From: Pelagomonas calceolata
Lineage: Eukaryota
Length of the DNA stretch: 64,000 nt
Direction of reading: 5' to 3'
NCBI GenBank assembly: GCA_918797485.1
Contig: CAKKNE010000001.1
Span: forward strand, 1,612,001-1,676,000
The notes below the pieces were generated by a model, which saw only the letters and a program-made list of their open reading frames with translations, did no database searches and was not told where the DNA came from. The position numbers were made by a program, and so were the translations under genes. Shown piece by piece: positions 1 to 64,000 of the stretch (the first letter of the stretch is position 1; each line of letters opens with the position of its first letter).

Positions 1-498
1 ATGCCCACCGCCGTGCCAATGCCCGCGACGGTACCGCCGCCGCGGCCGATACCGCCGCCGCCGCCGGGCCGGCCGCCGGCCGGAGCACTCCCGCCGCCGC
101 CGCCGCGGCCGCCGACGGGACTGCCTCCTCCGCCGCCGCGGCCGCCGTCGGCGCCGTTGCCGCCTCCTCGGGCGCCGCCGACGATCGTCCGCGCGGCGGG
201 GCCACCGCCGGGCCCGCCACCGGGGCCTCCGCCGCGAGGACCGCCACCGGGACCGCCGCCGCGCCGCCCGAGCGCGCATCTCGCGCCGCCGTCGACGCCG
301 GCGCCCGTGCCCCCGCCGCCCGTCGCGCCGCCGCCACGGCCACCTCCGCCGCGGCCTCCTTTGCTACCTGCCCCGGCAGTCGTGGTCGCACCTGCGCGGA
401 AATTGGCTCCGCCGCCGCCGCCGCTCCTTTCGCCGTGCGCGCGGCCCGCGGTGAAGGTCGTGCTCCCTACGCGCGCGCCGCTGGGGAGTAGGAATTGA
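1..498 (+). CDS. Proline-rich low-complexity protein, probably the C-terminal part of a gene starting upstream of the window
   Basis: Open frame from the window edge to TGA 498; polyproline/PPR tracts, no recognisable domain. Confidence 0.45.
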   Translation: MPTAVPMPATVPPPRPIPPPPPGRPPAGALPPPPPRPPTGLPPPPPRPPSAPLPPPRAPPTIVRAAGPPPGPPPGPPPRGPPPGPPPRRPSAHLAPPSTPAPVPPPPVAPPPRPPPPRPPLLPAPAVVVAPARKLAPPPPPLLSPCARPAVKVVLPTRAPLGSRN

Positions 499-703
499 GT
501 CTATTCCTTCCACCCGTGGTTCGTCGTTGCTGTACTACTGAAGCCGGCACTCCTGTTCCGTTACCGTACGTCGGCACGAGATAGTCTCCTTTTCCATTAC
601 CGTGCTAAGACTAGCGTGCGGAGCCCCAGGGGAAGACGCGCGTCGCCGAATCACCGGCCTCGGGCGCCGGCCGCGTCCAGGAACCTAGAGCTATCCATTA
701 TTC

Positions 704-726
704 CTAGTGTCTTACATGCCGCTAAC
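704..726 (+). promoter_or_regulatory. CTAG-box element, putative promoter motif
   Basis: ctagtgtcttacatgccgctaac, ~210 bp upstream of the BAR-SH3 ATG. Confidence 0.6.
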
Positions 727-935
727 AAAAAAAGTTAGTCTTGCCCGGATTTTGCCTCGAGCAGCAGTTTCGCGGCGACTACGCCCTCGGACGTAGGTCC
801 AGGGCTGCGGGAATCGTGGTGAAGACCGCAAGGTCTTCGACTGTACCTTGGTAGCTGCCGCTCGCGGGCTCACACTTTGGAAGCCGTGAGACCACCCAGC
901 GCTTTCTAAGGCCGCGCGGGCGCTGAGACGTGACG

Positions 936-3065
936 ATGAACGCCTTCAAGCGCGCCAGCCTCAAGCTCAGCCACGCCGTCAAGCACAAGACGTTGAGTGG
1001 CGGGTCCACCGAGGAGATCGTGGACGAAGCTTTAGAGAAGCGACTGAGTGAACACAAAGCGTATGAAGAAAAAGTGAAGACGCTGCAAGCCTTGACGTTG
1101 GATGCGCGCGCGCAATTAGGAGAAGTTTTTCTCCAAATCGGCAACGCGGCGCAATGCGTCGAACAATTGTCAGATCATCAGCTCGACCCGGCCTCGGCAC
1201 GCGCGACGCTAGGCCTGCCGCCGGAGCCCGGCGACGACCCGAAGGCCGACGAGCAGACGTTCTTGATGCTCCTAGAAATAGCAGACAAGGCGAAAGTCGT
1301 GGGAGGTGCGATGCAGGAGGCCTTTCATGGTGCCTTCGGCGAGGGTCTCCAGAACGCCCTCCTCGCACCGTTGGAGCAGGAGACGCAAGCCTTCAAGGAC
1401 ACGGCGAAGAAATTGGAAGATCAGCATCGCACGGCCATGGAGGCGAGGCACTACCGCGAGAAGATCGTGAGTATGAATGCTGGGAAAACGAAAAACGACC
1501 CCGAGAAACTCGCGCGGAATGCTGGTAAGTCTGCGGAGGCCGAACGAGCGGCAGCAGACGCCAAGAAGGCTTTGGAAGATGCCTTTGCCGCGCACGATGC
1601 GGCTCGCTTGGACATCTGCTGCAAAAGGGTGGGTCATCTCAAAGGCATGCTGCATCGCTTCTGCGAGCTCGTACTGACGGCGTTGTCCATGGATGCGTCC
1701 ATGGTCAAGCTCACGAAAGGTAAAACCGAATTAGATGCGTCCAACGTCTACGGGGACGTGAATGTGATGTCGATAGCCGATCGCCTGAAGAAGGGCATGG
1801 GGTTGACCGAGCGGACGACGCCGCCGAAGCGGCACTTGAAATTGGCTCACTACAAGGCCCACGCGCGCACCGCGTTCACGACCGGTAAACAGAGTGGGGA
1901 AGACAAGCCGGTCGACGCGGAAGAGCGCGAGGTCGACGAGATGACGCTACGGTTCAACCAGTCCACGGAACAGCTCCAAAACCTCCTGAAGACGACGGAG
2001 GACGTGGCCAAGTGGTACGAGTCCGGGTTTAGAGGCATGGTGGCGGTTGCCGGGGAGTTGCCGGCGTTTGCTTCGGATTCCGATCCCTCGGAAAGGACCG
2101 CCGCGGTGCTCACTTTTCATGCTACTCTCGAGGAGGTGTCGGCGGCTCTAGCGGAGCAGTTCCTAGGACCGTTTCAATCTTCCGTGATAGAACCCTTGAA
2201 ACAAGGTCTGGAGGAGTACCGGGACACGACGCAGATGCTCCAAGATCGCAAGGCCAAAAAAATGGAGCGGGACCACTACCAGGCCAAGCTCGAAAACTTG
2301 GAAAGGGAAAAAGTCGAAAAGGACTCGCTGGAGAAGACCACAGTGAAGCAAAAACAAGAGCTAGCCGACCGACTCACTAGAAATAGGACCAAGGCCTTCG
2401 AAACAGCCGAAGAAGCGAAACAAGCCACGAAAGAAGTCAGAGATAGATTGCGAGCCTACTCCAAGTTCGCGCGGGGCCAGTGCCAGGCGGTGGGGGATGC
2501 TCTTGTACCTCTACAAAGGGATTTTTACGTTGCTTTTGCCGAGAAGGTCGTGAAGGGTCTTGCATTGGACCCCGACGCGACGCCGGTAGATCAGCGCGCC
2601 GCCGACAAGCTCAAGGACCTCATGGCGCGGGGCCTGGCCGTGCCGAACGCGGGCATGACGACGGACCGAGGCGCGGCGGCCGCGTTCCAGATGCGGCAGC
2701 CGACGGGGCCCCCCAAGACGCCGGAGGAGAGTCTTGCGGGCAAGGCTCCTCTCAGCGCGGGCGAGACGGAACGGGTGCGGGACTTCATGGTCGCGGAAAC
2801 CTCAAAACCGCCCGACCAATTGCCGCCCGCGCCGCTGCCGCCGCCGGCGACAGAGGAAAAGGTCCTGCCGCCGGGCATGATGGAGGTCGTCGGGACCTTC
2901 GACTTCGCGGCGGACCAGCCCGGGGACCTGGGCTTCAAGGCCGGCGACGTCATCCTCACGGACGCGGCGGCCTTCGCGGCCGCGGGCGACTCGGGCGGCT
3001 GGGTCTCGGGCGAGCTCAACGGCAAGCAGGGGTCCTTCCCCTCGAACTACTGCGCGCCGAAGTAG
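936..3065 (+). CDS. Tandem BAR-like domains plus C-terminal SH3 (amphiphysin/endophilin-like)
   Basis: Two related helical blocks (MEARHYREKI...KLARN / MERDHYQAKL...RLTRN), then a Pro-rich linker and SH3 motifs FDFAADQPGDLGFKAGDVI, GGWVSGELNGKQGSFPSNY. Confidence 0.8.
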   Translation: MNAFKRASLKLSHAVKHKTLSGGSTEEIVDEALEKRLSEHKAYEEKVKTLQALTLDARAQLGEVFLQIGNAAQCVEQLSDHQLDPASARATLGLPPEPGDDPKADEQTFLMLLEIADKAKVVGGAMQEAFHGAFGEGLQNALLAPLEQETQAFKDTAKKLEDQHRTAMEARHYREKIVSMNAGKTKNDPEKLARNAGKSAEAERAAADAKKALEDAFAAHDAARLDICCKRVGHLKGMLHRFCELVLTALSMDASMVKLTKGKTELDASNVYGDVNVMSIADRLKKGMGLTERTTPPKRHLKLAHYKAHARTAFTTGKQSGEDKPVDAEEREVDEMTLRFNQSTEQLQNLLKTTEDVAKWYESGFRGMVAVAGELPAFASDSDPSERTAAVLTFHATLEEVSAALAEQFLGPFQSSVIEPLKQGLEEYRDTTQMLQDRKAKKMERDHYQAKLENLEREKVEKDSLEKTTVKQKQELADRLTRNRTKAFETAEEAKQATKEVRDRLRAYSKFARGQCQAVGDALVPLQRDFYVAFAEKVVKGLALDPDATPVDQRAADKLKDLMARGLAVPNAGMTTDRGAAAAFQMRQPTGPPKTPEESLAGKAPLSAGETERVRDFMVAETSKPPDQLPPAPLPPPATEEKVLPPGMMEVVGTFDFAADQPGDLGFKAGDVILTDAAAFAAAGDSGGWVSGELNGKQGSFPSNYCAPK

Positions 3066-3196
3066 GGTAGGTCGCGCCCCCCTCCTAGCGGGTACAGGAC
3101 ACATTACATCTGACATCGAACCGTGGTCGGGATGCCGCGTCGACGGCGTCGTGCTGACGCCGTCGACGCGACGCGCCGCCGGGCCATTGGCACACG

Positions 3197-3748
3197 TCAC
3201 AAGGCAGTGGCCGTCGGCAGGTCCGCGCTCGGCGCGCCGTCGACGGGGACGGCCTCGGCCCAGACGCAGGTCTCGGCCTCGGCCGCGCTCGCCACGCGGG
3301 CGGAGGCCTGGATCGCCGCGGTGTTCGTGGTGCCGCCGGAACGCGCTGCGCGGACGGCGCGGAAGAACACGCTCGCAAACTGCGCCGCGCCGGCACTCAA
3401 AAATTCGAGCGTCCACCGCACCGTGGCGCCGTCCTGCATCGCCAGCCCGGTGAGGTAATTCGCGCCGAAGATGGGCTGCATGTACTCCTCGCGATGGATC
3501 GCGGTGAGCGGTATGCGCGCACCAATGCCGCTGTCGCTCGAGAGCCGCAGCACGGCTAGTGAGAGGAACGCCTCAGTGCCCGTAATTTTGGCGTTTCGCG
3601 ACTCATCAATGACCTCCCAGCGGACGCGTCGTCTCAATAATCTCGCCGCCGGATCCTCGTCGTCGTCGAACAATTGTGCTTCGGGCACAGCCCATGGCGG
3701 GCCGAGCTGAGCTTGTGGCTGGCGGCTGCGGGTAAACCAGGATGCCAT
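3197..3748 (-). CDS. WBP2-like PH-GRAM domain protein
   Basis: IPLTAIHREEYMQPIFGANYLTG...WTLEFLSAGAAQF resembles the WBP2 GRAM signature (QPxFGANY). Confidence 0.65.
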   Translation of the reverse strand: MASWFTRSRQPQAQLGPPWAVPEAQLFDDDEDPAARLLRRRVRWEVIDESRNAKITGTEAFLSLAVLRLSSDSGIGARIPLTAIHREEYMQPIFGANYLTGLAMQDGATVRWTLEFLSAGAAQFASVFFRAVRAARSGGTTNTAAIQASARVASAAEAETCVWAEAVPVDGAPSADLPTATAL

Positions 3749-3884
3749 TATGCTCTTATGCAGTGTGCAGTGTTGTAAGAGCTCTCACGCTCGCGCTGCA
3801 CTCGCGCTGCACTCGTGCGATCCAGACCTGCCGACGCCCTTTATCTATAGGCAGTCGAGCAACCTGGGCTTTGCCTCCGAGCTT

Positions 3885-3908
3885 GCTAGTGTCTTACTGG
3901 CCGCTAGC
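3885..3908 (+). promoter_or_regulatory. CTAG-box element
   Basis: gctagtgtcttactggccgctagc between divergent genes. Confidence 0.65.
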
Positions 3909-4231
3909 TCTGTCAGGATACCTCCCACGCCTCCGAGGGTGTGGGTTGCAAGCAACAGTACCTGTCTTTGGAGAGGTCCGCCAAGAAAAAAGCTCTGCAG
4001 CGCTTGCAGCGCTCTGCGAGCTGTGCTTGTGCGCCGCGCATTTCGCAACCCGTGAGAGGCATCGAGCACGCTGCACGTACACATGATGACGCAAACAGTG
4101 CGCACCTAGCTGCCCGCGGCGCTGCGCAAGCCTTGGGGCTGCCCCTTGCAACGCACTCGTGCTGCCGCCGCAAGAGCCGCGGTGCTGCGTAAAAGCCATA
4201 AGGGGCTGCCCCGTGACAGGAGTGACAGGCC

Positions 4232-6171
4232 ATGGGCAAGGGCGGCCGGCAGGTGGTCCCGGCGCCGCCGCTCGCCGGGCCGTCCAGCCGTCCGGGCTCG
4301 GCCGTAAGTCGTCCAGGCTCTGCCACCGCCAGCCGCCCGGGCACGAAGGACCTCCGCCACCGCGCCGCCGCGCGCCGCGCAAAGGACCCGACCTCGGACA
4401 AGGAGCGGCTCCGCGCCAAGTTCATCGAGCAAGTCAAGTCGTACATCGGCACGCCCTACGCGGAGAGATATCACAAGGAAGGCGACGAATTGTACGGCCA
4501 GCCCTTGTATCTCGACTGCTGCGGGCTCTTCCGGCAAGTCTTGCGAGATATGAGAGAGGACTTCGGCTTCGATGTGGGGCCGTGGAACCAGTGCTACCTC
4601 TATGCAACCTTACCGACGAAGCTGTCGTTCAAAGACGTCAAGCCCGGTGATTTACTGTTCGTCCAGGGCCGCTACACACGTGGACGAGAGCGGCGCCAGA
4701 AAGGGGATATTGTACATGTGGAGATGTACCTCGGAGAAGATCTCGGGAGCGGTCCCGAGTCCACATTAGCATCTAGAGATCATTGGGGCTGCGTATCCAT
4801 CCAAGACTCGTTCAAGTACGCGAGCCCGTGGTACGAGATCACCGCACTCCATTGGAGAAGCTTGGACGACTGGCTCGAGGGGCGCTGCGACCCGGTCGCC
4901 ATGCCGGGATGCTTTCGGTCGCACGACCCCTACGGCGAGAAGGTCCTCGACCAGCCGTTTCGGTCCCACACGTCGTTCTTCCGGGACCCCGAGGCCTGGC
5001 GCTGGCTCGCGCAGATCGGGCTGTTCCGGGCCGCTTGCCGAGCAGCGGCGCAACGGCGACCCTTACGCGTCTGGTCGTGCGGGTGCTCTTCCGGCGAGGA
5101 GTTGTACAGTCTCGCGTTATTGTACAGGCACCGCATCGTGCCGGTCCTGGGGGCGAAGGCGCCGCGGCTCGAGTGCGTGGGGTCGGACGTCCGGCAAGAC
5201 TTGCTAGACAAGGCAGCTGACGTGCGCGAGCGGCGGTGGACGCAGGCGGCAATTCGGACGGTGCCCCTCGATATACTGAAGAAGGGCTTCCGGGCCACCG
5301 CGTCGGCGACGACGCGCGCCTATTGCTTGCGCGATTCAACGCTGGCGTCGCCTTCCGTGTGGAAATTAATCCTTCGGCCTTGACGCCATCGACGGCGTCT
5401 CAGATGTGATTTCCACGCAGGTCGTCCTTCGCGTTCAGGATCGAGGACGCGGCCTGCGACGCGCCCGACGACGAACCTGATATCTTTGACTTGGTGCTGT
5501 GCCGCTATGCAGCGTTCCTCTACTGCGACGCGCCCGGCGCCCTCCGCGCGGCGGATCGCATCTCGTCGCGCCTTGCGCCGGGCGGCGTCGTGCTGCTTGG
5601 AGCGACGGACCCCATGCCGCGCGACTGCTCGCTCGAGCCGGTGCCCAATTCGACAAACGCCTGGACCCTCGATCCCGAAGCCGACGCGGCGCTGACGAGC
5701 GGCCGGCTCGCGCAGCCGACGCTCGACGCCTACAAAGCGGCGCGGCGGCGACGGCCCGCGCGGCCGCGTCGGAGCGCCTCGGAGCCGCCGCGGCGCCCGG
5801 TGGCGCGCGAGGACAGCGTCGTGAGGCGCCGGCGCGCCGCGTCCGTCGCCGCGCGCCGGCGCGCGGCCTCGGCGGCGCAAAAGCGCGCGGCGCAACCGCC
5901 CGCCGCGCCGAAGGAATCGAAGCTTATCTGGCGCCCGTCGACGCGAGGTGCGCCCGCGCGCCCGCCGCCGCCGCCGCCGCGCCGGCGAACGTCCTCGCGC
6001 CCGTCGAAGCCGTTCCTCTCGCGCCTGGCGGACCAGGCCGAACAGCATGCGGAAAAATTGAAGCAGCTCCGCGCGAAGACGCGGAAGGAGTGGAAGGAGG
6101 CGGGGCGGCCTTGCAAGCCGAAGCGTCGGAAGCGCCGGAAACGGAAAACGGCGAAGGTCGCGCCGCTGTGA
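4232..6171 (+). CDS. NlpC/P60-like domain fused to CheR-type SAM methyltransferase (2 exons: 4232-5346, 5421-6171)
   Basis: NlpC/P60 motifs YIGTPY, LDCCGL, PGDLLF, HVEMYLG. CheR motifs TSFFRD, RVWSCGCSSGEELYSLA, GSDV, FDLVLCRY, LAPGGVVLLG. Removing GT..AG intron 5347-5420 joins the two ORFs in frame. Confidence 0.75.
5347..5420 (+). mobile_element. Introner-like intron, family A (short, degenerate)
   Basis: GT donor at 5347; inverted ends ccgtgtggaaatt (5355) / gatttccacgcag (to 5420); imperfect 8-bp duplication gtcgcctt vs gtcgtcct. Confidence 0.65.
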
Positions 6172-6184
6172 ATAAGAATAGTTA

Positions 6185-7321
6185 CTACTTTCGCGCTCGC
6201 CGCTTGTACTCGGCGAGGCGCTTCTGGATCTTGTCGCACGCGCGCGACGCGTCCTTGGCCTCCTGCGCGTTGCCGAGCTTTTCGTGGGCCTTCGCGACGC
6301 ACGAGAGGACCTTCATGCGCCGCTCGTCGCGCTCCGCGTTCACGCGCGACGACATCGCCGGGACGTCTCTTTTGAGGTCGTCGAGGAGCTGCAGCGCGCC
6401 CTTGTACGACGCGAGCGCGGCCTGGAAGTCCTTCTTCTGGTAGTCGTCGGTGCCGGCGTTCTGCAGCTCCTTGATGCGCGCCCGGGCCGCCTTCTCGGCG
6501 TCTTCCGGGTTTGGTGGAGGCGGCGCGGGGGCCGGCGCGGGCGGCGGCGCCGGCGGCGCCGCGCCCATGCGCTCCAGCGCTTTCCGCGCCGCGTCCGACC
6601 CGGTGAACGCCGGCGCGGGCGGCGCGGGCGGCAGGGGCACGGGCGGCGGCGCGCCGACGCCGTCCCAGGCGTGGCCGACGGCACCGGCGCCTCCGCTTGC
6701 CCTGGGCATCGGCGGCGCCGTCGGCATGGCCGGCGCCTTGTTCCGCGCGCGGGGGTCGTTCGCGCGCGGCGACGTCGGCTTCTTCGGGGCCGCGGCGGCC
6801 GCGGGCGCCTGGCTCATCCAGGCGGGCGTCGTCAGGCCGCGCCCGCGCCCGCCGCCGGCCGGCGGCGGCGGCGGCGCCGCCGCCGCGCCGCTCGAGAAGG
6901 CGGCGGCGGCGCGCTTCGCGGCGGCGATGCGCGGGTCCTCCTGGGGAGCGGCCGCGCCCCAGCCGCCGCCCGCTTGCGGCGGCGGCTGGCCCCACCCGCC
7001 CTGTGCCGGCGGCGGTGCGCCCCAGCCACCCTGTGCCGGCGGTGGTGCGCCCCAGCCACCCTGTGCCGGCGGCGGTGCGCCCCAGCCGCCGTTTGCGGGC
7101 GGGGGCGCGCCCCAGCCGCCTCCTTGCGGCGGCGGCGGCTGCTGCGGCGGGCCGTCGTCGAAGCGCGAGCGCCTCTTCGGCGCCGGCTCGTCGCCGCCCG
7201 GCCTCTCGCGCTGCGCGGCCGCCTGCGACGCGCTCGCGAGCATGGAGTCGAGGGCGGCGTCGTTGCCGCCCTGCGTCATCCAAGCCGGGAGCGTCTGGCC
7301 CCGGCCGCGGCCCTGCGCCAT
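6185..7321 (-). CDS. Gly/Pro-rich protein with two GRGRG-x-LPAWM-like motifs and a C-terminal TPR-like helical pair
   Basis: GRGRGQTLPAWMT and GRGRGLTTPAWMS; (GGWGAPPPAQ)n repeat; TPR-like GTDDYQKKDFQAALASYKGAL. Confidence 0.65.
   Translation of the reverse strand: MAQGRGRGQTLPAWMTQGGNDAALDSMLASASQAAAQRERPGGDEPAPKRRSRFDDGPPQQPPPPQGGGWGAPPPANGGWGAPPPAQGGWGAPPPAQGGWGAPPPAQGGWGQPPPQAGGGWGAAAPQEDPRIAAAKRAAAAFSSGAAAAPPPPPAGGGRGRGLTTPAWMSQAPAAAAAPKKPTSPRANDPRARNKAPAMPTAPPMPRASGGAGAVGHAWDGVGAPPPVPLPPAPPAPAFTGSDAARKALERMGAAPPAPPPAPAPAPPPPNPEDAEKAARARIKELQNAGTDDYQKKDFQAALASYKGALQLLDDLKRDVPAMSSRVNAERDERRMKVLSCVAKAHEKLGNAQEAKDASRACDKIQKRLAEYKRRARK
6956..7135 (-). repeat. 30-bp coding tandem repeat (GGWGAPPPAQ, about 5 units)
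   Basis: Units such as gccccagccaccctgtgccggcggtggtgc repeated. Confidence 0.8.
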
Positions 7322-7527
7322 CTTTTTTTAGCAGTTTCTTCCTTGTCGGGCGCGTCTGCAGTGAAACCGCGAGTAGGCTCCACTTGAGTTGCTATAGCTC
7401 TGTCGCTCTCGTAACTGCCTCAGACGTTTGATTCGCGTTGCAGACGTTTGTTCTTAGCAACAGCCTTTGTGCACGGCAGCAGCGGCAGCGACTAAAGCGT
7501 TCGCCCTGTGCTGCTTGTCTAGGCATC

Positions 7528-7550
7528 CTAGTGTCTTACAGGCCGCTAGC
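7528..7550 (+). promoter_or_regulatory. CTAG-box element
   Basis: ctagtgtcttacaggccgctagc, ~207 bp upstream of the minus-strand ATG at 7321. Confidence 0.65.
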
Positions 7551-8019
7551 GATGTCGGGCCGATGCGGCTCAGATCTACCGGGAGTGGGGCGTGGCGATT
7601 GTCAAGGGTCGGGCCGAGTGTCTACTGGCTTTGTTGGAATGTACGGTGCCAAACGCGTCGCCGCGGTCCAAGGTCGCCTGCGGGAAGTCGCGGGACAAGT
7701 TGATTGAACGGGCGACGTTGCACATTGTTCCGGGGGGTTTGCCGAGGCGGTTCTGCTTAGAAGGAGGTACGCTGTTATGAAAGAAGCGGCTCGCGCCCGC
7801 CGCCGATGAATCGGCGACGTGCGTGTCTCCCTCTAGTGTCCCCCCCCCAGCCCTAGGCAGGGGCTCCGCCCACTAGTTCGACCGTAACAAGATCGGAGGG
7901 CCACTACTCCTAGCACCGTACCAAGAGATGTCTAGGCTAAAATAGAAGTACTAGTATATTAAGATAAGAAAGAAACTTCCGAAGAGAGGGGTCCCGCCAC
8001 CGAGACGAAAACGAGGCGC

Positions 8020-10695
8020 TCACCGCGCAGGAGTATCGGGCCCGCCGCGGAGCTCCGCCTTGATCGCGGCGAAGTCCGGCCGCGCGTCCGGCTCGTGGTC
8101 CCAGCACCTCCGCATCAACGCGACGAGGTCCGCGGGCGCTCCCTCGGGCACGGGCGGCCGTTGTTTCTGCAGACCCGCCTGCATCATGATCTGCATCTGG
8201 TTGAGACCACGCCAGGGGATATCTCCGGCGAGCACCTCGAAGACGACCATGCCGTACGCGTACACGTCCGTCTTCTCGGTAAAAGTATTCGATTGGAGGA
8301 GCTCGGGCGCCATGTACGCAGGCGTACCCTTCGCGTCGCCCATCGTCGACTGCGTCGCCGCCGTGTTCAGCGACTCGCTCTTCGAGAGCCCGAAGTCCGA
8401 CACCTTGCACCGCCGCGCGCCGTCGAGCAGCACGTTGAGCGACTTGAGGTCGCGGTGCTCCACGCCCTTCGAATACAAGTAGCTCATGCCCAGCGCCACG
8501 TCCAGGAGCCAGCTCCGCCGCTGCGCTTCGTCGACGGCAGTCGCGTAGTCATCAGCGGCGAGCGCCTCCCGCAGCGTTCCGCCCTCGCAGTACTCGAGGA
8601 CGAGGCCCAGGTACGACGAGTCCACTGTGATGGCGCCGATGACCGACACGATGCGCGGACTGCGAAGCTGGGTCATGATGGTAAGCTCCGTGGCAAACGC
8701 CTTCAGGTGCTTGGCGCGGTCCACCGCAAGCATGCCCACAAGGCTTGTTTTCTTCAGCACGACCGTGTCTCCCTGGTACTTGCCGCGGTGAACTTCGCCC
8801 TGCGAGCCCTTCGCGAATGGCTGCTCTTCGACCGAGTCCAGCTCGATCTCGAACTCTACCAGCGTACGCTCCTTCTCCTGCCGCGCCAGCGCCCGACCCC
8901 GCAGCTTCGAGTTCTTCGCCGCCACCATCTCTTTCACTTCGTCGAGCGACTCCTGCTGCTTCGTGTTCTGGTCGATGACCGTGCTCACGTCCGCGGCGAT
9001 CTGGTCCAGCTTCAGGCCGAGCGCCGAGAGCTCCTCGCTCTCGACGGCGCTGCCCTTCTCGATGCCGCACAGGATCGCCGCCCGCTGCGCCGCCGCCTGG
9101 TTGTTCGCGTCGACGGTCTGCTGGCCGAGGAGTTGGATCAAGCCCTCGATCTTCTCGAAGCGCTGCGCCTGGAGGGCGAGCTGCTGGAGGTCCAACGCCG
9201 AGCCGAGCTCCGTGCTGAGCTCGCAGAGCCGCTTGTCGAGGAGCCCGAACCGCCGCGCGTCGAGCGTGCCGGAGCAGAGCTTCGCGAACGCTCCCTTCTT
9301 CGAGAACTGCTGCAGGAACTTCGCAGCCTCGTCGAGCGCCTGGCCGATGGCCGTCACCGTCCGAGCGACGGCCTCGACGCGCCCGCTCGGCAGGCCCTGC
9401 GTCGCTTTGACGACGTCCTGGAGCTTTTGGGCGATTTCAAGTCCGCGGCGCTGCAGCATGACCGCGGCCTCCTTGTTGAAGCGCACCTGGCGCACCGCGA
9501 GACCGAGTTCGGCTAAGGCGTGCGCAAACGGCATCAGACACATATTGAGCGGCGGCGGCGCGGTCGCGGGGAGCGCCGTCAGAACCCCGGAGAGCGGCCC
9601 GAGGACGTCGGTCTGCGACGCCGTGAGCGCGGCGCCGACGGTGGCGCCGGCGGCGACCGCGGCCTTCGTGGACGTCGCGGGCGCGACCTTCGTGCCTCCC
9701 GCCGTCTGCGACGCTGTGCGCGCTTTGTCCGATGTGCGCCACACCTTTACGGTGCCGTCCCACGAGCCGCTCACGACGCGCACTTCGCCGGCCTGTGTCG
9801 TGTAGCACGCGACCGCGGTCACCCGCTCAGTGTGCCCTTGCAGCGTGGCGAGGAGCCGCTGCGTCTCCGGGTCCCAGATCCTTACGGTGTTGTCGACCGA
9901 ACCGCTCACGACACGCGCGGCGCTGGCCTGTGTCGTGTAGCACGCGACCGCGTTCACGTATTCAGTGTGCCCTTTCAGCGTGGCGAGGAGCTTTTGTGTT
10001 TCGGGGTCCCAGATCTTTACGGTCTTGTCCCACGAGCCGCTCACGACGCGCACGGCGCCGGCTTGTGTCGTGTAGCTCGCGACCGCGTTCACGTTGCTGG
10101 TGTGCCCTTCCAGCGTGGCGAGGAGCCGCTGCGTGTCAGGGTCCCAGACCCTTATGATGCCGTCGCGCGAGCCGCTCACGACGCGCGCGGCGCCGGCCTG
10201 TGTCGTGTAGCTCGCGACCGCGTTCACGTCGTAAGTGTGCCCTTTCAGCGTGGCGAGGAGCCGCTGCGCGTCCGGGTCCCAGATCTTTATGGTGTGATCC
10301 CGTGATCCGCTCACGACGCGCACGGCGCCGGCCTGTGTCGTGTAGCACGCGACCGCTTCCACGCTAAATTTGTGCCCTTTCAGCGTGGCGAGGAGCCGCT
10401 GCGCGTCCGGGTCCCAGATCTTTATGGTCTTGTCGTCCGAACCGCTCACGACGCGCACGGCGCCGGCCTGTGTCGTGTAGCTCGCGACCGCGTTCACGCC
10501 CGCGAGCAAATCGGTGTGCCCTTTCAGCGTGGCGAGGAGCTTTTGTGTTTCGGGGTCCCAGATCTTCAAGGTGTAGTCGTGCGAGCCGCTCACGACGCGC
10601 GGGGCGCCGGCCTGTGTCGTGTAGCACGCGACCGTTTCAGCAAAAAACTCGGTGTGCAGCGTGGCAATGAGTTTTTTGCTAGCACTACAGCCCAT
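8020..10695 (-). CDS. WD40 x7 + MLKL-like four-helix bundle + TKL-type protein kinase, predicted N-myristoylated
   Basis: Start MGCSASK (ATG 10695); seven 45-aa WD repeats; helical block LAELGLAVRQVRFNKEAA...LGSALDL; kinase motifs KGSQGEV, VVLKK, HRDLKSLN, DFG, GTPAYMAPE, DVYAYG. Confidence 0.85.
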   Translation of the reverse strand: MGCSASKKLIATLHTEFFAETVACYTTQAGAPRVVSGSHDYTLKIWDPETQKLLATLKGHTDLLAGVNAVASYTTQAGAVRVVSGSDDKTIKIWDPDAQRLLATLKGHKFSVEAVACYTTQAGAVRVVSGSRDHTIKIWDPDAQRLLATLKGHTYDVNAVASYTTQAGAARVVSGSRDGIIRVWDPDTQRLLATLEGHTSNVNAVASYTTQAGAVRVVSGSWDKTVKIWDPETQKLLATLKGHTEYVNAVACYTTQASAARVVSGSVDNTVRIWDPETQRLLATLQGHTERVTAVACYTTQAGEVRVVSGSWDGTVKVWRTSDKARTASQTAGGTKVAPATSTKAAVAAGATVGAALTASQTDVLGPLSGVLTALPATAPPPLNMCLMPFAHALAELGLAVRQVRFNKEAAVMLQRRGLEIAQKLQDVVKATQGLPSGRVEAVARTVTAIGQALDEAAKFLQQFSKKGAFAKLCSGTLDARRFGLLDKRLCELSTELGSALDLQQLALQAQRFEKIEGLIQLLGQQTVDANNQAAAQRAAILCGIEKGSAVESEELSALGLKLDQIAADVSTVIDQNTKQQESLDEVKEMVAAKNSKLRGRALARQEKERTLVEFEIELDSVEEQPFAKGSQGEVHRGKYQGDTVVLKKTSLVGMLAVDRAKHLKAFATELTIMTQLRSPRIVSVIGAITVDSSYLGLVLEYCEGGTLREALAADDYATAVDEAQRRSWLLDVALGMSYLYSKGVEHRDLKSLNVLLDGARRCKVSDFGLSKSESLNTAATQSTMGDAKGTPAYMAPELLQSNTFTEKTDVYAYGMVVFEVLAGDIPWRGLNQMQIMMQAGLQKQRPPVPEGAPADLVALMRRCWDHEPDARPDFAAIKAELRGGPDTPAR
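9735..10670 (-). repeat. 135-bp tandem WD40-coding repeat, 7 units
   Basis: ctcacgac recurs at 9770, 9905, 10040, 10175, 10310, 10445 and 10589; units nearly identical at DNA level; one unit has a 9-bp insertion. Confidence 0.95.
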
Positions 10696-11018
10696 GACCT
10701 GCCGACTGTCTAGTCCCAGCGTGCGTGCCCGCATGAACCCTGCCCGGGTTGGGCAGCCCAAAGGCCATTCATGTTCATCCAGTGGGTTGGCATCTAGGCC
10801 TAGTCCATAGCATAAAGCACAGCAGCTCGTTACGTGCGCAGGTTTTTTCGCTGAACCCGCACCTCAGCAGTAGCCTGAGTAGAGCTAGGCCGGCCTAGGC
10901 TCGATCGGGGAGTCGGGGTACGTAGTCCGAACCTCCGAACACCGTACAGAATTTGTTTCGGGGAGAAGCGCCCCATTCTACGATCTGTATATACTTCATA
11001 TAACCGGGGGGAAAGGAC

Positions 11019-13409
11019 CTAGGACCGACCCAGGTTCGACGCCTCGCCGAGCGGCTGCGGCGGCAGGCACGCGTCCGCGGCCGCGACGTGTCGGGCATAC
11101 CTAGCCCGGAACGTGGCGAAGTCGTCGCGCAGCGCGGCCCACTTGGCCGGCGCCCGGTCCTTCCACTCCTCGCGCAGCGCGGCCGCGAGCGTCGACGCGA
11201 CGGTCTCGGCGTCCGTGGCCGCGTCCTTCCAGGCGGCGGCGCGCGCCTCGGCCGCCTCGAGGCGCTCCTGGAGGGAGCCCGCGGCGCGCTTGGCGCGCGC
11301 CGCGTGGCGCGCGCCCGACGTCGTCGCGCTCAGGTCCGGCGACGGCACGAAGCGCGGGGGCACGACCGGCGGCGGCGACGACGCGTCCTCCGCCGCGGGC
11401 GGCGGCGGCAGCTCGGCGCTCTCGGCGACCGGCGCCGGCGGGACCGCGAAGCCCGGGCGCGGGCGCAGCGGCTGGGGCACGGCTCCGGTCCGGGCGAGTT
11501 CGCGGACCGGCGCGAAGGCGCGGACTGCGTCGCCCGCCTCCTCGTCGGCGGCCATCCTCGTCCGGCGGAAGGCGTCGAGGCGCTCGAAGTCCTCCGACGG
11601 CGGCGCCTCGCGGATGACCGGCGACGGGGCGGCGGCGGCCTCGGCCGCGGCCGCGCGGAGCGCCGCGCCCGCGTGCTCCTGCTCCTTCGCGCGGAGGTCG
11701 CTCGCCGCCGCGCGCAGCGCCGCCGTCGCGGCGGCAGCGGCGGCCGGCGGCGCGGCCTCCGGCGCGGGCGCCGGCTCGACGACGGCCGGCAGGGCGCCGG
11801 TCCGGGCGAGCTGGCTCGCCGGGCGGAAGGCGTCGGGCGGCGGACCACTCGGCGCCGTCGGCAGCGCCCCGGTCCGCGCCAACTGACTTTGGGGCCGGAA
11901 GGCGTCGGGCGGCGGCCCCGCGGGCGGCGCCGCTTTTGCGGCGGCGCGCCGCGCCTGCATGGCCTCGCGGAGCTCGTGCGACTGCGCGCGCCAGGCCGCC
12001 GGCTTCGCCGGCGCCGGCGCGGCCGCCGCCGCCGAGGCGCGGCGCTTCTTGACGCGCGCCGCGACGCCCGGCGCGCCGATGGAGCCGCGCCGCTTCCGGA
12101 TCGGCTTCTCGCGCGGCGGCGCGGGCGCCTCCGGTACGCAGGGCGCCGGCGCCGGCGCGGTCGCCTGGAGCCCCGCGTGGCACTTCTCGGACACCTCGGC
12201 GGCGTGCTTGCGCGCCGCCGCGACGGCCGACAGCGACTCGCGCCGCAAGTCGGACGACGCGCGCCGGAAGGGCGGCGCGCCCATCGCCGCGACGGACGCG
12301 CGCCGCCTTTTGGGAGCGTGGCCCACGGCCGACGGCCGCCGCGCCGGCCGTCTGGGTTCCAGGTCGCGCGCGCCGAGCGACGCCCGTCGCTTGGCTTCCG
12401 ACTTCTTGGGCATGGTCTTGGCCCTTTGGGCATACTTCAGGGTGTTCATCGTGTCGTCCACCGACAGCATGGACGGCGACACGCAGGCCACAACCACCAA
12501 GCGCACCGTCGCACTCTCGAGCGCCGATTTCAGAATCAACGTCAGCTTCGAGTCGCGGAACTTCGGCCGCGGGGCCAGCGGGCAGGATAATGCATTAATG
12601 CAGTTCGCCAGGGCCAATAACGAGCGGTTGATGTGCGCGCCCTCGGCCAAGCGTAAACCTCTATTGCCCGTCGCCGACGCGCGCTCCGAACCGGCTAAAT
12701 CGACGAGCGTCAGCGTCCGCTCCCCGAGCTTGACCTGGAGCACGGCGTGGCTCCTTGACGACGAATCGTTGGCGCCCGTCGCCTCCGTCGTCCGCTTGGC
12801 GTTGCCCTGACTCAAGAGGGAGAGGACTTCTTCCGCTTTGCTACAGGGCGCCTCGGTCAATTCCAGCGCCTTGACGACGCCGAGCCGCTCGTCCTCGCAG
12901 ACCTTGAGCGGCTTCGAGCGATCGGGACCGAGCAAATCGAAGACGCGCTCGTTGTACACTTCAAGATACGACACTTTCGCGACTGTGGAACTGGGTAGTT
13001 GCTCAAATAAGTCGCCCACCGCCCGCGGGATGACGCCCGCCCGTCCACTATCGCCCATCATCGTGTGGGTCTTGCCCGCGCCCGTCGCGCCGTAGGCCAC
13101 GACCGTCAGAGCCGGGATCTGGCCCTTGGCGAGCGTCGCGACGTGGGCTTTGGTCGTCTGTTCGTAGACGCTCTGCTGGCTCGTGGCCGGGCCGTAGGTC
13201 GCATCAAATTTGTATGTTGTCTCCGTGGCCTGCTGCGACTGGAGGTACTGGCCGCCCCGGCGCTCGTCGCGCCGCGCGATCAAAGAGCGGCCGTCGTCGA
13301 GAGCCTCGGCGCACGGCGTCGTCGGCGTTTCCTTGCGGCCGAAGGGGCGCACTCGTACGACGACGACGGTGTTCGTGCTGCCGTTCACGGCGGGGAGGGA
13401 GGTCTCCAT
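11019..13409 (-). CDS. Kinesin motor protein, kinesin-8-like
   Basis: VVVRVRP, P-loop AYGATGAGKTHTM, SSRSHA, LVDLAGSER, EGAHINRSLLALANCINAL, FRDSKLT, NTLKYAQRAK. Start placed at METSLP. Confidence 0.9.
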   Translation of the reverse strand: METSLPAVNGSTNTVVVVRVRPFGRKETPTTPCAEALDDGRSLIARRDERRGGQYLQSQQATETTYKFDATYGPATSQQSVYEQTTKAHVATLAKGQIPALTVVAYGATGAGKTHTMMGDSGRAGVIPRAVGDLFEQLPSSTVAKVSYLEVYNERVFDLLGPDRSKPLKVCEDERLGVVKALELTEAPCSKAEEVLSLLSQGNAKRTTEATGANDSSSRSHAVLQVKLGERTLTLVDLAGSERASATGNRGLRLAEGAHINRSLLALANCINALSCPLAPRPKFRDSKLTLILKSALESATVRLVVVACVSPSMLSVDDTMNTLKYAQRAKTMPKKSEAKRRASLGARDLEPRRPARRPSAVGHAPKRRRASVAAMGAPPFRRASSDLRRESLSAVAAARKHAAEVSEKCHAGLQATAPAPAPCVPEAPAPPREKPIRKRRGSIGAPGVAARVKKRRASAAAAAPAPAKPAAWRAQSHELREAMQARRAAAKAAPPAGPPPDAFRPQSQLARTGALPTAPSGPPPDAFRPASQLARTGALPAVVEPAPAPEAAPPAAAAAATAALRAAASDLRAKEQEHAGAALRAAAAEAAAAPSPVIREAPPSEDFERLDAFRRTRMAADEEAGDAVRAFAPVRELARTGAVPQPLRPRPGFAVPPAPVAESAELPPPPAAEDASSPPPVVPPRFVPSPDLSATTSGARHAARAKRAAGSLQERLEAAEARAAAWKDAATDAETVASTLAAALREEWKDRAPAKWAALRDDFATFRARYARHVAAADACLPPQPLGEASNLGRS

Positions 13410-13788
13410 TAGCAGCGGTTTTGCAGCGCAGGAAGCGGCCGCGGAGCTGAATAAACCGACGCGCGGCGGACCCCTGGGCGCGCTGCACTGCTGGCTGACC
13501 CCTAGGCGCGCAGTTCGACGCTGCGCGCTGCGCGGCGGGTGGGGCAAATGCCAACAGGCAAAAACGCTAATTATTAATTGTTGCTAAAAATTTCGAGGCC
13601 CTAGACGGGTCACGGACCAGTGGGCATGCCTGGCAACATTGCCTGGACGCGTATCGCGCGGCCGCTGATATCCCCAGCTGGAGCAAAGGCAAAAGAAGAA
13701 ACTCGCGGCGCTAATTGCTGCCCACGAGCCCACACGCGCTGCCTGACAGCCTACGCACAAGCGCACTCGCGACAAATAACTAGCTACC

Positions 13789-14650
13789 ATGGGTGCCGGT
13801 GCCAGCGTCGAGGGCGACGCGCCCAAGCCCAAGTTTATCTACCTGCCCGTGGTGGGCCGGGGCGAGCAGATCCGCCTCCTCGCTGCCGAGCACGGCATTG
13901 ACTATGAGACAGTGCTGCCCGCTGGCTTCGGCGGTGAGTACAACTGGGCCGAGCAGGCGCCGCACGGCACGCTGCCCGTGCTGGAGACGACAGAAGGCTT
14001 TTCGCTCGGCGACTCGGCGGCAATCGTCGACTACATCCTCGAGAAGACGCCCGACGGCCCCCTGACGCCCAAGGATACAAAGTCGAAGTTCCTCGCGAAA
14101 GACGCCTGGAACTTCTGCAACGACTACTACTCATTCTTCCTGTCCCCTATGCACGACGTCATCATGAACCACGCCGAGCCGCACTGGCGACAAGGTCGAA
14201 ACACGGACCCCCGGGCGAACCCCGAGCACGAGAAGCACGCCGACTTCGTGTCGGAGCTGTCGACGCTGCACAAGCAGCGCATGGGCCGCCTCCAGAAGAA
14301 GCTGGCCGCCGCCGGCACGGCGTTCTGCGCCGGCGACGAGTGCACGTACGCGGACCTCTTCATCTACACGTGCGTCACGACGGTGCGGTTCAGCGTCTCA
14401 ATGCGTGCGGTCGCGGCGATGGCGTTCCGCGACTCCGTCAGACTCCGCGACTCCGTCAGACCCGCGCCGTCGACGCGACGTTCTCTACGCACAGGTGCTC
14501 AATTGCAAGGGCTTCACGGCCTTCCGCGAGTCGTGCGGCGAGGAGGGTCCCTTCGCCGGCTGCCCGATGGTCCTCGAGCTCGCGGCCAAGGTCGGCGAGC
14601 GCGAGAAGGTCGCGGCGGCGGCGGGGATCTTTGATCAGGCGCCCGTGTAG
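13789..14650 (+). CDS. Glutathione S-transferase (2 exons: 13789-14382, 14495-14650)
   Basis: YLPVVGRGEQIRLL, PHGTLPVL, DSAAIVDYI, GDECTYADL. Intron 14383-14494 (GTGCGG..CACAG) restores the frame and contains an 18-bp internal duplication. Confidence 0.85.
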
Positions 14651-14729
14651 GCGACGAAGAGTGGCGAATACATATCCCGTCGACGGCGGGATATGTTTTC
14701 CTTAACCTAGATTCACTTAAAACATGGTC

Positions 14730-17360
14730 CTACCGCGACGGCTGGCGCAGGGCGCACAATTCCCGCGCGAGGTCGTCGAGGGTGCCGTCGGGCGGCTGCT
14801 TCGTGGCGCTCTTCGGCCGGTATTTCGCGGCGCTGTGCGGCCGGCGCGTGCCGCTCTTCGGCCGCTGCGTGCCGCTCCGCGGCCGGTCCTTGACGCCGCT
14901 GCGGGGCCGGGGCGGCCGCGCCTTCCGCGCCGAGAACTTCTCCAAGAGCTTGGCGTGGCGCCCCGCGAGCTCCGCGACGAAGGGTTTATCGTCGCCGTCG
15001 TGCGCCCGAAACAACTCCAGGGCCCAGCCGTAGAACTTGACGGCGTTGTCGGCGCGGCCCCGGTCCTCGGCCGTGATGCCGCGCGTCCTGTACAGCAAAG
15101 CCATTTCCTCCGTGATGGCGCGCGGGTGGGCGAGCATCTTTTTTGTCACTTCGAAGCGCGTGTCGAATTCGCTTCGCGGCGTTAAATCTTCTGCAGGCGT
15201 CGGGACTTTCCCGAGCAACTTCGTCGCCGCGTCCAAGGCAGCATCGAGCTCGGCGGCAGCCGCGTCGTGCTTGTTGAGGGACGACAAGATGTCCGCCGAC
15301 TCTTGCCTGGCTCGTACGACGTCCCGCGGGTCGAGCGCGGCACGGACAGCTTCGGCCGCGGCCTCCGCCGCGCGCTCGCCGTGGCCCTGCTTCTTCAGCG
15401 CTTCGGCTTCCGCCAGTAAGAGGTCCACCATGTCGGCGCCGCCCTGGCCGGCCCGCAGCGCGTCCGTGGCCTTCCGCCGCTCGGCACTCGCGTCGCCCGT
15501 CCGCCCTAATCCCTCTAGAGCAGCGGCGTACGTCGCGCGCGCCGCCGCCGCGGCTCTTGTATCCGCGATGCACGCGCAGGCCTTGGCCGCCGGCTCCTCG
15601 GCCTCGAGGTACTTACCTCGCCCGAGGTACTTACCTTGCCGCACGAGGACCTTCGCTTTGACGGAGAAGGCCGTGGCCGTCTCCTTGGCGCGCTCGCCGC
15701 AGACCTTGTGGAGCACCTCCGCCGCGGCGTTCGCTTCGTGGTACGCGTCATTCACGAGCTTCGACCAGGTCTGGTCCCCGAGGCGCTCCAGGGCCTGGGC
15801 GCGTCTCAATAAAACGTCGGCTCTAGCAGCCCGCACGGACGCCAAGTTGGGCGACTCGTCGCCCTTGCCGTCGAAGGCTAATAGTAACTTCTCGGCCTTT
15901 GCCAGCTCCGCGAAGGCGTCGTCGTACTCGCCGCGCGCCGCGAGCAGGTGTGCCTTCGCCACATGTACGGGCCCGACGGCCTCCTCGGAGCAGATCCTGT
16001 TCTTCGCCATCATCCCGAGGAGGTTCAGCGTCTTCGTGTACACCTTCTCGCCCCCCGCGAGGTCCCCGAGGCCGACGAGGCTCCGGCCCTGCCCCAGCTT
16101 CGCGTCGATGAGGAGCATCGGCTTGTTGTTGAGTTTCCTCCCGGCGATGCGAAAGGCGTCGGCCGCGTCCTTGCACGCGCCCTGGGCTAAAAGGGCGTTG
16201 CCCCTCCGTAAGTGCGCGACGCCGACGTGCGTCAGCCTCCGCTCCTTGTGCTCCAGTTCCGCCAGCCGTTCGCAGAGCACCGCCTCCTTGTCGTGGAGGC
16301 CTAGTTGTCCGACTAACTCGGCAACGGAGGACGTGAGCGAAGCCGACGCTTGGTCGTCGGCGACCAACTCGTCGACGGCACTTAACAAAGACGAGCCGCT
16401 CCCTCTTTGAAACAACCGCTCCAGCGCTTGGGCCTGGGCCTCGATCTGCTCCCAGTCGCCCCGGAAGAACGACCGGAAGTGCTCGTAGAAGCGGTGCGAG
16501 TCCCGCTCCACCGCGAACTTCTTCAGAGGCCTCAGATGGATCTGGGCCTCGACGACGTGGGGACAGGCCTTCTTGTCCAAAGCCGAGCCAAGGGCGCTCC
16601 CCGCGACCTTCTGCGGATCCAGTCGCATCTTCACGTTGACGTCGCGGAAGCCCGCCGGCGTCGGGTATTTGAACCTATTGCTCGACTTGACGATGTCGAC
16701 GCCGTCATGATTCGATAAAGCATCGAACGCCACGCGCGCGGCTTGCGGTGTCTCCACAATGAGACACCCGCGCACAATGTCGCAGACCCACGAGATCGGG
16801 TGCGGTCGATCCCCGTAATCAAACCTAGCCTTCTCCTGGGCCCGCGCGACGCCCTTCAGCGGCGCCAACTTAAGCTCGGGCTCGCCCTCATCATGCTTCG
16901 ACGCCTCCCTTTGAATTTTGAACATGAGGTGCTCGAAGGCCGGTTTACACAACGCCGCGGCCTCGTACAACGCCTTGATGGTCTGGCAGGGGTGCCCGTC
17001 GACGCTTTGTTGAAAAGCTGTTTCGTCGTACTCCCTGTCCCCGGCCTTATTGACGGGCTCCAGCGTCTCGAGCGCGTCTCTTGAGGGCTGGCGCTCCCAT
17101 AGCGCTGCGGCGTCCTTGCGGAAGTCGTAGAACTCCTTGAGCGATTGGTAGAACGTCTCGGCGGCCTCGACGCGCGCGGCCGTCACGGCGCAGGCGCTTC
17201 GCAGCGTCGCGCGCGGCACGCGGTCTTCGGCGTCCGCGTGGAGCCTCCACTCGTTGTGGTTCTCGAGCGTCGTGCCGAGCAGCGTTTCCGCCTGGCTCCT
17301 CGGCACGAGCTCGGGCAGGTCCGTCTCCGCGGCCTCTTGCAGCGAGGCGGCCGCGCCCAT
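14730..17360 (-). CDS. RelA/SpoT-like nucleotidyltransferase domain plus TPR repeats, predicted N-myristoylated
   Basis: MGAAAS start; PLKGVARAQEK, CDIVRG, SNRFKYPTPAGFRDVN, VVEAQIHL; C-terminal half consists of TPR-like helices. Confidence 0.7.
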   Translation of the reverse strand: MGAAASLQEAAETDLPELVPRSQAETLLGTTLENHNEWRLHADAEDRVPRATLRSACAVTAARVEAAETFYQSLKEFYDFRKDAAALWERQPSRDALETLEPVNKAGDREYDETAFQQSVDGHPCQTIKALYEAAALCKPAFEHLMFKIQREASKHDEGEPELKLAPLKGVARAQEKARFDYGDRPHPISWVCDIVRGCLIVETPQAARVAFDALSNHDGVDIVKSSNRFKYPTPAGFRDVNVKMRLDPQKVAGSALGSALDKKACPHVVEAQIHLRPLKKFAVERDSHRFYEHFRSFFRGDWEQIEAQAQALERLFQRGSGSSLLSAVDELVADDQASASLTSSVAELVGQLGLHDKEAVLCERLAELEHKERRLTHVGVAHLRRGNALLAQGACKDAADAFRIAGRKLNNKPMLLIDAKLGQGRSLVGLGDLAGGEKVYTKTLNLLGMMAKNRICSEEAVGPVHVAKAHLLAARGEYDDAFAELAKAEKLLLAFDGKGDESPNLASVRAARADVLLRRAQALERLGDQTWSKLVNDAYHEANAAAEVLHKVCGERAKETATAFSVKAKVLVRQGKYLGRGKYLEAEEPAAKACACIADTRAAAAARATYAAALEGLGRTGDASAERRKATDALRAGQGGADMVDLLLAEAEALKKQGHGERAAEAAAEAVRAALDPRDVVRARQESADILSSLNKHDAAAAELDAALDAATKLLGKVPTPAEDLTPRSEFDTRFEVTKKMLAHPRAITEEMALLYRTRGITAEDRGRADNAVKFYGWALELFRAHDGDDKPFVAELAGRHAKLLEKFSARKARPPRPRSGVKDRPRSGTQRPKSGTRRPHSAAKYRPKSATKQPPDGTLDDLARELCALRQPSR

Positions 17361-17957
17361 TGCTATGATCGTCGGCTTGCGACGCTACCGAGGAGTACGA
17401 ACGGCCGGACGCTATCCTTGCTTGGTAGAGACAGTCAAGTTTGCAAGGCTATCCTTGCCTGGTGGGGCTGCCTGGTTTGCAAGTAATCGGCTGCCCCAAC
17501 AACTCCGCGCGCTCGCGGGCAGCGGTGATCACTGCGGCTTGTGCGAGCAATTGCGCGGCTCCGTCCGACGCGGGCGGAGATAGGAGCTAGCGCCTCGTCG
17601 CGGAGCGCCGAAGCTTGCTATGCATCAACGGAAAGAAATGCGACGCGCCGCGAGCCCACCCGTCCCGGGCGCTCCGCACGCCCCCCACGTCACCGCGGCG
17701 ACGCGTCGCGCGACGCCGAGAAACCCGCGACGACCCGTTTGTCCAAAAGCCGGCAGCGCCGCCGTACGCCGTGACAAGCGGCAACGGGCGCACGCGGTCG
17801 ACGCCTCGTCGTCTGCGAAGCCGCCGAGCGGCCGGGGGCAGCCGCCGCGCCCGCCGTCGACGCCTCATCGAGCAGCCGACGGCAAACAGCCCGCCACCGC
17901 CCAAGCGCGCAGCGCAGCGCACGCTCCCGACGCGTCGTCAAAGGGGTGACCACCACC

Positions 17958-19994
17958 ATGGCCTCCATGCTCCGCGCGAAGCAGAAGCGCCAGGCCCAAT
18001 TACAAAAAGAACAAGACGACGTCGTCAAGGCCGCCGTCGTGGACCTCAAGGGCCACTGCCACCTCCCGACCATCCAAGATAAAAATGTTGTGCCCTCGAA
18101 CCGATTGCTGGGACGAGTCTACCGGAGGAAGCTCCACGAGGTGGTTTGTAGAAAGGACATGTTTCGCATCTGGAACGCGCTGGGTACGAGCATCGCGTCG
18201 ACGATGCTGCAGGGCAAGGGTGTTAGGTTTGACGGCGTGTTGGATCTGACGTTCGACATCGAGGGGCAGCCCATGTACAAGCTCGAGAAGGACCAGAACG
18301 TGATCCTGAAGACGTTTGGTTCGGGTCATCACGCGCTGTGGCGCGCGGCGCACGATTTCCTACCTGGCGACGGCGCGCCCGTGCTAGCGACCTTGCCTCT
18401 CGAAAGTGTAGCCCAATCACTCAATAGAAGACGGGAGGAACGTCGCAAGAAGAGACTCAGCGCGGGCGTGACGACGGACACGCTACAGTTGTCAAGACAT
18501 GGGATGGGGGGATTTGAACGGACCTCGTCCACCTTTGGCTCAGATACGATGTCAGGTACATTGAATCCGCCCAAAAAACAATTTGTGGTCAAAGCGCGAG
18601 ATCATGTCAAGGACTTGGACCGGGAAGTGGTACTATATGTGGTCAAATCGATCATGGCCGAGTTCATCCTCGCGTGCCGGGGGCCCGCGAAGGCCGTGGC
18701 GCTGACGCTGGAGCGGGTCGGGGAATTTGTGTATACGAGCCCCGAGGTCGAGGCGCCCCCCGGGACGACGCTCCCCGACGAGGATTCGCGTACCGTCGTC
18801 GTGCGCCACGAGGGGGGCAAGGTGATCACGTCCGTCAAGAGCGAGGGGCTCGGAGCGCGAGGCTTTCTAGCCGTGAGATTCCGGAGGGACTTCATCCAGT
18901 TATTACGAGAGCAGCACGCCGCGACGGTGATACGACGACCCATTAGTCGGTGGAGCGAGGCGCGGCGGCACGATAAGGTGACTGTACGTGAATTCTTAGA
19001 CCCCACGGTCATCATCCCCGGGAAGTTACTGGAAGCGCCGGGCTTCGAGGGCGAAAAGGGACCCTCGGAGGACGCGACGGCCACGCTCACGAAAATCCGC
19101 GAGGCCCTCGTGGCGAGGCAGAACAACCCTTACGCGTTGCACTACTTCGTGAAGCAACTGTCGACGATCGACGACGACGGGGCCTGGGATCCCGTCGAGA
19201 ACAAGTACGAGGTGTCGCTCGACGCGGACGAGCTCCGGTGGGGCCTGCGCGAATTCGGAGTCGAGGTCGAGCTCGAGGAGTGCCTGGCCGTGGTGGCCAT
19301 GTTCGACGCCGACGGGGGCGGGACGCTATCGGCCAAAGAGCTGATGGTTGGACTACGAGACAAGGAGATGTCGTCCCTGCGGAAAGCTCGAGTCGAGAAG
19401 AAGTGGGCGCAATTGAGGAGAGAGTGCGGTGTCATTGACGAGGACGAAGACATTCCCGTATCAAAATTGAAAAAACGGTTCAACCCCCACGGCGACCAGC
19501 GCGTCAAAGAGGGAAATGCCGAGTGGCCGCCTAGGGATGTGATGAACGCCTTCTTCGCAGTGTTGGACGATGAGGGCGACGGGACGGTAAGCCGGTCGGA
19601 GTTCTTCGAGCTCTACGAGAACTGCTCGGCGGCGGTCCCTTCAGATAAAGATTTTCTGAAGACCTTGGACGAGTACTGGCACCGGCCGCCGTCGTTCAAG
19701 AGCGTGGCGCAGGCGGCGCGGGCCGTGTCTCGTTCGTCACGCGTCCATGCGAAGCCTGTGAATGACCTTGAGAGGAAGCTGGACCGGGTGCTGGACGGCG
19801 CGCTCGGGATGACTGTTGATGAGGGGACGCTGGACGCGGTGTTAGATGAAGGCGTTCACAGGAAGGAGAACGCGCGGCCGTTTTCTCATCATCAGAATCG
19901 GGCTCCTGCGTCTCCCGAGCCGGACGTGGAGACGGACTGGATGAGTCCCGAGCCCGTCGCGAAGCGGGCGCCGCCGCTGCGGTCGGGGCGGTGA
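17958..19994 (+). CDS. Calcyphosin-like EF-hand protein with possible CCDC81-like N-terminal region
   Basis: EF-hand loops FDADGGGTLSAKEL and LDDEGDGTVSRSEF; calcyphosin-like SAAVPSDKDF...W tail; IWNALGTSIASTMLQGKGVRF resembles the CCDC81 HU-like domain. Confidence 0.7.
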   Translation: MASMLRAKQKRQAQLQKEQDDVVKAAVVDLKGHCHLPTIQDKNVVPSNRLLGRVYRRKLHEVVCRKDMFRIWNALGTSIASTMLQGKGVRFDGVLDLTFDIEGQPMYKLEKDQNVILKTFGSGHHALWRAAHDFLPGDGAPVLATLPLESVAQSLNRRREERRKKRLSAGVTTDTLQLSRHGMGGFERTSSTFGSDTMSGTLNPPKKQFVVKARDHVKDLDREVVLYVVKSIMAEFILACRGPAKAVALTLERVGEFVYTSPEVEAPPGTTLPDEDSRTVVVRHEGGKVITSVKSEGLGARGFLAVRFRRDFIQLLREQHAATVIRRPISRWSEARRHDKVTVREFLDPTVIIPGKLLEAPGFEGEKGPSEDATATLTKIREALVARQNNPYALHYFVKQLSTIDDDGAWDPVENKYEVSLDADELRWGLREFGVEVELEECLAVVAMFDADGGGTLSAKELMVGLRDKEMSSLRKARVEKKWAQLRRECGVIDEDEDIPVSKLKKRFNPHGDQRVKEGNAEWPPRDVMNAFFAVLDDEGDGTVSRSEFFELYENCSAAVPSDKDFLKTLDEYWHRPPSFKSVAQAARAVSRSSRVHAKPVNDLERKLDRVLDGALGMTVDEGTLDAVLDEGVHRKENARPFSHHQNRAPASPEPDVETDWMSPEPVAKRAPPLRSGR

Positions 19995-20304
19995 CTTGCT
20001 TCGCTGCGTAATACGTATGGCGTCTAGAACCTAACCTACGGGGGCGTCATCCTTCGAACACACTTTGTCGAACCCACACTGGCAAGGACTTCGAGCCGCG
20101 ACGCCAAGTCGCGGTGCCGCTATGGGATTATTTCTCCGCCAGGGACGGCGAGAGCCACGCAGGGTCTTCTACGGAGTCGGACGCGGCGTAACTAGCCATG
20201 GCGACGGCCTACAAGCTCGTGACTTTTTGAACAACTAGTGTAAAGACACACTTAATTTCTCCTACCGTCGAATCGGCTTGTGGCAGCGCCACAGGGCTCC
20301 GGCC

Positions 20305-21751
20305 ATGGCGAAAGGCTCGGCATTGGTGACGGTCGGGCTCGCCGTGGGCGCGGCATGGTACCTGACGAATGTGGCCTTCCCAGGTGAGTCCTCCCAACCC
20401 ACAGCCCAGTTCGCTGACGCCTCGCGGCCGCGCCTCTCGGCCGCTCCGGGGCGCCGTAAAGCTGCCAAGACGCCGCCGCAGCGTTGCTCCGGAACGCGTC
20501 ATGACACCTGGCTCCTGCAAAACACACCAAAGAGAGAGCGCGCCGCCTTGCCGCGAAAACCGCAAAACGCCGCCCCCCCATATAAAAGCAAAACACCCAA
20601 AACGCGCGCACGCCGACGCCGCCGCGACAAACGCAGGCAAGTTCGGCGCCAAGGAGGAGGCCATGAGCAGCGAAGAGATCTTGGCGCGCTACGACAACTA
20701 CTACAGCGGCGCGACGGACTGGGACACGGCGCAACAGCCCGCGCACGACGAGCACAACAACGCGGCTGCTGCTGAGAGATATTTCACCTTAATCACGGAC
20801 TTCTTCGAGTACGGCTGGGGCGACGCCTTCCACATGGCTCCGCTGCGGCCCGACTGGTCCTTCAAGCGGTCGATGGCGTATTGGGAGCAGAATTTCGTGC
20901 TCACGGCGGGCATTCAACGGGACATGAAAGTAGCAGACTTAGGCATGGGCATCGGCGGTCCCATGAGAAGAGTGGTCGAATTTACGGGCGCCAACATGAC
21001 GGGCGTCACGATCTGCCAGCACCAGGTGAACCGCGCGAACCAGATCACGTCTACGCTGCCGGAATACATCCAGGACCGGACCGAGTACCTGGTCGGGGAC
21101 TACAACGACCTCCCTTCGTCCATGAAGCCTTCTTCCTATGATGCGGCTTACTTTATGGAGAGTCTCTCGCATTCCGAGGACCGAGCTATTCCTCTGGCGC
21201 AAGCGGCGAAAATCGTCAAGCCCGGCGGCATCGTCGCCGGCTGGCAGTGGATGCTGAAGCCGGCATTCGACTACGACAATCCTCGCCACATGGATTTGAA
21301 AAGAGGCATGGAGTACGGAGGCGGTCTCAGGAATTTGAACAAGCCCGACGCGCGCCACGAGGAGTACAAACGGGCCGGTCTGGAAGTACTACAGTCGTAC
21401 GACATGGGCACCGACGCCATAGAAAGGGGCCACCTCGGCTGGTGGAAAGCCTTGACGACCGGTGTTGATTTGCCTTCAAGATTAACGTCGTCCCACTGGG
21501 GCCGCAAGCTCACGATGGGCACGGTGAAAATCCTGGAGACGATCGGTGTCGCGGAGCCCGGCACTCTAAGAACCGCGCTCATGTTGGAACACTGCGGCTT
21601 CTCGGCGGCCACGGCGGGCGAGCTGGGCATCTTCACGCCGGCCTGGGTGACGATCGCGCGCGTCCCTACGAACAAGAACGACAAGGAGCATCAGAAACGC
21701 ATCGAGGGCCTCCAGGCGACGATCGACCTCGCGCTCAAGGCGAAGAAGTAG
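20305..21751 (+). CDS. SMT1: Sterol 24-C-methyltransferase (2 exons: 20305-20383, 20637-21751)
   Basis: TDFFEYGWGDAFHMAP, DLGMGIGGPMR, MESLSHS, VKPGG, GELGIFTP. Intron 20384-20636 (GTGAGT..CGCAG) joins an N-terminal membrane anchor exon in frame. Confidence 0.9.
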
Positions 21752-22152
21752 CCGGTGCTCCCTTCCCTCTCTCTCCCCGCTTTGATAGCGTGCGGGGACT
21801 AATTGATATTTACCGGGATCTCTTCTAGGGTGGCTTTGCGCGTCTACCGCTGGTAACTAACAGCGAGAGAAACGCCCGACCCTTCTCCGGTATACCGTTC
21901 CCTCTACTATCGATGCTTCCGGGCCCTTCATTGTTACGATGCCATGCTAGCGTCGTATGCATACTAGACCCAACCTTTGTCATCTGGCCATAGTGCTGCC
22001 AAATCACCGTCAGGGGAGCCTGATATCGAGCGCAGCGTTTATATCGAGGAGCGTTTACTCGCGCAGCAGTCGAGCTGCACACGTAGCGCGCACTGTCACG
22101 CGCAGCGAGCGCGGATTCCTACTGCATTGCAGCCAGGCACAGCAGCAACGAG

Positions 22153-23910
22153 ATGGCGCCCAGGCGCCCTACCTGCGTAGGCATGGAGTTTGGTGTCGGC
22201 CCGCCTCCAGCCACCCTCCCCAGGCACCCCCCTCCAGGCGCTTTTATGGGGTCGCGCGAAGGCGAAACGTGGGGGTCGTGGTGGCGGGAGACGGCCGTCT
22301 ACCGGTGGTGCGCGTGGGCCTACGATTACGCCGCGGCGGCTTGGTTCTGGGCCGCGCTCCCCTTCCAGCTCCTGGCGCAGGTGTGCATCACCCACGCAAT
22401 AAGGAAGCTGGGCCCGCAGGCCGGCGCGAAGTGGCTCGTCCGCGGCGCGCGCCTCGGCTGCGGCTCGTGGCTGGGCTGGCGCGGTGTCGTCGTGCTCTAC
22501 CAGTTTTTCGTAGTATACGTCGGGTGCCTTGAATTGCGATGGTACTGGATCCCGCCCATGCTCTCCTACGTGGCCTTCGTGAACGGCTGGCCCATGCTCG
22601 TCATGTACAATATCAGGTTAATGACGTCGGAGGAAAAGAATTGGGACGAGGACTCTGTTGATAGTCGGGCGGCCGCGGGCTTCGCGCCGGAGGCGTTGTT
22701 GGAACACGGCCTCGCGCCCGTCCTCCAACTTTATTTGACTGGCCACGCGTGCGGACGCAGCGGCCTCCAGGAGGCGATGCGCACGGCACACCACCTCGCG
22801 ATACCAAAAACCGTGGAATACGACTACACGGCCGCGTGTTTGATAATGGCGGAAGCGGGCGTCGTCGAGGCGCTGCGGCACATCCACGACACCGCGACGA
22901 TCTGGGTGCGGCAGCAGCACGCGCGCCTCACGCTCAACGCCATCGAGAGCGCGACGAACTCGGCGCTCGGCCGGCGGCTGCGCCGCGAGCGGGACCAGCA
23001 GGCCGCCGAGCGCCCAGCCGCGAGGGCGGGGACGAGCCGCGGCGCCGACGCGAGGCGAGCGGCCGAGGACGACCTCGCGCGCCAGGAAGCAGCGGCCGCG
23101 CGGGCGGCTGCCTCGCTCCTGGCCGAGGAGGAAAACAATGCCAAAAAGAAGAAGCCTGCGCCTCAGAAGAAGGGCAAGAAAAAGAAAGGACCACCCGGCC
23201 GGACGCGCGGTGCGACCCGGGCCGCGCCGGCGCCGGCTCCCGCGCCTGCTCCTGTGCCACCGCCGCGGGCCGAGCCGACGCCGGCACCCGCTCCTGCGCC
23301 GTCGCCGCGGGCCGCGCCGACGCCCGCGCCGGCTCCCGCGCCGTCGCCGCGCCTTGAGCCAACGCCGGCGCCGGCTCCCGCGCCGCGCGCCGAGCCGCCG
23401 CGGAAGGCGAAGGCCGAGGCTCCAGCGGTGACCGTGAAGCCGCCCGTCCCGACACCGGCGCCTGCGCCACGAGCGCCGCCGGGCCTGCGCGCCAAAGCGG
23501 CGCCGGCCGCGACCGAGGCCGAGGCGGCGATGCGTTCGTTCGTGCGGGAGCTCGGCCTGTCCGAGGACCACGCGCCCTGGCTCCTCACGGAAAGCTGCCA
23601 GAGCCCGGAGCAGCTCAAGCACGTGTCGATCGAGGCGATGGTGCGCCTGGGTCTGCCGCCGCGCGCCGCCGCGACGATCCGCGCTGCCGTCGGCGCACCG
23701 CCGCCCGAGGAATACTTCTGCTCGATCAGCTGCGAGCTTATGGTCGACCCGTGCTTTGCTGCAGACGGTCATAGTTATGAACGCGCGAACATCACGGCGT
23801 GGCTCGCTTCACATGATACGTCGCCGCTCACGAACGAGGCGCTGCCGCACAAGATGGTCGTCCCGAACCACGCCTTGAAGGCGCTGATATGGGGGTTCCG
23901 GGACCCTTGA
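22153..23910 (+). CDS. Membrane-associated U-box E3 ligase-like protein
   Basis: Hydrophobic N-terminus, PAPAP repeats, SAM-like segment, C-terminal U-box PEEYFCSISCELMVDPCFAADGHSYERANITAWL...SPLTNE...PNHALK. Confidence 0.8.
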   Translation: MAPRRPTCVGMEFGVGPPPATLPRHPPPGAFMGSREGETWGSWWRETAVYRWCAWAYDYAAAAWFWAALPFQLLAQVCITHAIRKLGPQAGAKWLVRGARLGCGSWLGWRGVVVLYQFFVVYVGCLELRWYWIPPMLSYVAFVNGWPMLVMYNIRLMTSEEKNWDEDSVDSRAAAGFAPEALLEHGLAPVLQLYLTGHACGRSGLQEAMRTAHHLAIPKTVEYDYTAACLIMAEAGVVEALRHIHDTATIWVRQQHARLTLNAIESATNSALGRRLRRERDQQAAERPAARAGTSRGADARRAAEDDLARQEAAAARAAASLLAEEENNAKKKKPAPQKKGKKKKGPPGRTRGATRAAPAPAPAPAPVPPPRAEPTPAPAPAPSPRAAPTPAPAPAPSPRLEPTPAPAPAPRAEPPRKAKAEAPAVTVKPPVPTPAPAPRAPPGLRAKAAPAATEAEAAMRSFVRELGLSEDHAPWLLTESCQSPEQLKHVSIEAMVRLGLPPRAAATIRAAVGAPPPEEYFCSISCELMVDPCFAADGHSYERANITAWLASHDTSPLTNEALPHKMVVPNHALKALIWGFRDP

Positions 23911-24160
23911 CGCGCTGTTGTCTTAATATATCTTGTGCCCGATCCCTAGCGGCCTTAAACACACTAGCATCGAGCAGAAAAAAACAAGGACGGCGGGCAG
24001 CGGTTTACAGCCTACCCTCGCACCATTGAGCTTTGCACGACGTCGTTGCGCGTCGTTAGCAGCCTCCACAAGTGACGTCGCGACAGCGCGGCATCGATAG
24101 CTCGCTGCTGCGGAGCTTAGCGTGAAAACTGCGCGGCGGATTCGGCCCAATTGCTCCACG

Positions 24161-24967
24161 ATGACGGACGTAGAGAAGAAGGTCGACATGTCGCTCGACG
24201 AGCTGGTGGCGATGCGCCAGAAGGAGGCCAAGAAGAAGGCGAGTCCTACACTATCGATACGACCCCACTCACCCGTCACCGTCCGCAGGCGAAGAAGCCC
24301 GCCAAGAAGGCGACGGCCCGCGGCGCCGCGAAGACGGCATCCAAGAAGGGTAAGCCGACGAGAAAAGCAGTCGCCGCGGCGGCCAGCAAGATGAACCGCC
24401 AGCAGAAGATGAACGCTCGCAGAGGCATCGGCGGCCCCAAGCTCTCGCAGAACGAGATCCAGAAGCGCGCAAGCAAGGCGACGAAGAAGAAGGGTGCCAA
24501 GGTCACGCTCAAGGGCCGCGGCGCGAAGGTTAAGAAGCCGGCGTTCAAGCCTGCTGGCAAGGCCAAGGCCCCGGTGCAGCCGAAGAGCTTTACTATCGAG
24601 CCGAACAAAGGTGATAGACCTGTTTCTATCAAAGACTTCGTGCTGTGAGCGGCCGCGTCGCTCGCTGCCTTCGATTTGAACGCAGGACATCGCGTCGATG
24701 GCGTGGTGGGTATCGACGCCGTATCCGCGCAGGCCCAAGGGCACTAAGATGCAGATCAGCTTCAAGAAGGTCAAGCCCGCCGCGAAAGGATCCAAAGCCA
24801 AAGCTCCGGTCAAGAAGAAGGCCGTCGCCAAGCGCAAGGCGCCCGCGAAGAAGACGGCGCCTACCCGTAAAGCGCCCGCACGCAAGGCTTCCGCCAAGAA
24901 GCCAACCGCCAAGAAGATCCAGGTAAACGTCGGCGCCAAGAAACGGCCGCAAAGGAAGAAGAAGTAG
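24161..24967 (+). CDS. Lys/Ala-rich nuclear protein with N-terminal UAP56-binding-like motif (3 exons: 24161-24238, 24289-24644, 24733-24967)
   Basis: KVDMSLDELV resembles the ALYREF/Yra1/FYTT motif. A GC-AG intron (24239-24288) and a GT-AG intron (24645-24732) join three ORF pieces in frame. Confidence 0.7.
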
Positions 24968-25045
24968 ATGCGGTGGCGTAAGTGGCTCAGATTTTACCCG
25001 GCGTACTCAACGTATCATACGATGCTTAAGAACCGGGGAGAGAAC

Positions 25046-28000
25046 CTAGCCGCCGCGCGCCGCCCTCCTTTCAGCTCTCTTCACGGCGAGCCACTCCTCG
25101 ATGCGCTTCTTGAGGTCCGGCAGCGGCTCGAGGTCGGCCGGCTCCAATGGCTGCCGCGAGAACGGGTCCGACAGCTCATTTAGTAAATGTTGACGGATCG
25201 TACTATCGTCCACCACATTGCCAGAAGGTAGCTTGACCGGTGATTTCATGAGTTCCGCCGTCAGAGGGTCCACGAACTCCTCGGGGGCTTCGTTCTCGAG
25301 GCCGTCATCTAATGATAGCGCCTCCCGAGCGACACCGGCGGCCTTGGCCAGGGAATCCAGGGCGTCGAGCTGCGAAGAACTGAGAGCACCTAATCGACGC
25401 AGGGTCTGGGCGCACCTAGGTAATAACTCGACATCATAATACCCCGACTCGGCCAACGCCCCGGGGAACTCCGGTTCCGCAGCAAAACAGCACGCGATGC
25501 GACCGACTCGGCTCAGGATGTCCTTCGGATCGAAGCCGTACGCATCTGGATTCGAGATTTTGATGTCCAACGAGCGTTTCCCGGTGAACTGCCGAACGAC
25601 ACTAAGCAACATGCCCGCCAAGCGACTACGTAATTCTTCGCCCATGAAGGCCTTCGCTACTGCGGTATCACCGGTAAGCATCTCGACCAACGAAAGGATC
25701 TCCGTACACAATTCCAAGTCTTGCTTGAGGTGCTGCTCATGTTCACTGTGTCTCGAGTCCAATTCCTCCCGCCGCGTGTCGTTGGCCGACTCGTACTCCG
25801 CTCTTAATCTTCGGAATTCGTCGGAAGACGCATCTAATAGTCCAGTCCTCACTTGATGGTTCCGGATCTCCGGCAGCCGCTCGATGGCTCCGGCCACGAG
25901 CTTGTTCGTCTCGTTCAACAGCCCGTTCGCGAACGTGACAAAGGCTCGCACGTCGGCCACGATGGTCCTAAAGGCCGCTCGGTGCACCGGCGCGTCCCAG
26001 AGGTGTTTGATCAGCGCCGCAATCCTCAATCTCTGGTCCGCGATCTGATAGATGTCGCCAATGTGCTCCGCGTCGCCGAACAACCAGAGGATGGCCGGAC
26101 ACAACTTCGCGGCTATTTCCGGAGACGCGTTGGCCAACAACTCGACGTTGCCCGGGTTTTCTTGCAAGGGCTGTCTATACAGCGCCAGCTCCGTGTACGT
26201 CTTGCCTTTTGCACTTACAGGTAAGAATAGATCATATAAAGCCTTGCCGAGTTTTTCTCGCGCATGTGGGCTTTTGACCAGTGTATCAGTAGCCCCGAGA
26301 CACCGCGCACACAACTTCAGCAAATCCGGCGACGGCTTCGATCTTCTCAAGGTGTCGGGCTTCATGGAGTTCAGCTCACAAGGTATGGTACAAGCGTCCT
26401 CCAGGAGAAACTCCGGGCACCTCCGCAAATCATCATCGGACAACCGCAGCAACCACCGACATTGACACGCGGAGAACGCCTGCAGATCATCTACAACACT
26501 ATCGGAAGCGAGCGCCGCTTCTCTCGCGACGACCTCCGCCAGAGAAGCTCGCGTCATGTCGTGGTCCCACCCCCCGACGGCCGCGGCGACCCGATGCGGC
26601 CGCTGGTCCATGCCGTACGTTTGATGGAGTTCCGCCGCGACGCCCAGCGTCACCGCTCTAGAAGCTAGAAAGAAGCACCGCGTCACAAAATGAAAATCCT
26701 GCGTCGGCGTCGTGGAGAGCTCGAGGGCGGCCTTGAGCTCGGCGTCGCCGTCGTCGTCGTACATCTCCTGGTCGCTGTCGACGTCCATCGGTGCTGTTGA
26801 AGGCATAGGTGCCACGTTGACGCACGTCAGATCGTCCGGGTACGCGGCCTTGCCCAGATCGGACTTGAGGTAGTCCAGGGACGCTTGGGCGTTGGCTTCC
26901 TTTTTCTCGTCGCCTAGAAAAGGTCTGCAGAGTCTCAACCAGGCCGCGCAGGCTCCCAATCGCGTCGCCGGCGTCGCGTGGGCGTGCCGGCCCGGTTTCG
27001 AGCGATTTAACAAAGCCGTGAGCCACTGCAACGTGGTTTCCCTCGATTGAGGACCGTTTCTCACCAATCCTTCTATTAGTGAAGAAATGGCTTCTCGGCA
27101 CACAGACACGCGTTGTGTGAGTTCGCGAGTGGCCGACGGCACGTCCTGGGGCCTCCGTACCCGTTGCATGAGTTCTCGCAACCCGCGAGCTTGGGTTTGC
27201 ATGTCGACGTCGTTCCGGTACGAAGCGCCACCGGACACCCGCAACAGCAACCCGAGCAAACAAGTTCTTTCCAAAGGCAATCCTCTATTAACGCTTCGCT
27301 GAACACCTCGTAACATGGCCCCCCACTGGGCCGCCTGGTCCTGCGCCATGCCGGCTTGCCCTAACAACGCCGCGAAGTTGTTGTCTTGTTCGTCCGGGGG
27401 CTGGGGGTCGCCACCGCTTGGCCTTTCCAATGGGGGTACCTGGAAGGCCTCGTGCTCGACTAATGCGGCACCCGCGACCTTCTTTCCCGCACATCTGAGC
27501 CACGTATTGAGAGCACCACAAACTCTATCAACATCAATCTCCGTCGCGGTCGCTGGCTTCAGTTCCTCGCAGCACTGGTCAACTAACGGTTTGGCGACGT
27601 CCTTGAGGAGCTCCGGAGACACCTTGGCCAGCGCGCCCTGCAGGAACTCGGGCCGTAGTTGTGGCACCTTGCCGAGGAGTGCTGACGCTAATGTATCTCG
27701 TGCCTTCTCCGAGGCCTTGCCGAGGGCGCCGGGCCGCACTAAGCACACAGACGCTAAACTTGCAGCGGTGTTCCCGCAGATTTGAACCGCTTTCTCGCAC
27801 GTCTCATCAGAACGGCTCCGCGCCGTCCGCGCCTCGTCCCGGCATCTCACGAAGATCTCGTGTAGTAATTGTAAAGCATCTTCCCCACTTTTCGCTCGTT
27901 GGAGTCGTAAGGCTACGACGGCGCCGCAACTCTTCTCGTCCAAGGCGCCATTCACCTCCGCTTTCGTGACCTCGAAGATCTCTCCGCCACTCTTGGGCGG

Positions 28001-28273
28001 CCCTTCAACGATATTGCACCGCAACACGCGTCGCAGCGCGCGATCGACGGGGATCGTCTTCTTCGTCGGTGTCGGCGACGCGACGGGCGAAGTCTGGGCC
28101 GGGCGCTTCTGCCCCGAGCTCGAGGCCGGCCGCGCGGATGACGGAGGCGACGCGCGGGCGCTCGGCGGCGGCGACGCGACCGGTGGCGGGGCTTGGCCGT
28201 CGGTGGACGGCGGCGACGCGTTCAGCCGCGCCGATCTGCGCCGTCGCACTTCCTCGGGGTCGTCGGGGTTCAT
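25046..28273 (-). CDS. UFD2: Ubiquitin conjugation factor E4 (Ufd2/UBE4)
   Basis: FHFVTRCFFLA, PEFLLED, KSPHAREKL, RLAGML, NPDAYGFDPK and C-terminal U-box PEEFVDPLTAELMKSPVKLPSG...DPFSRQPL. Confidence 0.92.
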   Translation of the reverse strand: MNPDDPEEVRRRRSARLNASPPSTDGQAPPPVASPPPSARASPPSSARPASSSGQKRPAQTSPVASPTPTKKTIPVDRALRRVLRCNIVEGPPKSGGEIFEVTKAEVNGALDEKSCGAVVALRLQRAKSGEDALQLLHEIFVRCRDEARTARSRSDETCEKAVQICGNTAASLASVCLVRPGALGKASEKARDTLASALLGKVPQLRPEFLQGALAKVSPELLKDVAKPLVDQCCEELKPATATEIDVDRVCGALNTWLRCAGKKVAGAALVEHEAFQVPPLERPSGGDPQPPDEQDNNFAALLGQAGMAQDQAAQWGAMLRGVQRSVNRGLPLERTCLLGLLLRVSGGASYRNDVDMQTQARGLRELMQRVRRPQDVPSATRELTQRVSVCREAISSLIEGLVRNGPQSRETTLQWLTALLNRSKPGRHAHATPATRLGACAAWLRLCRPFLGDEKKEANAQASLDYLKSDLGKAAYPDDLTCVNVAPMPSTAPMDVDSDQEMYDDDGDAELKAALELSTTPTQDFHFVTRCFFLASRAVTLGVAAELHQTYGMDQRPHRVAAAVGGWDHDMTRASLAEVVAREAALASDSVVDDLQAFSACQCRWLLRLSDDDLRRCPEFLLEDACTIPCELNSMKPDTLRRSKPSPDLLKLCARCLGATDTLVKSPHAREKLGKALYDLFLPVSAKGKTYTELALYRQPLQENPGNVELLANASPEIAAKLCPAILWLFGDAEHIGDIYQIADQRLRIAALIKHLWDAPVHRAAFRTIVADVRAFVTFANGLLNETNKLVAGAIERLPEIRNHQVRTGLLDASSDEFRRLRAEYESANDTRREELDSRHSEHEQHLKQDLELCTEILSLVEMLTGDTAVAKAFMGEELRSRLAGMLLSVVRQFTGKRSLDIKISNPDAYGFDPKDILSRVGRIACCFAAEPEFPGALAESGYYDVELLPRCAQTLRRLGALSSSQLDALDSLAKAAGVAREALSLDDGLENEAPEEFVDPLTAELMKSPVKLPSGNVVDDSTIRQHLLNELSDPFSRQPLEPADLEPLPDLKKRIEEWLAVKRAERRAARGG

Positions 28274-28737
28274 CGTTCTTTGCCTCTTAAACGGCCAAAT
28301 GGTTCTGTGGGCCTTGGAGCGGCCTCTCAGCTGCTGTGGGCCAAATGGTGCTGTGGGCCTCTCTGTGAGTCAAAAGGCTCTGCGCTAGCCGGATTTCCTC
28401 GGCGCTGCTACCACTGTTAGTTTGGGTGGAGTGGGCGCTGCGGCGGCTCGAAGCGGTGCCAGGTAGGCCACAAATCGAGTGCTTTGCGAGGAGGCGCGAC
28501 GAAGCCTGCTTTGGAGAACTAGTGTGTCGATGACGCTAGCTCGGCACCCGTTTTGAACGCTAGCGCCGCGCGCGCGTGCGCGCTGGGACCTCTGGGCCTA
28601 GCAGTACCCCGCAAAGACCACACACGCATCCGGACGTGAAGTCAGACTGGTTTCCAATTGACGGACGGACGGACGTCGGACGCCACGGAATCGACGCCGT
28701 CGTCGCCCCCCCCACAACAGAAACTAAACCCAACCTC

Positions 28738-30450
28738 TTAGAACGTCACGGTCTGCGATCCGCCTTCGGTCTCATACGGAGAGACGTAGGGCAGTTGCTC
28801 CGTGACCTCGTTTTTGCGCACGTGCGACAGCTCGCCCTCGGGCGGCGGCCCCAGTGCCCGCGCCGTGTCGTGCTCCATCGGCGGCAACTGCTTCGGCTTA
28901 TTCTTCTTCTTCGCCTTGGGCCCGATGCCGATCGTCGCCAGGATCCGCTCGGCGTTGTTCGCGTCGGAGCGCGCGCGCTCCATGACCTCCATGAGCTTGT
29001 CCTTCTTCCGTTTCACCATGATCGCATTCGCCTTTCGCGTCTGGACCGTGCGTTCTCTTCGCTCGATCATCTCCTGGATCCGTCGATCCCCTTCGTGGAT
29101 CTTCCGCAAAGTTTCCAGCCTCCGGTACTCCGCGATGCGCTTGATCCTCTCCACATTCTCGAGCTTCATCTGGAGTCGCAGTCTTTGTTTTTCATGGGCC
29201 ACCACATTGGACCCGGACCGCGCCGCTCGCACGCGCTGGACGTTTTCCTCTTCGAGCTCGAACTTCGCGAGGAGGTCCTCTTTTCTTTCCTCTTCCTGTC
29301 TACGCGTGGCATTCAAGATCATAGCTAACCGCTGCTCCTGGAGCGTGTTCTGGTGGACCTTGAGTAGTCGTTCCCGCTCCATGAGTTCGAGTTGTTCTTG
29401 CCTCAAGGCTTCATGGTGCGCCTTCTTCTGCCAGAAGTGCTCCTTGCGCTTCTCCTCCATCTTCGCGGCCTGCGCCATGTTTCTTTGTATTCTCGCCTCC
29501 ATCTGGGCGCGCCGCATCTGCTTGCGGTGGCGGTCCTCGGCCTGCTTTTTTTCCACTAGAGCGCTCCTTTCTTGCTCCGCAAGCTCCATCTCCTTCATGC
29601 GCCGCTTGATGGCGTTCTGCTGTTCTTGCATGATTCGTTGGGTCTGCAACCGATGTTCCTCCTGCTTTCTCAAACGCTCCTCTTCTTTGGCCCTTGCTTT
29701 CCGCCGGAGCACTTTTTCCTGGCGCGTGCGCTGCGCTCGGAGTTCTCTCTCCTTCTCGAACATGGCTCGCGTCACCGCGATGCGCTGCGCCTCTTCCGCT
29801 TCTTCCGTGGCCAAGCGTTTGGCTTCCCTTAGTCGTTTGTCCTCGGCGCGTTTGCGCGCGGCGCGCTCCTTCGCGCGCCGTTTCGCCTCATCTTTCCGCG
29901 CTTGCAATTCGGCGGCCGCATCCCGTTCGCGCTGGAGCTCGCCCATCTTTATTTCAAAGGCCATCATCTGCTCGAGCTCCTTGTCTTGGCGCGCCTGCAT
30001 CTTCCGCATCCGTTTTTCCTCCTCTTCGATGAACGTCGCGTTTTGTTTGGCCTGGGCCGCGATGAGTTGCTGCGGCGTGATGGTGGCGCCGCCGCCCGCT
30101 CCCGACGCGGCTAGGTCCGCGTCTCGCGCTTCCTGGGCCACGAGGCGTTTCCGCTCGGCTCGCACGAGCCGCATCATCTCGAACCTCCGTTGCGTGTACG
30201 TCTCATGCCTCAGCCTCTGGACCGTGGGGTCGACGCCCTTCACATCAAAGGAGTCCAGGGGTCGTATCCTTAATATTTCAGGGTTGAGGCCGTGTCGCAG
30301 GCACGCCTCGGCGGACCGCGGCGTGAGGACGATTTTCGACGGTGGGGGGTTCAGATCAGCAGATTTAGTGCGTGATACACTTTCCCAGATTTCCTCGATG
30401 GTCTGGGCCTTCTGGGCTAATACACTACGCTTGCCCCTGCCTTTGCCCAT
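28738..30450 (-). CDS. Long charged coiled-coil protein, possibly CCDC177/flagellar-associated-like
   Basis: LTPRSAEACLRHGLNPEIL motif followed by E/K/R-rich heptad coil; family assignment tentative. Confidence 0.7.
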   Translation of the reverse strand: MGKGRGKRSVLAQKAQTIEEIWESVSRTKSADLNPPPSKIVLTPRSAEACLRHGLNPEILRIRPLDSFDVKGVDPTVQRLRHETYTQRRFEMMRLVRAERKRLVAQEARDADLAASGAGGGATITPQQLIAAQAKQNATFIEEEEKRMRKMQARQDKELEQMMAFEIKMGELQRERDAAAELQARKDEAKRRAKERAARKRAEDKRLREAKRLATEEAEEAQRIAVTRAMFEKERELRAQRTRQEKVLRRKARAKEEERLRKQEEHRLQTQRIMQEQQNAIKRRMKEMELAEQERSALVEKKQAEDRHRKQMRRAQMEARIQRNMAQAAKMEEKRKEHFWQKKAHHEALRQEQLELMERERLLKVHQNTLQEQRLAMILNATRRQEEERKEDLLAKFELEEENVQRVRAARSGSNVVAHEKQRLRLQMKLENVERIKRIAEYRRLETLRKIHEGDRRIQEMIERRERTVQTRKANAIMVKRKKDKLMEVMERARSDANNAERILATIGIGPKAKKKNKPKQLPPMEHDTARALGPPPEGELSHVRKNEVTEQLPYVSPYETEGGSQTVTF

Positions 30451-30828
30451 GGTGCTGGTCGATGGCGTTGAGCTGCCGGTTTTCCGCTGCCCGCGGCTTT
30501 TGTATGGTTTGGTAAGACGGTACGAGGCAGCCCTTCGGCTCGCTCCCGCGCTACGCGCCCTCCTTCGCGACGCGCAACACGGTCGAGCGCTAAGGCAATT
30601 CTACAAGCTACAGCTAATGTAGCCGAAACCCGTCAACGACCGGGGAGTCCTCGCGACGTAACGTGTGCTGTTGACTTACGAATCAACGTTGGCCCCGTCG
30701 AGGTGATCACGGGCACGAATCCCGAGACGAGGGGTCGCGCGCTTGCGGAAGCCAAGCAGGGGCTCCGCCCACGAATCCTAGCCCCGTAACAACATCGCAC
30801 AGTCCCCCATACGCCACCGACGCTTACC

Positions 30829-31971
30829 CTACCTATACGTCCCCGCCGCCCAGTCGCTTTCCTCCGGCGATTTTAACACTTCCACGTCCTCCGCCAGGAC
30901 CGAAAACGTCGCCGTCCAGTCCACCGACGTCACGTCGCCCTCCCTCTGAGCGGCCTTCTCGCCGCCCAAGTTCGTGAAATAATTCTCGTTCTGGCGCGTC
31001 GCCGCGGCACCGCCCGACGACACGACGCGAATCGTCCTCCGCTCCACATCCCGAGACAGCCTCAGACTAGCTTGGATGGCGACCTCGGCCAGGTCCTGCA
31101 CGTCCAGCGACCCTTCTCCACTATCACCTAAAGCAACAGGTGCGACGAGCTCACCTTCCAAGTCCTGCGGTCTAGCCGACACCCAGTCGCCATCTGATGA
31201 CAATTGTACACCGTTCGCCGGCGCTATGATCGTCGCTTTCAGGGCCGGGTACTTCGCGAGAGCCTCCTCGCAGGCGGCGACGCCCTCGGATGATGTGAGG
31301 ACGTAGCACGCGCCGTCCGGAGCGGTAGTCAAGGCTTGTAGTAATTGAGCGTCGGGCGCGCCCGGCTTTGTTGAAGGTGGCGGCGGCACCGGCGCGCTCT
31401 TCGTCACGGGCTCAGAACCCATGAAGTTCTCGTTGCGGTTCGGCGGCAGCAAGGCCTCGAGCGGGTTCCCGCCGTCGCCGCCGCCGAAGGGATTGGGCAG
31501 CGAGGGAAGCTTGAGGCCGCCGCCCGGCGCCGGCTTCTTCGGCTTCGGCTTGCCTGAGGAAGGCTTGCCGCCGAAGGGGTTCGGCAGGCCGTCGAAGAGG
31601 CCCTTCTCCTGGGAAGCGGCAGCCTGAAACCCGGTGCTGTCCACGAAGTAGAGAGGAGCAGCCGACCCGAGGAGCCCTCGGAACTTGATAAAGTCGACCT
31701 TTGGCACGACGTCGCCCGGCGTCACGCTCGCCATCGAGTAGGCCCGCCACAGGATCTTGTCCGTTTGTCTTACCAACTTTTCCGAGCCGACGAGGGCCGG
31801 TCGGCCTAACCCGGAGTCGAAGACGGACTCCATCCTCTGGAGTTTGCCGTACAACGCGGCGGTGACGGCGCCGGTCGTGCCTCCAATGACCACCGGCGAG
31901 GCGAGGGGTTTCAGGGCGCTTGCGGTGCTCGCGGCCACGGCGACGAGGAGTGCTAAGCGTGCGGCCATCAT
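30829..31971 (-). CDS. Putative plastid-targeted protein of unknown function
   Basis: Signal peptide ending ASTASA-L; 380-aa frame with normal coding composition. Confidence 0.65.
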   Translation of the reverse strand: MMAARLALLVAVAASTASALKPLASPVVIGGTTGAVTAALYGKLQRMESVFDSGLGRPALVGSEKLVRQTDKILWRAYSMASVTPGDVVPKVDFIKFRGLLGSAAPLYFVDSTGFQAAASQEKGLFDGLPNPFGGKPSSGKPKPKKPAPGGGLKLPSLPNPFGGGDGGNPLEALLPPNRNENFMGSEPVTKSAPVPPPPSTKPGAPDAQLLQALTTAPDGACYVLTSSEGVAACEEALAKYPALKATIIAPANGVQLSSDGDWVSARPQDLEGELVAPVALGDSGEGSLDVQDLAEVAIQASLRLSRDVERRTIRVVSSGGAAATRQNENYFTNLGGEKAAQREGDVTSVDWTATFSVLAEDVEVLKSPEESDWAAGTYR

Positions 31972-32396
31972 CGTCGATTTGCCGAGGCGGCGAGTCTACT
32001 GCAGCACTCGCTCCGAAGGGGGCTTGCGCGCGATGCGCCGCAGCGGCTGGCGTCTAGGGCTGCTGAGAGAGCCTTGTGCAGCTTTGTGCTGCACCGCGTC
32101 CTCAGAGATGCAACGTTTGCACGGCAGCAGGCTGTGGGGCAGCTCACGGATTGCTGGTGACACGCAGAGCTTGCAGCAATGGCTGTGAGGCTCGGCAGAG
32201 CCCTCGATTTAGCAGCAAGCTTTGGCCAGCCAGAGCCAAAAGAGCCACCGCTGTTCACAGCCGCTAGACACCCTCACGTAGATCTGAGTGCTGCGCGCGT
32301 CGCCCAGGACAGCTCTCGACAGCTCCAACGACAGCGCGCGCGCGTTTCGCCCTCCCGGCCGCGTATAGCAGTGCTCCCTGCCTGGACCATAGAAAC

Positions 32397-32885
32397 ATGG
32401 TGGGCCCATTAGAAGCCTCCTGGAAGGCCATCATGGACACCCTCGCGCCCGTGACAACCACCGTATCAAGCGTAGCAGAAAAAGCCGGCGACACCGTCGT
32501 CACCGCCGCGCGCACGACGGTCCTCGCGAAGCGGGACGTGGACAAGCAGGGCACGCCGCTCCGCGACGGCATCAGAGCCGCGCGCGAGTCCTGGAACGCG
32601 GCCGTCCGAGCCGCGGACGGCGCCGCGACCAGCGCCGCGCGCGAAACAAACGAGTTCGGAACCCTTGTCAAGGCCCGAACGGCCCCGCTGGCCCCTTTCT
32701 ACACGGCGGTCCACGACACGTACGTGGCGCGGCCCGAGGCACTGGTGACCGGCGTCGCGCTCGTGCCCTTCGTGGCCACGCTGCCGTTCTCGAAATCGCT
32801 CGCCGTCAAGAACGGCGCGGTCGCCGCGCTCCTCGTGGGCGCCCCCGTTGCGGCCATGAAGGTCCTGGACTCGGACCGGGACTAG
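32397..32885 (+). CDS. Small hypothetical membrane protein with a C-terminal hydrophobic hairpin
   Basis: 162-aa ATG ORF; amphipathic N-terminus and two hydrophobic segments. Confidence 0.55.
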   Translation: MVGPLEASWKAIMDTLAPVTTTVSSVAEKAGDTVVTAARTTVLAKRDVDKQGTPLRDGIRAARESWNAAVRAADGAATSAARETNEFGTLVKARTAPLAPFYTAVHDTYVARPEALVTGVALVPFVATLPFSKSLAVKNGAVAALLVGAPVAAMKVLDSDRD

Positions 32886-32946
32886 TCATCTATCCCTACC
32901 TAAGTTGTTCTCTGATTTCTCGGATCCAGCGCGTTTTGCGAATTTT

Positions 32947-32969
32947 CTAGTGTCTTACAGGCCGCTAGC
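32947..32969 (+). promoter_or_regulatory. CTAG-box element
   Basis: ctagtgtcttacaggccgctagc upstream of the helicase. Confidence 0.65.
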
Positions 32970-33152
32970 AAGCTTGAAAAGCAGCGCCGCGCCAGCCCGT
33001 TTTTGCCATAATTGCTGCTAGCTGTTTGCGCTAGGCCAGCATATCGATAGATATGACGCACCAGAGTCGGTAGACGCGACACCTTTGACGGAAATCCATC
33101 GCTGCGGACGTACAAAGCTGCGGTGCGCATATTTGAGTAGAGTTGCGCAAGC

Positions 33153-36100
33153 ATGTACGGCGGCAACAACGGAGGCGGCGCGCCGCCGCAATGGCCCTCC
33201 CGCAAACCAGCAGCCAAGAAGGCGCCCGCTCTACGCATCACGAACATCTCTAGCGGCGCGACCGAACTCCGCATGCCAGCGGCGCCGCCGAGGAAGCCAG
33301 CAGCGAAGAAACCGGCCGCCAAGCGCCAGGCGTCGCCGCCGCCCGCCCCGCCGCCTCCAAGGCAGATCGAGAACCCCAATAAAATCGCGAAATGGACCGG
33401 CACGTGCGAGAACACGAGAATCCAGTTCCCCTTCGAGCCCTACGAGTGCCAGCTCGACTTCATGTCCAAGACGCTAGAAGCCGTCGCCACGAAGCAGACG
33501 GCTCTCCTGGAATCGCCGACGGGCACGGGCAAAACGCTTTGTCTGTTGACCGCGACGTTGGCCTACTCCTTACCGCGATCCTCAGAACTGGAGAAGCCTA
33601 CCGTAGTATATGCGTCAAGAACCCATGCGCAGCTATCCCAGGCCGTGAAAGCTTTACGAAGTACGGTCTACCAGCCGAAGGTGGCCGTCGTCGGTAGTAG
33701 GGAGCATTTATGTGGCCACCCCCGCGTGTCGAAGCTGAGAGGCACGGCGCAGAACCGAGCGTGCTCTGCTTTATGTGCTCGGAGAGCTTGTCATTTAAGG
33801 AACGAGCTAGACCGGCAGCAAAAGGCCTCAAGGAACGCTGATCAGAACGGGCAAGCCTTAGACATCGAAGAATTAGTCTCGGACGCCTCAAGACGAGGGA
33901 CTTGTGCCTACTACGGTGCTAGGCACTCGCTGAAGGAGGCGGACTTGATCTTCGCGCCCTACAACTACGTGCTCGACGAGCGCCATCGCAACACGTCAGG
34001 TGTTAATTGGCGCGGGTCCATTGTTGTTCTGGACGAGGCCCATAATGTGGCTTCTGTGGCCGAGGACGCGGCGTCCTTTTCTATCACCAGTGTCGATTTA
34101 GCTGGCGCGTTGCAGGAGCTGGACCGCGCCGTCTCTGCCGCCCCGCGGCAGGAGCTCGCTTCGAACGTTGACGGCGGCGAAGGTCTTCAGATAGGCGAGG
34201 ACGAGCTGCTGTCGTTGAAACGTATTATTCTGGGATTAGAAGATGCTTTAATGAATACGAAACACTTAGAGGAGAAGGGCGGTGCTCTACACGAAAAAAT
34301 CTTGACGCCGGCGGGTCTGACCTGTGCGGCCGCAGGCGCGTGGTTCGCCGACGCCTGTAAAAGAGCTGGTGATGTTGTCCAGGCGGACGCTCGTGGTACA
34401 GGTAACGCGGCGCCCAAGTTGGAACTCTTGGAGAGGGCTTGCGTGCTGGCGTTCCGCGGAGACGCTCAATGCAAAGCATTGGCAGATGACCACTACCGCA
34501 TCAGAATAGCGACGGACCAAGAAGAAGTGAAGCTGGACTACTGGTGCTTCTCGCCCGCTTTAGCGTTGCAAGATCTGCGCAGTCTAGGCGTATCTTCCGT
34601 ACTATGTGCGTCGGGCACGCTCTCACCCCTCCCTTCGTTTGCGGGAGAACTAGGATTACAAACATACGTCGGCTTGCAGAACCCCCACGTCGTCGACGCG
34701 GAGAAGGATTTATTGTGTGCTGTTGTTGGTTCCGGGCCCAGCAACGTAGCTCTCAAATCTACTTATAGTGAGAGAAGAACAATAGGCTACAAGCAGGAGC
34801 TCGGCTTGACCATTTGTCAAGCGGCGGAACAGTTAGATCGAGGTGGGTTACTTGTGTTCTTTCCCTCGTACCCCGCGTTGAATGACGCGGTCGAGCACTG
34901 GCGGGGCTCGTCCCTGTGGTCGCGGCTGGAACGGGGTCGAGCTGTTGTTGTCGAACCTAGAAAAGCCAAGGACATGCGGACGGTCGCCGTGCAATTTCAA
35001 CGAGCGGCCTCTACGACGTGTGCCGTGCTGTTGGCCGTGTGTCGAGGGAAAGCTTCAGAAGGCATGGACTTTAGCGACGACCAGTGTCGCGTGGTGATCG
35101 TCACGGGCGTGCCCTACGCGCCGCCCGACGACCCGCGCGTGAAGGCGAAGAGGCGTTTTTTAGATGACAAAAGGCGCACGGGCGACAAGAAACTACTGTT
35201 ATCGGGCGACGCCTGGTACGAGCAGCAGGCGTGCCGCGCCGTGAACCAGGCGGTTGGTAGGTGTTTGCGCCATGCTAAAGATTGGGGCGCCGTGCTGTTG
35301 GCTGACTCTAGATTTGCCGATGCGGGGCGCCGGAAGAATCTACCGGCGTGGCTGAGGCATGAAATAAGACAGCCCGCGCCGTTTCGGGACGTGGCGGCGC
35401 ATCTGCGGTCGTTCATCGACGAGCACCACGGTCGTAAGCCAGCGCCAAAGGCCTCGGAGAAGGCGTCGTCGGCCTTCGGGCTGAGTTCCTCTTCTAGAGC
35501 GTCTGCCGCACCCGTTGTGAAGACAGAAGACGCCTTCGACGCACTCGGGAAACTACAAAAGCAGGTCCGCAAGGCCCCTGCTACCGTGTCGGACCCTCGA
35601 GTTTCCGCGTTCCTGGCCAAACGAACTAAAGTAGAGCAGCCCCCGGCGAAGACGCTGCGGCGCGAGGCGCCTTTGGTGGAGAGGAAGCCTTCGCTACCGA
35701 AGAAGAAAGCATTACCCGTCGTGAAGCGGGCGCCCGTCGCGTTTCCCGCCACATCTTCTGGAACAAGGGTCAAGGACGCGGTCGCGGCCTTTCCGAGTCG
35801 TAAACAAGAGAGCGTCGCCGCGCAACTCATGAAGGAGTCCGAGCCGCTGCGCGATCCGGAAATCAGCGATGCGGACGCAGCTACGGCTATAAAGCGCCTC
35901 GCGCGCATACCCGCTTCGCTAGACGCGCTGCGCGAGTCCAAGGCCGGGCGGCGCCTCGCGACCTACGTACGTAGAGTAGATGGCGCGTGCCCGGCGGCGG
36001 AGCGGTTATTGGAACGGTGGAAGGCCCTCGCAAAGCCGGCCGACGACGACGAAGGCTACGCGGACGTTGCGAGCGCCGAGGCAGGGGCACGAGCGGAGGA

Positions 36101-36248
36101 GCGGGCGCGGCGGCACCTCGACGACTACCTCGGGCGCGCGCCGATCCCTGCGCCGGCGCCTCAACAACCGAAGCCGTCGCGGCCGCCGCCCGCGGGCGTC
36201 GGGACGTCGAAACGCGCGCGCATGCTACTTTCTTATACTAATGTTTAG
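33153..36248 (+). CDS. RTEL1: Fe-S DNA helicase of the Rad3/XPD family (RTEL1/FANCJ-like)
   Basis: FPFEPYECQ, ESPTGTGKT, YASRTHAQLSQ, SREHLC, APYNY, LDEAHNV, SGTLSPL, VFFPSY, RGKASEGMDF, VNQAVGRCLRH. Confidence 0.88.
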   Translation: MYGGNNGGGAPPQWPSRKPAAKKAPALRITNISSGATELRMPAAPPRKPAAKKPAAKRQASPPPAPPPPRQIENPNKIAKWTGTCENTRIQFPFEPYECQLDFMSKTLEAVATKQTALLESPTGTGKTLCLLTATLAYSLPRSSELEKPTVVYASRTHAQLSQAVKALRSTVYQPKVAVVGSREHLCGHPRVSKLRGTAQNRACSALCARRACHLRNELDRQQKASRNADQNGQALDIEELVSDASRRGTCAYYGARHSLKEADLIFAPYNYVLDERHRNTSGVNWRGSIVVLDEAHNVASVAEDAASFSITSVDLAGALQELDRAVSAAPRQELASNVDGGEGLQIGEDELLSLKRIILGLEDALMNTKHLEEKGGALHEKILTPAGLTCAAAGAWFADACKRAGDVVQADARGTGNAAPKLELLERACVLAFRGDAQCKALADDHYRIRIATDQEEVKLDYWCFSPALALQDLRSLGVSSVLCASGTLSPLPSFAGELGLQTYVGLQNPHVVDAEKDLLCAVVGSGPSNVALKSTYSERRTIGYKQELGLTICQAAEQLDRGGLLVFFPSYPALNDAVEHWRGSSLWSRLERGRAVVVEPRKAKDMRTVAVQFQRAASTTCAVLLAVCRGKASEGMDFSDDQCRVVIVTGVPYAPPDDPRVKAKRRFLDDKRRTGDKKLLLSGDAWYEQQACRAVNQAVGRCLRHAKDWGAVLLADSRFADAGRRKNLPAWLRHEIRQPAPFRDVAAHLRSFIDEHHGRKPAPKASEKASSAFGLSSSSRASAAPVVKTEDAFDALGKLQKQVRKAPATVSDPRVSAFLAKRTKVEQPPAKTLRREAPLVERKPSLPKKKALPVVKRAPVAFPATSSGTRVKDAVAAFPSRKQESVAAQLMKESEPLRDPEISDADAATAIKRLARIPASLDALRESKAGRRLATYVRRVDGACPAAERLLERWKALAKPADDDEGYADVASAEAGARAEERARRHLDDYLGRAPIPAPAPQQPKPSRPPPAGVGTSKRARMLLSYTNV

Positions 36249-37246
36249 TGTGAACTCATATATCCGACGATGTGCGGCACGGACCAGGCGAGGTAGCCCC
36301 ACGTGAAGGCTACCGACAGTCCAGCCACGGCGAACATGCTATTCTGCCGCGCCCGCTTCATCATCGCTCGCGCGTAGAGGTACCTGCGTTGTGTCGGACG
36401 CAGCCATCGACGCGACCCAGTCTCAGCAAGGACACGGGACACGAACGGAAGCTTGAAGAACGCGTCGTTGAGGTCACCTCCGCAGTCCTCGTTCGAGCGG
36501 ACGAACGCCAGCGCCGTGAGGGATCCACTGATCACGGTGTAGAGCGTGATTTTGGCGACCACGGGGCATGCTGCGCGGGGAGACGCGTCGACTCTCGCGC
36601 GATCATGACGACGGCGTCGATGGCGTCCGCGACGGCGCCTTCGACCCCTCCTCTACGCCATCGACGATCGAAGGACACTGACTACGTACCGATCGTCTGC
36701 CACGCCCGCAGACCGATCGCAGTGACGAACGACAGTACTCCGACGAAAAAGTTGAGTCGCACCGCGATCCATTCGAGATCGAAATAACGCCTCATGAAAT
36801 TCTCCACGCTCGTCTCTTGTTCATAGGGGCGGGACAGGCGCTCGAGAGCTACCGTGCTTACGACGATAACTTGTAACTGGCAGACCAGCGAGCTGATCAT
36901 GAGCGCTGCGTAAATGCGCTTCACGTACCTGTGGGAACGGAGCCGTCGCATCGATGGCGTGGAGGTTGTTGTTGTTGGCGCTGACCACATACCCGAGCGT
37001 CGCGGCCTCTCCAGCGAGTATAGGCATGGCGAACGCAGCACCCGCGCTTGCACCAGCGAACAGCGAGGCGGGGATGCGGTAGGTGCCAAAAAGACCTCCC
37101 GCGGCACCGCTGTAGTCCTTCAGCTCTCCTGTCGCACCGCTGCGCAGCGATGTCGCCGCAGAACGCGTCCTCATGCTGGCTGGCTGGGAGAACCCACTTG
37201 TTTTTTGCAGCACAGAGATGAGGATACACTGCCGAAACGCCACCAT
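36245..37246 (-). CDS. Putative plastid-targeted multi-pass membrane protein (3 exons: 37246-36993, 36928-36690, 36570-36245)
   Basis: Signal peptide with TSGF motif; GT-AG introns 36929-36992 and 36571-36689 join three ORF fragments in frame (TLG|YVKRIY; QTI|ACPVVAK). Confidence 0.7.
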
Positions 37247-37341
37247 TCGTCGCAGGCGCTGTGCGTAGTGTCTCTCGCGAGTCCTGTGGCAAGATGACCG
37301 CAAGTACGCGAGTTTTGGGCCAAAAACGCGGTGGCATAAAA

Positions 37342-37365
37342 GCTAGCGGCCTGTAAGACACTAGC
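37342..37365 (-). promoter_or_regulatory. CTAG-box element
   Basis: gctagcggcctgtaagacactagc (reverse complement), upstream of ATG 37246. Confidence 0.65.
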
Positions 37366-37444
37366 AGGCGGACGCCATCGGGGTGCGCGCCTACGCCATC
37401 GCCGCGACGCATCATAAGTAAGACAACAGTCTCTTAGCAGAAGC

Positions 37445-37942
37445 CTACTCGTCGGGCACCTCCAATTCGCCGTCCTTGATCTGCTGCATGATGTCCATGG
37501 GCGCCTCGCCGTTGACCGTGCAGCCGACCGAGAAGGCCGTCCCCAGCATCTCGAAGACCGTGCCCTCGAGCTTGCGGGCCATCGAGCGGGGCCGCATCGT
37601 CCGCGCGATCTCAATCACCTGGTCCAGCGTGATGTTGCCGTCGTGCTTGATGTTCTTCTCCTTCTTGCGGTCGCGGACGGGCTCGTTGAGCGCCTTGATG
37701 ATCAAGGCCGAGGCCGAGGGGATCATCTCGACCGTCGCCTGGCGGTTGATGATCGTCAGCTTCACGGTCACGTTCATGCCCTTCCAGTCCATCGTCGCCT
37801 TCTGGATGTCCTCGCCGACCTTTTTGGGGGAGAGGCCGAGGGGGCCGATCTTCGGCGCGAGCGACGAGGCCGAGCCGACTTCACCGCCGACGGCACGCAT
37901 GATGACATATTTCGGGGGTTCATTCGACGGAGGGGGGCCCAT
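37445..37942 (-). CDS. RPL12: 60S ribosomal protein L12 (uL11)
   Basis: [64 protein letters not shown]. Confidence 0.97.
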
Positions 37943-38642
37943 GTTGTTTTGAGATAGCTGTTGATCCTACACACGAAGCTTTGGGAACGACGGCTATCGT
38001 CTTAAGGGCTGAATGGTTGCGGTGGAGACCTGCGCGTGATCGATGTGAGCTTTTTGCGCGTTTTCGCGGGTCTTTCGTGCAGCCTCTCGCGTCGGCGGCG
38101 TCGGCGCGTGCTGTCTCGTGCTTCTGACGCCCTCGCGTGCCGCGACGACGCCAAAAAGAGGCCCTCGCCGAGTGCAGCCACTGTAGGCTTTTGCACGGCG
38201 CGCGTGCGCGGAGTTGTTGCAACCGCGAGTGCGCGAGCAGTCGTGGAGGTCCGAGCGAGTCTGCGCCGTCAAATCACTATGTCTACGCTGCTGTGCACCG
38301 TGAATTAGGTCTCAGTTTTGGTGAGCATCGCGGACAGCGTGCGGGGTTTTCGTCGAGGGCGGAGCTGTCCTTTTCTGTCCCGCAGGATGTCTCGCGCGGC
38401 AGGATGGGTCGTTCTTGGAAGCGTCGCTGGGCCTCAGAGGGCTGGAGGTCTCACAACTCGACGGCGAAGCGCGCAGACAACGCGACGCCGGCACGAGGAA
38501 GCGCAGTGGTGCGCGACAGTGCTCCCTGGCACAAATAACTCCGGCTGCACGCGGCATTCATCGTTACAGCGCGTAGCGACCAACAAACTCACCACCTGCA
38601 GACAGCACAGCGCACCGCGCCGCGCGACACAGAACGACAACC

Positions 38643-39337
38643 ATGGCGGACACGACGGCCCGACCGGAGGACGTCGACATCGGCCAGCTCGGCTCGATGT
38701 TCGGCGTCCAGACGCGCAACGAGCTCGATTATTTGGAGTACGACATTCGAGGGAGGGGCTACATGGAGCGGCTGTTCTTCAATTGCGGGGCGTCGTACCT
38801 CGGTTTCATGCTCGGGGGCGGCGTGTATGGTACGGTCCAGGGGCTGCGACTCGCACCGGCGAACGCGCCGCTGCGCGTGCGAACGAACGCGCTGATGAAC
38901 GGCTTCGGCAAGCACGGGGCCACGGCGGGCAACGCGGCGGGGGCCGTGGCGCTCATGTTCACTTCTTTTGAGTCGCTGGCGGAGTCGGTGGAATTGGACA
39001 AAATTTGCGGCGACCAGGCATGGGTATGCTATGCAGTGTCTCTTCTGTCAATGCGTAGCGTGTGACGACGAACGACGGCGAATCCAACTCCTATTCAAAG
39101 TGAGGAGACCCATCCAAATCGAGCTTTTTAAATCCGACGCGTTGTTGTTGTTTGTTTGTGACGAGAGGGTGCTTTGCTTGCATCACGTTGTACGCACAGG
39201 TGAACCCCGTCGCCGCCGGCGCGCTGACGGGCGGCCTCTTCAAGGCCGGCGCGGGCGTGAGGGGGGCCGCGCTCGCGTCCGCGATCGGCGCCGGGCTCGC
39301 CGCCGCGTCGCACTTCGCGCCGGAGCGGCTGCGCTGA
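38643..39337 (+). CDS. TIM23: Mitochondrial inner membrane translocase Tim17/22/23 family (2 exons: 38643-39023, 39200-39337)
   Basis: RGYMERLFFNCGASYLGF, RTNALMNGFGKHGATAGN; second exon NPVAAGALTGGLFK after GTATGC..CACAG intron 39024-39199. Confidence 0.85.
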
Positions 39338-39476
39338 GGGGTAGTCGTCCGGTAACTCGTGTGTTTTCTCTATCTATCCATCGGCGCGGCGGCGGCGTCG
39401 GACCTGCGTGCGGGGCGGCTGGAGATGATCAGCCTGCACTGGCAGAGCTAATTGGCTTCGACGCAGTGGGGCAGCC

Positions 39477-41249
39477 ATGGCGACGTGGGGCAGGGCAGCC
39501 ATGGCGTACATCCGGGGCAGCCCTCAGGAGCCCCGGTCCTCGGAGGAGGCCTCGGAGGAGGAGGCCGAGTCCGACGAGGCCCTGGCGCGGCGCCTCCAGG
39601 CCGAGGAGCAGGGGCGACCAGTGGCGAGATTTAAGCTGCTGGACCGCGTCGAGGCGCGGTACAAGGACCCGGAGCTCCGCGGCGGCACGTGGTCGCGGGA
39701 GTACTACGCCGCGACCGTCGTCGACGTGCTCCCGCCAAAGACCCAGAAGCGGCCGCACTCGTATTTAATAAAATGGGACGACGGGTCCGAGGACCAGCTC
39801 GTGCTCGAGGACTACGTGCGCCCTTTGGTGCCCGAGGCGCCCGCCGCCGCGCCTCGGGACCGCGACGGGAAACGCGGGCTTGCGAACGGCCTGCGGACCG
39901 GGGCGCCGCCGCCGAAGAAGCGCGGGCGCCCGTCGAAGAAGGGCGGACGGCCTCCCAAGACCGCCACCGCGACGGAGGCGGCGCCGCCGCCGCCGTCCGA
40001 CGAGGACGCCCCCTGGACGCCCGAGGAGGAACAGCACTTGCAAGAGCTCGTCGACGAGCACGGCGAGGGGGACTGGAGCTGGCCGACGATCGCCGAAGAA
40101 TTGGGGACGGGCCGGGCCAAGGAGGCCGTCGAGGAGCATTATAACAGCATGCTCGAGTGCCAGCGCATCCCTGATGACACGCCGCCACCCGGCGCCGAAC
40201 AAGAGCAGAAGCTGCGCATCAACGCCTCGGGCCGCATCGCGACGCTCGTCCAGAAGAAGCAGCGCGGCTGGCTCGTCGTAAAGCTCGACGAGAACGAGGG
40301 CGAGGACGGCGCCCCGGGCGAGGAGCGGTCCATCCGCACGAATTTCGTGACCCTTCTGGACGCGGCGGGCAACGACGTCGTCCCCACCAAGAAGAAGCGC
40401 CGGCGGCCGACGGCCGCCCCTGGTGCAGCGCCGGCGCCGGCGCCGCGGAAGAGGCGGCCCAAGGACTTTGAAGAGGGCGACCGCGTGACCGTCCTAGAGT
40501 CCGCCGACAGCCACGGCGGGCGCTCTGGTGCGATCGTCGAAAAGAACACAGCCTGGTGGAGAGTCAAGCTGGACGGCGACAACGAAGCCACCAGTATCCG
40601 CAGAAAGGACCTCCGGGCCGCAACGACGCCCGCGCCGGGCGCGCCTGTGCCAGCGCCAGCGCCAGCTGCTGCCGCCCCACCGCCGGCGCCGCCGGCGCCG
40701 TCGCCGCCGGCGCCGTCGCCGCCCGCTGCCACGCCGCCGCCGCCGCCGCCGTCACCGCCGCCGCCCGCTCCGCCGATACCGCCCAACGCGTTCTGGCCAG
40801 GGGGGTGTTTCTACCAGCCGCCGCCGGGAGCGTTCGGGCCCGGACCCGTGCCGCTGGTCGTCGCGCCGGCGCCGGCACCCGACGCGGCTGAAGCCGCCCT
40901 CGCCGCCCTGAACGGGGCCCCGCCGGCATGGGTCCCGCCGCCGCCGCCGGCCGCCGCCGCGCCGGGTCTGCGCCTGGTCGGGGGCAACACGCCGGCGGAG
41001 CTCGCGCAGTTCTTCCGCCGGTCGTTCCCGGGGCGCGCGGCCGACGGCGACAAATTCGAGCGCATCGTGGACGAGTTCCAGCTGCGGCCGGCGGATCTTT
41101 TGCAAATGACCGAAGAACAGTGTCAAACGACGCTCCGCGAGAACGAATTTCCCCTTTTAGTCGTCTTCACGCTCCAGCGGCGCCTCCGGGAGGCCTACCT
41201 CGGGCCGCACCTCGGACCGCCGCCCGGTGGCGGGGCCCCGGGGGGATAA
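39477..41249 (+). CDS. Multidomain chromatin-type protein: UIM-like, Tudor/Agenet, AT-hooks, Myb/SANT, KOW/Tudor-like barrels, C-terminal helical domain
   Basis: SDEALARRLQAEE; DRVEARY..YYAATV..IKWDDG; KKRGRPSKK; PWTPEEEQHLQELVDEHG..WPTIAEELGTGR; ATLVQKKQRGWLVVKLD. Confidence 0.75.
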   Translation: MATWGRAAMAYIRGSPQEPRSSEEASEEEAESDEALARRLQAEEQGRPVARFKLLDRVEARYKDPELRGGTWSREYYAATVVDVLPPKTQKRPHSYLIKWDDGSEDQLVLEDYVRPLVPEAPAAAPRDRDGKRGLANGLRTGAPPPKKRGRPSKKGGRPPKTATATEAAPPPPSDEDAPWTPEEEQHLQELVDEHGEGDWSWPTIAEELGTGRAKEAVEEHYNSMLECQRIPDDTPPPGAEQEQKLRINASGRIATLVQKKQRGWLVVKLDENEGEDGAPGEERSIRTNFVTLLDAAGNDVVPTKKKRRRPTAAPGAAPAPAPRKRRPKDFEEGDRVTVLESADSHGGRSGAIVEKNTAWWRVKLDGDNEATSIRRKDLRAATTPAPGAPVPAPAPAAAAPPPAPPAPSPPAPSPPAATPPPPPPSPPPPAPPIPPNAFWPGGCFYQPPPGAFGPGPVPLVVAPAPAPDAAEAALAALNGAPPAWVPPPPPAAAAPGLRLVGGNTPAELAQFFRRSFPGRAADGDKFERIVDEFQLRPADLLQMTEEQCQTTLRENEFPLLVVFTLQRRLREAYLGPHLGPPPGGGAPGG

Positions 41250-41624
41250 GCTCAACTGTTCCTTGCACCTAGAGTCTCGTTGCGGTTCTCTAGGAAGTTG
41301 CCATTGCGCACTAGGACTAGTATGCGGTATCCCTGCGGTTCAGATATCGGTTAGGACGAATTGCATCGTGCGGGTGCACTACCTCTAAAAACTGAGCGCG
41401 CTTGACGTTCATACCATTTCCTACCCCGCTGCGACTCGCGGTACAGGGAGGTTTATATATATACTTCCCGTAACCTCAGCGCAGGGCCTGAGCAGCTTTT
41501 TTTTGCGAAAACGCTGCTTCGCGCTCGTTAAACAAGCTATTTAGCAGGAGTACTGGAAAAGTACCCCAAGGTACCCCTACTTGCTTTGAGCTAGGCCGCC
41601 TAGCCACCAGCCGCCGCCTCTAAC

Positions 41625-42662
41625 ATGCCGCCCAAAAAGGAAAAGGGCAAGAAGCGCAAAGAGCTGCCGACGGCCTTCTTGCCGGACACGCCCGCGTGGC
41701 CCACGTCCGAGGGGACGCAACCCCCGGCGCCGCGGCCGGCGGCGCCGCCGCCGCCGCCGCGGAACAGCGGCGCGCCGATCCTCGTGCGGACGGCCGGGGG
41801 CAGGACCGCCACGGTCATCGAAAAGAAGCAGCGCGGCTGGTTCGTCTGCGACCTCGACGGCAACGCGAACGAGGAGGGCAAGGCGCACGAGCGCAAGACG
41901 CTGCGCCGGCCGCACGGCTTCGCGCCGGGCCAGGACCACCTGCTCGACAGCGCGCCGCAGGCGCCGATCGTGCCCAAGCCCAAGGGCGAGGGCCCGCGGA
42001 AGAAGAAGCCCAAGTCGCAGGCCGGGCCCGGGCCCGTGCCGCCGGGCGCCGTGCGCGCGCGGACGGCGGGCGGTAGGGTCGCGACGGTGCTCTACCGCAA
42101 GCAGCGCGGCTGGTTCGCCGTCGAGCTCGATGGAGACGAGAACGACGAGGGCGGCGCGTACGAGCGGAAGACGCTCCGGCGGCCCATGTTCGCGCCGGGC
42201 CAGGACGAGCTGCTGAACAGCGCGCCGCCGGACCCGAACCCGGCCGAGCCCAAGCCCAAGGACCCGGCGGCGCCGAAGAAGAGCCCCGCGAAGGCGGCGG
42301 CCGCCGCGCCGGCCGACAAAGCGGCCAAGAAGCCGTCGTCGAAGCCCTCGGTCCGCAAGCCGTCGTCGGCGCGGCCCCTCTCGTCGTCCTCCGTGCCGGT
42401 CGCGGCGGTCATCCCGGCGGACACGCCGCAGGGCCTCGCGGCGTGCTTCGCCGCCTTCTACCCCGGAAGCAAGGCCGAGGACAAGGCCAAGTTCCAGCAG
42501 TTCGTGCTCGACAACACGCTCTGCCCGCGCCACGTGCTCAACATGCCCGTGGAGAAGTGCGAGTCCATGCTCCAGCAGCACGGCTTCGAGGGCGTCGTCG
42601 TCTTCACGTTCCAGAGCCGCCTGCGCGAGGTGTGCCTGCCCGCCGCGGCCCGCGGCGCGTGA
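41625..42662 (+). CDS. Partial paralog of the upstream chromatin-type protein: two KKQRGW barrel repeats plus the shared C-terminal domain
   Basis: Two ~85-aa internal repeats (RTAGGRxATV..KQRGWF..LDG..ERKTLRRP..APGQD); the C-terminus TPQGLA..VVVFTFQSRLRE aligns with TPAELA..LVVFTLQRRLRE. Confidence 0.75.
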   Translation: MPPKKEKGKKRKELPTAFLPDTPAWPTSEGTQPPAPRPAAPPPPPRNSGAPILVRTAGGRTATVIEKKQRGWFVCDLDGNANEEGKAHERKTLRRPHGFAPGQDHLLDSAPQAPIVPKPKGEGPRKKKPKSQAGPGPVPPGAVRARTAGGRVATVLYRKQRGWFAVELDGDENDEGGAYERKTLRRPMFAPGQDELLNSAPPDPNPAEPKPKDPAAPKKSPAKAAAAAPADKAAKKPSSKPSVRKPSSARPLSSSSVPVAAVIPADTPQGLAACFAAFYPGSKAEDKAKFQQFVLDNTLCPRHVLNMPVEKCESMLQQHGFEGVVVFTFQSRLREVCLPAAARGA

Positions 42663-42792
42663 TCCCCTTCTTCCCCCCCTTAAGCAGCTGCTTATTTACA
42701 GAGATCCCGCGCGTCGATGGCGTCCCCACCGGCACGCCGTCGCCGCGACAAGTCGAGACTAAGGATCCGCCCTCGAACATTACACAGCGCCC

Positions 42793-43215
42793 CTAGAACC
42801 CGTCCGGCCCGATGAACGACCCGACGCGCAGCATCGTGAAGATCTGGTCGGGGATGGACTGGCCCGTCCAGAACTCCGTCAACAACCCGACGACGAGGAA
42901 GAACATGGCCGTGCGCCCGTTGATGATCTCCGCCTCCTCCGAGAATCCCGTCATCCGACTGGCCTCCCAGGACCGGAACTCCTTGCGCCGGTCCCAGCTG
43001 GCCGCGAGCTTGTCGAGGGCCGTCGACTGCTTGGCGAGCGTGATGTCGTCTATTACAGCCTTGCCGGGGGCGGTCGACGCGGGCGCGGGCGGCGCGGCGG
43101 GCGCGGCGGGCTCGGCGTCGGCGGCCGTGCTGGCTAGTCGTCGTGGTGTGTGCCTCACCGGCGCGACGAGCGCGTTGGCGCTCAGTGCGAGTGCGATGAC
43201 AGCGGCAGCGCGCAT
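42793..43215 (-). CDS. One-helix light-harvesting-like protein (OHP2/HLIP family), plastid-targeted
   Basis: Signal peptide; chlorophyll-binding motif GFSEEAEIINGRTAM followed by a TM helix and TGQSIPDQI. Confidence 0.88.
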   Translation of the reverse strand: MRAAAVIALALSANALVAPVRHTPRRLASTAADAEPAAPAAPPAPASTAPGKAVIDDITLAKQSTALDKLAASWDRRKEFRSWEASRMTGFSEEAEIINGRTAMFFLVVGLLTEFWTGQSIPDQIFTMLRVGSFIGPDGF

Positions 43216-43711
43216 CGTCGGTGTGGTGGTGCTGTGTCTGTCGCTGACGACGGCCCGAAGGTCAGATCTGGAGCCACGCTCGTTCCGAAGAGGGATGCGT
43301 GGATGCTCTTGCACGATTACGTGACAAATTCGCTCGTTCTATGGGTGTTTATCGAGCTGCACACGACCGTCAGCCAAGTTGACTCATTCTAGTATGTCAA
43401 CGCTAGCGCGAAATTTTTGCACGCGTCTGCCGCCGACCGAAGGCGTCGCCGACGCGTCCGCGACGGGTCGAAGCGTGCGCTCGCCTCCTAGATCCGATTC
43501 CTTCATCAGGGCAAATCGACCATATCGAGGAGAGGACGCCGTCCGCGCGCCGGGACGCACCGCTGTAACGCGTTGGAACGACGCGTTCCGAGCATCTCTC
43601 CGAGCCGCTGTCGCAGGCACCAGCGCTGCGGCAGGGCCAAGAGCTTGGGCAGACAGAGATCCAGCCTCCTGTTCCCGCCGCGCGCGACCGTCCGGCGTAC
43701 GCAAGAACCAG

Positions 43712-44397
43712 ATGAAGCGCGGCTCCGAGGAAGGCGACGAGGACAAGGAGGCGAAGAAACCCAAGGAGATGGCGGCACCCGCACCCGCGCCGGCGCCCTC
43801 ACCAGAGAAGGAGGCCGAGGCCCCGGTGTGTAACGTGGGCAACCTCCTCGAGATCTGCGACCAGGACGTCGACTTCGCCGTCGAATTGGTCGGCGAGGGC
43901 GGCCAGGAGATGACGGGCCACGCGGCCAAGGCCGTGTCCAGAGCCACGTCCATGGACGACGCGTGGTTGAGAGCTGTGAGGAAATCAGACTTTGAGCGCC
44001 TTCAATTTTTGGTGTGTCGTGGTTTGCGTGAGGTGCTGCTCTCTGGATACGGTCGCGTGTATCTCTCGGAGATCGTGTCCGAGTTTGAGCTGAAAACATG
44101 GCCGCGGTGCCGAGACTCACTGGTTGATTTCCACACAGGCTCACGGCGATCAAGACGCACGCGCACTCCATCAAGGGCGTCGCCGGGAACCTGGGCATGG
44201 AGCGGCTACGGGCCCACGCGGCGGCGACGGAGTCCTGGGCGCGCACGACGGCGGCCGAGGTGGATAGGAAGCCTGAAGATGGACCTCTGGCCCTCGAGAA
44301 GTCGCAGCGCCTCGTGGAGCTCGTGGCGGAAGTGGTGGAGTGGGGCAAGTCATCTAGGGCGACGATCGAGGCGCACGCGAGGGCCAATCCCGTGTGA
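43712..44397 (+). CDS. Stand-alone histidine phosphotransfer (HPt) protein (2 exons: 43712-43965, 44139-44397)
   Basis: Splicing 43966-44138 gives DDAWLTAIKTHAHSIKGVAGNLGMERL, matching the HPt consensus AHxLKGxxxxLG. Confidence 0.8.
43966..44138 (+). mobile_element. Introner-like intron, family A
   Basis: GT exactly 8 bp before the inverted end ctgtgaggaaatca (43974); other end tgatttccacacag (to 44138); 3' 21 nt identical to the 53591 element. Confidence 0.75.
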
Positions 44398-45139
44398 AGT
44401 GGTGGAGAGGGTGGTGCCACACCCGGAGCAAAAACGGCATGAAGCCCGCCGGCGTTTCGTGTGCCATTTTAAATATTAGTAGTACTCTCGCCTACGGGAC
44501 GGGCTCGTCCCCCCCTCGGCGCCATCGAAGCGACCCGTGCTCTACGAGGCGCCGGCGCCGCGCCCAGGGCATCACTTCGGAGTAACGCCGTGGAGCTCGT
44601 GGCGCGACGGAGCTCCGGCCTTGACGCGGACGTCGTCGGGGCCCTTGCGAGTTTCCATCTTCTCGCCGCCCTCCTTCCACCGCACGTGCCAGGGCTTCGC
44701 GGCGCCCTTGATACCGTTGGGGTCGTAGAGGCACCACAAGACGACGCGCTCGCCGGGCCGCGGCTCGGCGTGCTGCTGATTCTGAGCAAGGGGCGGGCAC
44801 CACTTTCCTGCCATGAAGACTTCACGGTCGTAGTACCTCACGCCATCGACCGGTTCCGACGACTCCGCCGCTTGCAAGTAATGGTGGGGGGCGATGAAGC
44901 CGTCGGGCCCGGCCGGCGGCCTACGCCCCGTCCCTGCCCGACCCCGCGTTCTGGCTCGTTATGGAGTACTGGCGGCTGGGGGATTGGCGGCGGCCCGCTG
45001 GGAACCAGAGTACCCGCTAATCGCGAAAAGGGGGGCATATGCATGCTAAGTCTGACTACTACTCTCCCCGTTCGCGGTCGCTGTACTTTCTATAGAGGCA
45101 GCACGACGTCGACGCGAAACAAGAAACGAAACAGGAACA

Positions 45140-45955
45140 TTACGAGGAAGAAGCCTCCGCCTCCAACCGACCAAGCAACCCGTCGAGCGCCGCCCGCGAC
45201 GGCGCGTACGCGAGGACGGCGATGCCGAAATTCTCCGGCGGCGGCGGCGGCTCCGCGAGTACGACGCGCTCCATGTCGTAGTCCAGCGCACGAGTCAAAT
45301 CCGCGGGCAACGCCTCGAGCAGCGCCCGCATCGCCGGCCGCTTGCGCTCGCCCACGATGAGCGCGACGCCGTCATCGGCCACGTGCGCGAGGGTCGCCCT
45401 CACCAGATCCGGCACGACGGACGCCTCGTAGGCCACGTCGGCGCCGATCACGCAGTCGAATTTCTCTCCCAAAAAGGTGTCTTCATCGCACCAGTCGAGC
45501 TGATACGCATCACCCGTGCTCGAGAGCATCTCCACGAGCTCGTCGTCCATGTCCGTGCACACGACGCGTTTGGCGCCCGCCTGCGCCGCCGCGGCGCCGC
45601 CGAGGCCCAGGCCGGACCCGAGCTCGAGCACGCTCCTTCCTTCTACAAATTTATCGACGAGGCCGGCGAGGGCCAGGGACGAGGGCCAGAGCGCCGCGCC
45701 GAGCGACGCCGCCCAGGTCGCCTCGACGCGCTGGAAGCGCAGCTCGGCCCTCCCGTCGACGCTCACCGCGAAGCCGTCGTCTCCCTTTTGTTTGATCGTC
45801 GCTATTTTTCGGTGCGGCGGCCGCGCTTCGGCGAGCGTCGAGACGCGCTCGGGCGCGGACGGCGGGGCGAGGTCGAACCACGGGGAACTACTGAGCGCTG
45901 ACGCGCCGACGGCGTACCAGGCTGTGCAGAGTACTGCAGTGCGACGTTGCATCAT
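45140..45955 (-). CDS. METTL21/family-16 SAM-dependent protein methyltransferase, probably organelle-targeted
   Basis: GAALWPSSLALA, VLELGSGLGLGG, VCTD, LDW, FDCVIGADVAY; N-terminal signal-like sequence. Confidence 0.85.
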   Translation of the reverse strand: MMQRRTAVLCTAWYAVGASALSSSPWFDLAPPSAPERVSTLAEARPPHRKIATIKQKGDDGFAVSVDGRAELRFQRVEATWAASLGAALWPSSLALAGLVDKFVEGRSVLELGSGLGLGGAAAAQAGAKRVVCTDMDDELVEMLSSTGDAYQLDWCDEDTFLGEKFDCVIGADVAYEASVVPDLVRATLAHVADDGVALIVGERKRPAMRALLEALPADLTRALDYDMERVVLAEPPPPPENFGIAVLAYAPSRAALDGLLGRLEAEASSS

Positions 45956-46141
45956 CTTCGCGGCAGAGCAATCCTGCAAGTGCTGCAGAGACTGCAGCCT
46001 CAGTGTTTACGCAGTTTATGGTGCGGCAAAGTACGTGGTCTGCACCAGGGCGCGCAGTGCGATGCAAAAAGCTAGCTCAGTAGCCCTTCTCTTGTGGGTT
46101 TTAGCAGTGGTAGGGCCTGTTTTTGACTGCACTCTGGAATT

Positions 46142-46164
46142 GCTAGTGTCTTACTACCGCTAGC
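46142..46164 (+). promoter_or_regulatory. CTAG-box element
   Basis: gctagtgtcttactaccgctagc between divergent genes. Confidence 0.6.
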
Positions 46165-46349
46165 TAGCCGGCGCCGGCGCTTTTGTTGCTTAGACGCGCC
46201 CGCTGTAGCCGCAGAGCGGTCTCACAGCATCATATCACTGCCAGCGCAGCGCGTCGCCGCCGCGGATCGCTTTTCTTGGCACGCCCGCGCCCCGCTGGCC
46301 TGTAGTCCAGCCTCGCCTCAGCAGCCCGCGACGCGGCACCAAAGCAACC

Positions 46350-47159
46350 ATGCCGCCCAAGAAAAGAAAAGCCGAAGCCGAACCGAAAACGGAAGAACCT
46401 TTAATAGACCTGCCGCAAGCCCCCCAGGCGACGGAGGACACGCCGGCCGACCGCGAGATCCCCGGCCTCGATCCGAAGGACCCTTTTTACGTCGAGAAGA
46501 GCCGGTTACTGACGAAGGACACGGTCTTTCTCGGAAGATCGTGTAAGCAGGCTCTGCTCGAGTTCCAGAAGTTCGCGAATGCCGCTTGTCTGCGAAATAA
46601 AAATGCCGATGATGCTCCAGATGAGCAGGAGGTCGAAAGATTGCGTAGTAAAGCTCTCAGGGAATTACGACTCTTCAGTGTGGAGATCAAGAAGCAAAAA
46701 CTGCAGGCCCGGGCTTGTGAAAGAGAAATTGCCGATTGCGAACGCATGGAGGCAGAAACAACAAAGGAGATCGCCGCGGCGGAAGAGCGCATCCAGAAGC
46801 TGCGGGAGCGGCTGAAGGAGGAGCGGGCCGTGCGGGCTCGGAAGGAAGAATACGAGGCCCTCGCGAAGTTGATCAATCAACTACCTTCCAAAAAAGAAAG
46901 TAGGGCGGCGATTGATCGGTTGGAGGCCGACTGTGCCGCTCTCGAAGCGAAGAAGGCCAAGTTGGATGCGATGTATAACGAGAAGTCGGCGCGCGTCGCG
47001 GGCGTCCTGCAGCTGCTGGACGACCTCGAACGAAGCGAGCTGGAGGAGGAGCTCGAGAAGCAGATCGAGGAGGCGCGCGAGCCGAAGGTGGAGGTCGTCG
47101 CCGAGGCCGAAGAGGAGGACGCGATGGACGAGGACGACGACGGGGAGATCAAGGAGTAA
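46350..47159 (+). CDS. THOC7: THO complex subunit 7
   Basis: KSRLL; ERAVRARKEEYEALAKLINQLPSKKES; coiled coil with an acidic tail. Confidence 0.8.
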   Translation: MPPKKRKAEAEPKTEEPLIDLPQAPQATEDTPADREIPGLDPKDPFYVEKSRLLTKDTVFLGRSCKQALLEFQKFANAACLRNKNADDAPDEQEVERLRSKALRELRLFSVEIKKQKLQARACEREIADCERMEAETTKEIAAAEERIQKLRERLKEERAVRARKEEYEALAKLINQLPSKKESRAAIDRLEADCAALEAKKAKLDAMYNEKSARVAGVLQLLDDLERSELEEELEKQIEEAREPKVEVVAEAEEEDAMDEDDDGEIKE

Positions 47160-47551
47160 GTTCCAGTTAGTTAGGTGTCGCGGCGGCGGCGTCGGGGGCA
47201 CGCTTCTTCGCATGCGTGCGAACAGCTGCGGCCCGGGCGGCTTCGCATGCGTGCGAACAGCTGCGTTTCCTCCGCGGCGTAGCCTCGGAGTAGGGGGGCA
47301 GCTCGCGAGACCGCCACGTCTGCGAGGGGTAAGCGTACGCGTCCACGGATCTACAGGGGCCTGCTTCCAGCCTTGCGCGGCGTTAAAAAAAAACTCTTCC
47401 CGTTGATCTAGGCCCTTGCGAAGGCAAAGCGCGCACACACTCCAGGACGACGCGAGGCGGCAGGAAACGAGCTCACGCGGCCGCCACAGCCTCCTTCTGC
47501 TTGCGCGCCGAGTTTCGTGGATAACCGGAGCCGGCAGCTCACAGCGCCACC

Positions 47552-49579
47552 ATGCGCCCTGCTGAACTGCGGTCTCCGAGCGCGCAAGGCGCCGCGCGGC
47601 GCAAGGGCACCTCCTCGCTGTGGCTGAAGCGCAACTGGGTCCTCCTCGCGCTCTTCGCCCTGGCCCTCGCCTCCGCCGGCCTCAGCATCAGACTATTTAT
47701 CGTGCCGTGCGACGAGAAGACCAGCTACGAGACGACGAATATAACTACCGTCGTCAACTTGACGACCTACGAGAACCGCACCGTGCTCGAGAATGTCACC
47801 GTCACGGAAACGGTCTTCCAACTCGAAAATATCACCACGAGCGAAAACGTAACAAGGGAAATTTCATATAATGTTACGACCGAAGTAACGACGACGCACA
47901 ACATTACGACCCAGCAGCCCGTGGACGTGGTCATCGCCCTGGACGCGTCTCATAGTGTCTCGGATACTAGCTGGGCGGCCGAGAACCAGGCCGGTCGCGA
48001 ACTACTGAGGGGGCTCCGCGACTCTTTGACGGGTGACTTACGCGCGGGCGTGGCCGTCTGGGCGAACGACGGCGCCGTGCGGCAGACTCTTACAGAAGTA
48101 GGTGAAGCCACGGTGGACGCCATGGCCGACTTTGCTCGCTTACCGTATTGCGGCGCCGTGCCGGGACCGTACTCCCCAAAAGCCGAGCAGTACTCGCAGG
48201 CCTTCTGCCAGGGCGACCCGCCGGGCGTCCAGGACGCGGACCACGCCTACGACCTGCGCCACGATTCGACGATGGGCCTCATCGGCGTGCACACGTACTA
48301 CGCGCAAGCGCTGCTGAAATGCTTCGAGGAGCTTACCTCTGATGAAGACGCGTTCAAGTTGTGTGTCGTCGTGACTGACGGCCAGATCTCGGAAGATCGG
48401 TACGCGCAGTGCGATGCTGGAATTCGCCGCTCCACGATGACCTACACGTCAGCTATGAGCGGCGACTTCTACGACGCCGGTGCGGAGCTCTACCGAGTCG
48501 ACGGAGATCCGGTCTGTACCGATGGGTTAGCAGACAACCGCTGGATCTCGCCCGCGGCGTTTGAATTCTGCCAGAGCCGTTCGATGACGGAGTGCACCGT
48601 CGATTCGATAACACAAGCCCTCAAAGCGAACGGCATCAAGGTTCTGAATGTTCTCGTGAGCGAGACCGAAGACCAGTCCTCGTACGAGCCGCGCATGAGT
48701 GAACTATCGTCGTGCGACTCGACGATGCTAGATCCGGATTGCCCGTACCTCCAGGCCCAGGCGGACTTCGCGTCGCTGGCGCTGGCGGCGTCGAACATCG
48801 CCGAGGACGTCGCCGTGCTCGTGGAGACGGTCACGACCACAGTGGAGGAGACGACCGAAGTGACCGAGGAAGTGACCGAGGTCCAGACGTCGCAGGAGGA
48901 AGTGACGCGCGAGGTCGAGGTCGAGTCCATCGAGACGCGCACGTCCGAGGAGCTAGTTACGAAAATCGAAAAAAGCACGGAGCCGACCGAGGTGACGGAA
49001 TCCAATGTCACCCAGAAAACGATCTGCACCGGAAGCCCCATCTCCTTCACGCTGCTGGTCTTGTGTCTGCCGTTCCTGGTGTACCTCTTCCTCAAGCCGT
49101 TGTTGAATTGCCTCGAGAACTGCTGCTGCCCGCGCTCTTCGGAGGACGCGGAGCCGCTGGTCATGCACGCGAACCCCGCGTTCGGTCTGGATCTGGAGGC
49201 CTCGCAAGCGCGCGCGGCCGCGCGGGCGCCGCGGCGCCGGTCGACCATCGACAAGATGTTGATGCGGGCGCGCCACCTGCGGAAGAAGAAGAACGTCGGA
49301 GACGCCGATCCCGCGGCGGCGCCGGCGCCGCTCCGGACGGCGGCGCCCGTGACCACCGAGCAACCGACGCGCCGCCGGTCCGCCGTGGCCGCGCTCGCGC
49401 GCGACGCCGAGACGGAGTGGGCGTCGGGCGTCGCCGCCGTGTATGATGGAGACGACTGGCAGGAGTCCGTGGCCGACTTCTTCATCGGGTTGGTGTTCTG
49501 CCGGTTCTGCCGATCGAGCGCGGAGCCCGCCGAGGGAAAGAACCCGTTCGAGGAGGAGAGCAAGGAGGACATCTTCTAG
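47552..49579 (+). CDS. Two-TM surface protein with VWA domain on a Thr/Val/Glu-rich stalk (paralog A, intronless)
   Basis: N-terminal TM; many N-x-T sequons; MIDAS DVVIALDASHS and VVVTDG; second TM; cytoplasmic tail. Confidence 0.85.
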   Translation: MRPAELRSPSAQGAARRKGTSSLWLKRNWVLLALFALALASAGLSIRLFIVPCDEKTSYETTNITTVVNLTTYENRTVLENVTVTETVFQLENITTSENVTREISYNVTTEVTTTHNITTQQPVDVVIALDASHSVSDTSWAAENQAGRELLRGLRDSLTGDLRAGVAVWANDGAVRQTLTEVGEATVDAMADFARLPYCGAVPGPYSPKAEQYSQAFCQGDPPGVQDADHAYDLRHDSTMGLIGVHTYYAQALLKCFEELTSDEDAFKLCVVVTDGQISEDRYAQCDAGIRRSTMTYTSAMSGDFYDAGAELYRVDGDPVCTDGLADNRWISPAAFEFCQSRSMTECTVDSITQALKANGIKVLNVLVSETEDQSSYEPRMSELSSCDSTMLDPDCPYLQAQADFASLALAASNIAEDVAVLVETVTTTVEETTEVTEEVTEVQTSQEEVTREVEVESIETRTSEELVTKIEKSTEPTEVTESNVTQKTICTGSPISFTLLVLCLPFLVYLFLKPLLNCLENCCCPRSSEDAEPLVMHANPAFGLDLEASQARAAARAPRRRSTIDKMLMRARHLRKKKNVGDADPAAAPAPLRTAAPVTTEQPTRRRSAVAALARDAETEWASGVAAVYDGDDWQESVADFFIGLVFCRFCRSSAEPAEGKNPFEEESKEDIF

Positions 49580-49693
49580 TTGGACGCCTCTCCCCGCCCC
49601 CCTCCCTGTGTAACTATCGAGATCCCAAACACAGTATTCGTTCTTTACACTTCATGCGGCGGGCAGGTGCGAGGGCGAGCGAGGGGCGTCGAT

Positions 49694-50218
49694 TCAATCC
49701 GACGCGGCGGCGTCCTCGATCTCCGCCACACGCGCGCGCTTCGGGCCGCGCCCGCAGCGGCACGGGTAATCGCGGTAGTCGCCGAACTCAATGCGCGCGA
49801 GGGCGCGATCTTGCTCGCGGTCGAAATCCCTCGCGAGCTTGCGCCGGCGCGCCTGGGCCACAGCGGCCATGTACCTCGCGTGATAGGTGCGGAGGTCGTC
49901 GAGGTAGGCGTCTTCTTCTTTGTTGCAGGTAGCCCTGGCTCTGGCTTCGGCCAGCGAGGCCGGGGACATGGAGCGGCTGCGGCTGCGGCGGCGGCGCGAC
50001 TTGCGACGGGACTTGGTCTTCTCGCGGCCGCGGCGGCGCTTGCGCGACGCGCCGTCGTCGTCGGAGGAGGAAGAGGACGAGTCGTCGGAGGAGGACGACG
50101 GGGACGGCGAGCGGCGGCGGCGCTGCAGACCACGGATCACGCCCTCCAGATCATCGACCTTGTCCCGCAGCTCTTCGACTTCCGCGCGCAGGCGGGTGAG
50201 TTCCTCGTTCGCCGCCAT
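49694..50218 (-). CDS. Small hypothetical protein (coiled coil, Ser/Arg-rich) lying between the VWA paralogs
   Basis: MAANEELTRLRAEVEELRDKVDDLEG heptads; RS-rich and SD-rich tracts. Confidence 0.55.
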   Translation of the reverse strand: MAANEELTRLRAEVEELRDKVDDLEGVIRGLQRRRRSPSPSSSSDDSSSSSSDDDGASRKRRRGREKTKSRRKSRRRRSRSRSMSPASLAEARARATCNKEEDAYLDDLRTYHARYMAAVAQARRRKLARDFDREQDRALARIEFGDYRDYPCRCGRGPKRARVAEIEDAAASD

Positions 50219-50625
50219 TACGGGCGCCGGGGCTGCGTCGGTCAGCAGTTTGCGCGCGGAACAAAAGACCTGGGATGGGAGAGCACCTCGAGACGACTCG
50301 AGCGTGCGGGGTTGTACGGCGGGCAGGCCTCTCTGCGCCCCAGGGGTCGTACGCGGCGGCGGCATAGTCGTGCCCAGAGCTCTCGGCGCGCGGGCTAGTG
50401 GCATTTCCGTGAGCTCATTCACTGTGCCTTGTTTTCACTGCGACAGCCGCCCGTGTTCCGCCCGCCCGACGCGACGGGCAACGGAGGGGTGCGCACGGAG
50501 CCGCAGCGACCGGTACACGCCGGCGAGGCAGCCTTTAGCGCCGCGGCAGGTCCATAAGCGCGCACACACACAGAGGCTGTGCCTACTCCCGGCCGCAGAC
50601 AGCCCAAAATCGCCCAAAACGCACG

Positions 50626-53017
50626 ATGTCGCTGCCAACCGGGCGCCGCAAGGGCACCTGCTCGCTGTGGCTGAAGCGCAACTGGGTCCTGCTGTCGCTT
50701 TTGGGCCTGGCGCTGGCCTCCGCCGCGCTGAGCGTTTTGCTCTACCTGGAACCATGCGACAAGAAGACGCAGTACGACACGCACAACACGTCGTCCGTCA
50801 TCAACGTCACGAGCTACGCGAATCGCACCGTTTTAGAGAACGTGCGGCTCCGGCGCAGAAATCTCAACAGTACCCGCGCGGCGGCCGCGGCGATGGCGTG
50901 CCCCGACGCGCCCCGTCGCAGGTTACGGTCTACGAGACGGTCATTGAGTTGGAAAACATCACGACGACGCAGAACGTTAGCTTCCTTGTTAATAACACGG
51001 TACGCTACAACGCCACGTACAACATGTCGTACGACGTGTCGCGAAATGTTAGCTATGACGTCGTTTACAATCAGACCTACAATATTACGTACAACACGAC
51101 CGTGAACGTGACCGAGTACGTCAACACGACCGTGAACGTGACCACGACGTACAACGTGAGCACGCACCAGCCCCTCGACGTGGTCCTCGCGCTCGACGCG
51201 TCGCGGTCAGTGACTCGGAGCAGGAACTCAACTCGAATGTGAATGAGACCACATTGTTCAACGCAGGTCCGTCTCGGACGCGGACTTTGTCGCGGAGAAC
51301 CGCGCCAGCCGCGAATTACTAAAGGGCCTCCGCGACTCGCTGACGGGCGACTTGCACGCGGGCGTCGCCGTCTGGGCGGTCGACGGCGTGTCGCGGCGGG
51401 ATTTGACATCAATTGCCAACGCGACGGAAATTGATGAAATGGAGGACGTCGCCCGGCTGCCCTACTGCGCGGCCGTCCCGCCGCCCTATTCGGAGCAGGC
51501 CGAGACCTACTCAAACTACTTCTGCGTGGGCGACCCGTCAGCGACTCGGAGCAGGAATGAATTTGAACTTGCCGGGGTCGCGTCGATGGCGTCAATTTGT
51601 CGTTCAACGCAGGCCGGCCGTCCAAGATGAGGACCACGCCTACGACCTGCGCCACGACGCCTCGCAAGTCTGGGGCCTCACCACGGGCACGTACTACGCC
51701 CAAGCTTTACTCAGGTGCCACGACGCGCTGATACCACAGAACGACGCCTTCCGGCTCTGCGTCGTCGTGACGGACGGCCAGATCGACGAAGATAGATACG
51801 CGCAATGTGTCGATGACGTACGTCAACCGACGATGACCTACACGGCGAATATGACTGGAGACTACTACGACGCGGGCACCGAGATTTATAAGGACGACTG
51901 CGGCTGGCACGCGAGCGTGCGGTGGATCGCGCCGGGGGCCTACGCCTTCTGCCAAAGCCATTCCATAGCGGAGTGCACCGTCGACGCCATTGCCGCTACT
52001 CTGAAGGCCAACGGCATTAAAGTCCTCAGCGTCCTCGTGAGCGAGAACAACGATTTAGAACCATACGTCGAGCGGATGGCCGCGCTCGCGTCGTGCGACG
52101 GCTACGAGGTGGCGAGCTGCCCCTACATCGTCGAGGAGGCGGACTTCGCTTCTTTAACAGACGCGGCCTCGACGATCGCCGGGGACGTCGCTTTGAACGT
52201 GGAGCTGCGCACTTCTGTTGTAGAGGAGACGATTTCCGTAGAAACGACTTTACCAATTGTCGTGCCGCGGCAGCGCCTCCATGAGGAGGAGGTGACCGAG
52301 ACCGTCACGCGGCAGGAAACGATTAGTGTGGTCGAGCCGGAGGTCCGCCAGGAGACGCGCCAGGAGATTAGTGTGTCCACTGTGATCGAGACGACGCAGG
52401 AGGAGATTACAAGGGAGGTCGAGGTCGAGTCCATTGAAACTAGAACATCGGAAGAACTCGTCACGCTCACCGAGGAGCACGTCCAACCCATGGAGATCAC
52501 GGAGGAGACCGTGACGCAAAAGACGATCTGCACCGGTTCGCCAATTTCGTTCTCGCTGTTGGTGCTGGCGTTGCCGTTGTTGGCCTACCTGTTCCTCAAA
52601 CCAATCCTGAACTGCCTCGAGAACTGCTGCTGCCCCTACTACGACGATGAGGAGGATTTGCTGGTCATGCACGCGAATCCGGCGTTCGGCATCGACCAGG
52701 AGGATTTGTCAAGGGCGCGGCCCATGCGCCGCCGGTCGACGATCGACAAGTTGCTGACGCGAGCTAAACACCTGCGGAAGAAGAAGCATGTGGGCGCGCC
52801 CCTCTCGCCCCTGCGCACGGCCTCACCCAAAAGTAATGAAGAGCCCCGCCGCCGGAGCGCCCCGTTATTGGCGAGAGACGCCGACACGGACTGGTCCTCG
52901 GGCGTCGCCGCGGTCTACGACGGCGACGACTGGCAGGAGTCCGTGGCCGACTTCGTCATCAACTTGGTGTGTTGCCGCTTCTGCCGCAAGGCCCCCGAGG
53001 AGTTCGAGGCCGTCTGA
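50626..53017 (+). CDS. Two-TM VWA stalk protein, paralog B (4 exons: 50626-50841, 50922-51205, 51267-51536, 51613-53017)
   Basis: Colinear with paralog A once three GT-AG introns are removed (ENVTV, DASRSVSD and GDPPAVQD junctions match A). Confidence 0.85.
51206..51266 (+). mobile_element. Introner-like intron, family B, copy 1
   Basis: Begins gtcagtgactcggagcaggaa and ends gttcaacgcag; same ends as 51537-51612. Confidence 0.7.
51537..51612 (+). mobile_element. Introner-like intron, family B, copy 2
   Basis: Begins gtcagcgactcggagcaggaa and ends gttcaacgcag; contains gcgtcgatggcgt. Confidence 0.7.
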
Positions 53018-53290
53018 GCATTTCCCCCCGCCGTGTGTAACTCCCCCCCCGTTTATCTAGTACTTAGGCGGGACGGACATATCGCCGGGTCCTGGCGCGC
53101 GCCCCACTCGCGGAGCGTCCGGTACCTGTGTGGGTGTACCGTCGACGGCGTGGTACCGGAAAATGACCGATACGTGATTCGAACACGTAACCTCCAGGAC
53201 TGGAATCTGACGCGCTACCGTTGCGCCAATCGGTCGAAGTCCGAGTACGGACGCCGCCGCGGTACGCATCGAGTCATCGACGGCGTCTCT

Positions 53291-54319
53291 CTAGGCCCGC
53301 GCCATCTCCGCGGCCACGGGCCCGCCGTAGGCCGGCGGCGGGTCGTTCTTGCCGCCGGACGCGACGACCGTGCCCTGCGCCACCGGCGGCGCGTAGGTGG
53401 CCTGGACGGGCTGGGCCGTGACCGAACCACCACCTCCGAGCGTGCCCTCCTTCTTGCGCTCGTTCCACTCGTAGTTGATCTGCGCGAACATGCAGCCCGC
53501 CGTCGTGTAGAACACCAGGTCCGCGATGCACTGGATGCACTGGGCCGCATCTCTTAGTTCCGGGATGAAGCAGGCGAGGATGTTGCAGACCTGTGTGGAA
53601 ATCAACCAGTGTGTCGGGTACACCATTTCTCGGCGATGACGCGGCCGCGCTGGTTCCGTCGAGCGGTGAGGAACCGACACCGCCACGCCGTCGAGCAGGC
53701 GTCGCGTCGATGGCGTGGAGTGGAGATCGACGCGGCGATTCAGGACGAACGCGCGCCAATTTGATTTCCGCACAGTTGCGGACGCACGCGAGCAGCTGCA
53801 TGAAGTTGTTGAAGCGGATGATGCGGCGGTCGCAGGGGTCCGACGCGAGGTTGAACTTGTCCATGACGTACATGCGCGTCGCCGAGAGCGCGCAGGACCT
53901 GCGTTCATCGATATTGATGAGACGCCTCGACGCCGTCGCCGCGACGCCTCGACGCCATCGACGCGACGCCTTCACGCCATGGACGCGACATCTCGACGCC
54001 ATCAACGCGGCGCCTCGACGCCGTCGCCGCGACGCCTCCACGCCGTCGCCGCGACTCGTGGAACGGGACGCCGCGACCCATACGCGCAGCAGCAGCCCTC
54101 GCAGGCGAGGCAGCAGGGGTTGCCCTGGTCGCCGACGGAGCCCGCCTTCCAGCAGGCCTTATCATAATACCCCTGGCAGCAGAGGTACGCGTCCATGTTG
54201 CCTTCTAACACCTTGTGGCGCATGTAGCAGTTGCCGACGCAGATGCAGCCGAGCGGGCACCCCAGCAGGCAGTGGAGCGGGTCCTTGCAGGGCGCGTCCT
54301 TCATGCCGACCTTGAACAT
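53291..54319 (-). CDS. Cys-rich PLAC8-like membrane protein (exons 54319-54084, 53898-53784, 53590-53291; 5' end may extend further upstream)
   Basis: Spliced product YLCCQGY..CLACEGCCCASCALSATRMYVMDKFNLASDPCDRRIIRFNNFMQLLACVCNILAC..ADLVFYTTAGCMFAQINYE. Confidence 0.75.
53591..53783 (-). mobile_element. Introner-like intron, family A (best-preserved copy)
   Basis: 15-bp TIR ctgtgtggaaatcaa / ttgatttccgcacag (1 mismatch); 8-bp TSD GTCCGCAA / GTCTGCAA supplies the GT donor, and the TIR supplies the CAG acceptor. Confidence 0.88.
53921..54052. repeat. 22-bp x6 tandem repeat inside intron 53899-54083
   Basis: Consensus gacgcctcgacgccRtcgMcgc; units start at 53921, 53943, 53965, 53987, 54009 and 54031. 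Confidence 0.9.
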
Positions 54320-54901
54320 GTTCGCGCGGCCCGCCGTGCGGTCGCCCTCGACGGGGCCTGCGTTTTGTGTCGCGCGTCGGCGCGGCGGTTTGACGCTTCT
54401 CTCGGGGGTCGCGTCTCGCGTCGCGTCGTGGACATGGTCGCGCGGCGGCGGCGCGGCGCGGTTTCACAGTTCTCTCGCGGGTCGGGTCTCGCGTCATCGT
54501 CGCGCGGGCGGTTTTGTCGATAATTCCGGCGCGCCCGGCCAGGCGGTCCGAGTCGCCGCCGCCAGGCGGCGCCGCCGAGTCGGCTCCGCCGCCGCGGCGG
54601 TCGATCGGCGGCTCCAGCTGTTTTTCACATTTTTGTCTCTACACGATCAGGCGGCGCCGTGGCGCCTTCGACGCCGGGCTGGGACCATCGTCAAAGAAGC
54701 AGAGGCACATATTATAGGCCAAGTCGTCGCACCGCTTACGCGAGGCCTCGGCTAATTCCAAGCCCAAAAAGTCTGGCTAGTGTGTCCATATACGCTAAGC
54801 GAAAAACGGAGGAGACTATGATGCGTCCAATATCACACAACGCACGAATAGTCGCATTGCCGCGAAACTGCCGCCGACACTAGGACCGTTTCGGACCCGC
54901 T

Positions 54902-54939
54902 CTAACCCGAATCTCGCCCAACCCTAACCCTAACCCTTA
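54902..54939 (+). repeat. Short interstitial telomere-like (CCCTAA) tract
   Basis: ctaacccgaatctcgcccaaccctaaccctaaccctta. Confidence 0.5.
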
Positions 54940-55103
54940 CTTCTAGTGGTATCTGGGAAATGTAATTAAGAGATTGCGCGTAAAGGGGGGATGCATGCAG
55001 GGGCTCGCGAACTTGGGGGCGAGGTATGAGGGGCGAGGCGGCGCCGGGCGTGTCCGCCGCGCCGTCGGAGGGCCGCGGTGCTGCCCAGCGCGGGCGCACG
55101 AGC

Positions 55104-56556
55104 CTAGAACACGACGGCGGTGGCGGCAATAGCGAGGAGGGTGGCGGCCGCGGTGGCCTTGGGGGCGGCCCCGTCGCTGAGCAGCGCGGAGGTCGGGCCC
55201 GTAACTTTTTCGATACGACCGCTCTTATCAATACAAATCTCGTGGTCGAGGCCGACAAATTCGCCGGTGATTTTCGGGCATGAGAGCCCTGTGCACACGG
55301 GGTCGACTTTCCACACGATCTTGGACAAAATATCCGCGTTCGCACTGTTCTTTCCCGTGGCAGTAAATATGTAGCAGCCAGTGAGAGCTTTCGCACCAAA
55401 ACCACCCATTGGAATTATACCGGTTTTTCCAATTCCCGAATGCAAGGGGAAAACCGTCCACGTGTGTGATGTGACGATTGCGCTGGGAGTGTTTGGCTTG
55501 ATGTGCCCATATAACTGCACGTCATCGTCGTCCTCGTCGTCGTCCCAATTCTCCTCCAAGAGGTACTTGTCGGCCCAGGCGTAGGCGTCGTCGTCGCGAT
55601 CATATACATCGATGTATTGGCTCGTCTGACGCCACGCCGGGAAGTACCCAGCAGGGTCCTCGCAATTTGGTCTGCACTGAAGGTGCGCCGGGGCCTCGTA
55701 CCGTTCCTTCCACTCACCATCCTCGTAGACACCATGCTGCAGGTTGTTGCCACTGCATATGTAACAAGATCCGTAGCTGCAGCCGTACCCCCCATCGCTC
55801 GCCAAAATGTAATGCCTGCTGTAATCTAAATCGCGGGCCTTATAATCCGTACAATCGTTACAACTGGAGCTACAATCCACCCCAATCCAAACCTCGTTAT
55901 CTTGACAGTGCCACATGTGGTAGTTCACGTCGGTGCAGCCGTCGTCCCAAGCACTCCAGCTCGTGGCTGACCACTCAGTGAACCTGCGGGCGCCCGGGGC
56001 CAGAGATCCGCCTAAAATAAATTTACGTGCCGCGCACCGCCACGTACCTTGTCGTGCCCTTGATGGAGTCGATGTTGCCATTACTGTCAAGGCATATTTC
56101 AACACCTCCGCCCAAGGGAACCCACACCCCGTTGTTGTCCTTCATTTTTATTCCCATGTCCTCGGTCCTACGCATGTCCACACCCCGCGCCACGTCCACG
56201 CCCTGAATAAGGAAGAGGTAGGACCGTGGCGCGGGCGCGCGATGCGCCCTTTCAGACCCACTTCTCTCAGACGATCGACGGGTGACGTGAAACCCCCTTC
56301 AGAAAGCTTTTTCCGCGCTGCGCGGCGCGTAGCAGGCGTCGCTGTCACTGACCTTAACTTCGGCCGCTTTTAGCTGAACCGGCACGCCCACAACCTGCGC
56401 GGGCGGCGGGCGCTGGAAGCTGGGCTCCGGACTTCAACTATCCCACTCGCTGCCCACCTTGTGTGAAATAGCGATGGAGTACTCGTTGGCGTACGTTAGC
56501 CGCTTCAAATCGCATGATGTGAGCACCAGCGCAAGTTTCAGCGCACGTTTTAGCAT
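55104..56556 (-). CDS. Cys/Trp-rich secreted protein with a GPI-like tail, multi-exon, lower GC
   Basis: Signal-like MLKRALKLALVL at 56556; introns 56203-56352 and 55984-56047 give a continuous frame; internal repeat EICLDSNGNIDSIKG / EICIDKSGRIEKVTG; hydrophobic C-terminus. First intron uncertain. Confidence 0.55.
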
Positions 56557-56960
56557 TTTGCGCCGGCTCTTTTTTGGGATGCGCTGCCTGTGGCTTGTAG
56601 TGAAGCCTACCTCTTGACAGCGGGCAGCACTGAGAAAAAAGATGGACCGTATGTACACCGCGCTGAGAGTATGCAAGTGAAGTAAGAGATATGAAAGCTA
56701 GAGCTAGTAAGTTTAGGGACGATCCCGTTAGTCTGAGGTTTCACTGACCCGGGGAGAACACAGACTGGGAGAAACTCAGACTCGGCCAGAACTCAAACTA
56801 GGACGCTGCCGCGGCGCCGAGCTTCGCGATGGGACGCGAAGGCCCTCAAAAATCCACCCCCTACCCCGGGTTTAAACTCGGTTTAAAAAAACACACCTCA
56901 AATCCAAAAATTCAACTTAAAATGCAAAAGCGGGGATCTTGAACTCAAGTTGAAGTTTCA

Positions 56961-58085
56961 CTAATGTACCGCATGCGGTACATTAGTCACGAACGCCTCC
57001 GACCGCCGCCACAACATTTCGGCTACTTCGCGGGGATGCGGCGGGAGGCCCTCTCTTTCCACACGGCAGTCGGCGACGAAGCGCGATTCGCCTCTCAAAG
57101 AAGCCGCGGAGAACGACGGCGACAGGCAGCAATGTAACGAGCAGTGCGCGCCCTGGCGCGGCGTCTTCTGGAAGAGGACCCAGAACGGCACGGCCAATAC
57201 ATGCGCCAGACGCACATACAAAGGTAAATGCCGCGTCACGGACGTGAACACGAAGCCGGGGTGACACGCCACGCACGCAATTTGCGGGTTTCTCGACGCA
57301 AAAGCATGAGCAAACAACACGTTCTGCAGTTTTGAGACGGCGTAGGCGTCGAAGAGCTTGTGTGTTTGTGCAGCCCCTCGAAAATCCAGCAATTTCTGTG
57401 GAATGTCCCGCATGCGAGCCGCCTTCCGATGTAATGCAGAAGACACTACCACAACTCTCGCGTCGCCCTTCAGCCGAGGCGCCAGACTAGTAGCCAGCTG
57501 GAAATGTCCTAAATGGTTCGCCGCGACCGTTTGCTCCGCGCCGTCTTTAGTAAGGTGGTAGGCGGGCATCATGACGCCCGCGTTCAGCACGAGCAAGTTG
57601 ATGTCCGTGAGGGACTCGGCGAACTTTTTCACCGATTCTCTTGACGCGAGGTCGAGCGGGACGGAACAGGGCCTTGCTATACCAGGCCCCTTGCTGGCCT
57701 CATTTATGAGCTGCGCCGTCTTCAGAGCCTGCTCCACACTACGCGCGGGCACCAAAACGTCGACGCCCCGCTCGCAGAGTAGCACGCACGTCTGGAACCC
57801 AATTCCCGCGGTGCTGCCCGTGACGAGAGCCACACCACTTGAGATTCGGTCCGTCGGTATCCTTCCTCTGACATTATGCGTGTAGGCCTCGAGTAATCCA
57901 AAAGCGGTTATCACCAAACGTGTCAGAGGGAACGCCGCGAGGACGCGCTCGAGCGCGAGGCAACATCCTATCCTCATACACGTGAGCGACCACCAGAACT
58001 GCGACAAAGGCTCTTCGGCCGTGTAGCGGAACGCGCCGCCGGCGAGCGAGTAGGCCGCCACAGCACATGTGCCGCGCAGGCTCAT
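56961..58085 (-). CDS. Short-chain dehydrogenase/reductase (retinol dehydrogenase/WWOX-like)
   Basis: VTGSTAGIG, LDLAS, LNAGVM, ANHLGHF, VSSALH, YAVSK, HPGFV. Confidence 0.9.
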   Translation of the reverse strand: MSLRGTCAVAAYSLAGGAFRYTAEEPLSQFWWSLTCMRIGCCLALERVLAAFPLTRLVITAFGLLEAYTHNVRGRIPTDRISSGVALVTGSTAGIGFQTCVLLCERGVDVLVPARSVEQALKTAQLINEASKGPGIARPCSVPLDLASRESVKKFAESLTDINLLVLNAGVMMPAYHLTKDGAEQTVAANHLGHFQLATSLAPRLKGDARVVVVSSALHRKAARMRDIPQKLLDFRGAAQTHKLFDAYAVSKLQNVLFAHAFASRNPQIACVACHPGFVFTSVTRHLPLYVRLAHVLAVPFWVLFQKTPRQGAHCSLHCCLSPSFSAASLRGESRFVADCRVEREGLPPHPREVAEMLWRRSEAFVTNVPHAVH

Positions 58086-58367
58086 GGTGCTGATGTGCAG
58101 GAGCTTTGAGGCGCGGCGACGGCGTCACGCGTCTTTTCGAGCTCTGCTGTTGTCTTTATTTCGAGCTATGCTGCCCTTGCACGAATTGGATGCGCTAGGA
58201 AGTGCCTCGGTGCGCGTTTGGCAGCTGGTGCTGCCGGAGAGCGCCATCTTGTTTCACGGTGCTGCTGAGCGTGCGAGCATACACGCGCAACGCTCGCCGA
58301 CGCGTTGATATAGATCACTGCCACCAGAGCGCGGGCGCAGAGGTGCGCTCGCGACGCCTGCGCACAA

Positions 58368-59006
58368 ATGAGAGCTCTCCTCCGGCTGCTGGCACTCTGC
58401 TTGCTTTCTACTGGCGCGCGGGCGTTCGTTTGGCCGCATGCCTCGACAAGGGGCGGGCGCGGTCGGTCCGCGTCGGCCGCGTCGGCCTCGGCGCCCAGCG
58501 AAGACGAAGAGGGTCTCATGGTGACGATCGCGAAGGTGCGGCGGCCGCTCGGAGTGATTCTCGAGGAGCGCGAGGGCGGCAGCGGCGTCGAGGTGCTGGA
58601 CATTGACCCGCGCGGAAACGCCGCCGGCGAGGATGTCTTGGTCGGCGACCGCGTGCTCATGATCGACGCCCAGCAATGCGGCGATGAGGGCTTCGACGCC
58701 GTCGCGGGCCGGATCGGCGCTTCGGCGGGGGACCGCGTCGAATTGACGCTGGGTCGGAGGATCGGCACTGTGCGCATCATTTGGCCCAATGGGGCGCAAT
58801 CAGGCGCGTTACCGGGCGAGCCGCTCCAGGAGCTCGCCCTGAAAGCAAGGTACCCGGTAAAGTACGCCTGTACGTCCGGGTCGTGCGGAACCTGCGAGCA
58901 CAGGTTGAGAACGCCGGGCGACGATATTCGGTATACGCGCCTATGCGTCGCGCGGGTGCCGAAGGGCAAGGAGGTCGCCCAGGTCCTGCCGGGGGACCGG
59001 TTCTAG
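58368..59006 (+). CDS. Plastid-targeted PDZ-like plus 2Fe-2S ferredoxin domain protein
   Basis: Signal peptide ending GARA-F; RRPLGVILEE..GNA..VGDRV (PDZ-like); YACTSGSCGTC...RLC (2Fe-2S ligands). Confidence 0.8.
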   Translation: MRALLRLLALCLLSTGARAFVWPHASTRGGRGRSASAASASAPSEDEEGLMVTIAKVRRPLGVILEEREGGSGVEVLDIDPRGNAAGEDVLVGDRVLMIDAQQCGDEGFDAVAGRIGASAGDRVELTLGRRIGTVRIIWPNGAQSGALPGEPLQELALKARYPVKYACTSGSCGTCEHRLRTPGDDIRYTRLCVARVPKGKEVAQVLPGDRF

Positions 59007-59029
59007 TGTAGTAACTGTGTTTAACAAAC

Positions 59030-60004
59030 TTACAGCACATCGTCCAGCACTAGGCCCAGGGGCACCGCGCCCCACCAGTCCGGCGGCGGGCAGGAGACGT
59101 CCACCACGCCCGGGACGCGTAGGGTCTGAGCGTGGAGCATTATGCCCTTGTGCGAGGGGCTCTCGATGACCCGCTTCTTTGGTGGGGATACCTCTCCCAC
59201 CAACGGAAAGCCGAGCGCGGCGCAGTGCTTGCGCACCTGGTGCTTCCGGCCCGTCCTGGCCTTGCAGCGGAGCAGGGCGAAGTCCGCCGTTTGCGCGAGG
59301 GGCTCGACCTCGGTCTCGGCGGGCTTGGCCTGGATCGGCTCGTCAATAATAGTCGGGCCGGTCAGGCTCGCGCCGTCCTGTACGACGCCCACGGCCAGGT
59401 AGGTCTTTTCTACGCGTCGCGCGGCGAACGCCCTCACCAGTAAAGCGTGCGCGCGGCGCGTCTTCGCGAGAACCATGCATCCGGACACGTCCCGGTCCAA
59501 CCGATGCACCACGCCCCGCGCAAGCGGACCGCCCAGGTCGGACAGCTCGACGCCGTAGGCGTGCTCGACGGCGTCTGGCAGCGTCGCGACGCCCTTGGTC
59601 GTGCCTTCGGTCATCGATAAAACTCCATTCGGCTTGGAGACGGCGACCAAATGGTCGTCCTCGTGGAGACGCGTGAGACCGGCTGCGGCCTTCGAAACCA
59701 CGGCCCGCTTCGTCGGCTTGCGGTAGGCTGCGCGTTTCTTGGAGAACGTGGCCCCTCGCTCGAGCACGCCGTCCGCGTCCTCGCCGAGGCCCGCGTCCAA
59801 GAGAGTCGCGGCGACGAGCGAGTAGGTCACGACGTCGGGAGTCGCGCCGGCGCCGGTTTCCATCGATTCAAGTCGGGCCAGCGCATCTGTCGCGTCTAAG
59901 CCGTTCAGAAGAGCGTCGTGAAACTGGACGACCGCTGGCCTTCCCTTCAACGCGCTCAACGCGCTCGCACTGCTGGTGAAGGCTGCCAAGAGCAGGCACC
60001 ACAT
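59030..60004 (-). CDS. RluA-family pseudouridine synthase with an N-terminal PPR-like motif, organelle-targeted
   Basis: AVSKPNG, VHRLDRDVSG, KTYLA, TGRKHQVRKH, GFPLVG, LHA; TPDVVTYS is PPR-like. Confidence 0.88.
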   Translation of the reverse strand: MWCLLLAAFTSSASALSALKGRPAVVQFHDALLNGLDATDALARLESMETGAGATPDVVTYSLVAATLLDAGLGEDADGVLERGATFSKKRAAYRKPTKRAVVSKAAAGLTRLHEDDHLVAVSKPNGVLSMTEGTTKGVATLPDAVEHAYGVELSDLGGPLARGVVHRLDRDVSGCMVLAKTRRAHALLVRAFAARRVEKTYLAVGVVQDGASLTGPTIIDEPIQAKPAETEVEPLAQTADFALLRCKARTGRKHQVRKHCAALGFPLVGEVSPPKKRVIESPSHKGIMLHAQTLRVPGVVDVSCPPPDWWGAVPLGLVLDDVL

Positions 60005-60147
60005 TTTCTCATTCACCCGACGAGAGCCTTCAGAGCTCAAGGCAGTCGTTTGTCAGAGACTTAGATAGCCTATGCTGAGCGCACAGCGCCATTCATGCGG
60101 GCATCAGGCCATACAAGCCGTGAGCCCGATCGGCACAGTAGGGGCGT

Positions 60148-60171
60148 GCTAGTGTCTTACTGAACGCTAGC
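60148..60171 (+). promoter_or_regulatory. CTAG-box element
   Basis: gctagtgtcttactgaacgctagc between divergent genes. Confidence 0.6.
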
Positions 60172-60309
60172 TCGGCTGGGCTGCTTGCGGCGTAAGCTCT
60201 CAAACAGCTCACTCGCGCCACCGCTGCGACATCATTCGTCAAAAGTCGGCCAACCGCTTGGGCTGCACAACTCTCGCTGGACAATTTCGCCCGAGAGCCG
60301 CGAATCAGC

Positions 60310-60792
60310 ATGATTGCAGCCCTGAGTCGCACGGCCGCACGCGCAACAGCGCCGCGCTGCGCCGCCGCACACATTACCGCATGGCGCGCCTCCTCCACGG
60401 CTGCGACAAAGGTCCTGCACCGCGACCCCGAAACGCCCGCGCCCGCGTCGGGCGGCGACCGCTTCGCAATTGTCCGCCTGGGCGGCACGCAGTACAAAAT
60501 TACGAAAGACGACGTTATCGTCGCGGAGAAGCTCGACGTCCAGGTCGGCGCGGACTTGGTCATAGACGAGGTCCTGCTCGTCGGCAGCGAGGCGGCGACG
60601 GTCGTCGGGCGGCCGACGGTGCCGCGCGCGACGGTGACCTGCGCCGTCGAGGAGCAGACGCGCGACGCCAAGGTCGTCGTCTTTAAGAAGCGACGGCGCC
60701 AGAATTCGCGGCGGCGCAACGGGCATAGGAGACACGTGACGCTGCTGCGCGTTTTAGACATCGACGCTGGGGACGGTTCAGACGTAGTTTAA
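60310..60792 (+). CDS. MRPL21: Mitochondrial ribosomal protein bL21
   Basis: FAIVRLGGTQYKIT, EVLLVG, VGRPTV, KVVVFKKRRRQNSRRRNGHRR; Arg/Ala-rich presequence. Confidence 0.9.
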   Translation: MIAALSRTAARATAPRCAAAHITAWRASSTAATKVLHRDPETPAPASGGDRFAIVRLGGTQYKITKDDVIVAEKLDVQVGADLVIDEVLLVGSEAATVVGRPTVPRATVTCAVEEQTRDAKVVVFKKRRRQNSRRRNGHRRHVTLLRVLDIDAGDGSDVV

Positions 60793-62711
60793 ACAACATA
60801 GTTAGGGTACTCCCCGTCGCCCCCCAGCAGCCCGGCCGTCCTATCTAGTTTCCGCAGGAACGTCCAGTGCTTCTTTGCGAGTGGCGACGCGGTCCTCTCG
60901 TGTAACGCCCGCAGCCCCGCGTCCTTCTCTAAGGTTGATCTAGGCCCGCACTCCTGACCACAATCGTAGGGCGGCCAGACCCGGTACCATCCGCTATTCA
61001 CATGAGCGGTCGCATGCGCCGATCGCATTAACACGGATTTCTCCCACTCAGTACATCCTTCGCTCTCACAGAAGTCATTTAACCGCTCCTCCAGGATCTT
61101 TTGGTACTTGTGAGAGTTGGGAAACTCGTCCACCCCACTCATCTGGAGCCAGGCCTCCGTGTAGCCCTCGTCGACGTGAAACGAGGAACCGCCGTCGTCG
61201 ACACCCAATTGGAACAGCCCATTCGTGTTGATCTCCTCGAGCGTCCACGTTTTTGCGTCGGCGTCGTAGATGACGTCCGGCGAGACGAGAGCCACCCGGT
61301 GGTACTTCCTCGAGAGGTCCCCGTCGAACTCGCCATAAATACGAGCTTCGTGCTTATGTAGAGCGGGCTTTGCGAGTAGTAGAGGCCGCATGATCAACGC
61401 TTCTAACTCAGGCCACAAGCGTTCCTGCCACTCGCGCCAAGCTTCCTCGCCTCCTAACAGATCATTGTCGTCAAGCCTCAAATTCTCGAAGAAGCTCCTG
61501 CCCCCAACCTTGCCGTGGACGTCGGGCCGCGTCACGCCCGGGTACTGGTAGGGGTACATATGTCGAGCGTTGATCTTCTTCACACAAACTTCTGCCGCCA
61601 TTAATTGGACGTGCATGCACTTCTCGTTTACTGTTGAGGCATTGGCGGGAAAGTCCCACGCCGTATAGTCCACTACGCTTATTTTGGGGAAGGCCACGTC
61701 GAGCATGAAGACTGTTAAAGGTTCCAGCGACGTGATGAGGACCCAAACTCGCAAATCGAACTTCCGCTTATCCAAGCGAGCGGGCCTTGCTACGTATTGC
61801 TGGAGCGTGAACTCGCCCGGTTGCTTCGTGCGGTAATGTGGTAGCTTTTCTTCGACGGGCACCTCCTTGGACAGCCACGAAGCTAGGGTATCTAGTGATG
61901 CAGCATCACTCTCCCGTAGGACAGCGAGGTGCATGCCTAGAGATAAATACCTTCTCTGAGGTTTCACGATCCACGCCGACGGCGTGTCCACGATATCAAA
62001 AAACGCCTGGGCGCCGCCTTCCACCGCTAGTTGCGGTCCTACATCGGTCATCTTGTGCACCGCATTGATAGCGGGCCTCGTGAAACTGCAAATTTTTTGT
62101 TTCTCGCCATCAGTTATAGGTAGGGAAGCTACCTGTTGAGCACAGTTGGACCATAATCTCGCGAAGGCCTCCTTATCCCCAAAAACTTCTTTGAGGCCCG
62201 GTATTGATGTTATCAAGGCACCTTCGGGAGCCACTAAATAGTTCTTTTCGTAGTCGGGCTTGAACTGCAGGCCCACATAGACGTTCCAGTCCATGTACTT
62301 CGTCTGGAGCAGTCCCAACTTTTTTAGCATTGGAGCCACAAAGTTCTCCAGGTCCTTGCGCGGTCCTACTCTGAATCTCCGCCACTTGTTGACAGGTTTT
62401 TGTATTGTATTTTTGACGTATCGTCCCTGGCGATTGAAGGGCCAGCAATGTGCGGCCTTGAGTTCATTTGTTGGTGAGGCGGTGGGCGCGGGCGTCCGCT
62501 TCTTCTTCTTGTGTCTTCTATGATGTTTCTTGGTGTGGTTCTTCCTGCCCGTGTGCGTGTGCGGCTTCTCCGGCGTCGGCGCCGGCGTCGGCTCCTGGCT
62601 GAGCAAGTGGGTGATCATAAAAACCCAGGCCAGCACGAGGGCCAGCGCGAGCGCCGACACGCAGCGCGTGCTCACGCCGCGGCGCTTGCGCCTGTTCATA
62701 TGTCGTGGCAT
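60789..62711 (-). CDS. Tubulin-tyrosine ligase-like (ATP-grasp) protein with N-terminal signal anchor
   Basis: WIVKP, QQYVARP, KFDLRVWVL, PDVI, LEEINT; TM segment SALALALVLAWVFMITHLL near the N-terminus. Confidence 0.8.
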   Translation of the reverse strand: MPRHMNRRKRRGVSTRCVSALALALVLAWVFMITHLLSQEPTPAPTPEKPHTHTGRKNHTKKHHRRHKKKKRTPAPTASPTNELKAAHCWPFNRQGRYVKNTIQKPVNKWRRFRVGPRKDLENFVAPMLKKLGLLQTKYMDWNVYVGLQFKPDYEKNYLVAPEGALITSIPGLKEVFGDKEAFARLWSNCAQQVASLPITDGEKQKICSFTRPAINAVHKMTDVGPQLAVEGGAQAFFDIVDTPSAWIVKPQRRYLSLGMHLAVLRESDAASLDTLASWLSKEVPVEEKLPHYRTKQPGEFTLQQYVARPARLDKRKFDLRVWVLITSLEPLTVFMLDVAFPKISVVDYTAWDFPANASTVNEKCMHVQLMAAEVCVKKINARHMYPYQYPGVTRPDVHGKVGGRSFFENLRLDDNDLLGGEEAWREWQERLWPELEALIMRPLLLAKPALHKHEARIYGEFDGDLSRKYHRVALVSPDVIYDADAKTWTLEEINTNGLFQLGVDDGGSSFHVDEGYTEAWLQMSGVDEFPNSHKYQKILEERLNDFCESEGCTEWEKSVLMRSAHATAHVNSGWYRVWPPYDCGQECGPRSTLEKDAGLRALHERTASPLAKKHWTFLRKLDRTAGLLGGDGEYPNYVV

Positions 62712-62958
62712 TGTGTGTTAGCTCGCTCAGTGCTAGCTCTGCTTGCCTGGCTTCCGTGGCCTACGTCTTAGACGAGAGCGGCGAGCCGCAGGAGACTGTT
62801 CATACTACCTCGGCCGAACGCTGCCCATGTGCCGTGCTGCCATGCGGTACGGTCGCAGAAGTGCGCCTCGGTTGCGGGTTAGCTCGCTCGTACCTCCGCG
62901 CGCCTCAATCTCACCGCGCGGGCAGCCTAAACGCATGCAATTTGCTCTGCTTTTTTTG

Positions 62959-62982
62959 GCTAGTGTCTTACTGGCCGCTAGC
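62959..62982 (+). promoter_or_regulatory. CTAG-box element
   Basis: gctagtgtcttactggccgctagc, identical to the 3885 copy, upstream of ATG 62711. Confidence 0.65.
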
Positions 62983-63138
62983 GCGTAAACGCGGGAGCCC
63001 TGGAAGCCGCTCGACTCTGAGCTATGTCACGGCTTTTGCCGCCGACATGGACCTCCTGGGGAGCAGCGCTCGAGCCCCGACGCCGTGGCGGCGGCGCCGG
63101 AGGTCGACGCGCCCCAGCGAAAAACTACACGTGCCCAC

Positions 63139-64000
63139 TTACTCCTCGGGCATGGCACCCGCCGCGGCCGCCCCGCGCGCATACTTCGCCCCTTCGTAGT
63201 CGGGGTCCAGCGCCGAGCCCTCGTCCGCGTACACCACGTCGTCCATCGCCAGCAACTCGACGTGGCCGTCCTTGGACTCGTGGTGCTCTCTCGCTGCCTG
63301 AGCCCCTCTCGCATATTTGGCCCCTTCATAGTCCGGATCGAGACCGTCCGCGTTCGGCAGGACGCCGACCGCACCATCTCCAACATTTCGACCCGACACC
63401 GTGCGGTCGATCTTGCTCTCCTCTTTACTCTCACTCGACAGATCCAATTCGCCCTTGCCCGCCTGTTCGAAGGCGTGGGCGGCCACGATGACCGTGTAGG
63501 CCTTGTGCCACCGCTTGATGGCCGAAGAACGAGCGGATTTGACCTTCCTTAGTCGGTCCGGCGCGATGTGTTTTTCGACCTCATCAGTCTCATCGTACTT
63601 GACTTCGTAGACGGGACCCACGGGACCCGTCGTCACTTGCGTGACGTGGCCCACGAACTCCAACGCGCTGTCGACATCCCTCACTTTGACCTCATCGCCG
63701 ACCTCGATCGTGTGCCACGCTAGAACTCGCCGACACACATCCAAGAGTACAGATTGGACGTCATCCTCGCCAAAGTCGACCGTGCACATCATGCCGTTGA
63801 TCGCAATGACCACGCCCTCGTAAAACATCCCCTCGACGGGCGCCTGCACGACGTCGCCGCATTGTATAGCGGCGTGGTCCTCCATGGTCGTACTCAAGAC
63901 TTCTTGATCGTACTGCTGTCTTAGTTTTTTCATTAACATGGCTTTCTCTGTATCGGTGTCGCATGACTCAACCTCGGCGTCGTACTGGGCCTTGAGCTTC
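63139..64000 (-). CDS. Tudor-like domain protein, 5' end outside the window
   Basis: Frame stays open to the window edge; two barrel-like units (GDVVQA..FYEGVV..VDFG; GDEVKV..FVGHV..YEVKYD); duplicated LDPDYEGAKYARGA. Confidence 0.65.
   Translation of the reverse strand, partial: KLKAQYDAEVESCDTDTEKAMLMKKLRQQYDQEVLSTTMEDHAAIQCGDVVQAPVEGMFYEGVVIAINGMMCTVDFGEDDVQSVLLDVCRRVLAWHTIEVGDEVKVRDVDSALEFVGHVTQVTTGPVGPVYEVKYDETDEVEKHIAPDRLRKVKSARSSAIKRWHKAYTVIVAAHAFEQAGKGELDLSSESKEESKIDRTVSGRNVGDGAVGVLPNADGLDPDYEGAKYARGAQAAREHHESKDGHVELLAMDDVVYADEGSALDPDYEGAKYARGAAAAGAMPEE

Follow-up and report, generated by a model that had tools for sequence, protein, structure and literature searches.

A repeated, start-biased intergenic motif of Pelagomonas calceolata as a candidate binding site of a promoter-opening factor

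A motif of about 24 bases recurs between genes of Pelagomonas calceolata and is a repeated, position-biased intergenic element that has been kept between diverged Pelagomonas lineages. We analyzed it in a stretch of 64,000 nucleotides (the window; contig CAKKNE010000001.1, positions 1,612,001 to 1,676,000 of the forward strand) and in loci gathered from metagenomes. It is a real promoter-proximal element, apparently undescribed so far, and we consider it likely to be the site bound by an abundant, sequence-specific factor that opens promoters rather than a fixed core promoter. Probably, a reader of two unequal half-sites opens the promoter, with transcription starting 20 to 130 bp to either side. 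The two arms of the motif would be half-sites related to each other, and a protein with two domains, or else an asymmetric dimer, would read them unequally. The bound factor may mark a nucleosome-poor gap that keeps the promoter open, and initiation would occur approximately 20 to 130 bp away, on whichever side the gene starts, in a mode of action like that of the yeast general regulatory factors.

If this reading holds, one motif would be a main organizer of the promoters of an alga that is abundant worldwide. Extrapolation from 7 to 13 copies per 64-kb window gives 3,500 to 6,600 copies in the genome, which spans 32.4 Mb and holds 16,667 genes (10.1101/2021.10.25.465678). The motif could also serve as direct bait for finding the bound factor, as a marker for gene starts in metagenome contigs, and as a part for the construction of transgene promoters.

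A two-armed motif recurs in the window

The window is compact eukaryotic sequence of 57 to 72% GC; for its THOC7 protein, the nearest named relatives are from Aureococcus (45 to 53%) and Pelagophyceae sp. CCMP2097 (44%). Seven copies of the motif lie within three mismatches of the 24-mer, against none in 100 shuffles, and the recurrence of the motif in the window is thus confirmed. On the plus strand, these are 703..726 (three mismatches; ATG at 936), 3885..3908 (in a divergent gap, with predicted starts at 3748 on the minus strand and 4232 on the plus strand), 7527..7550 (206 bp from a predicted minus-strand start at 7321), 32946..32969 (184 bp ahead of a DEAD_2 helicase gene at 33153), 60148..60171 (central in the divergent gap between a pseudouridine synthase gene and an L21 gene, 144 and 139 bp away), and 62959..62982, which lies between the start of a minus-strand TTL gene and the 3' end of the gene that follows, marked by a read pile at 63132-63135. 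The seventh, a consensus copy on the minus strand (37342..37365), is flanked by the end of a ribosomal L11-family gene (37445) and by what is probably a minus-strand gene start (37246).

A sequence-only reading of the same DNA had counted eight near-identical copies. The eighth, at 46142..46164 on the plus strand, is one base short (N13) and sits centrally in the divergent gap between a methyltransferase gene and the THOC7 gene, 187 and 186 bp away. The same reading had given the spacing as CTAG-N15-CTAG; the measured spacing is N14, with seven exact matches in the window against 0.2 expected, and it ranges from N10 to N15 among variants. The copy at 23945..23968 (minus strand; 35 bp past a stop codon and before a plus-strand gene) has four mismatches to the 24-mer. 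The four loosest copies are found at 21946..21968 (minus strand, N13, upstream of a U-box gene at 22153), 28518..28540 (the 28519 site; plus strand, N13, upstream of a Ufd2/U-box gene at 28273 on the minus strand), 43388..43407 (the 43389 site; plus strand, N10, the shortest copy, in a divergent gap), and 54776..54799 (plus strand, N14). Their scores against the 24-mer, 24 to 25, fall within the shuffle range (up to 29), so they are not significant by that measure alone. All the looser variants, the last one included, nevertheless fit CTAGTRT-N4-10-CGCTAR, a pattern fitted to the window sites that matches 13 of 13 of them and has no match in 100 shuffles.

The motif consists of a long left arm, TTG-CTAGTGT-S-TT, and a short right arm, CGCTAG-C, separated by a spacer of variable sequence whose length differs by one to four bases. 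An Rfam search of the window matched a tRNA alone and returned nothing for the motif.

Further copies occur in metagenomes of the same species complex

Scanning metagenomes with the pattern CTAGTGTCTTAC-N3-4-CGCTAG yielded at least 122 stretches, at least 80 of them with full flanks, and at least 125 additional distinct copies from the Pelagomonas calceolata complex; one motif-bearing locus, L039, encodes a protein 96% identical to one of P. calceolata. Locus L067, a duplicate of L068, was left out from the gene calling onward. Among the matches listed, information outside the pattern fades gradually, over 5 bp on the left (G at -1 in 76%, T at -2 in 72%, T at -3 in 67%, C at -4 in 46%, and G at -5 in 59%) and over 2 bp on the right (C at +1 in 83% and T at +2 in 52%, followed by background).

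Viral contigs contained no exact match to the motif and no match to the end of the E-repeat described below; 18 viral matches to a looser pattern were set aside as chance, being in sequence of 36 to 50% GC and for the most part lacking the typical flanks. Among 596 Gb of prokaryote genomes, eight matches to the motif pattern were found. Six of these have the typical flanks, are in metagenome-assembled genomes, and probably represent algal contamination; the other two were dismissed as chance. In DNA run X3, read depth spikes over bins that contain the motif, consistent with many copies, and no copy number was derived from it.

Sites lie between genes at a preferred distance from predicted starts

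Genes were called with our own Markov coding model, without introns, trained on window genes and the loci; its noncoding training set contained motif copies. None of the 138 sites listed falls inside a predicted open reading frame (ORF), while such ORFs cover 216,576 of 355,876 bp, and no window site overlaps an ORF supported by Pfam or by the coding model. The claim that every copy is intergenic, with none in coding sequence, thus holds for the larger set. Median distances to the predicted start, 181 bp on one side (n = 53) and 178 bp on the other (n = 43), agree with the promoter-side placement first proposed.

For 42 of the listed sites, a gene was called on either side no more than 800 bp away; 19 of these sites lie in divergent, 21 in tandem, and 2 in convergent arrangements. 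Counted by gap, the motif occupies 20 of 41 in the divergent class, 24 of 54 in the tandem class, and 4 of 57 in the convergent class (P = 2e-7); this scarcity in convergent gaps (4/57 versus 44/95) weakens to P = 0.057 once gap length is corrected for. Position within gaps is more informative. In 23 tandem gaps, distances to the start have a standard deviation of 80 bp, versus 154 bp under uniform placement (P = 0.0004); 17 of the 23 sites lie 100 to 270 bp from the start (P = 0.002), none lies closer than 60 bp, and the distance to the stop grows with the length of the gap (rho = 0.70). The motif is central in the 19 divergent gaps (P = 0.0002). Orientation is not tied to gene direction, as had been noted, the gene start lying on one side of the motif in 15 cases and on the other in 8.

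By manual reading, 4 of the 13 window sites fall in divergent gaps and all the others in tandem ones, so the description of copies as often divergent was overstated. The sequence-only reading had seen none in purely convergent gaps. The coding model places one there, the copy at 37342; a minus-strand ORF outside the model, with a signal-peptide-like start, begins at 37246, 96 bp from that site, and the site is therefore probably tandem as well.

These positions also bear on the idea that the motif is an insulator between close neighbors or a mark of replication origins, rather than an activator. Central placement in divergent gaps would suit such a role, as would the many promoters that lack the motif and the 2 of 42 listed sites that seem convergent. 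Yet position in tandem gaps follows the start and not the stop, and the extrapolated 3,500 to 6,600 copies would be many origins for a 32-Mb genome. We consider the idea unlikely.

The arms are conserved and are retained at orthologous promoters

Since the scan pattern would itself bias any estimate of conservation, we selected 26 sites by edit distance alone (9 in the window and 17 in loci without a match to the scan pattern), a procedure that gives 0 to 3 hits in shuffles. In these sites, differences affect 10 of 338 arm positions and 45 of 234 middle positions (P = 6e-7 versus uniform). No site departs from the first CTAG or from the CTA in the right arm, the TT differs once, and each asymmetric base is kept in 25 of the 26 sites. 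Conserved arms around a freer spacer fit a protein that reads two half-sites, in keeping with the earlier suggestion of a dimeric or multifinger reader.

The near-dyad form of the motif raises the alternative of a structural hairpin that acts in RNA or single-stranded DNA. The top strand does fold, weakly and with a G-T wobble. Yet no compensatory forms were found: in 356 kb, there is no perfect CG..CG dyad, and TG..CA dyads number just two, at unrelated sites, while the asymmetric bases persist in 25 of 26 sites. It is the sequence that is kept, not the pairing. Moreover, the mapped 5' ends described below put the motif outside transcripts, and it has no Rfam match; a hairpin function is extremely improbable.

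Retention was assessed at loci that have a neighboring gene in common. Three pairs keep the motif at orthologous promoters. L016 and L039 have both flanking genes in common, with 96% amino acid identity and differences at 43 of 109 four-fold sites. In L015/L100, 5 of 31 four-fold sites differ. In L036/L071, 8 of 19 differ, and the motif is inverted and lies 194 versus 226 bp from the ATG. Because the scan pattern had fetched both members of each pair, we checked the number of pairs. Among 125 draws, approximately 2.2 pairs would be expected if sites are retained, a rough figure that assumes even sampling, and 3e-4, also roughly, if the 18 arm bases drift like four-fold sites (0.39). Flanks of 60 bp in two ortholog and three paralog pairs are 48 to 68% identical, versus 46 to 53% for shuffles. 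The zf-MYND/RING paralogs L053, L078, and L113 have the motif upstream and were not counted as orthologs; the zf-MYND paralog L010 has an unselected variant, and another, L025, has no motif within 330 bp. L049 and L082, which have only the downstream side in common, were left out of the count.

A selfish mobile unit of 18 to 24 bp, or an excision footprint at CTAG targets, could in principle yield many copies that are tolerated between genes and have no transcriptional role. High copy number, terminal CTAGs that could be a 4-bp duplication, the inverted L036/L071 pair, and the ability of the top strand to fold into a 7- to 8-bp hairpin (-1.8 to -4.2 kcal/mol) all speak for it. Against it, conservation is position specific and nonuniform (P = 6e-7), the motif is retained across 39% synonymous divergence, and sites are anchored to starts and not to convergent gaps. 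The flank preference is soft and asymmetric (among the matches listed, T at -2 in 91 of 125 and the mirror base at +2 in 22 of 125), with no outer duplication; a check for target-site duplications, which the sequence-only reading had suggested, found no excess of 2- to 9-bp duplications at the 125 sites listed. Among the rows listed for three sites in positions 1-14000, two DNA runs of little divergence (X3 and X14) contained no empty site. We regard such a unit as quite unlikely.

Transcript 5' ends lie on either side of the motif

Transcript 5' ends were taken from read ends of stranded poly(A) RNA-seq rather than from CAGE. Among the piles listed, 5'-end piles occur at two of the eight sites examined, the remaining six having low depth. 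At the 703 site, 5' ends pile at 764, 38 bp past the motif (10 molecules, run X21). The 43389 site has them on both sides: minus-strand RNAs begin at 43347-43369, 20 to 42 bp away, and plus-strand RNAs at 43523-43534, 117 to 128 bp away. Both piles recur in each of the four runs, all made from a single sample. Two promoters, with 5'-end piles at 10794/10800 and at 13723, are without the motif, which is thus not required for transcription.

These positions argue against a true core promoter element that places the preinitiation complex, comparable to the INR+FPR block of oomycetes. Distances of 38 bp and 20 to 42 bp at two sites would agree with such an element. Yet, among the few starts mapped, two lie on opposite sides of the motif and a third is 117 to 128 bp away, and the motif can face either way relative to the gene and is even flipped between orthologs. 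This makes a core element very improbable. The original proposal of a core promoter, in the strict sense, is not supported by the same observations, and the two motif-less promoters with mapped 5' ends speak against it as well.

As for chromatin, we found no convincing CpG periodicity of nucleosome length counted from the motif or from the ATG; the best periods, 120 to 230 bp, depend on the settings (P = 0.015 to 0.42, uncorrected). DNA within approximately 100 to 170 bp of the motif is AT richer and CpG poorer, a description made without a motif-less control.

Shared extensions suggest a possible transposon origin

Two longer sequences adjoin some copies. The first, which we call the D-module, is an extension of approximately 45 bp common to unrelated metagenome loci; it lies downstream of 8 of the 156 sites listed (10 with two borderline cases), in one orientation only and 4 to 59 bp from the motif. 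Each well-matched copy found has the motif or a variant directly ahead. In the window, a D-module lies at 62986..63010 on the plus strand, 3' of the 62959 motif and in the same orientation. The second, the E-repeat, is a separate dispersed repeat that adjoins the motif in 7 of 9 copies, its conserved CTAG-rich end facing away; 4 of those 7 were fetched on account of the motif. Window copies comprise a fragment at 597..678 (minus strand) adjoining the 703 motif, a longer copy at 7704..7927 (plus strand), with a GC-rich hairpin and the CTAG-rich end, adjoining the 7527 motif, and an end fragment at 30757..30795 (plus strand) with no motif within 2 kb. Neither sequence matched Rfam in the 11 loci searched.

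The motif could thus be a relic of an old nonautonomous element that seeded promoters and whose arms were later kept by selection, an origin that is compatible with a promoter-opening function. We retain transposon seeding as possible, though not probable, because 8 of 156 listed sites carry the common 45-bp extension at unrelated loci, a sharing of flanks that binding of a factor would not by itself predict. Moreover, the consensus spacer is commoner at D-module sites (6 of 8 versus 46 of 148 others among the sites listed, P = 0.017), one sequence still predominates in the free spacer, and E-repeats lie beside the motif, subject to the selection of copies noted above. On the other hand, approximately 95% of the sites listed have no common flank beyond 5 bp on the left and 2 bp on the right. 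No copy has both extensions, no target-site duplications were found, and the loci and window yielded no complete element, terminal inverted repeats, or transposase. The D-module could instead be the site of a cooperating second factor. The earlier alternative of a domesticated mini-transposon therefore divides in two. A 24-bp mobile unit is disfavored by the lack of target-site duplications, the soft asymmetric edges, and the nonuniform decay; an older transposon origin followed by co-option keeps the standing just given, by virtue of the 45-bp extension. A more specific version, in which a domesticated transposase-derived factor reads a motif spread by a CTAG-ended mobile element at a fifth to two fifths of genes, is rather doubtful.

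The shared extensions would make it possible to test, in a compact genome, whether transposons seeded a general network of promoters. If co-option did occur, it would have done so at the scale of a general promoter set, in a widespread ocean picoalga.

Comparison with known systems

Abf1 sites of yeast are bipartite and orientation-free. Sites of Abf1, Reb1, and Cbf1 are described as abundant, promoter proximal, and located in nucleosome-free regions, with a lineage-specific repertoire, and the abundant promoter-proximal placement found here resembles theirs (PMC2897762). The Pelagomonas motif lies in noncoding DNA, at a preferred distance from starts, in either orientation, and at divergent promoters, as expected of general-regulatory-factor-type sites, and its position-specific conservation and retention between lineages agree with the same type. 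Unlike the yeast sites, it is longer, with approximately 16 near-fixed bases over 22, soft flanks, and an indel-tolerant spacer. The motif would work most like yeast general regulatory factor sites, its membership in that class being judged by placement and conservation only.

The m1m2 pairs of Caenorhabditis elegans come close in other respects. They derive from the MITEs CERP2 and CELE2, are bound by the THAP protein HIM-17, and are present at roughly one third of the promoters of one class (10.1101/2022.01.21.477252). Both are long two-part motifs with variable spacing, kept at orthologous promoters and possibly of repeat origin. Thousands of nonpromoter m1m2 copies are reported in recognizable MITEs with inverted repeats (10.1101/2022.01.21.477252); here, in contrast, there is no full element, approximately 95% of sites have no common flank, and nearly all lie near predicted starts.

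Among stramenopiles, the oomycete INR+FPR and DPEP elements are promoter motifs of 16 to 19 nucleotides at or just after the start site of a minority of genes (PMC3599244). The Pelagomonas motif is likewise a long promoter motif found at a minority of genes; unlike those elements, compared by description only, it is upstream, orientation-free, and near-dyad (PMC3599244). The introner elements of P. calceolata, also multicopy noncoding sequences of this lineage and present in the window, are a different repeat: they are approximately 210 bp long, intragenic, and spliced, with terminal inverted repeats (10.1101/2021.10.25.465678).

Short imperfect palindromes outside genes, with a terminal tetranucleotide, also recall bacterial REP sequences and Helitron ends. 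REP sequences favor gene 3' ends and Helitron ends mark element termini, whereas the motif is tied to starts and lacks compensatory pairing.

The sequence-only reading had not recognized the motif as a described one, and our literature search, with subscription journals mostly outside its coverage, found no description of it and no promoter element described for pelagophytes. The main text of the P. calceolata genome preprint does not contain the words "motif" or "promoter" (10.1101/2021.10.25.465678), and the 12-base arm was found in one paper, unrelated in the part available. CTAG methylation by the Aureococcus virus AaV (PMC12700378) was considered as an explanation and set aside, there being no shown link to the motif. 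Outside the motif, the frequency of CTAG is the same whether gaps are divergent, tandem, or convergent, at 3.0 to 3.3 per kb.

Genes and genomes carrying the motif

One expanded gene family, in whose translations we read zf-MYND-like and RING-like cysteine patterns by eye, is over-represented among the metagenome loci bearing the CTAG motif (members in L001, L004, L010, L025, L031, L053, L078, and L113). In the window, the shortest motif variant sits in the gap between two divergent genes: 42793-43215 on the minus strand, which has a weak chlorophyll a/b-binding match, and 43523-44479 on the plus strand, which is spliced and highly expressed. The motif and its typical flanks are also present in prokaryote metagenome-assembled genomes (L122 to L126 and L129). 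These copies probably represent algal contamination, and the motif could serve as a candidate contamination marker.

Flanking sequences and dispersed repeats

Immediately to the left of the motif, copies carry a short segment whose orientation differs from one copy to another (window 7519-7531; loci L054, L056, L058, L094, L099, and L101). Its borders carry CTAG-like ends, which hints at local inversions at CTAG. On the 3' side of the motif, L049 (about 780-940) and L082 (about 125-287) have in common a non-coding stretch with ~87% identity over 200 bp and a nearly invariant core; the flanks of the two loci differ, and an Rfam search with this stretch gave no match. A short interstitial run of telomere-like repeats lies close to the 54776 motif site, at about 54905-54940.

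The E-repeat, with its GC-rich hairpin and CTAG-rich end, is a dispersed element with one conserved end, the opposite end being truncated to varying extents. Copies are located at 597-678, 7704-7927, and 30757-30795 in the window and in L037, L060, L064, L076, L105, and L110. Plus-strand RNA reads that also contain other letters map to the 7704 region.

Other sequences in the window

Five palindromic multi-copy sequences (43965-44137, 53588-53775, 53913-54088, about 5360-5420, and about 36600-36700) resemble introner elements, and that at 43965-44137 is removed by GT..AG splicing in hundreds of RNA reads. A local tandem family of three related ORFs occupies 47552-53017; its members have 200-bp segments in common, 70-75% identical, and gave no match in a Pfam search. 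At the minus-strand tRNA gene 53164-53235, RNA reads connect the end back to the start with 27-32 extra letters between, and the same reads also contain other letters; they may come from unusual precursors or from tRNA copies arranged in tandem elsewhere.

Follow-up and report, generated by a model that had tools for sequence, protein, structure and literature searches.

A chimeric gene of Pelagomonas calceolata joins a hypervariable WD40 propeller to an MLKL-like bundle, brace and kinase

Fusions of an MLKL_NTD bundle to kinases and to WD40 repeats are known in grasses (PMC11297308). The wheat protein Pm13 and other MLKL-K proteins carry the bundle, a brace and a catalytically intact kinase in one chain, and make up an expanded family that arose by domain fusions; they are described there as beginning with the bundle, with no separate sensor or anchor, and as confined to Poaceae (PMC11297308). 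The MLKL proteins of animals and Arabidopsis (PDB 6zvo, 4btf, 6ka4) have the homologous order of bundle, brace and kinase fold, but they are pseudokinases with an N-terminal bundle that need upstream activators. On the sensor side, the HNWD NLRs of Podospora, HET-D and HET-E, have homogenised WD40 repeats shared among loci and under selection at the d-a loop and the b-c turn (PMC1805685, PMC4986451). Highly repetitive WD40 proteins and PkwA-type kinase-WD40 fusions (PDB 5yzv, 2ymu), reported as mostly bacterial and fungal, have near-identical blades with variable hotspots, and in the fusions a kinase, with no bundle or brace (PMC5587647). Among stramenopiles, the candidate immune receptors have shuffled LRR or TPR repeats under diversifying selection, with one repeat per exon, and brown algae are known to have shuffled repeats under selection (PMC3341825).

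Here, we analyzed a stretch of 64,000 nucleotides of P. calceolata DNA (the window) containing a gene with the following features.

8020-10695, minus strand: coding sequence of 891 amino acids from the open reading frame call, with no intron seen, transcribed
10696-10800, minus strand: 5' leader with several upstream ATGs; RNA molecule ends at 10794 and 10800
10675-10695, minus strand: MGCSASK start, which we take to be a predicted N-myristoylation signal (G2) with possible palmitoylation (C3)
9736-10674 (aa 8-320), minus strand: seven-blade WD40 propeller of 28 strands, the ring closed by an N-terminal strand, with a hypervariable d-a loop and b-c turn
9622-9735 (aa 321-358), minus strand: linker, disordered in the predicted model, containing the fusion junction at about 9697-9738
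9562-9621 (aa 359-378), minus strand: two short helices before the bundle, from predicted models
9181-9549 (aa 383-505), minus strand: MLKL_N-like four-helix bundle, from Pfam, profile search and model, with a short helix between helices 3 and 4
8854-9180 (aa 506-614), minus strand: helical brace; its final, long helix has a coiled-coil-like pattern (by eye)
8041-8853, minus strand: kinase, best Pfam match PK_Tyr_Ser-Thr, with K648, E670, D749 of HRD, N754, D767 of DFG and E798 of APE

Whereas Pm13 starts with its bundle, the window gene and its relatives put a hypervariable WD40 propeller, or an ectodomain and a transmembrane helix, before it. Unlike animal and Arabidopsis MLKL, the gene has intact kinase motifs and an internal bundle. 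Relative to HET-D and HET-E, it has no NACHT/NB-ARC, its sensor comes first (the reversed order), its output is a kinase, its repeat is of 45 aa, and its array, with a self-identity of 83%, falls below the line for high internal conservation (85% over 100 aa; PMC4986451). It also differs from the stramenopile candidates in its intron-free WD40 array and MLKL-like bundle, with no GTPase or NB-ARC, from highly repetitive and PkwA-type WD40 proteins (PMC5587647), whose repeats are only ~35 to 50% identical to its own, and from WD40 kinases of the ROCO/LRRK type in having no ROC-COR GTPase. The window gene is neither an NLR nor an MLKL; it lacks what defines each and works like parts of both.

Transcription is on the coding strand: two raw poly(A) RNA runs from a single sample cover the gene, their first mates lying on the plus strand, at a mean depth of ~9 to 45 over the WD40 part. 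The original prediction had described an intronless, NOD-less gene starting with MGCSAS and ending in an intact kinase, and these points hold. The reading frame translates from MGCSASK, neither RNA run lists a joint with spliceosomal intron ends, no NOD domain is among the Pfam matches shown, and all the kinase residues given above are present, so that the kinase is predicted to be catalytically active. An in-frame ATG at 10734, within the transcribed leader, could add 13 aa and could mask the acylation signal; in two other loci with the same type of array, L001 and L002, the counterpart of this ATG runs into a stop, which favors the MG start. The start itself varies, being MGCCASK in the metagenomic protein P0004 and MGGGASK in L001 and L002. 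Two seawater RNA contigs follow the leader to 10792 and then continue with 85 to 94 other letters, beside a CTAG; this divergence is a candidate allelic difference, leader intron or chimera.

Sequence comparison shows the window gene to be a chimera, joined near 9697-9738, where the WD40 cassette ends in KVWRT and the juxtamembrane part of a receptor kinase starts with GGTKVAP, since its 3' part is common to transmembrane kinases and its WD40 cassette sits also on an unrelated gene. The latter is the case in L001 and L002, where the start and the array, of the same 45-aa WD40 type, are joined to another C-terminal part, and the DNA identity to the window (83 to 86%) ends at 9728. In these loci (L001, 1544-4433; L002, 786-2428) the cassette is followed by a charged helical region and then by a RelA/SpoT-like domain (Pfam E = 0.001), the match in L001 lying in a different frame. 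RelA_SpoT is among the effector domains listed for fungal NLRs (PMC4986451). The leaders of both loci show a weak likeness to that of the window gene (scores 54 and 58, versus 54 for the best of 200 shuffles), and the leader probably belongs to the transferred cassette. An assembly artefact as the source of the fusion was rejected, since the junction is bridged by contigs from four of the eight runs aligned (X12, X13, X14, and X17), with zero or one difference, and is shared by P0004.

The 3' half derives from pelagophyte single-pass receptor kinases that hold the bundle and brace between membrane and kinase. A search with the middle region gave 23 close relatives among 7996 candidates, and 96 representatives; the nearest named relatives were proteins of Aureococcus anophagefferens (55 to 73% identity), and one distant bundle came from the chrysophyte Mallomonas. 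The anchor motif ahead of the bundle is kept in 35 of the 50 close proteins examined. A transmembrane helix lies 49 to 124 aa before this anchor in 18 of the 35, following ectodomains made, for example, of DUF285 repeats, Fea1 or Cys-rich segments; WD40 repeats precede the bundle in two (the window gene and P0004), and the remaining 15 have neither; nine of these begin no more than 51 aa from the anchor. Among the short relatives, at least one is a piece of a transmembrane form (P0011/P0255), clustering with a full transmembrane protein. WD40 and transmembrane types share their sequence from GGTKVAP on, several of them to the last residues, and in a bundle tree of 22 sequences the two WD40 proteins are sisters (80/90) nested among transmembrane members. 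In the window gene, the ectodomain and transmembrane helix have thus been replaced by the WD40 cassette. The bundle, which starts at aa 383, is indeed internal, but this position, which had been called atypical, is inherited from the transmembrane family and recurs in all full-length close relatives. The kinase lobes of the relatives are mosaic in make-up, and a different kinase is present in two of those compared. RNA reads are mostly less than 95% alike to the window (1652 of 2425 in X21), mainly those over the bundle and the kinase, which shows that paralogues are expressed.

Some additional features of this family were observed. P0013, P0017, and P0256 have bundles 88 to 90% identical to that of the window gene, joined to a different kinase. 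An Ala/Gly-rich stretch directly before the bundle (window 9630-9660) is kept across the family, and distant relatives have long Ala/Gly/Val amphipathic repeats at this place. Distant bundle-brace modules without a kinase are found in P0062, P0075, P0090, P0099, P0106, P0110, and P0114, their partners being collagen-like, WWE, AAA or helicase-like parts; an MG start is seen in P0090 and P0099 as well.

The bundle had originally been compared with that of MLKL by eye, and homology to MLKL is now supported by Pfam, the family profile, the predicted model and the Foldseek ranking. Pfam MLKL_N matches aa 375-515 with E = 3.7e-5 and 23.7 bits, below the cut-off of 27, which was passed by three of the 37 relatives scanned, and Atlas ranks 1 and 3 are clusters with MLKL_N in 26% and 36% of their members. 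With a profile built from 52 proteins of the family (one of them passing MLKL_N by itself), the best seven PDB matches were all MLKL (E = 3.6e-5 to 4.7e-4), the alignments being collinear from the bundle through the brace to the kinase; the middle region as a single sequence found nothing in the PDB (best E = 0.45). The model of the isolated bundle (pLDDT 89) gave no Foldseek match at E <= 0.001, the human MLKL executioner domain (6zvo) ranking first with E = 0.15. In VIA, AtMLKL3 (Z 10.3, rmsd 3.0, 130 aa) was level with designed bundles, CAMP factor and GCP4 (Z 10.3 to 11.2), and hence the fold alone does not single out MLKL. A brace is present between bundle and kinase fold, with low confidence in the full-length model; this model accounts for all folded parts, with no NACHT/NB-ARC and no ROC-COR GTPase. 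In its short helix between helices 3 and 4 and in its extra N-terminal helices, the bundle resembles the MLKL-like domains of fungi, whose extended forms are described as not proven to kill (PMC9815663). By our own reading of the profile alignment, M385 lies about where the first MLKL residue aligns, and no 19-aa window of aa 321-434 has a hydropathy above 1.12. Among viral sequences, four pattern matches to the bundle were obtained and none was confirmed.

The WD40 array consists of seven VVSGS units spaced by 48, 45, 45, 45, 45, and 45 codons (TRF: period 135, 6.5 copies, 83% matches, score 1100). In the best of five AlphaFold models of the full-length protein (mean pLDDT 81, pTM 0.45) the array forms a closed seven-blade propeller, with the strands mostly above pLDDT 90, that matches PkwA (5yzv) with a TM of 0.91. 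The variable patches that follow GH and lie within SGSxDx agree exactly with those that had been listed from the sequence, and the expectation that they occupy one face of the propeller was confirmed, since the model places them on the d-a loop and the b-c turn, HET-E-like loops with omega > 1. The near-identity attributed to the repeats stood at four-fold sites, where 218 of 243 comparisons agree (versus ~40 to 54% expected from the codon use of the gene), but not overall, as the 21 unit pairs are only 80 to 88% identical in DNA (85 to 95% without five variable codons). In HET-E, the selected pairs 7/9 and 25/27 lie in the same two loops of the top face, each flanking a conserved site (PMC1805685), and we infer that these conserved sites correspond to the V and D of the window repeats. 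Variable hotspot residues have been reported for highly repetitive WD40 proteins generally (PMC5587647), and so the variable residues do not prove a role in immunity. Among the 120 WD40 matches listed, only P0004 and P0136 (self-identities over 100 aa of 53% and 90%) reach 70% identity, and none of three matches among shorter proteins does; the others are mostly unrelated, repetitive NLR-like proteins. A metagenome pattern scan for the repeat found two loci, neither of them the window gene.

Per-site dN/dS among repeats gave omega > 1 at five codons per repeat. In a purpose-written codon test with relative branch lengths fixed, the result of which gene conversion can inflate, M2a was favored over M1a both in the window (2dL 13.0, p = 0.0015; five of seven units) and in three loci together (2dL 53.5, p = 2e-12, omega 6.9; 15 of 20 units, the five excluded being first units or units bearing insertions). 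A posterior above 0.9 was reached only by the five top-face codons in the three-loci run and by four of them in the window-only run. All ten first and second positions of the five codons segregate, versus 4 of 19 four-fold sites (p = 5e-5). At these codons pN is 5.5 to 7.8 times the background pS, while pS is also higher there (0.40 to 0.54, versus 0.08 to 0.16) and the direct pN/pS is only 1.04 to 1.59. Adenine-directed (DGR-like) mutation was rejected by eye, since all bases vary at these codons.

One point in favor of a shuffling sensor is that P0004, of another lineage, has the same fusion with an array that differs. Behind the junction this protein is 96% identical to the window gene (230 of 240 residues in bundle and brace, 280 of 291 in the kinase), and in the propeller only 70% (224 of 320), blades 6 and 7 being best kept. 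Its repeats appear partly degenerate and have indels, and it may be a paralogue. Units of the window are as similar to those of the other WD40 locus (0.91 to 0.92) as to each other (0.90), and intermix with them on a weak tree. L001 and L002 share their upstream gene and have seven and six units with different top-face sets; their identity is 0.76 to 0.93 across start and array, and 0.96 to 1.0 downstream. WD40 pieces from the culture-labelled runs X12, X13, and X14 differ from the window at zero or one position. Seawater runs have identical and divergent pieces, plus contigs with units joined out of order, and 23 of the 38 array differences listed for seawater RNA contigs fall on variable codons; misplaced repeats or paralogues give the same pattern, and these differences were therefore not counted as allelic evidence.

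From these comparisons we see about an even chance that the protein works in the cytosol as a lipid-anchored sensor kinase that detects foreign molecules, probably those of viruses or parasites. Acylation would stand in for the lost transmembrane helix, and the propeller would sense a fast-changing ligand by a binding surface that repeat exchange and selection keep renewing. On binding its ligand, the protein would cluster through the brace and be freed from the restraint that the bundle exerts, and the kinase would then trans-autophosphorylate and signal a defense response that may end in cell death. The bundle would act mainly as a regulatory or oligomerizing unit, as proposed for wheat Pm13, and not be itself a pore. 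Such a role, in which the bundle restrains and the kinase signals, seems to fit better than a simple MLKL pore, against which the internal bundle of all full-length relatives argues. In Pm13, neither the bundle nor bundle plus brace killed, whereas brace plus kinase did, depending on catalysis (PMC11297308). The pore-forming executioner of the original prediction was not borne out, given the internal bundle, its extra N-terminal helices and the result with Pm13. The corresponding mechanism, in which self-phosphorylation or a cut in the linker frees the bundle to oligomerize and permeabilize the membrane, as in necroptosis, seems unlikely to us, even though MLKL_N homology is collinear through bundle, brace and kinase, the best Foldseek match is the MLKL executioner domain and most relatives are tethered to the membrane. 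Cleavage is left possible by the 30-aa disordered linker ahead of the bundle, and M385 and the nine relatives that begin within 51 aa of the anchor would suit a freed bundle; however, at least one short relative (P0011/P0255) is a fragment of a transmembrane form. N-terminal tags have been found to compromise MLKL killing (PMC7305131), so that a pore-forming bundle would need release, and here it lies behind 350 aa and in 18 relatives behind a transmembrane helix. The low hydropathy of aa 321-434, the resemblance of the extra helices to fungal forms with unproven killing and the failure of the Pm13 bundle to kill (PMC11297308) also weigh against it.

The lipid-anchored sensor kinase has to be compared also with explanations that involve no pathogen. 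A variable receptor for self or kin, mate, symbiont or prey, or a guard of a polymorphic host protein, that signals through the kinase would leave the same signature of selection; the known partner of HET-E is a host protein, HET-C (PMC1805685), and the relatives have diverse adhesion-like ectodomains (DUF285, Fea1, Cys-rich). We nevertheless give this explanation a low probability, because a cytosolic propeller in a single-celled alga would presumably meet non-self mainly as intracellular parasites, and other occurrences of the MLKL_N module are associated with immunity. Even less probable is a young by-product of little or no function, an amplified propeller with drifting loops fused by chance to a kinase tail. 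The swapping of kinase lobes and whole kinases in this mosaic family, the low synonymous divergence, which fits recent amplification, the indels in the P0004 repeats and the high-copy element adjoining the gene would be in line with it, but drift can give neither a pN of 5.5 to 7.8 times the background pS nor segregation at 10 of 10 first and second positions versus 4 of 19 four-fold sites (p = 5e-5). Besides, the open frame and its transcription are kept, and the fusion persists in two lineages with diverged arrays.

Our literature search, covering main texts outside subscription journals, found no description of this architecture or of an algal family of transmembrane MLKL-kinases. A term look-up in a survey of transmembrane kinases in protists gave neither MLKL nor Aureococcus (PMC10463195), and in another survey, covering 67 protists, homologues of the mammalian regulators of necroptosis were reported to be absent (PMC7539657). 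Therefore, this family of algal receptor kinases with an MLKL-like bundle is apparently undescribed. In pelagophytes, an MLKL-type module lies at the center of a family of receptor kinases whose sensors can be swapped, and one of these sensors has the diversification pattern of HET-E without any NLR scaffold. This bears on the means by which unicellular marine algae recognize viruses and set off death, and provides a natural experiment on whether the MLKL bundle was ancestrally a killer or a kinase regulator. A broader and rather doubtful extension is that picoplankton algae have a combinatorial repertoire of immune receptors, in which interchangeable sensors would act on a single MLKL-like bundle-brace-kinase unit able both to signal and to kill, and recombination would diversify the receptors against viruses. 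If true, the sensors would be surface ectodomains or lipid-anchored hypervariable propellers, and such a protein would amount to a single-chain necroptosis receptor in a unicellular stramenopile.

Several other elements were observed in the neighborhood of the gene, which is flanked by a kinesin gene on one side and a TPR gene on the other. A high-copy element at 7527-7850, 170 bp past the stop codon and with CTAG near both ends, has a summed contig depth of up to 3030, versus tens nearby (X14), and a 23-nt piece of it recurs several times within the window. At 4232-5383 (plus strand) there is an open reading frame with a weak NlpC/P60-like match joined to a CheR methyltransferase domain. Two similar, adjacent membrane-protein reading frames with Thr/Glu-rich spacers (by eye) are located at 47552-49579 and 51434-53017 (plus strand). 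On the minus strand, 14730-17360 codes for another protein with an MG start (MGAAAS), followed by a RelA/SpoT-like nucleotidyltransferase segment (by eye) and TPR-like repeats, of which Pfam returned only weak TPR matches.
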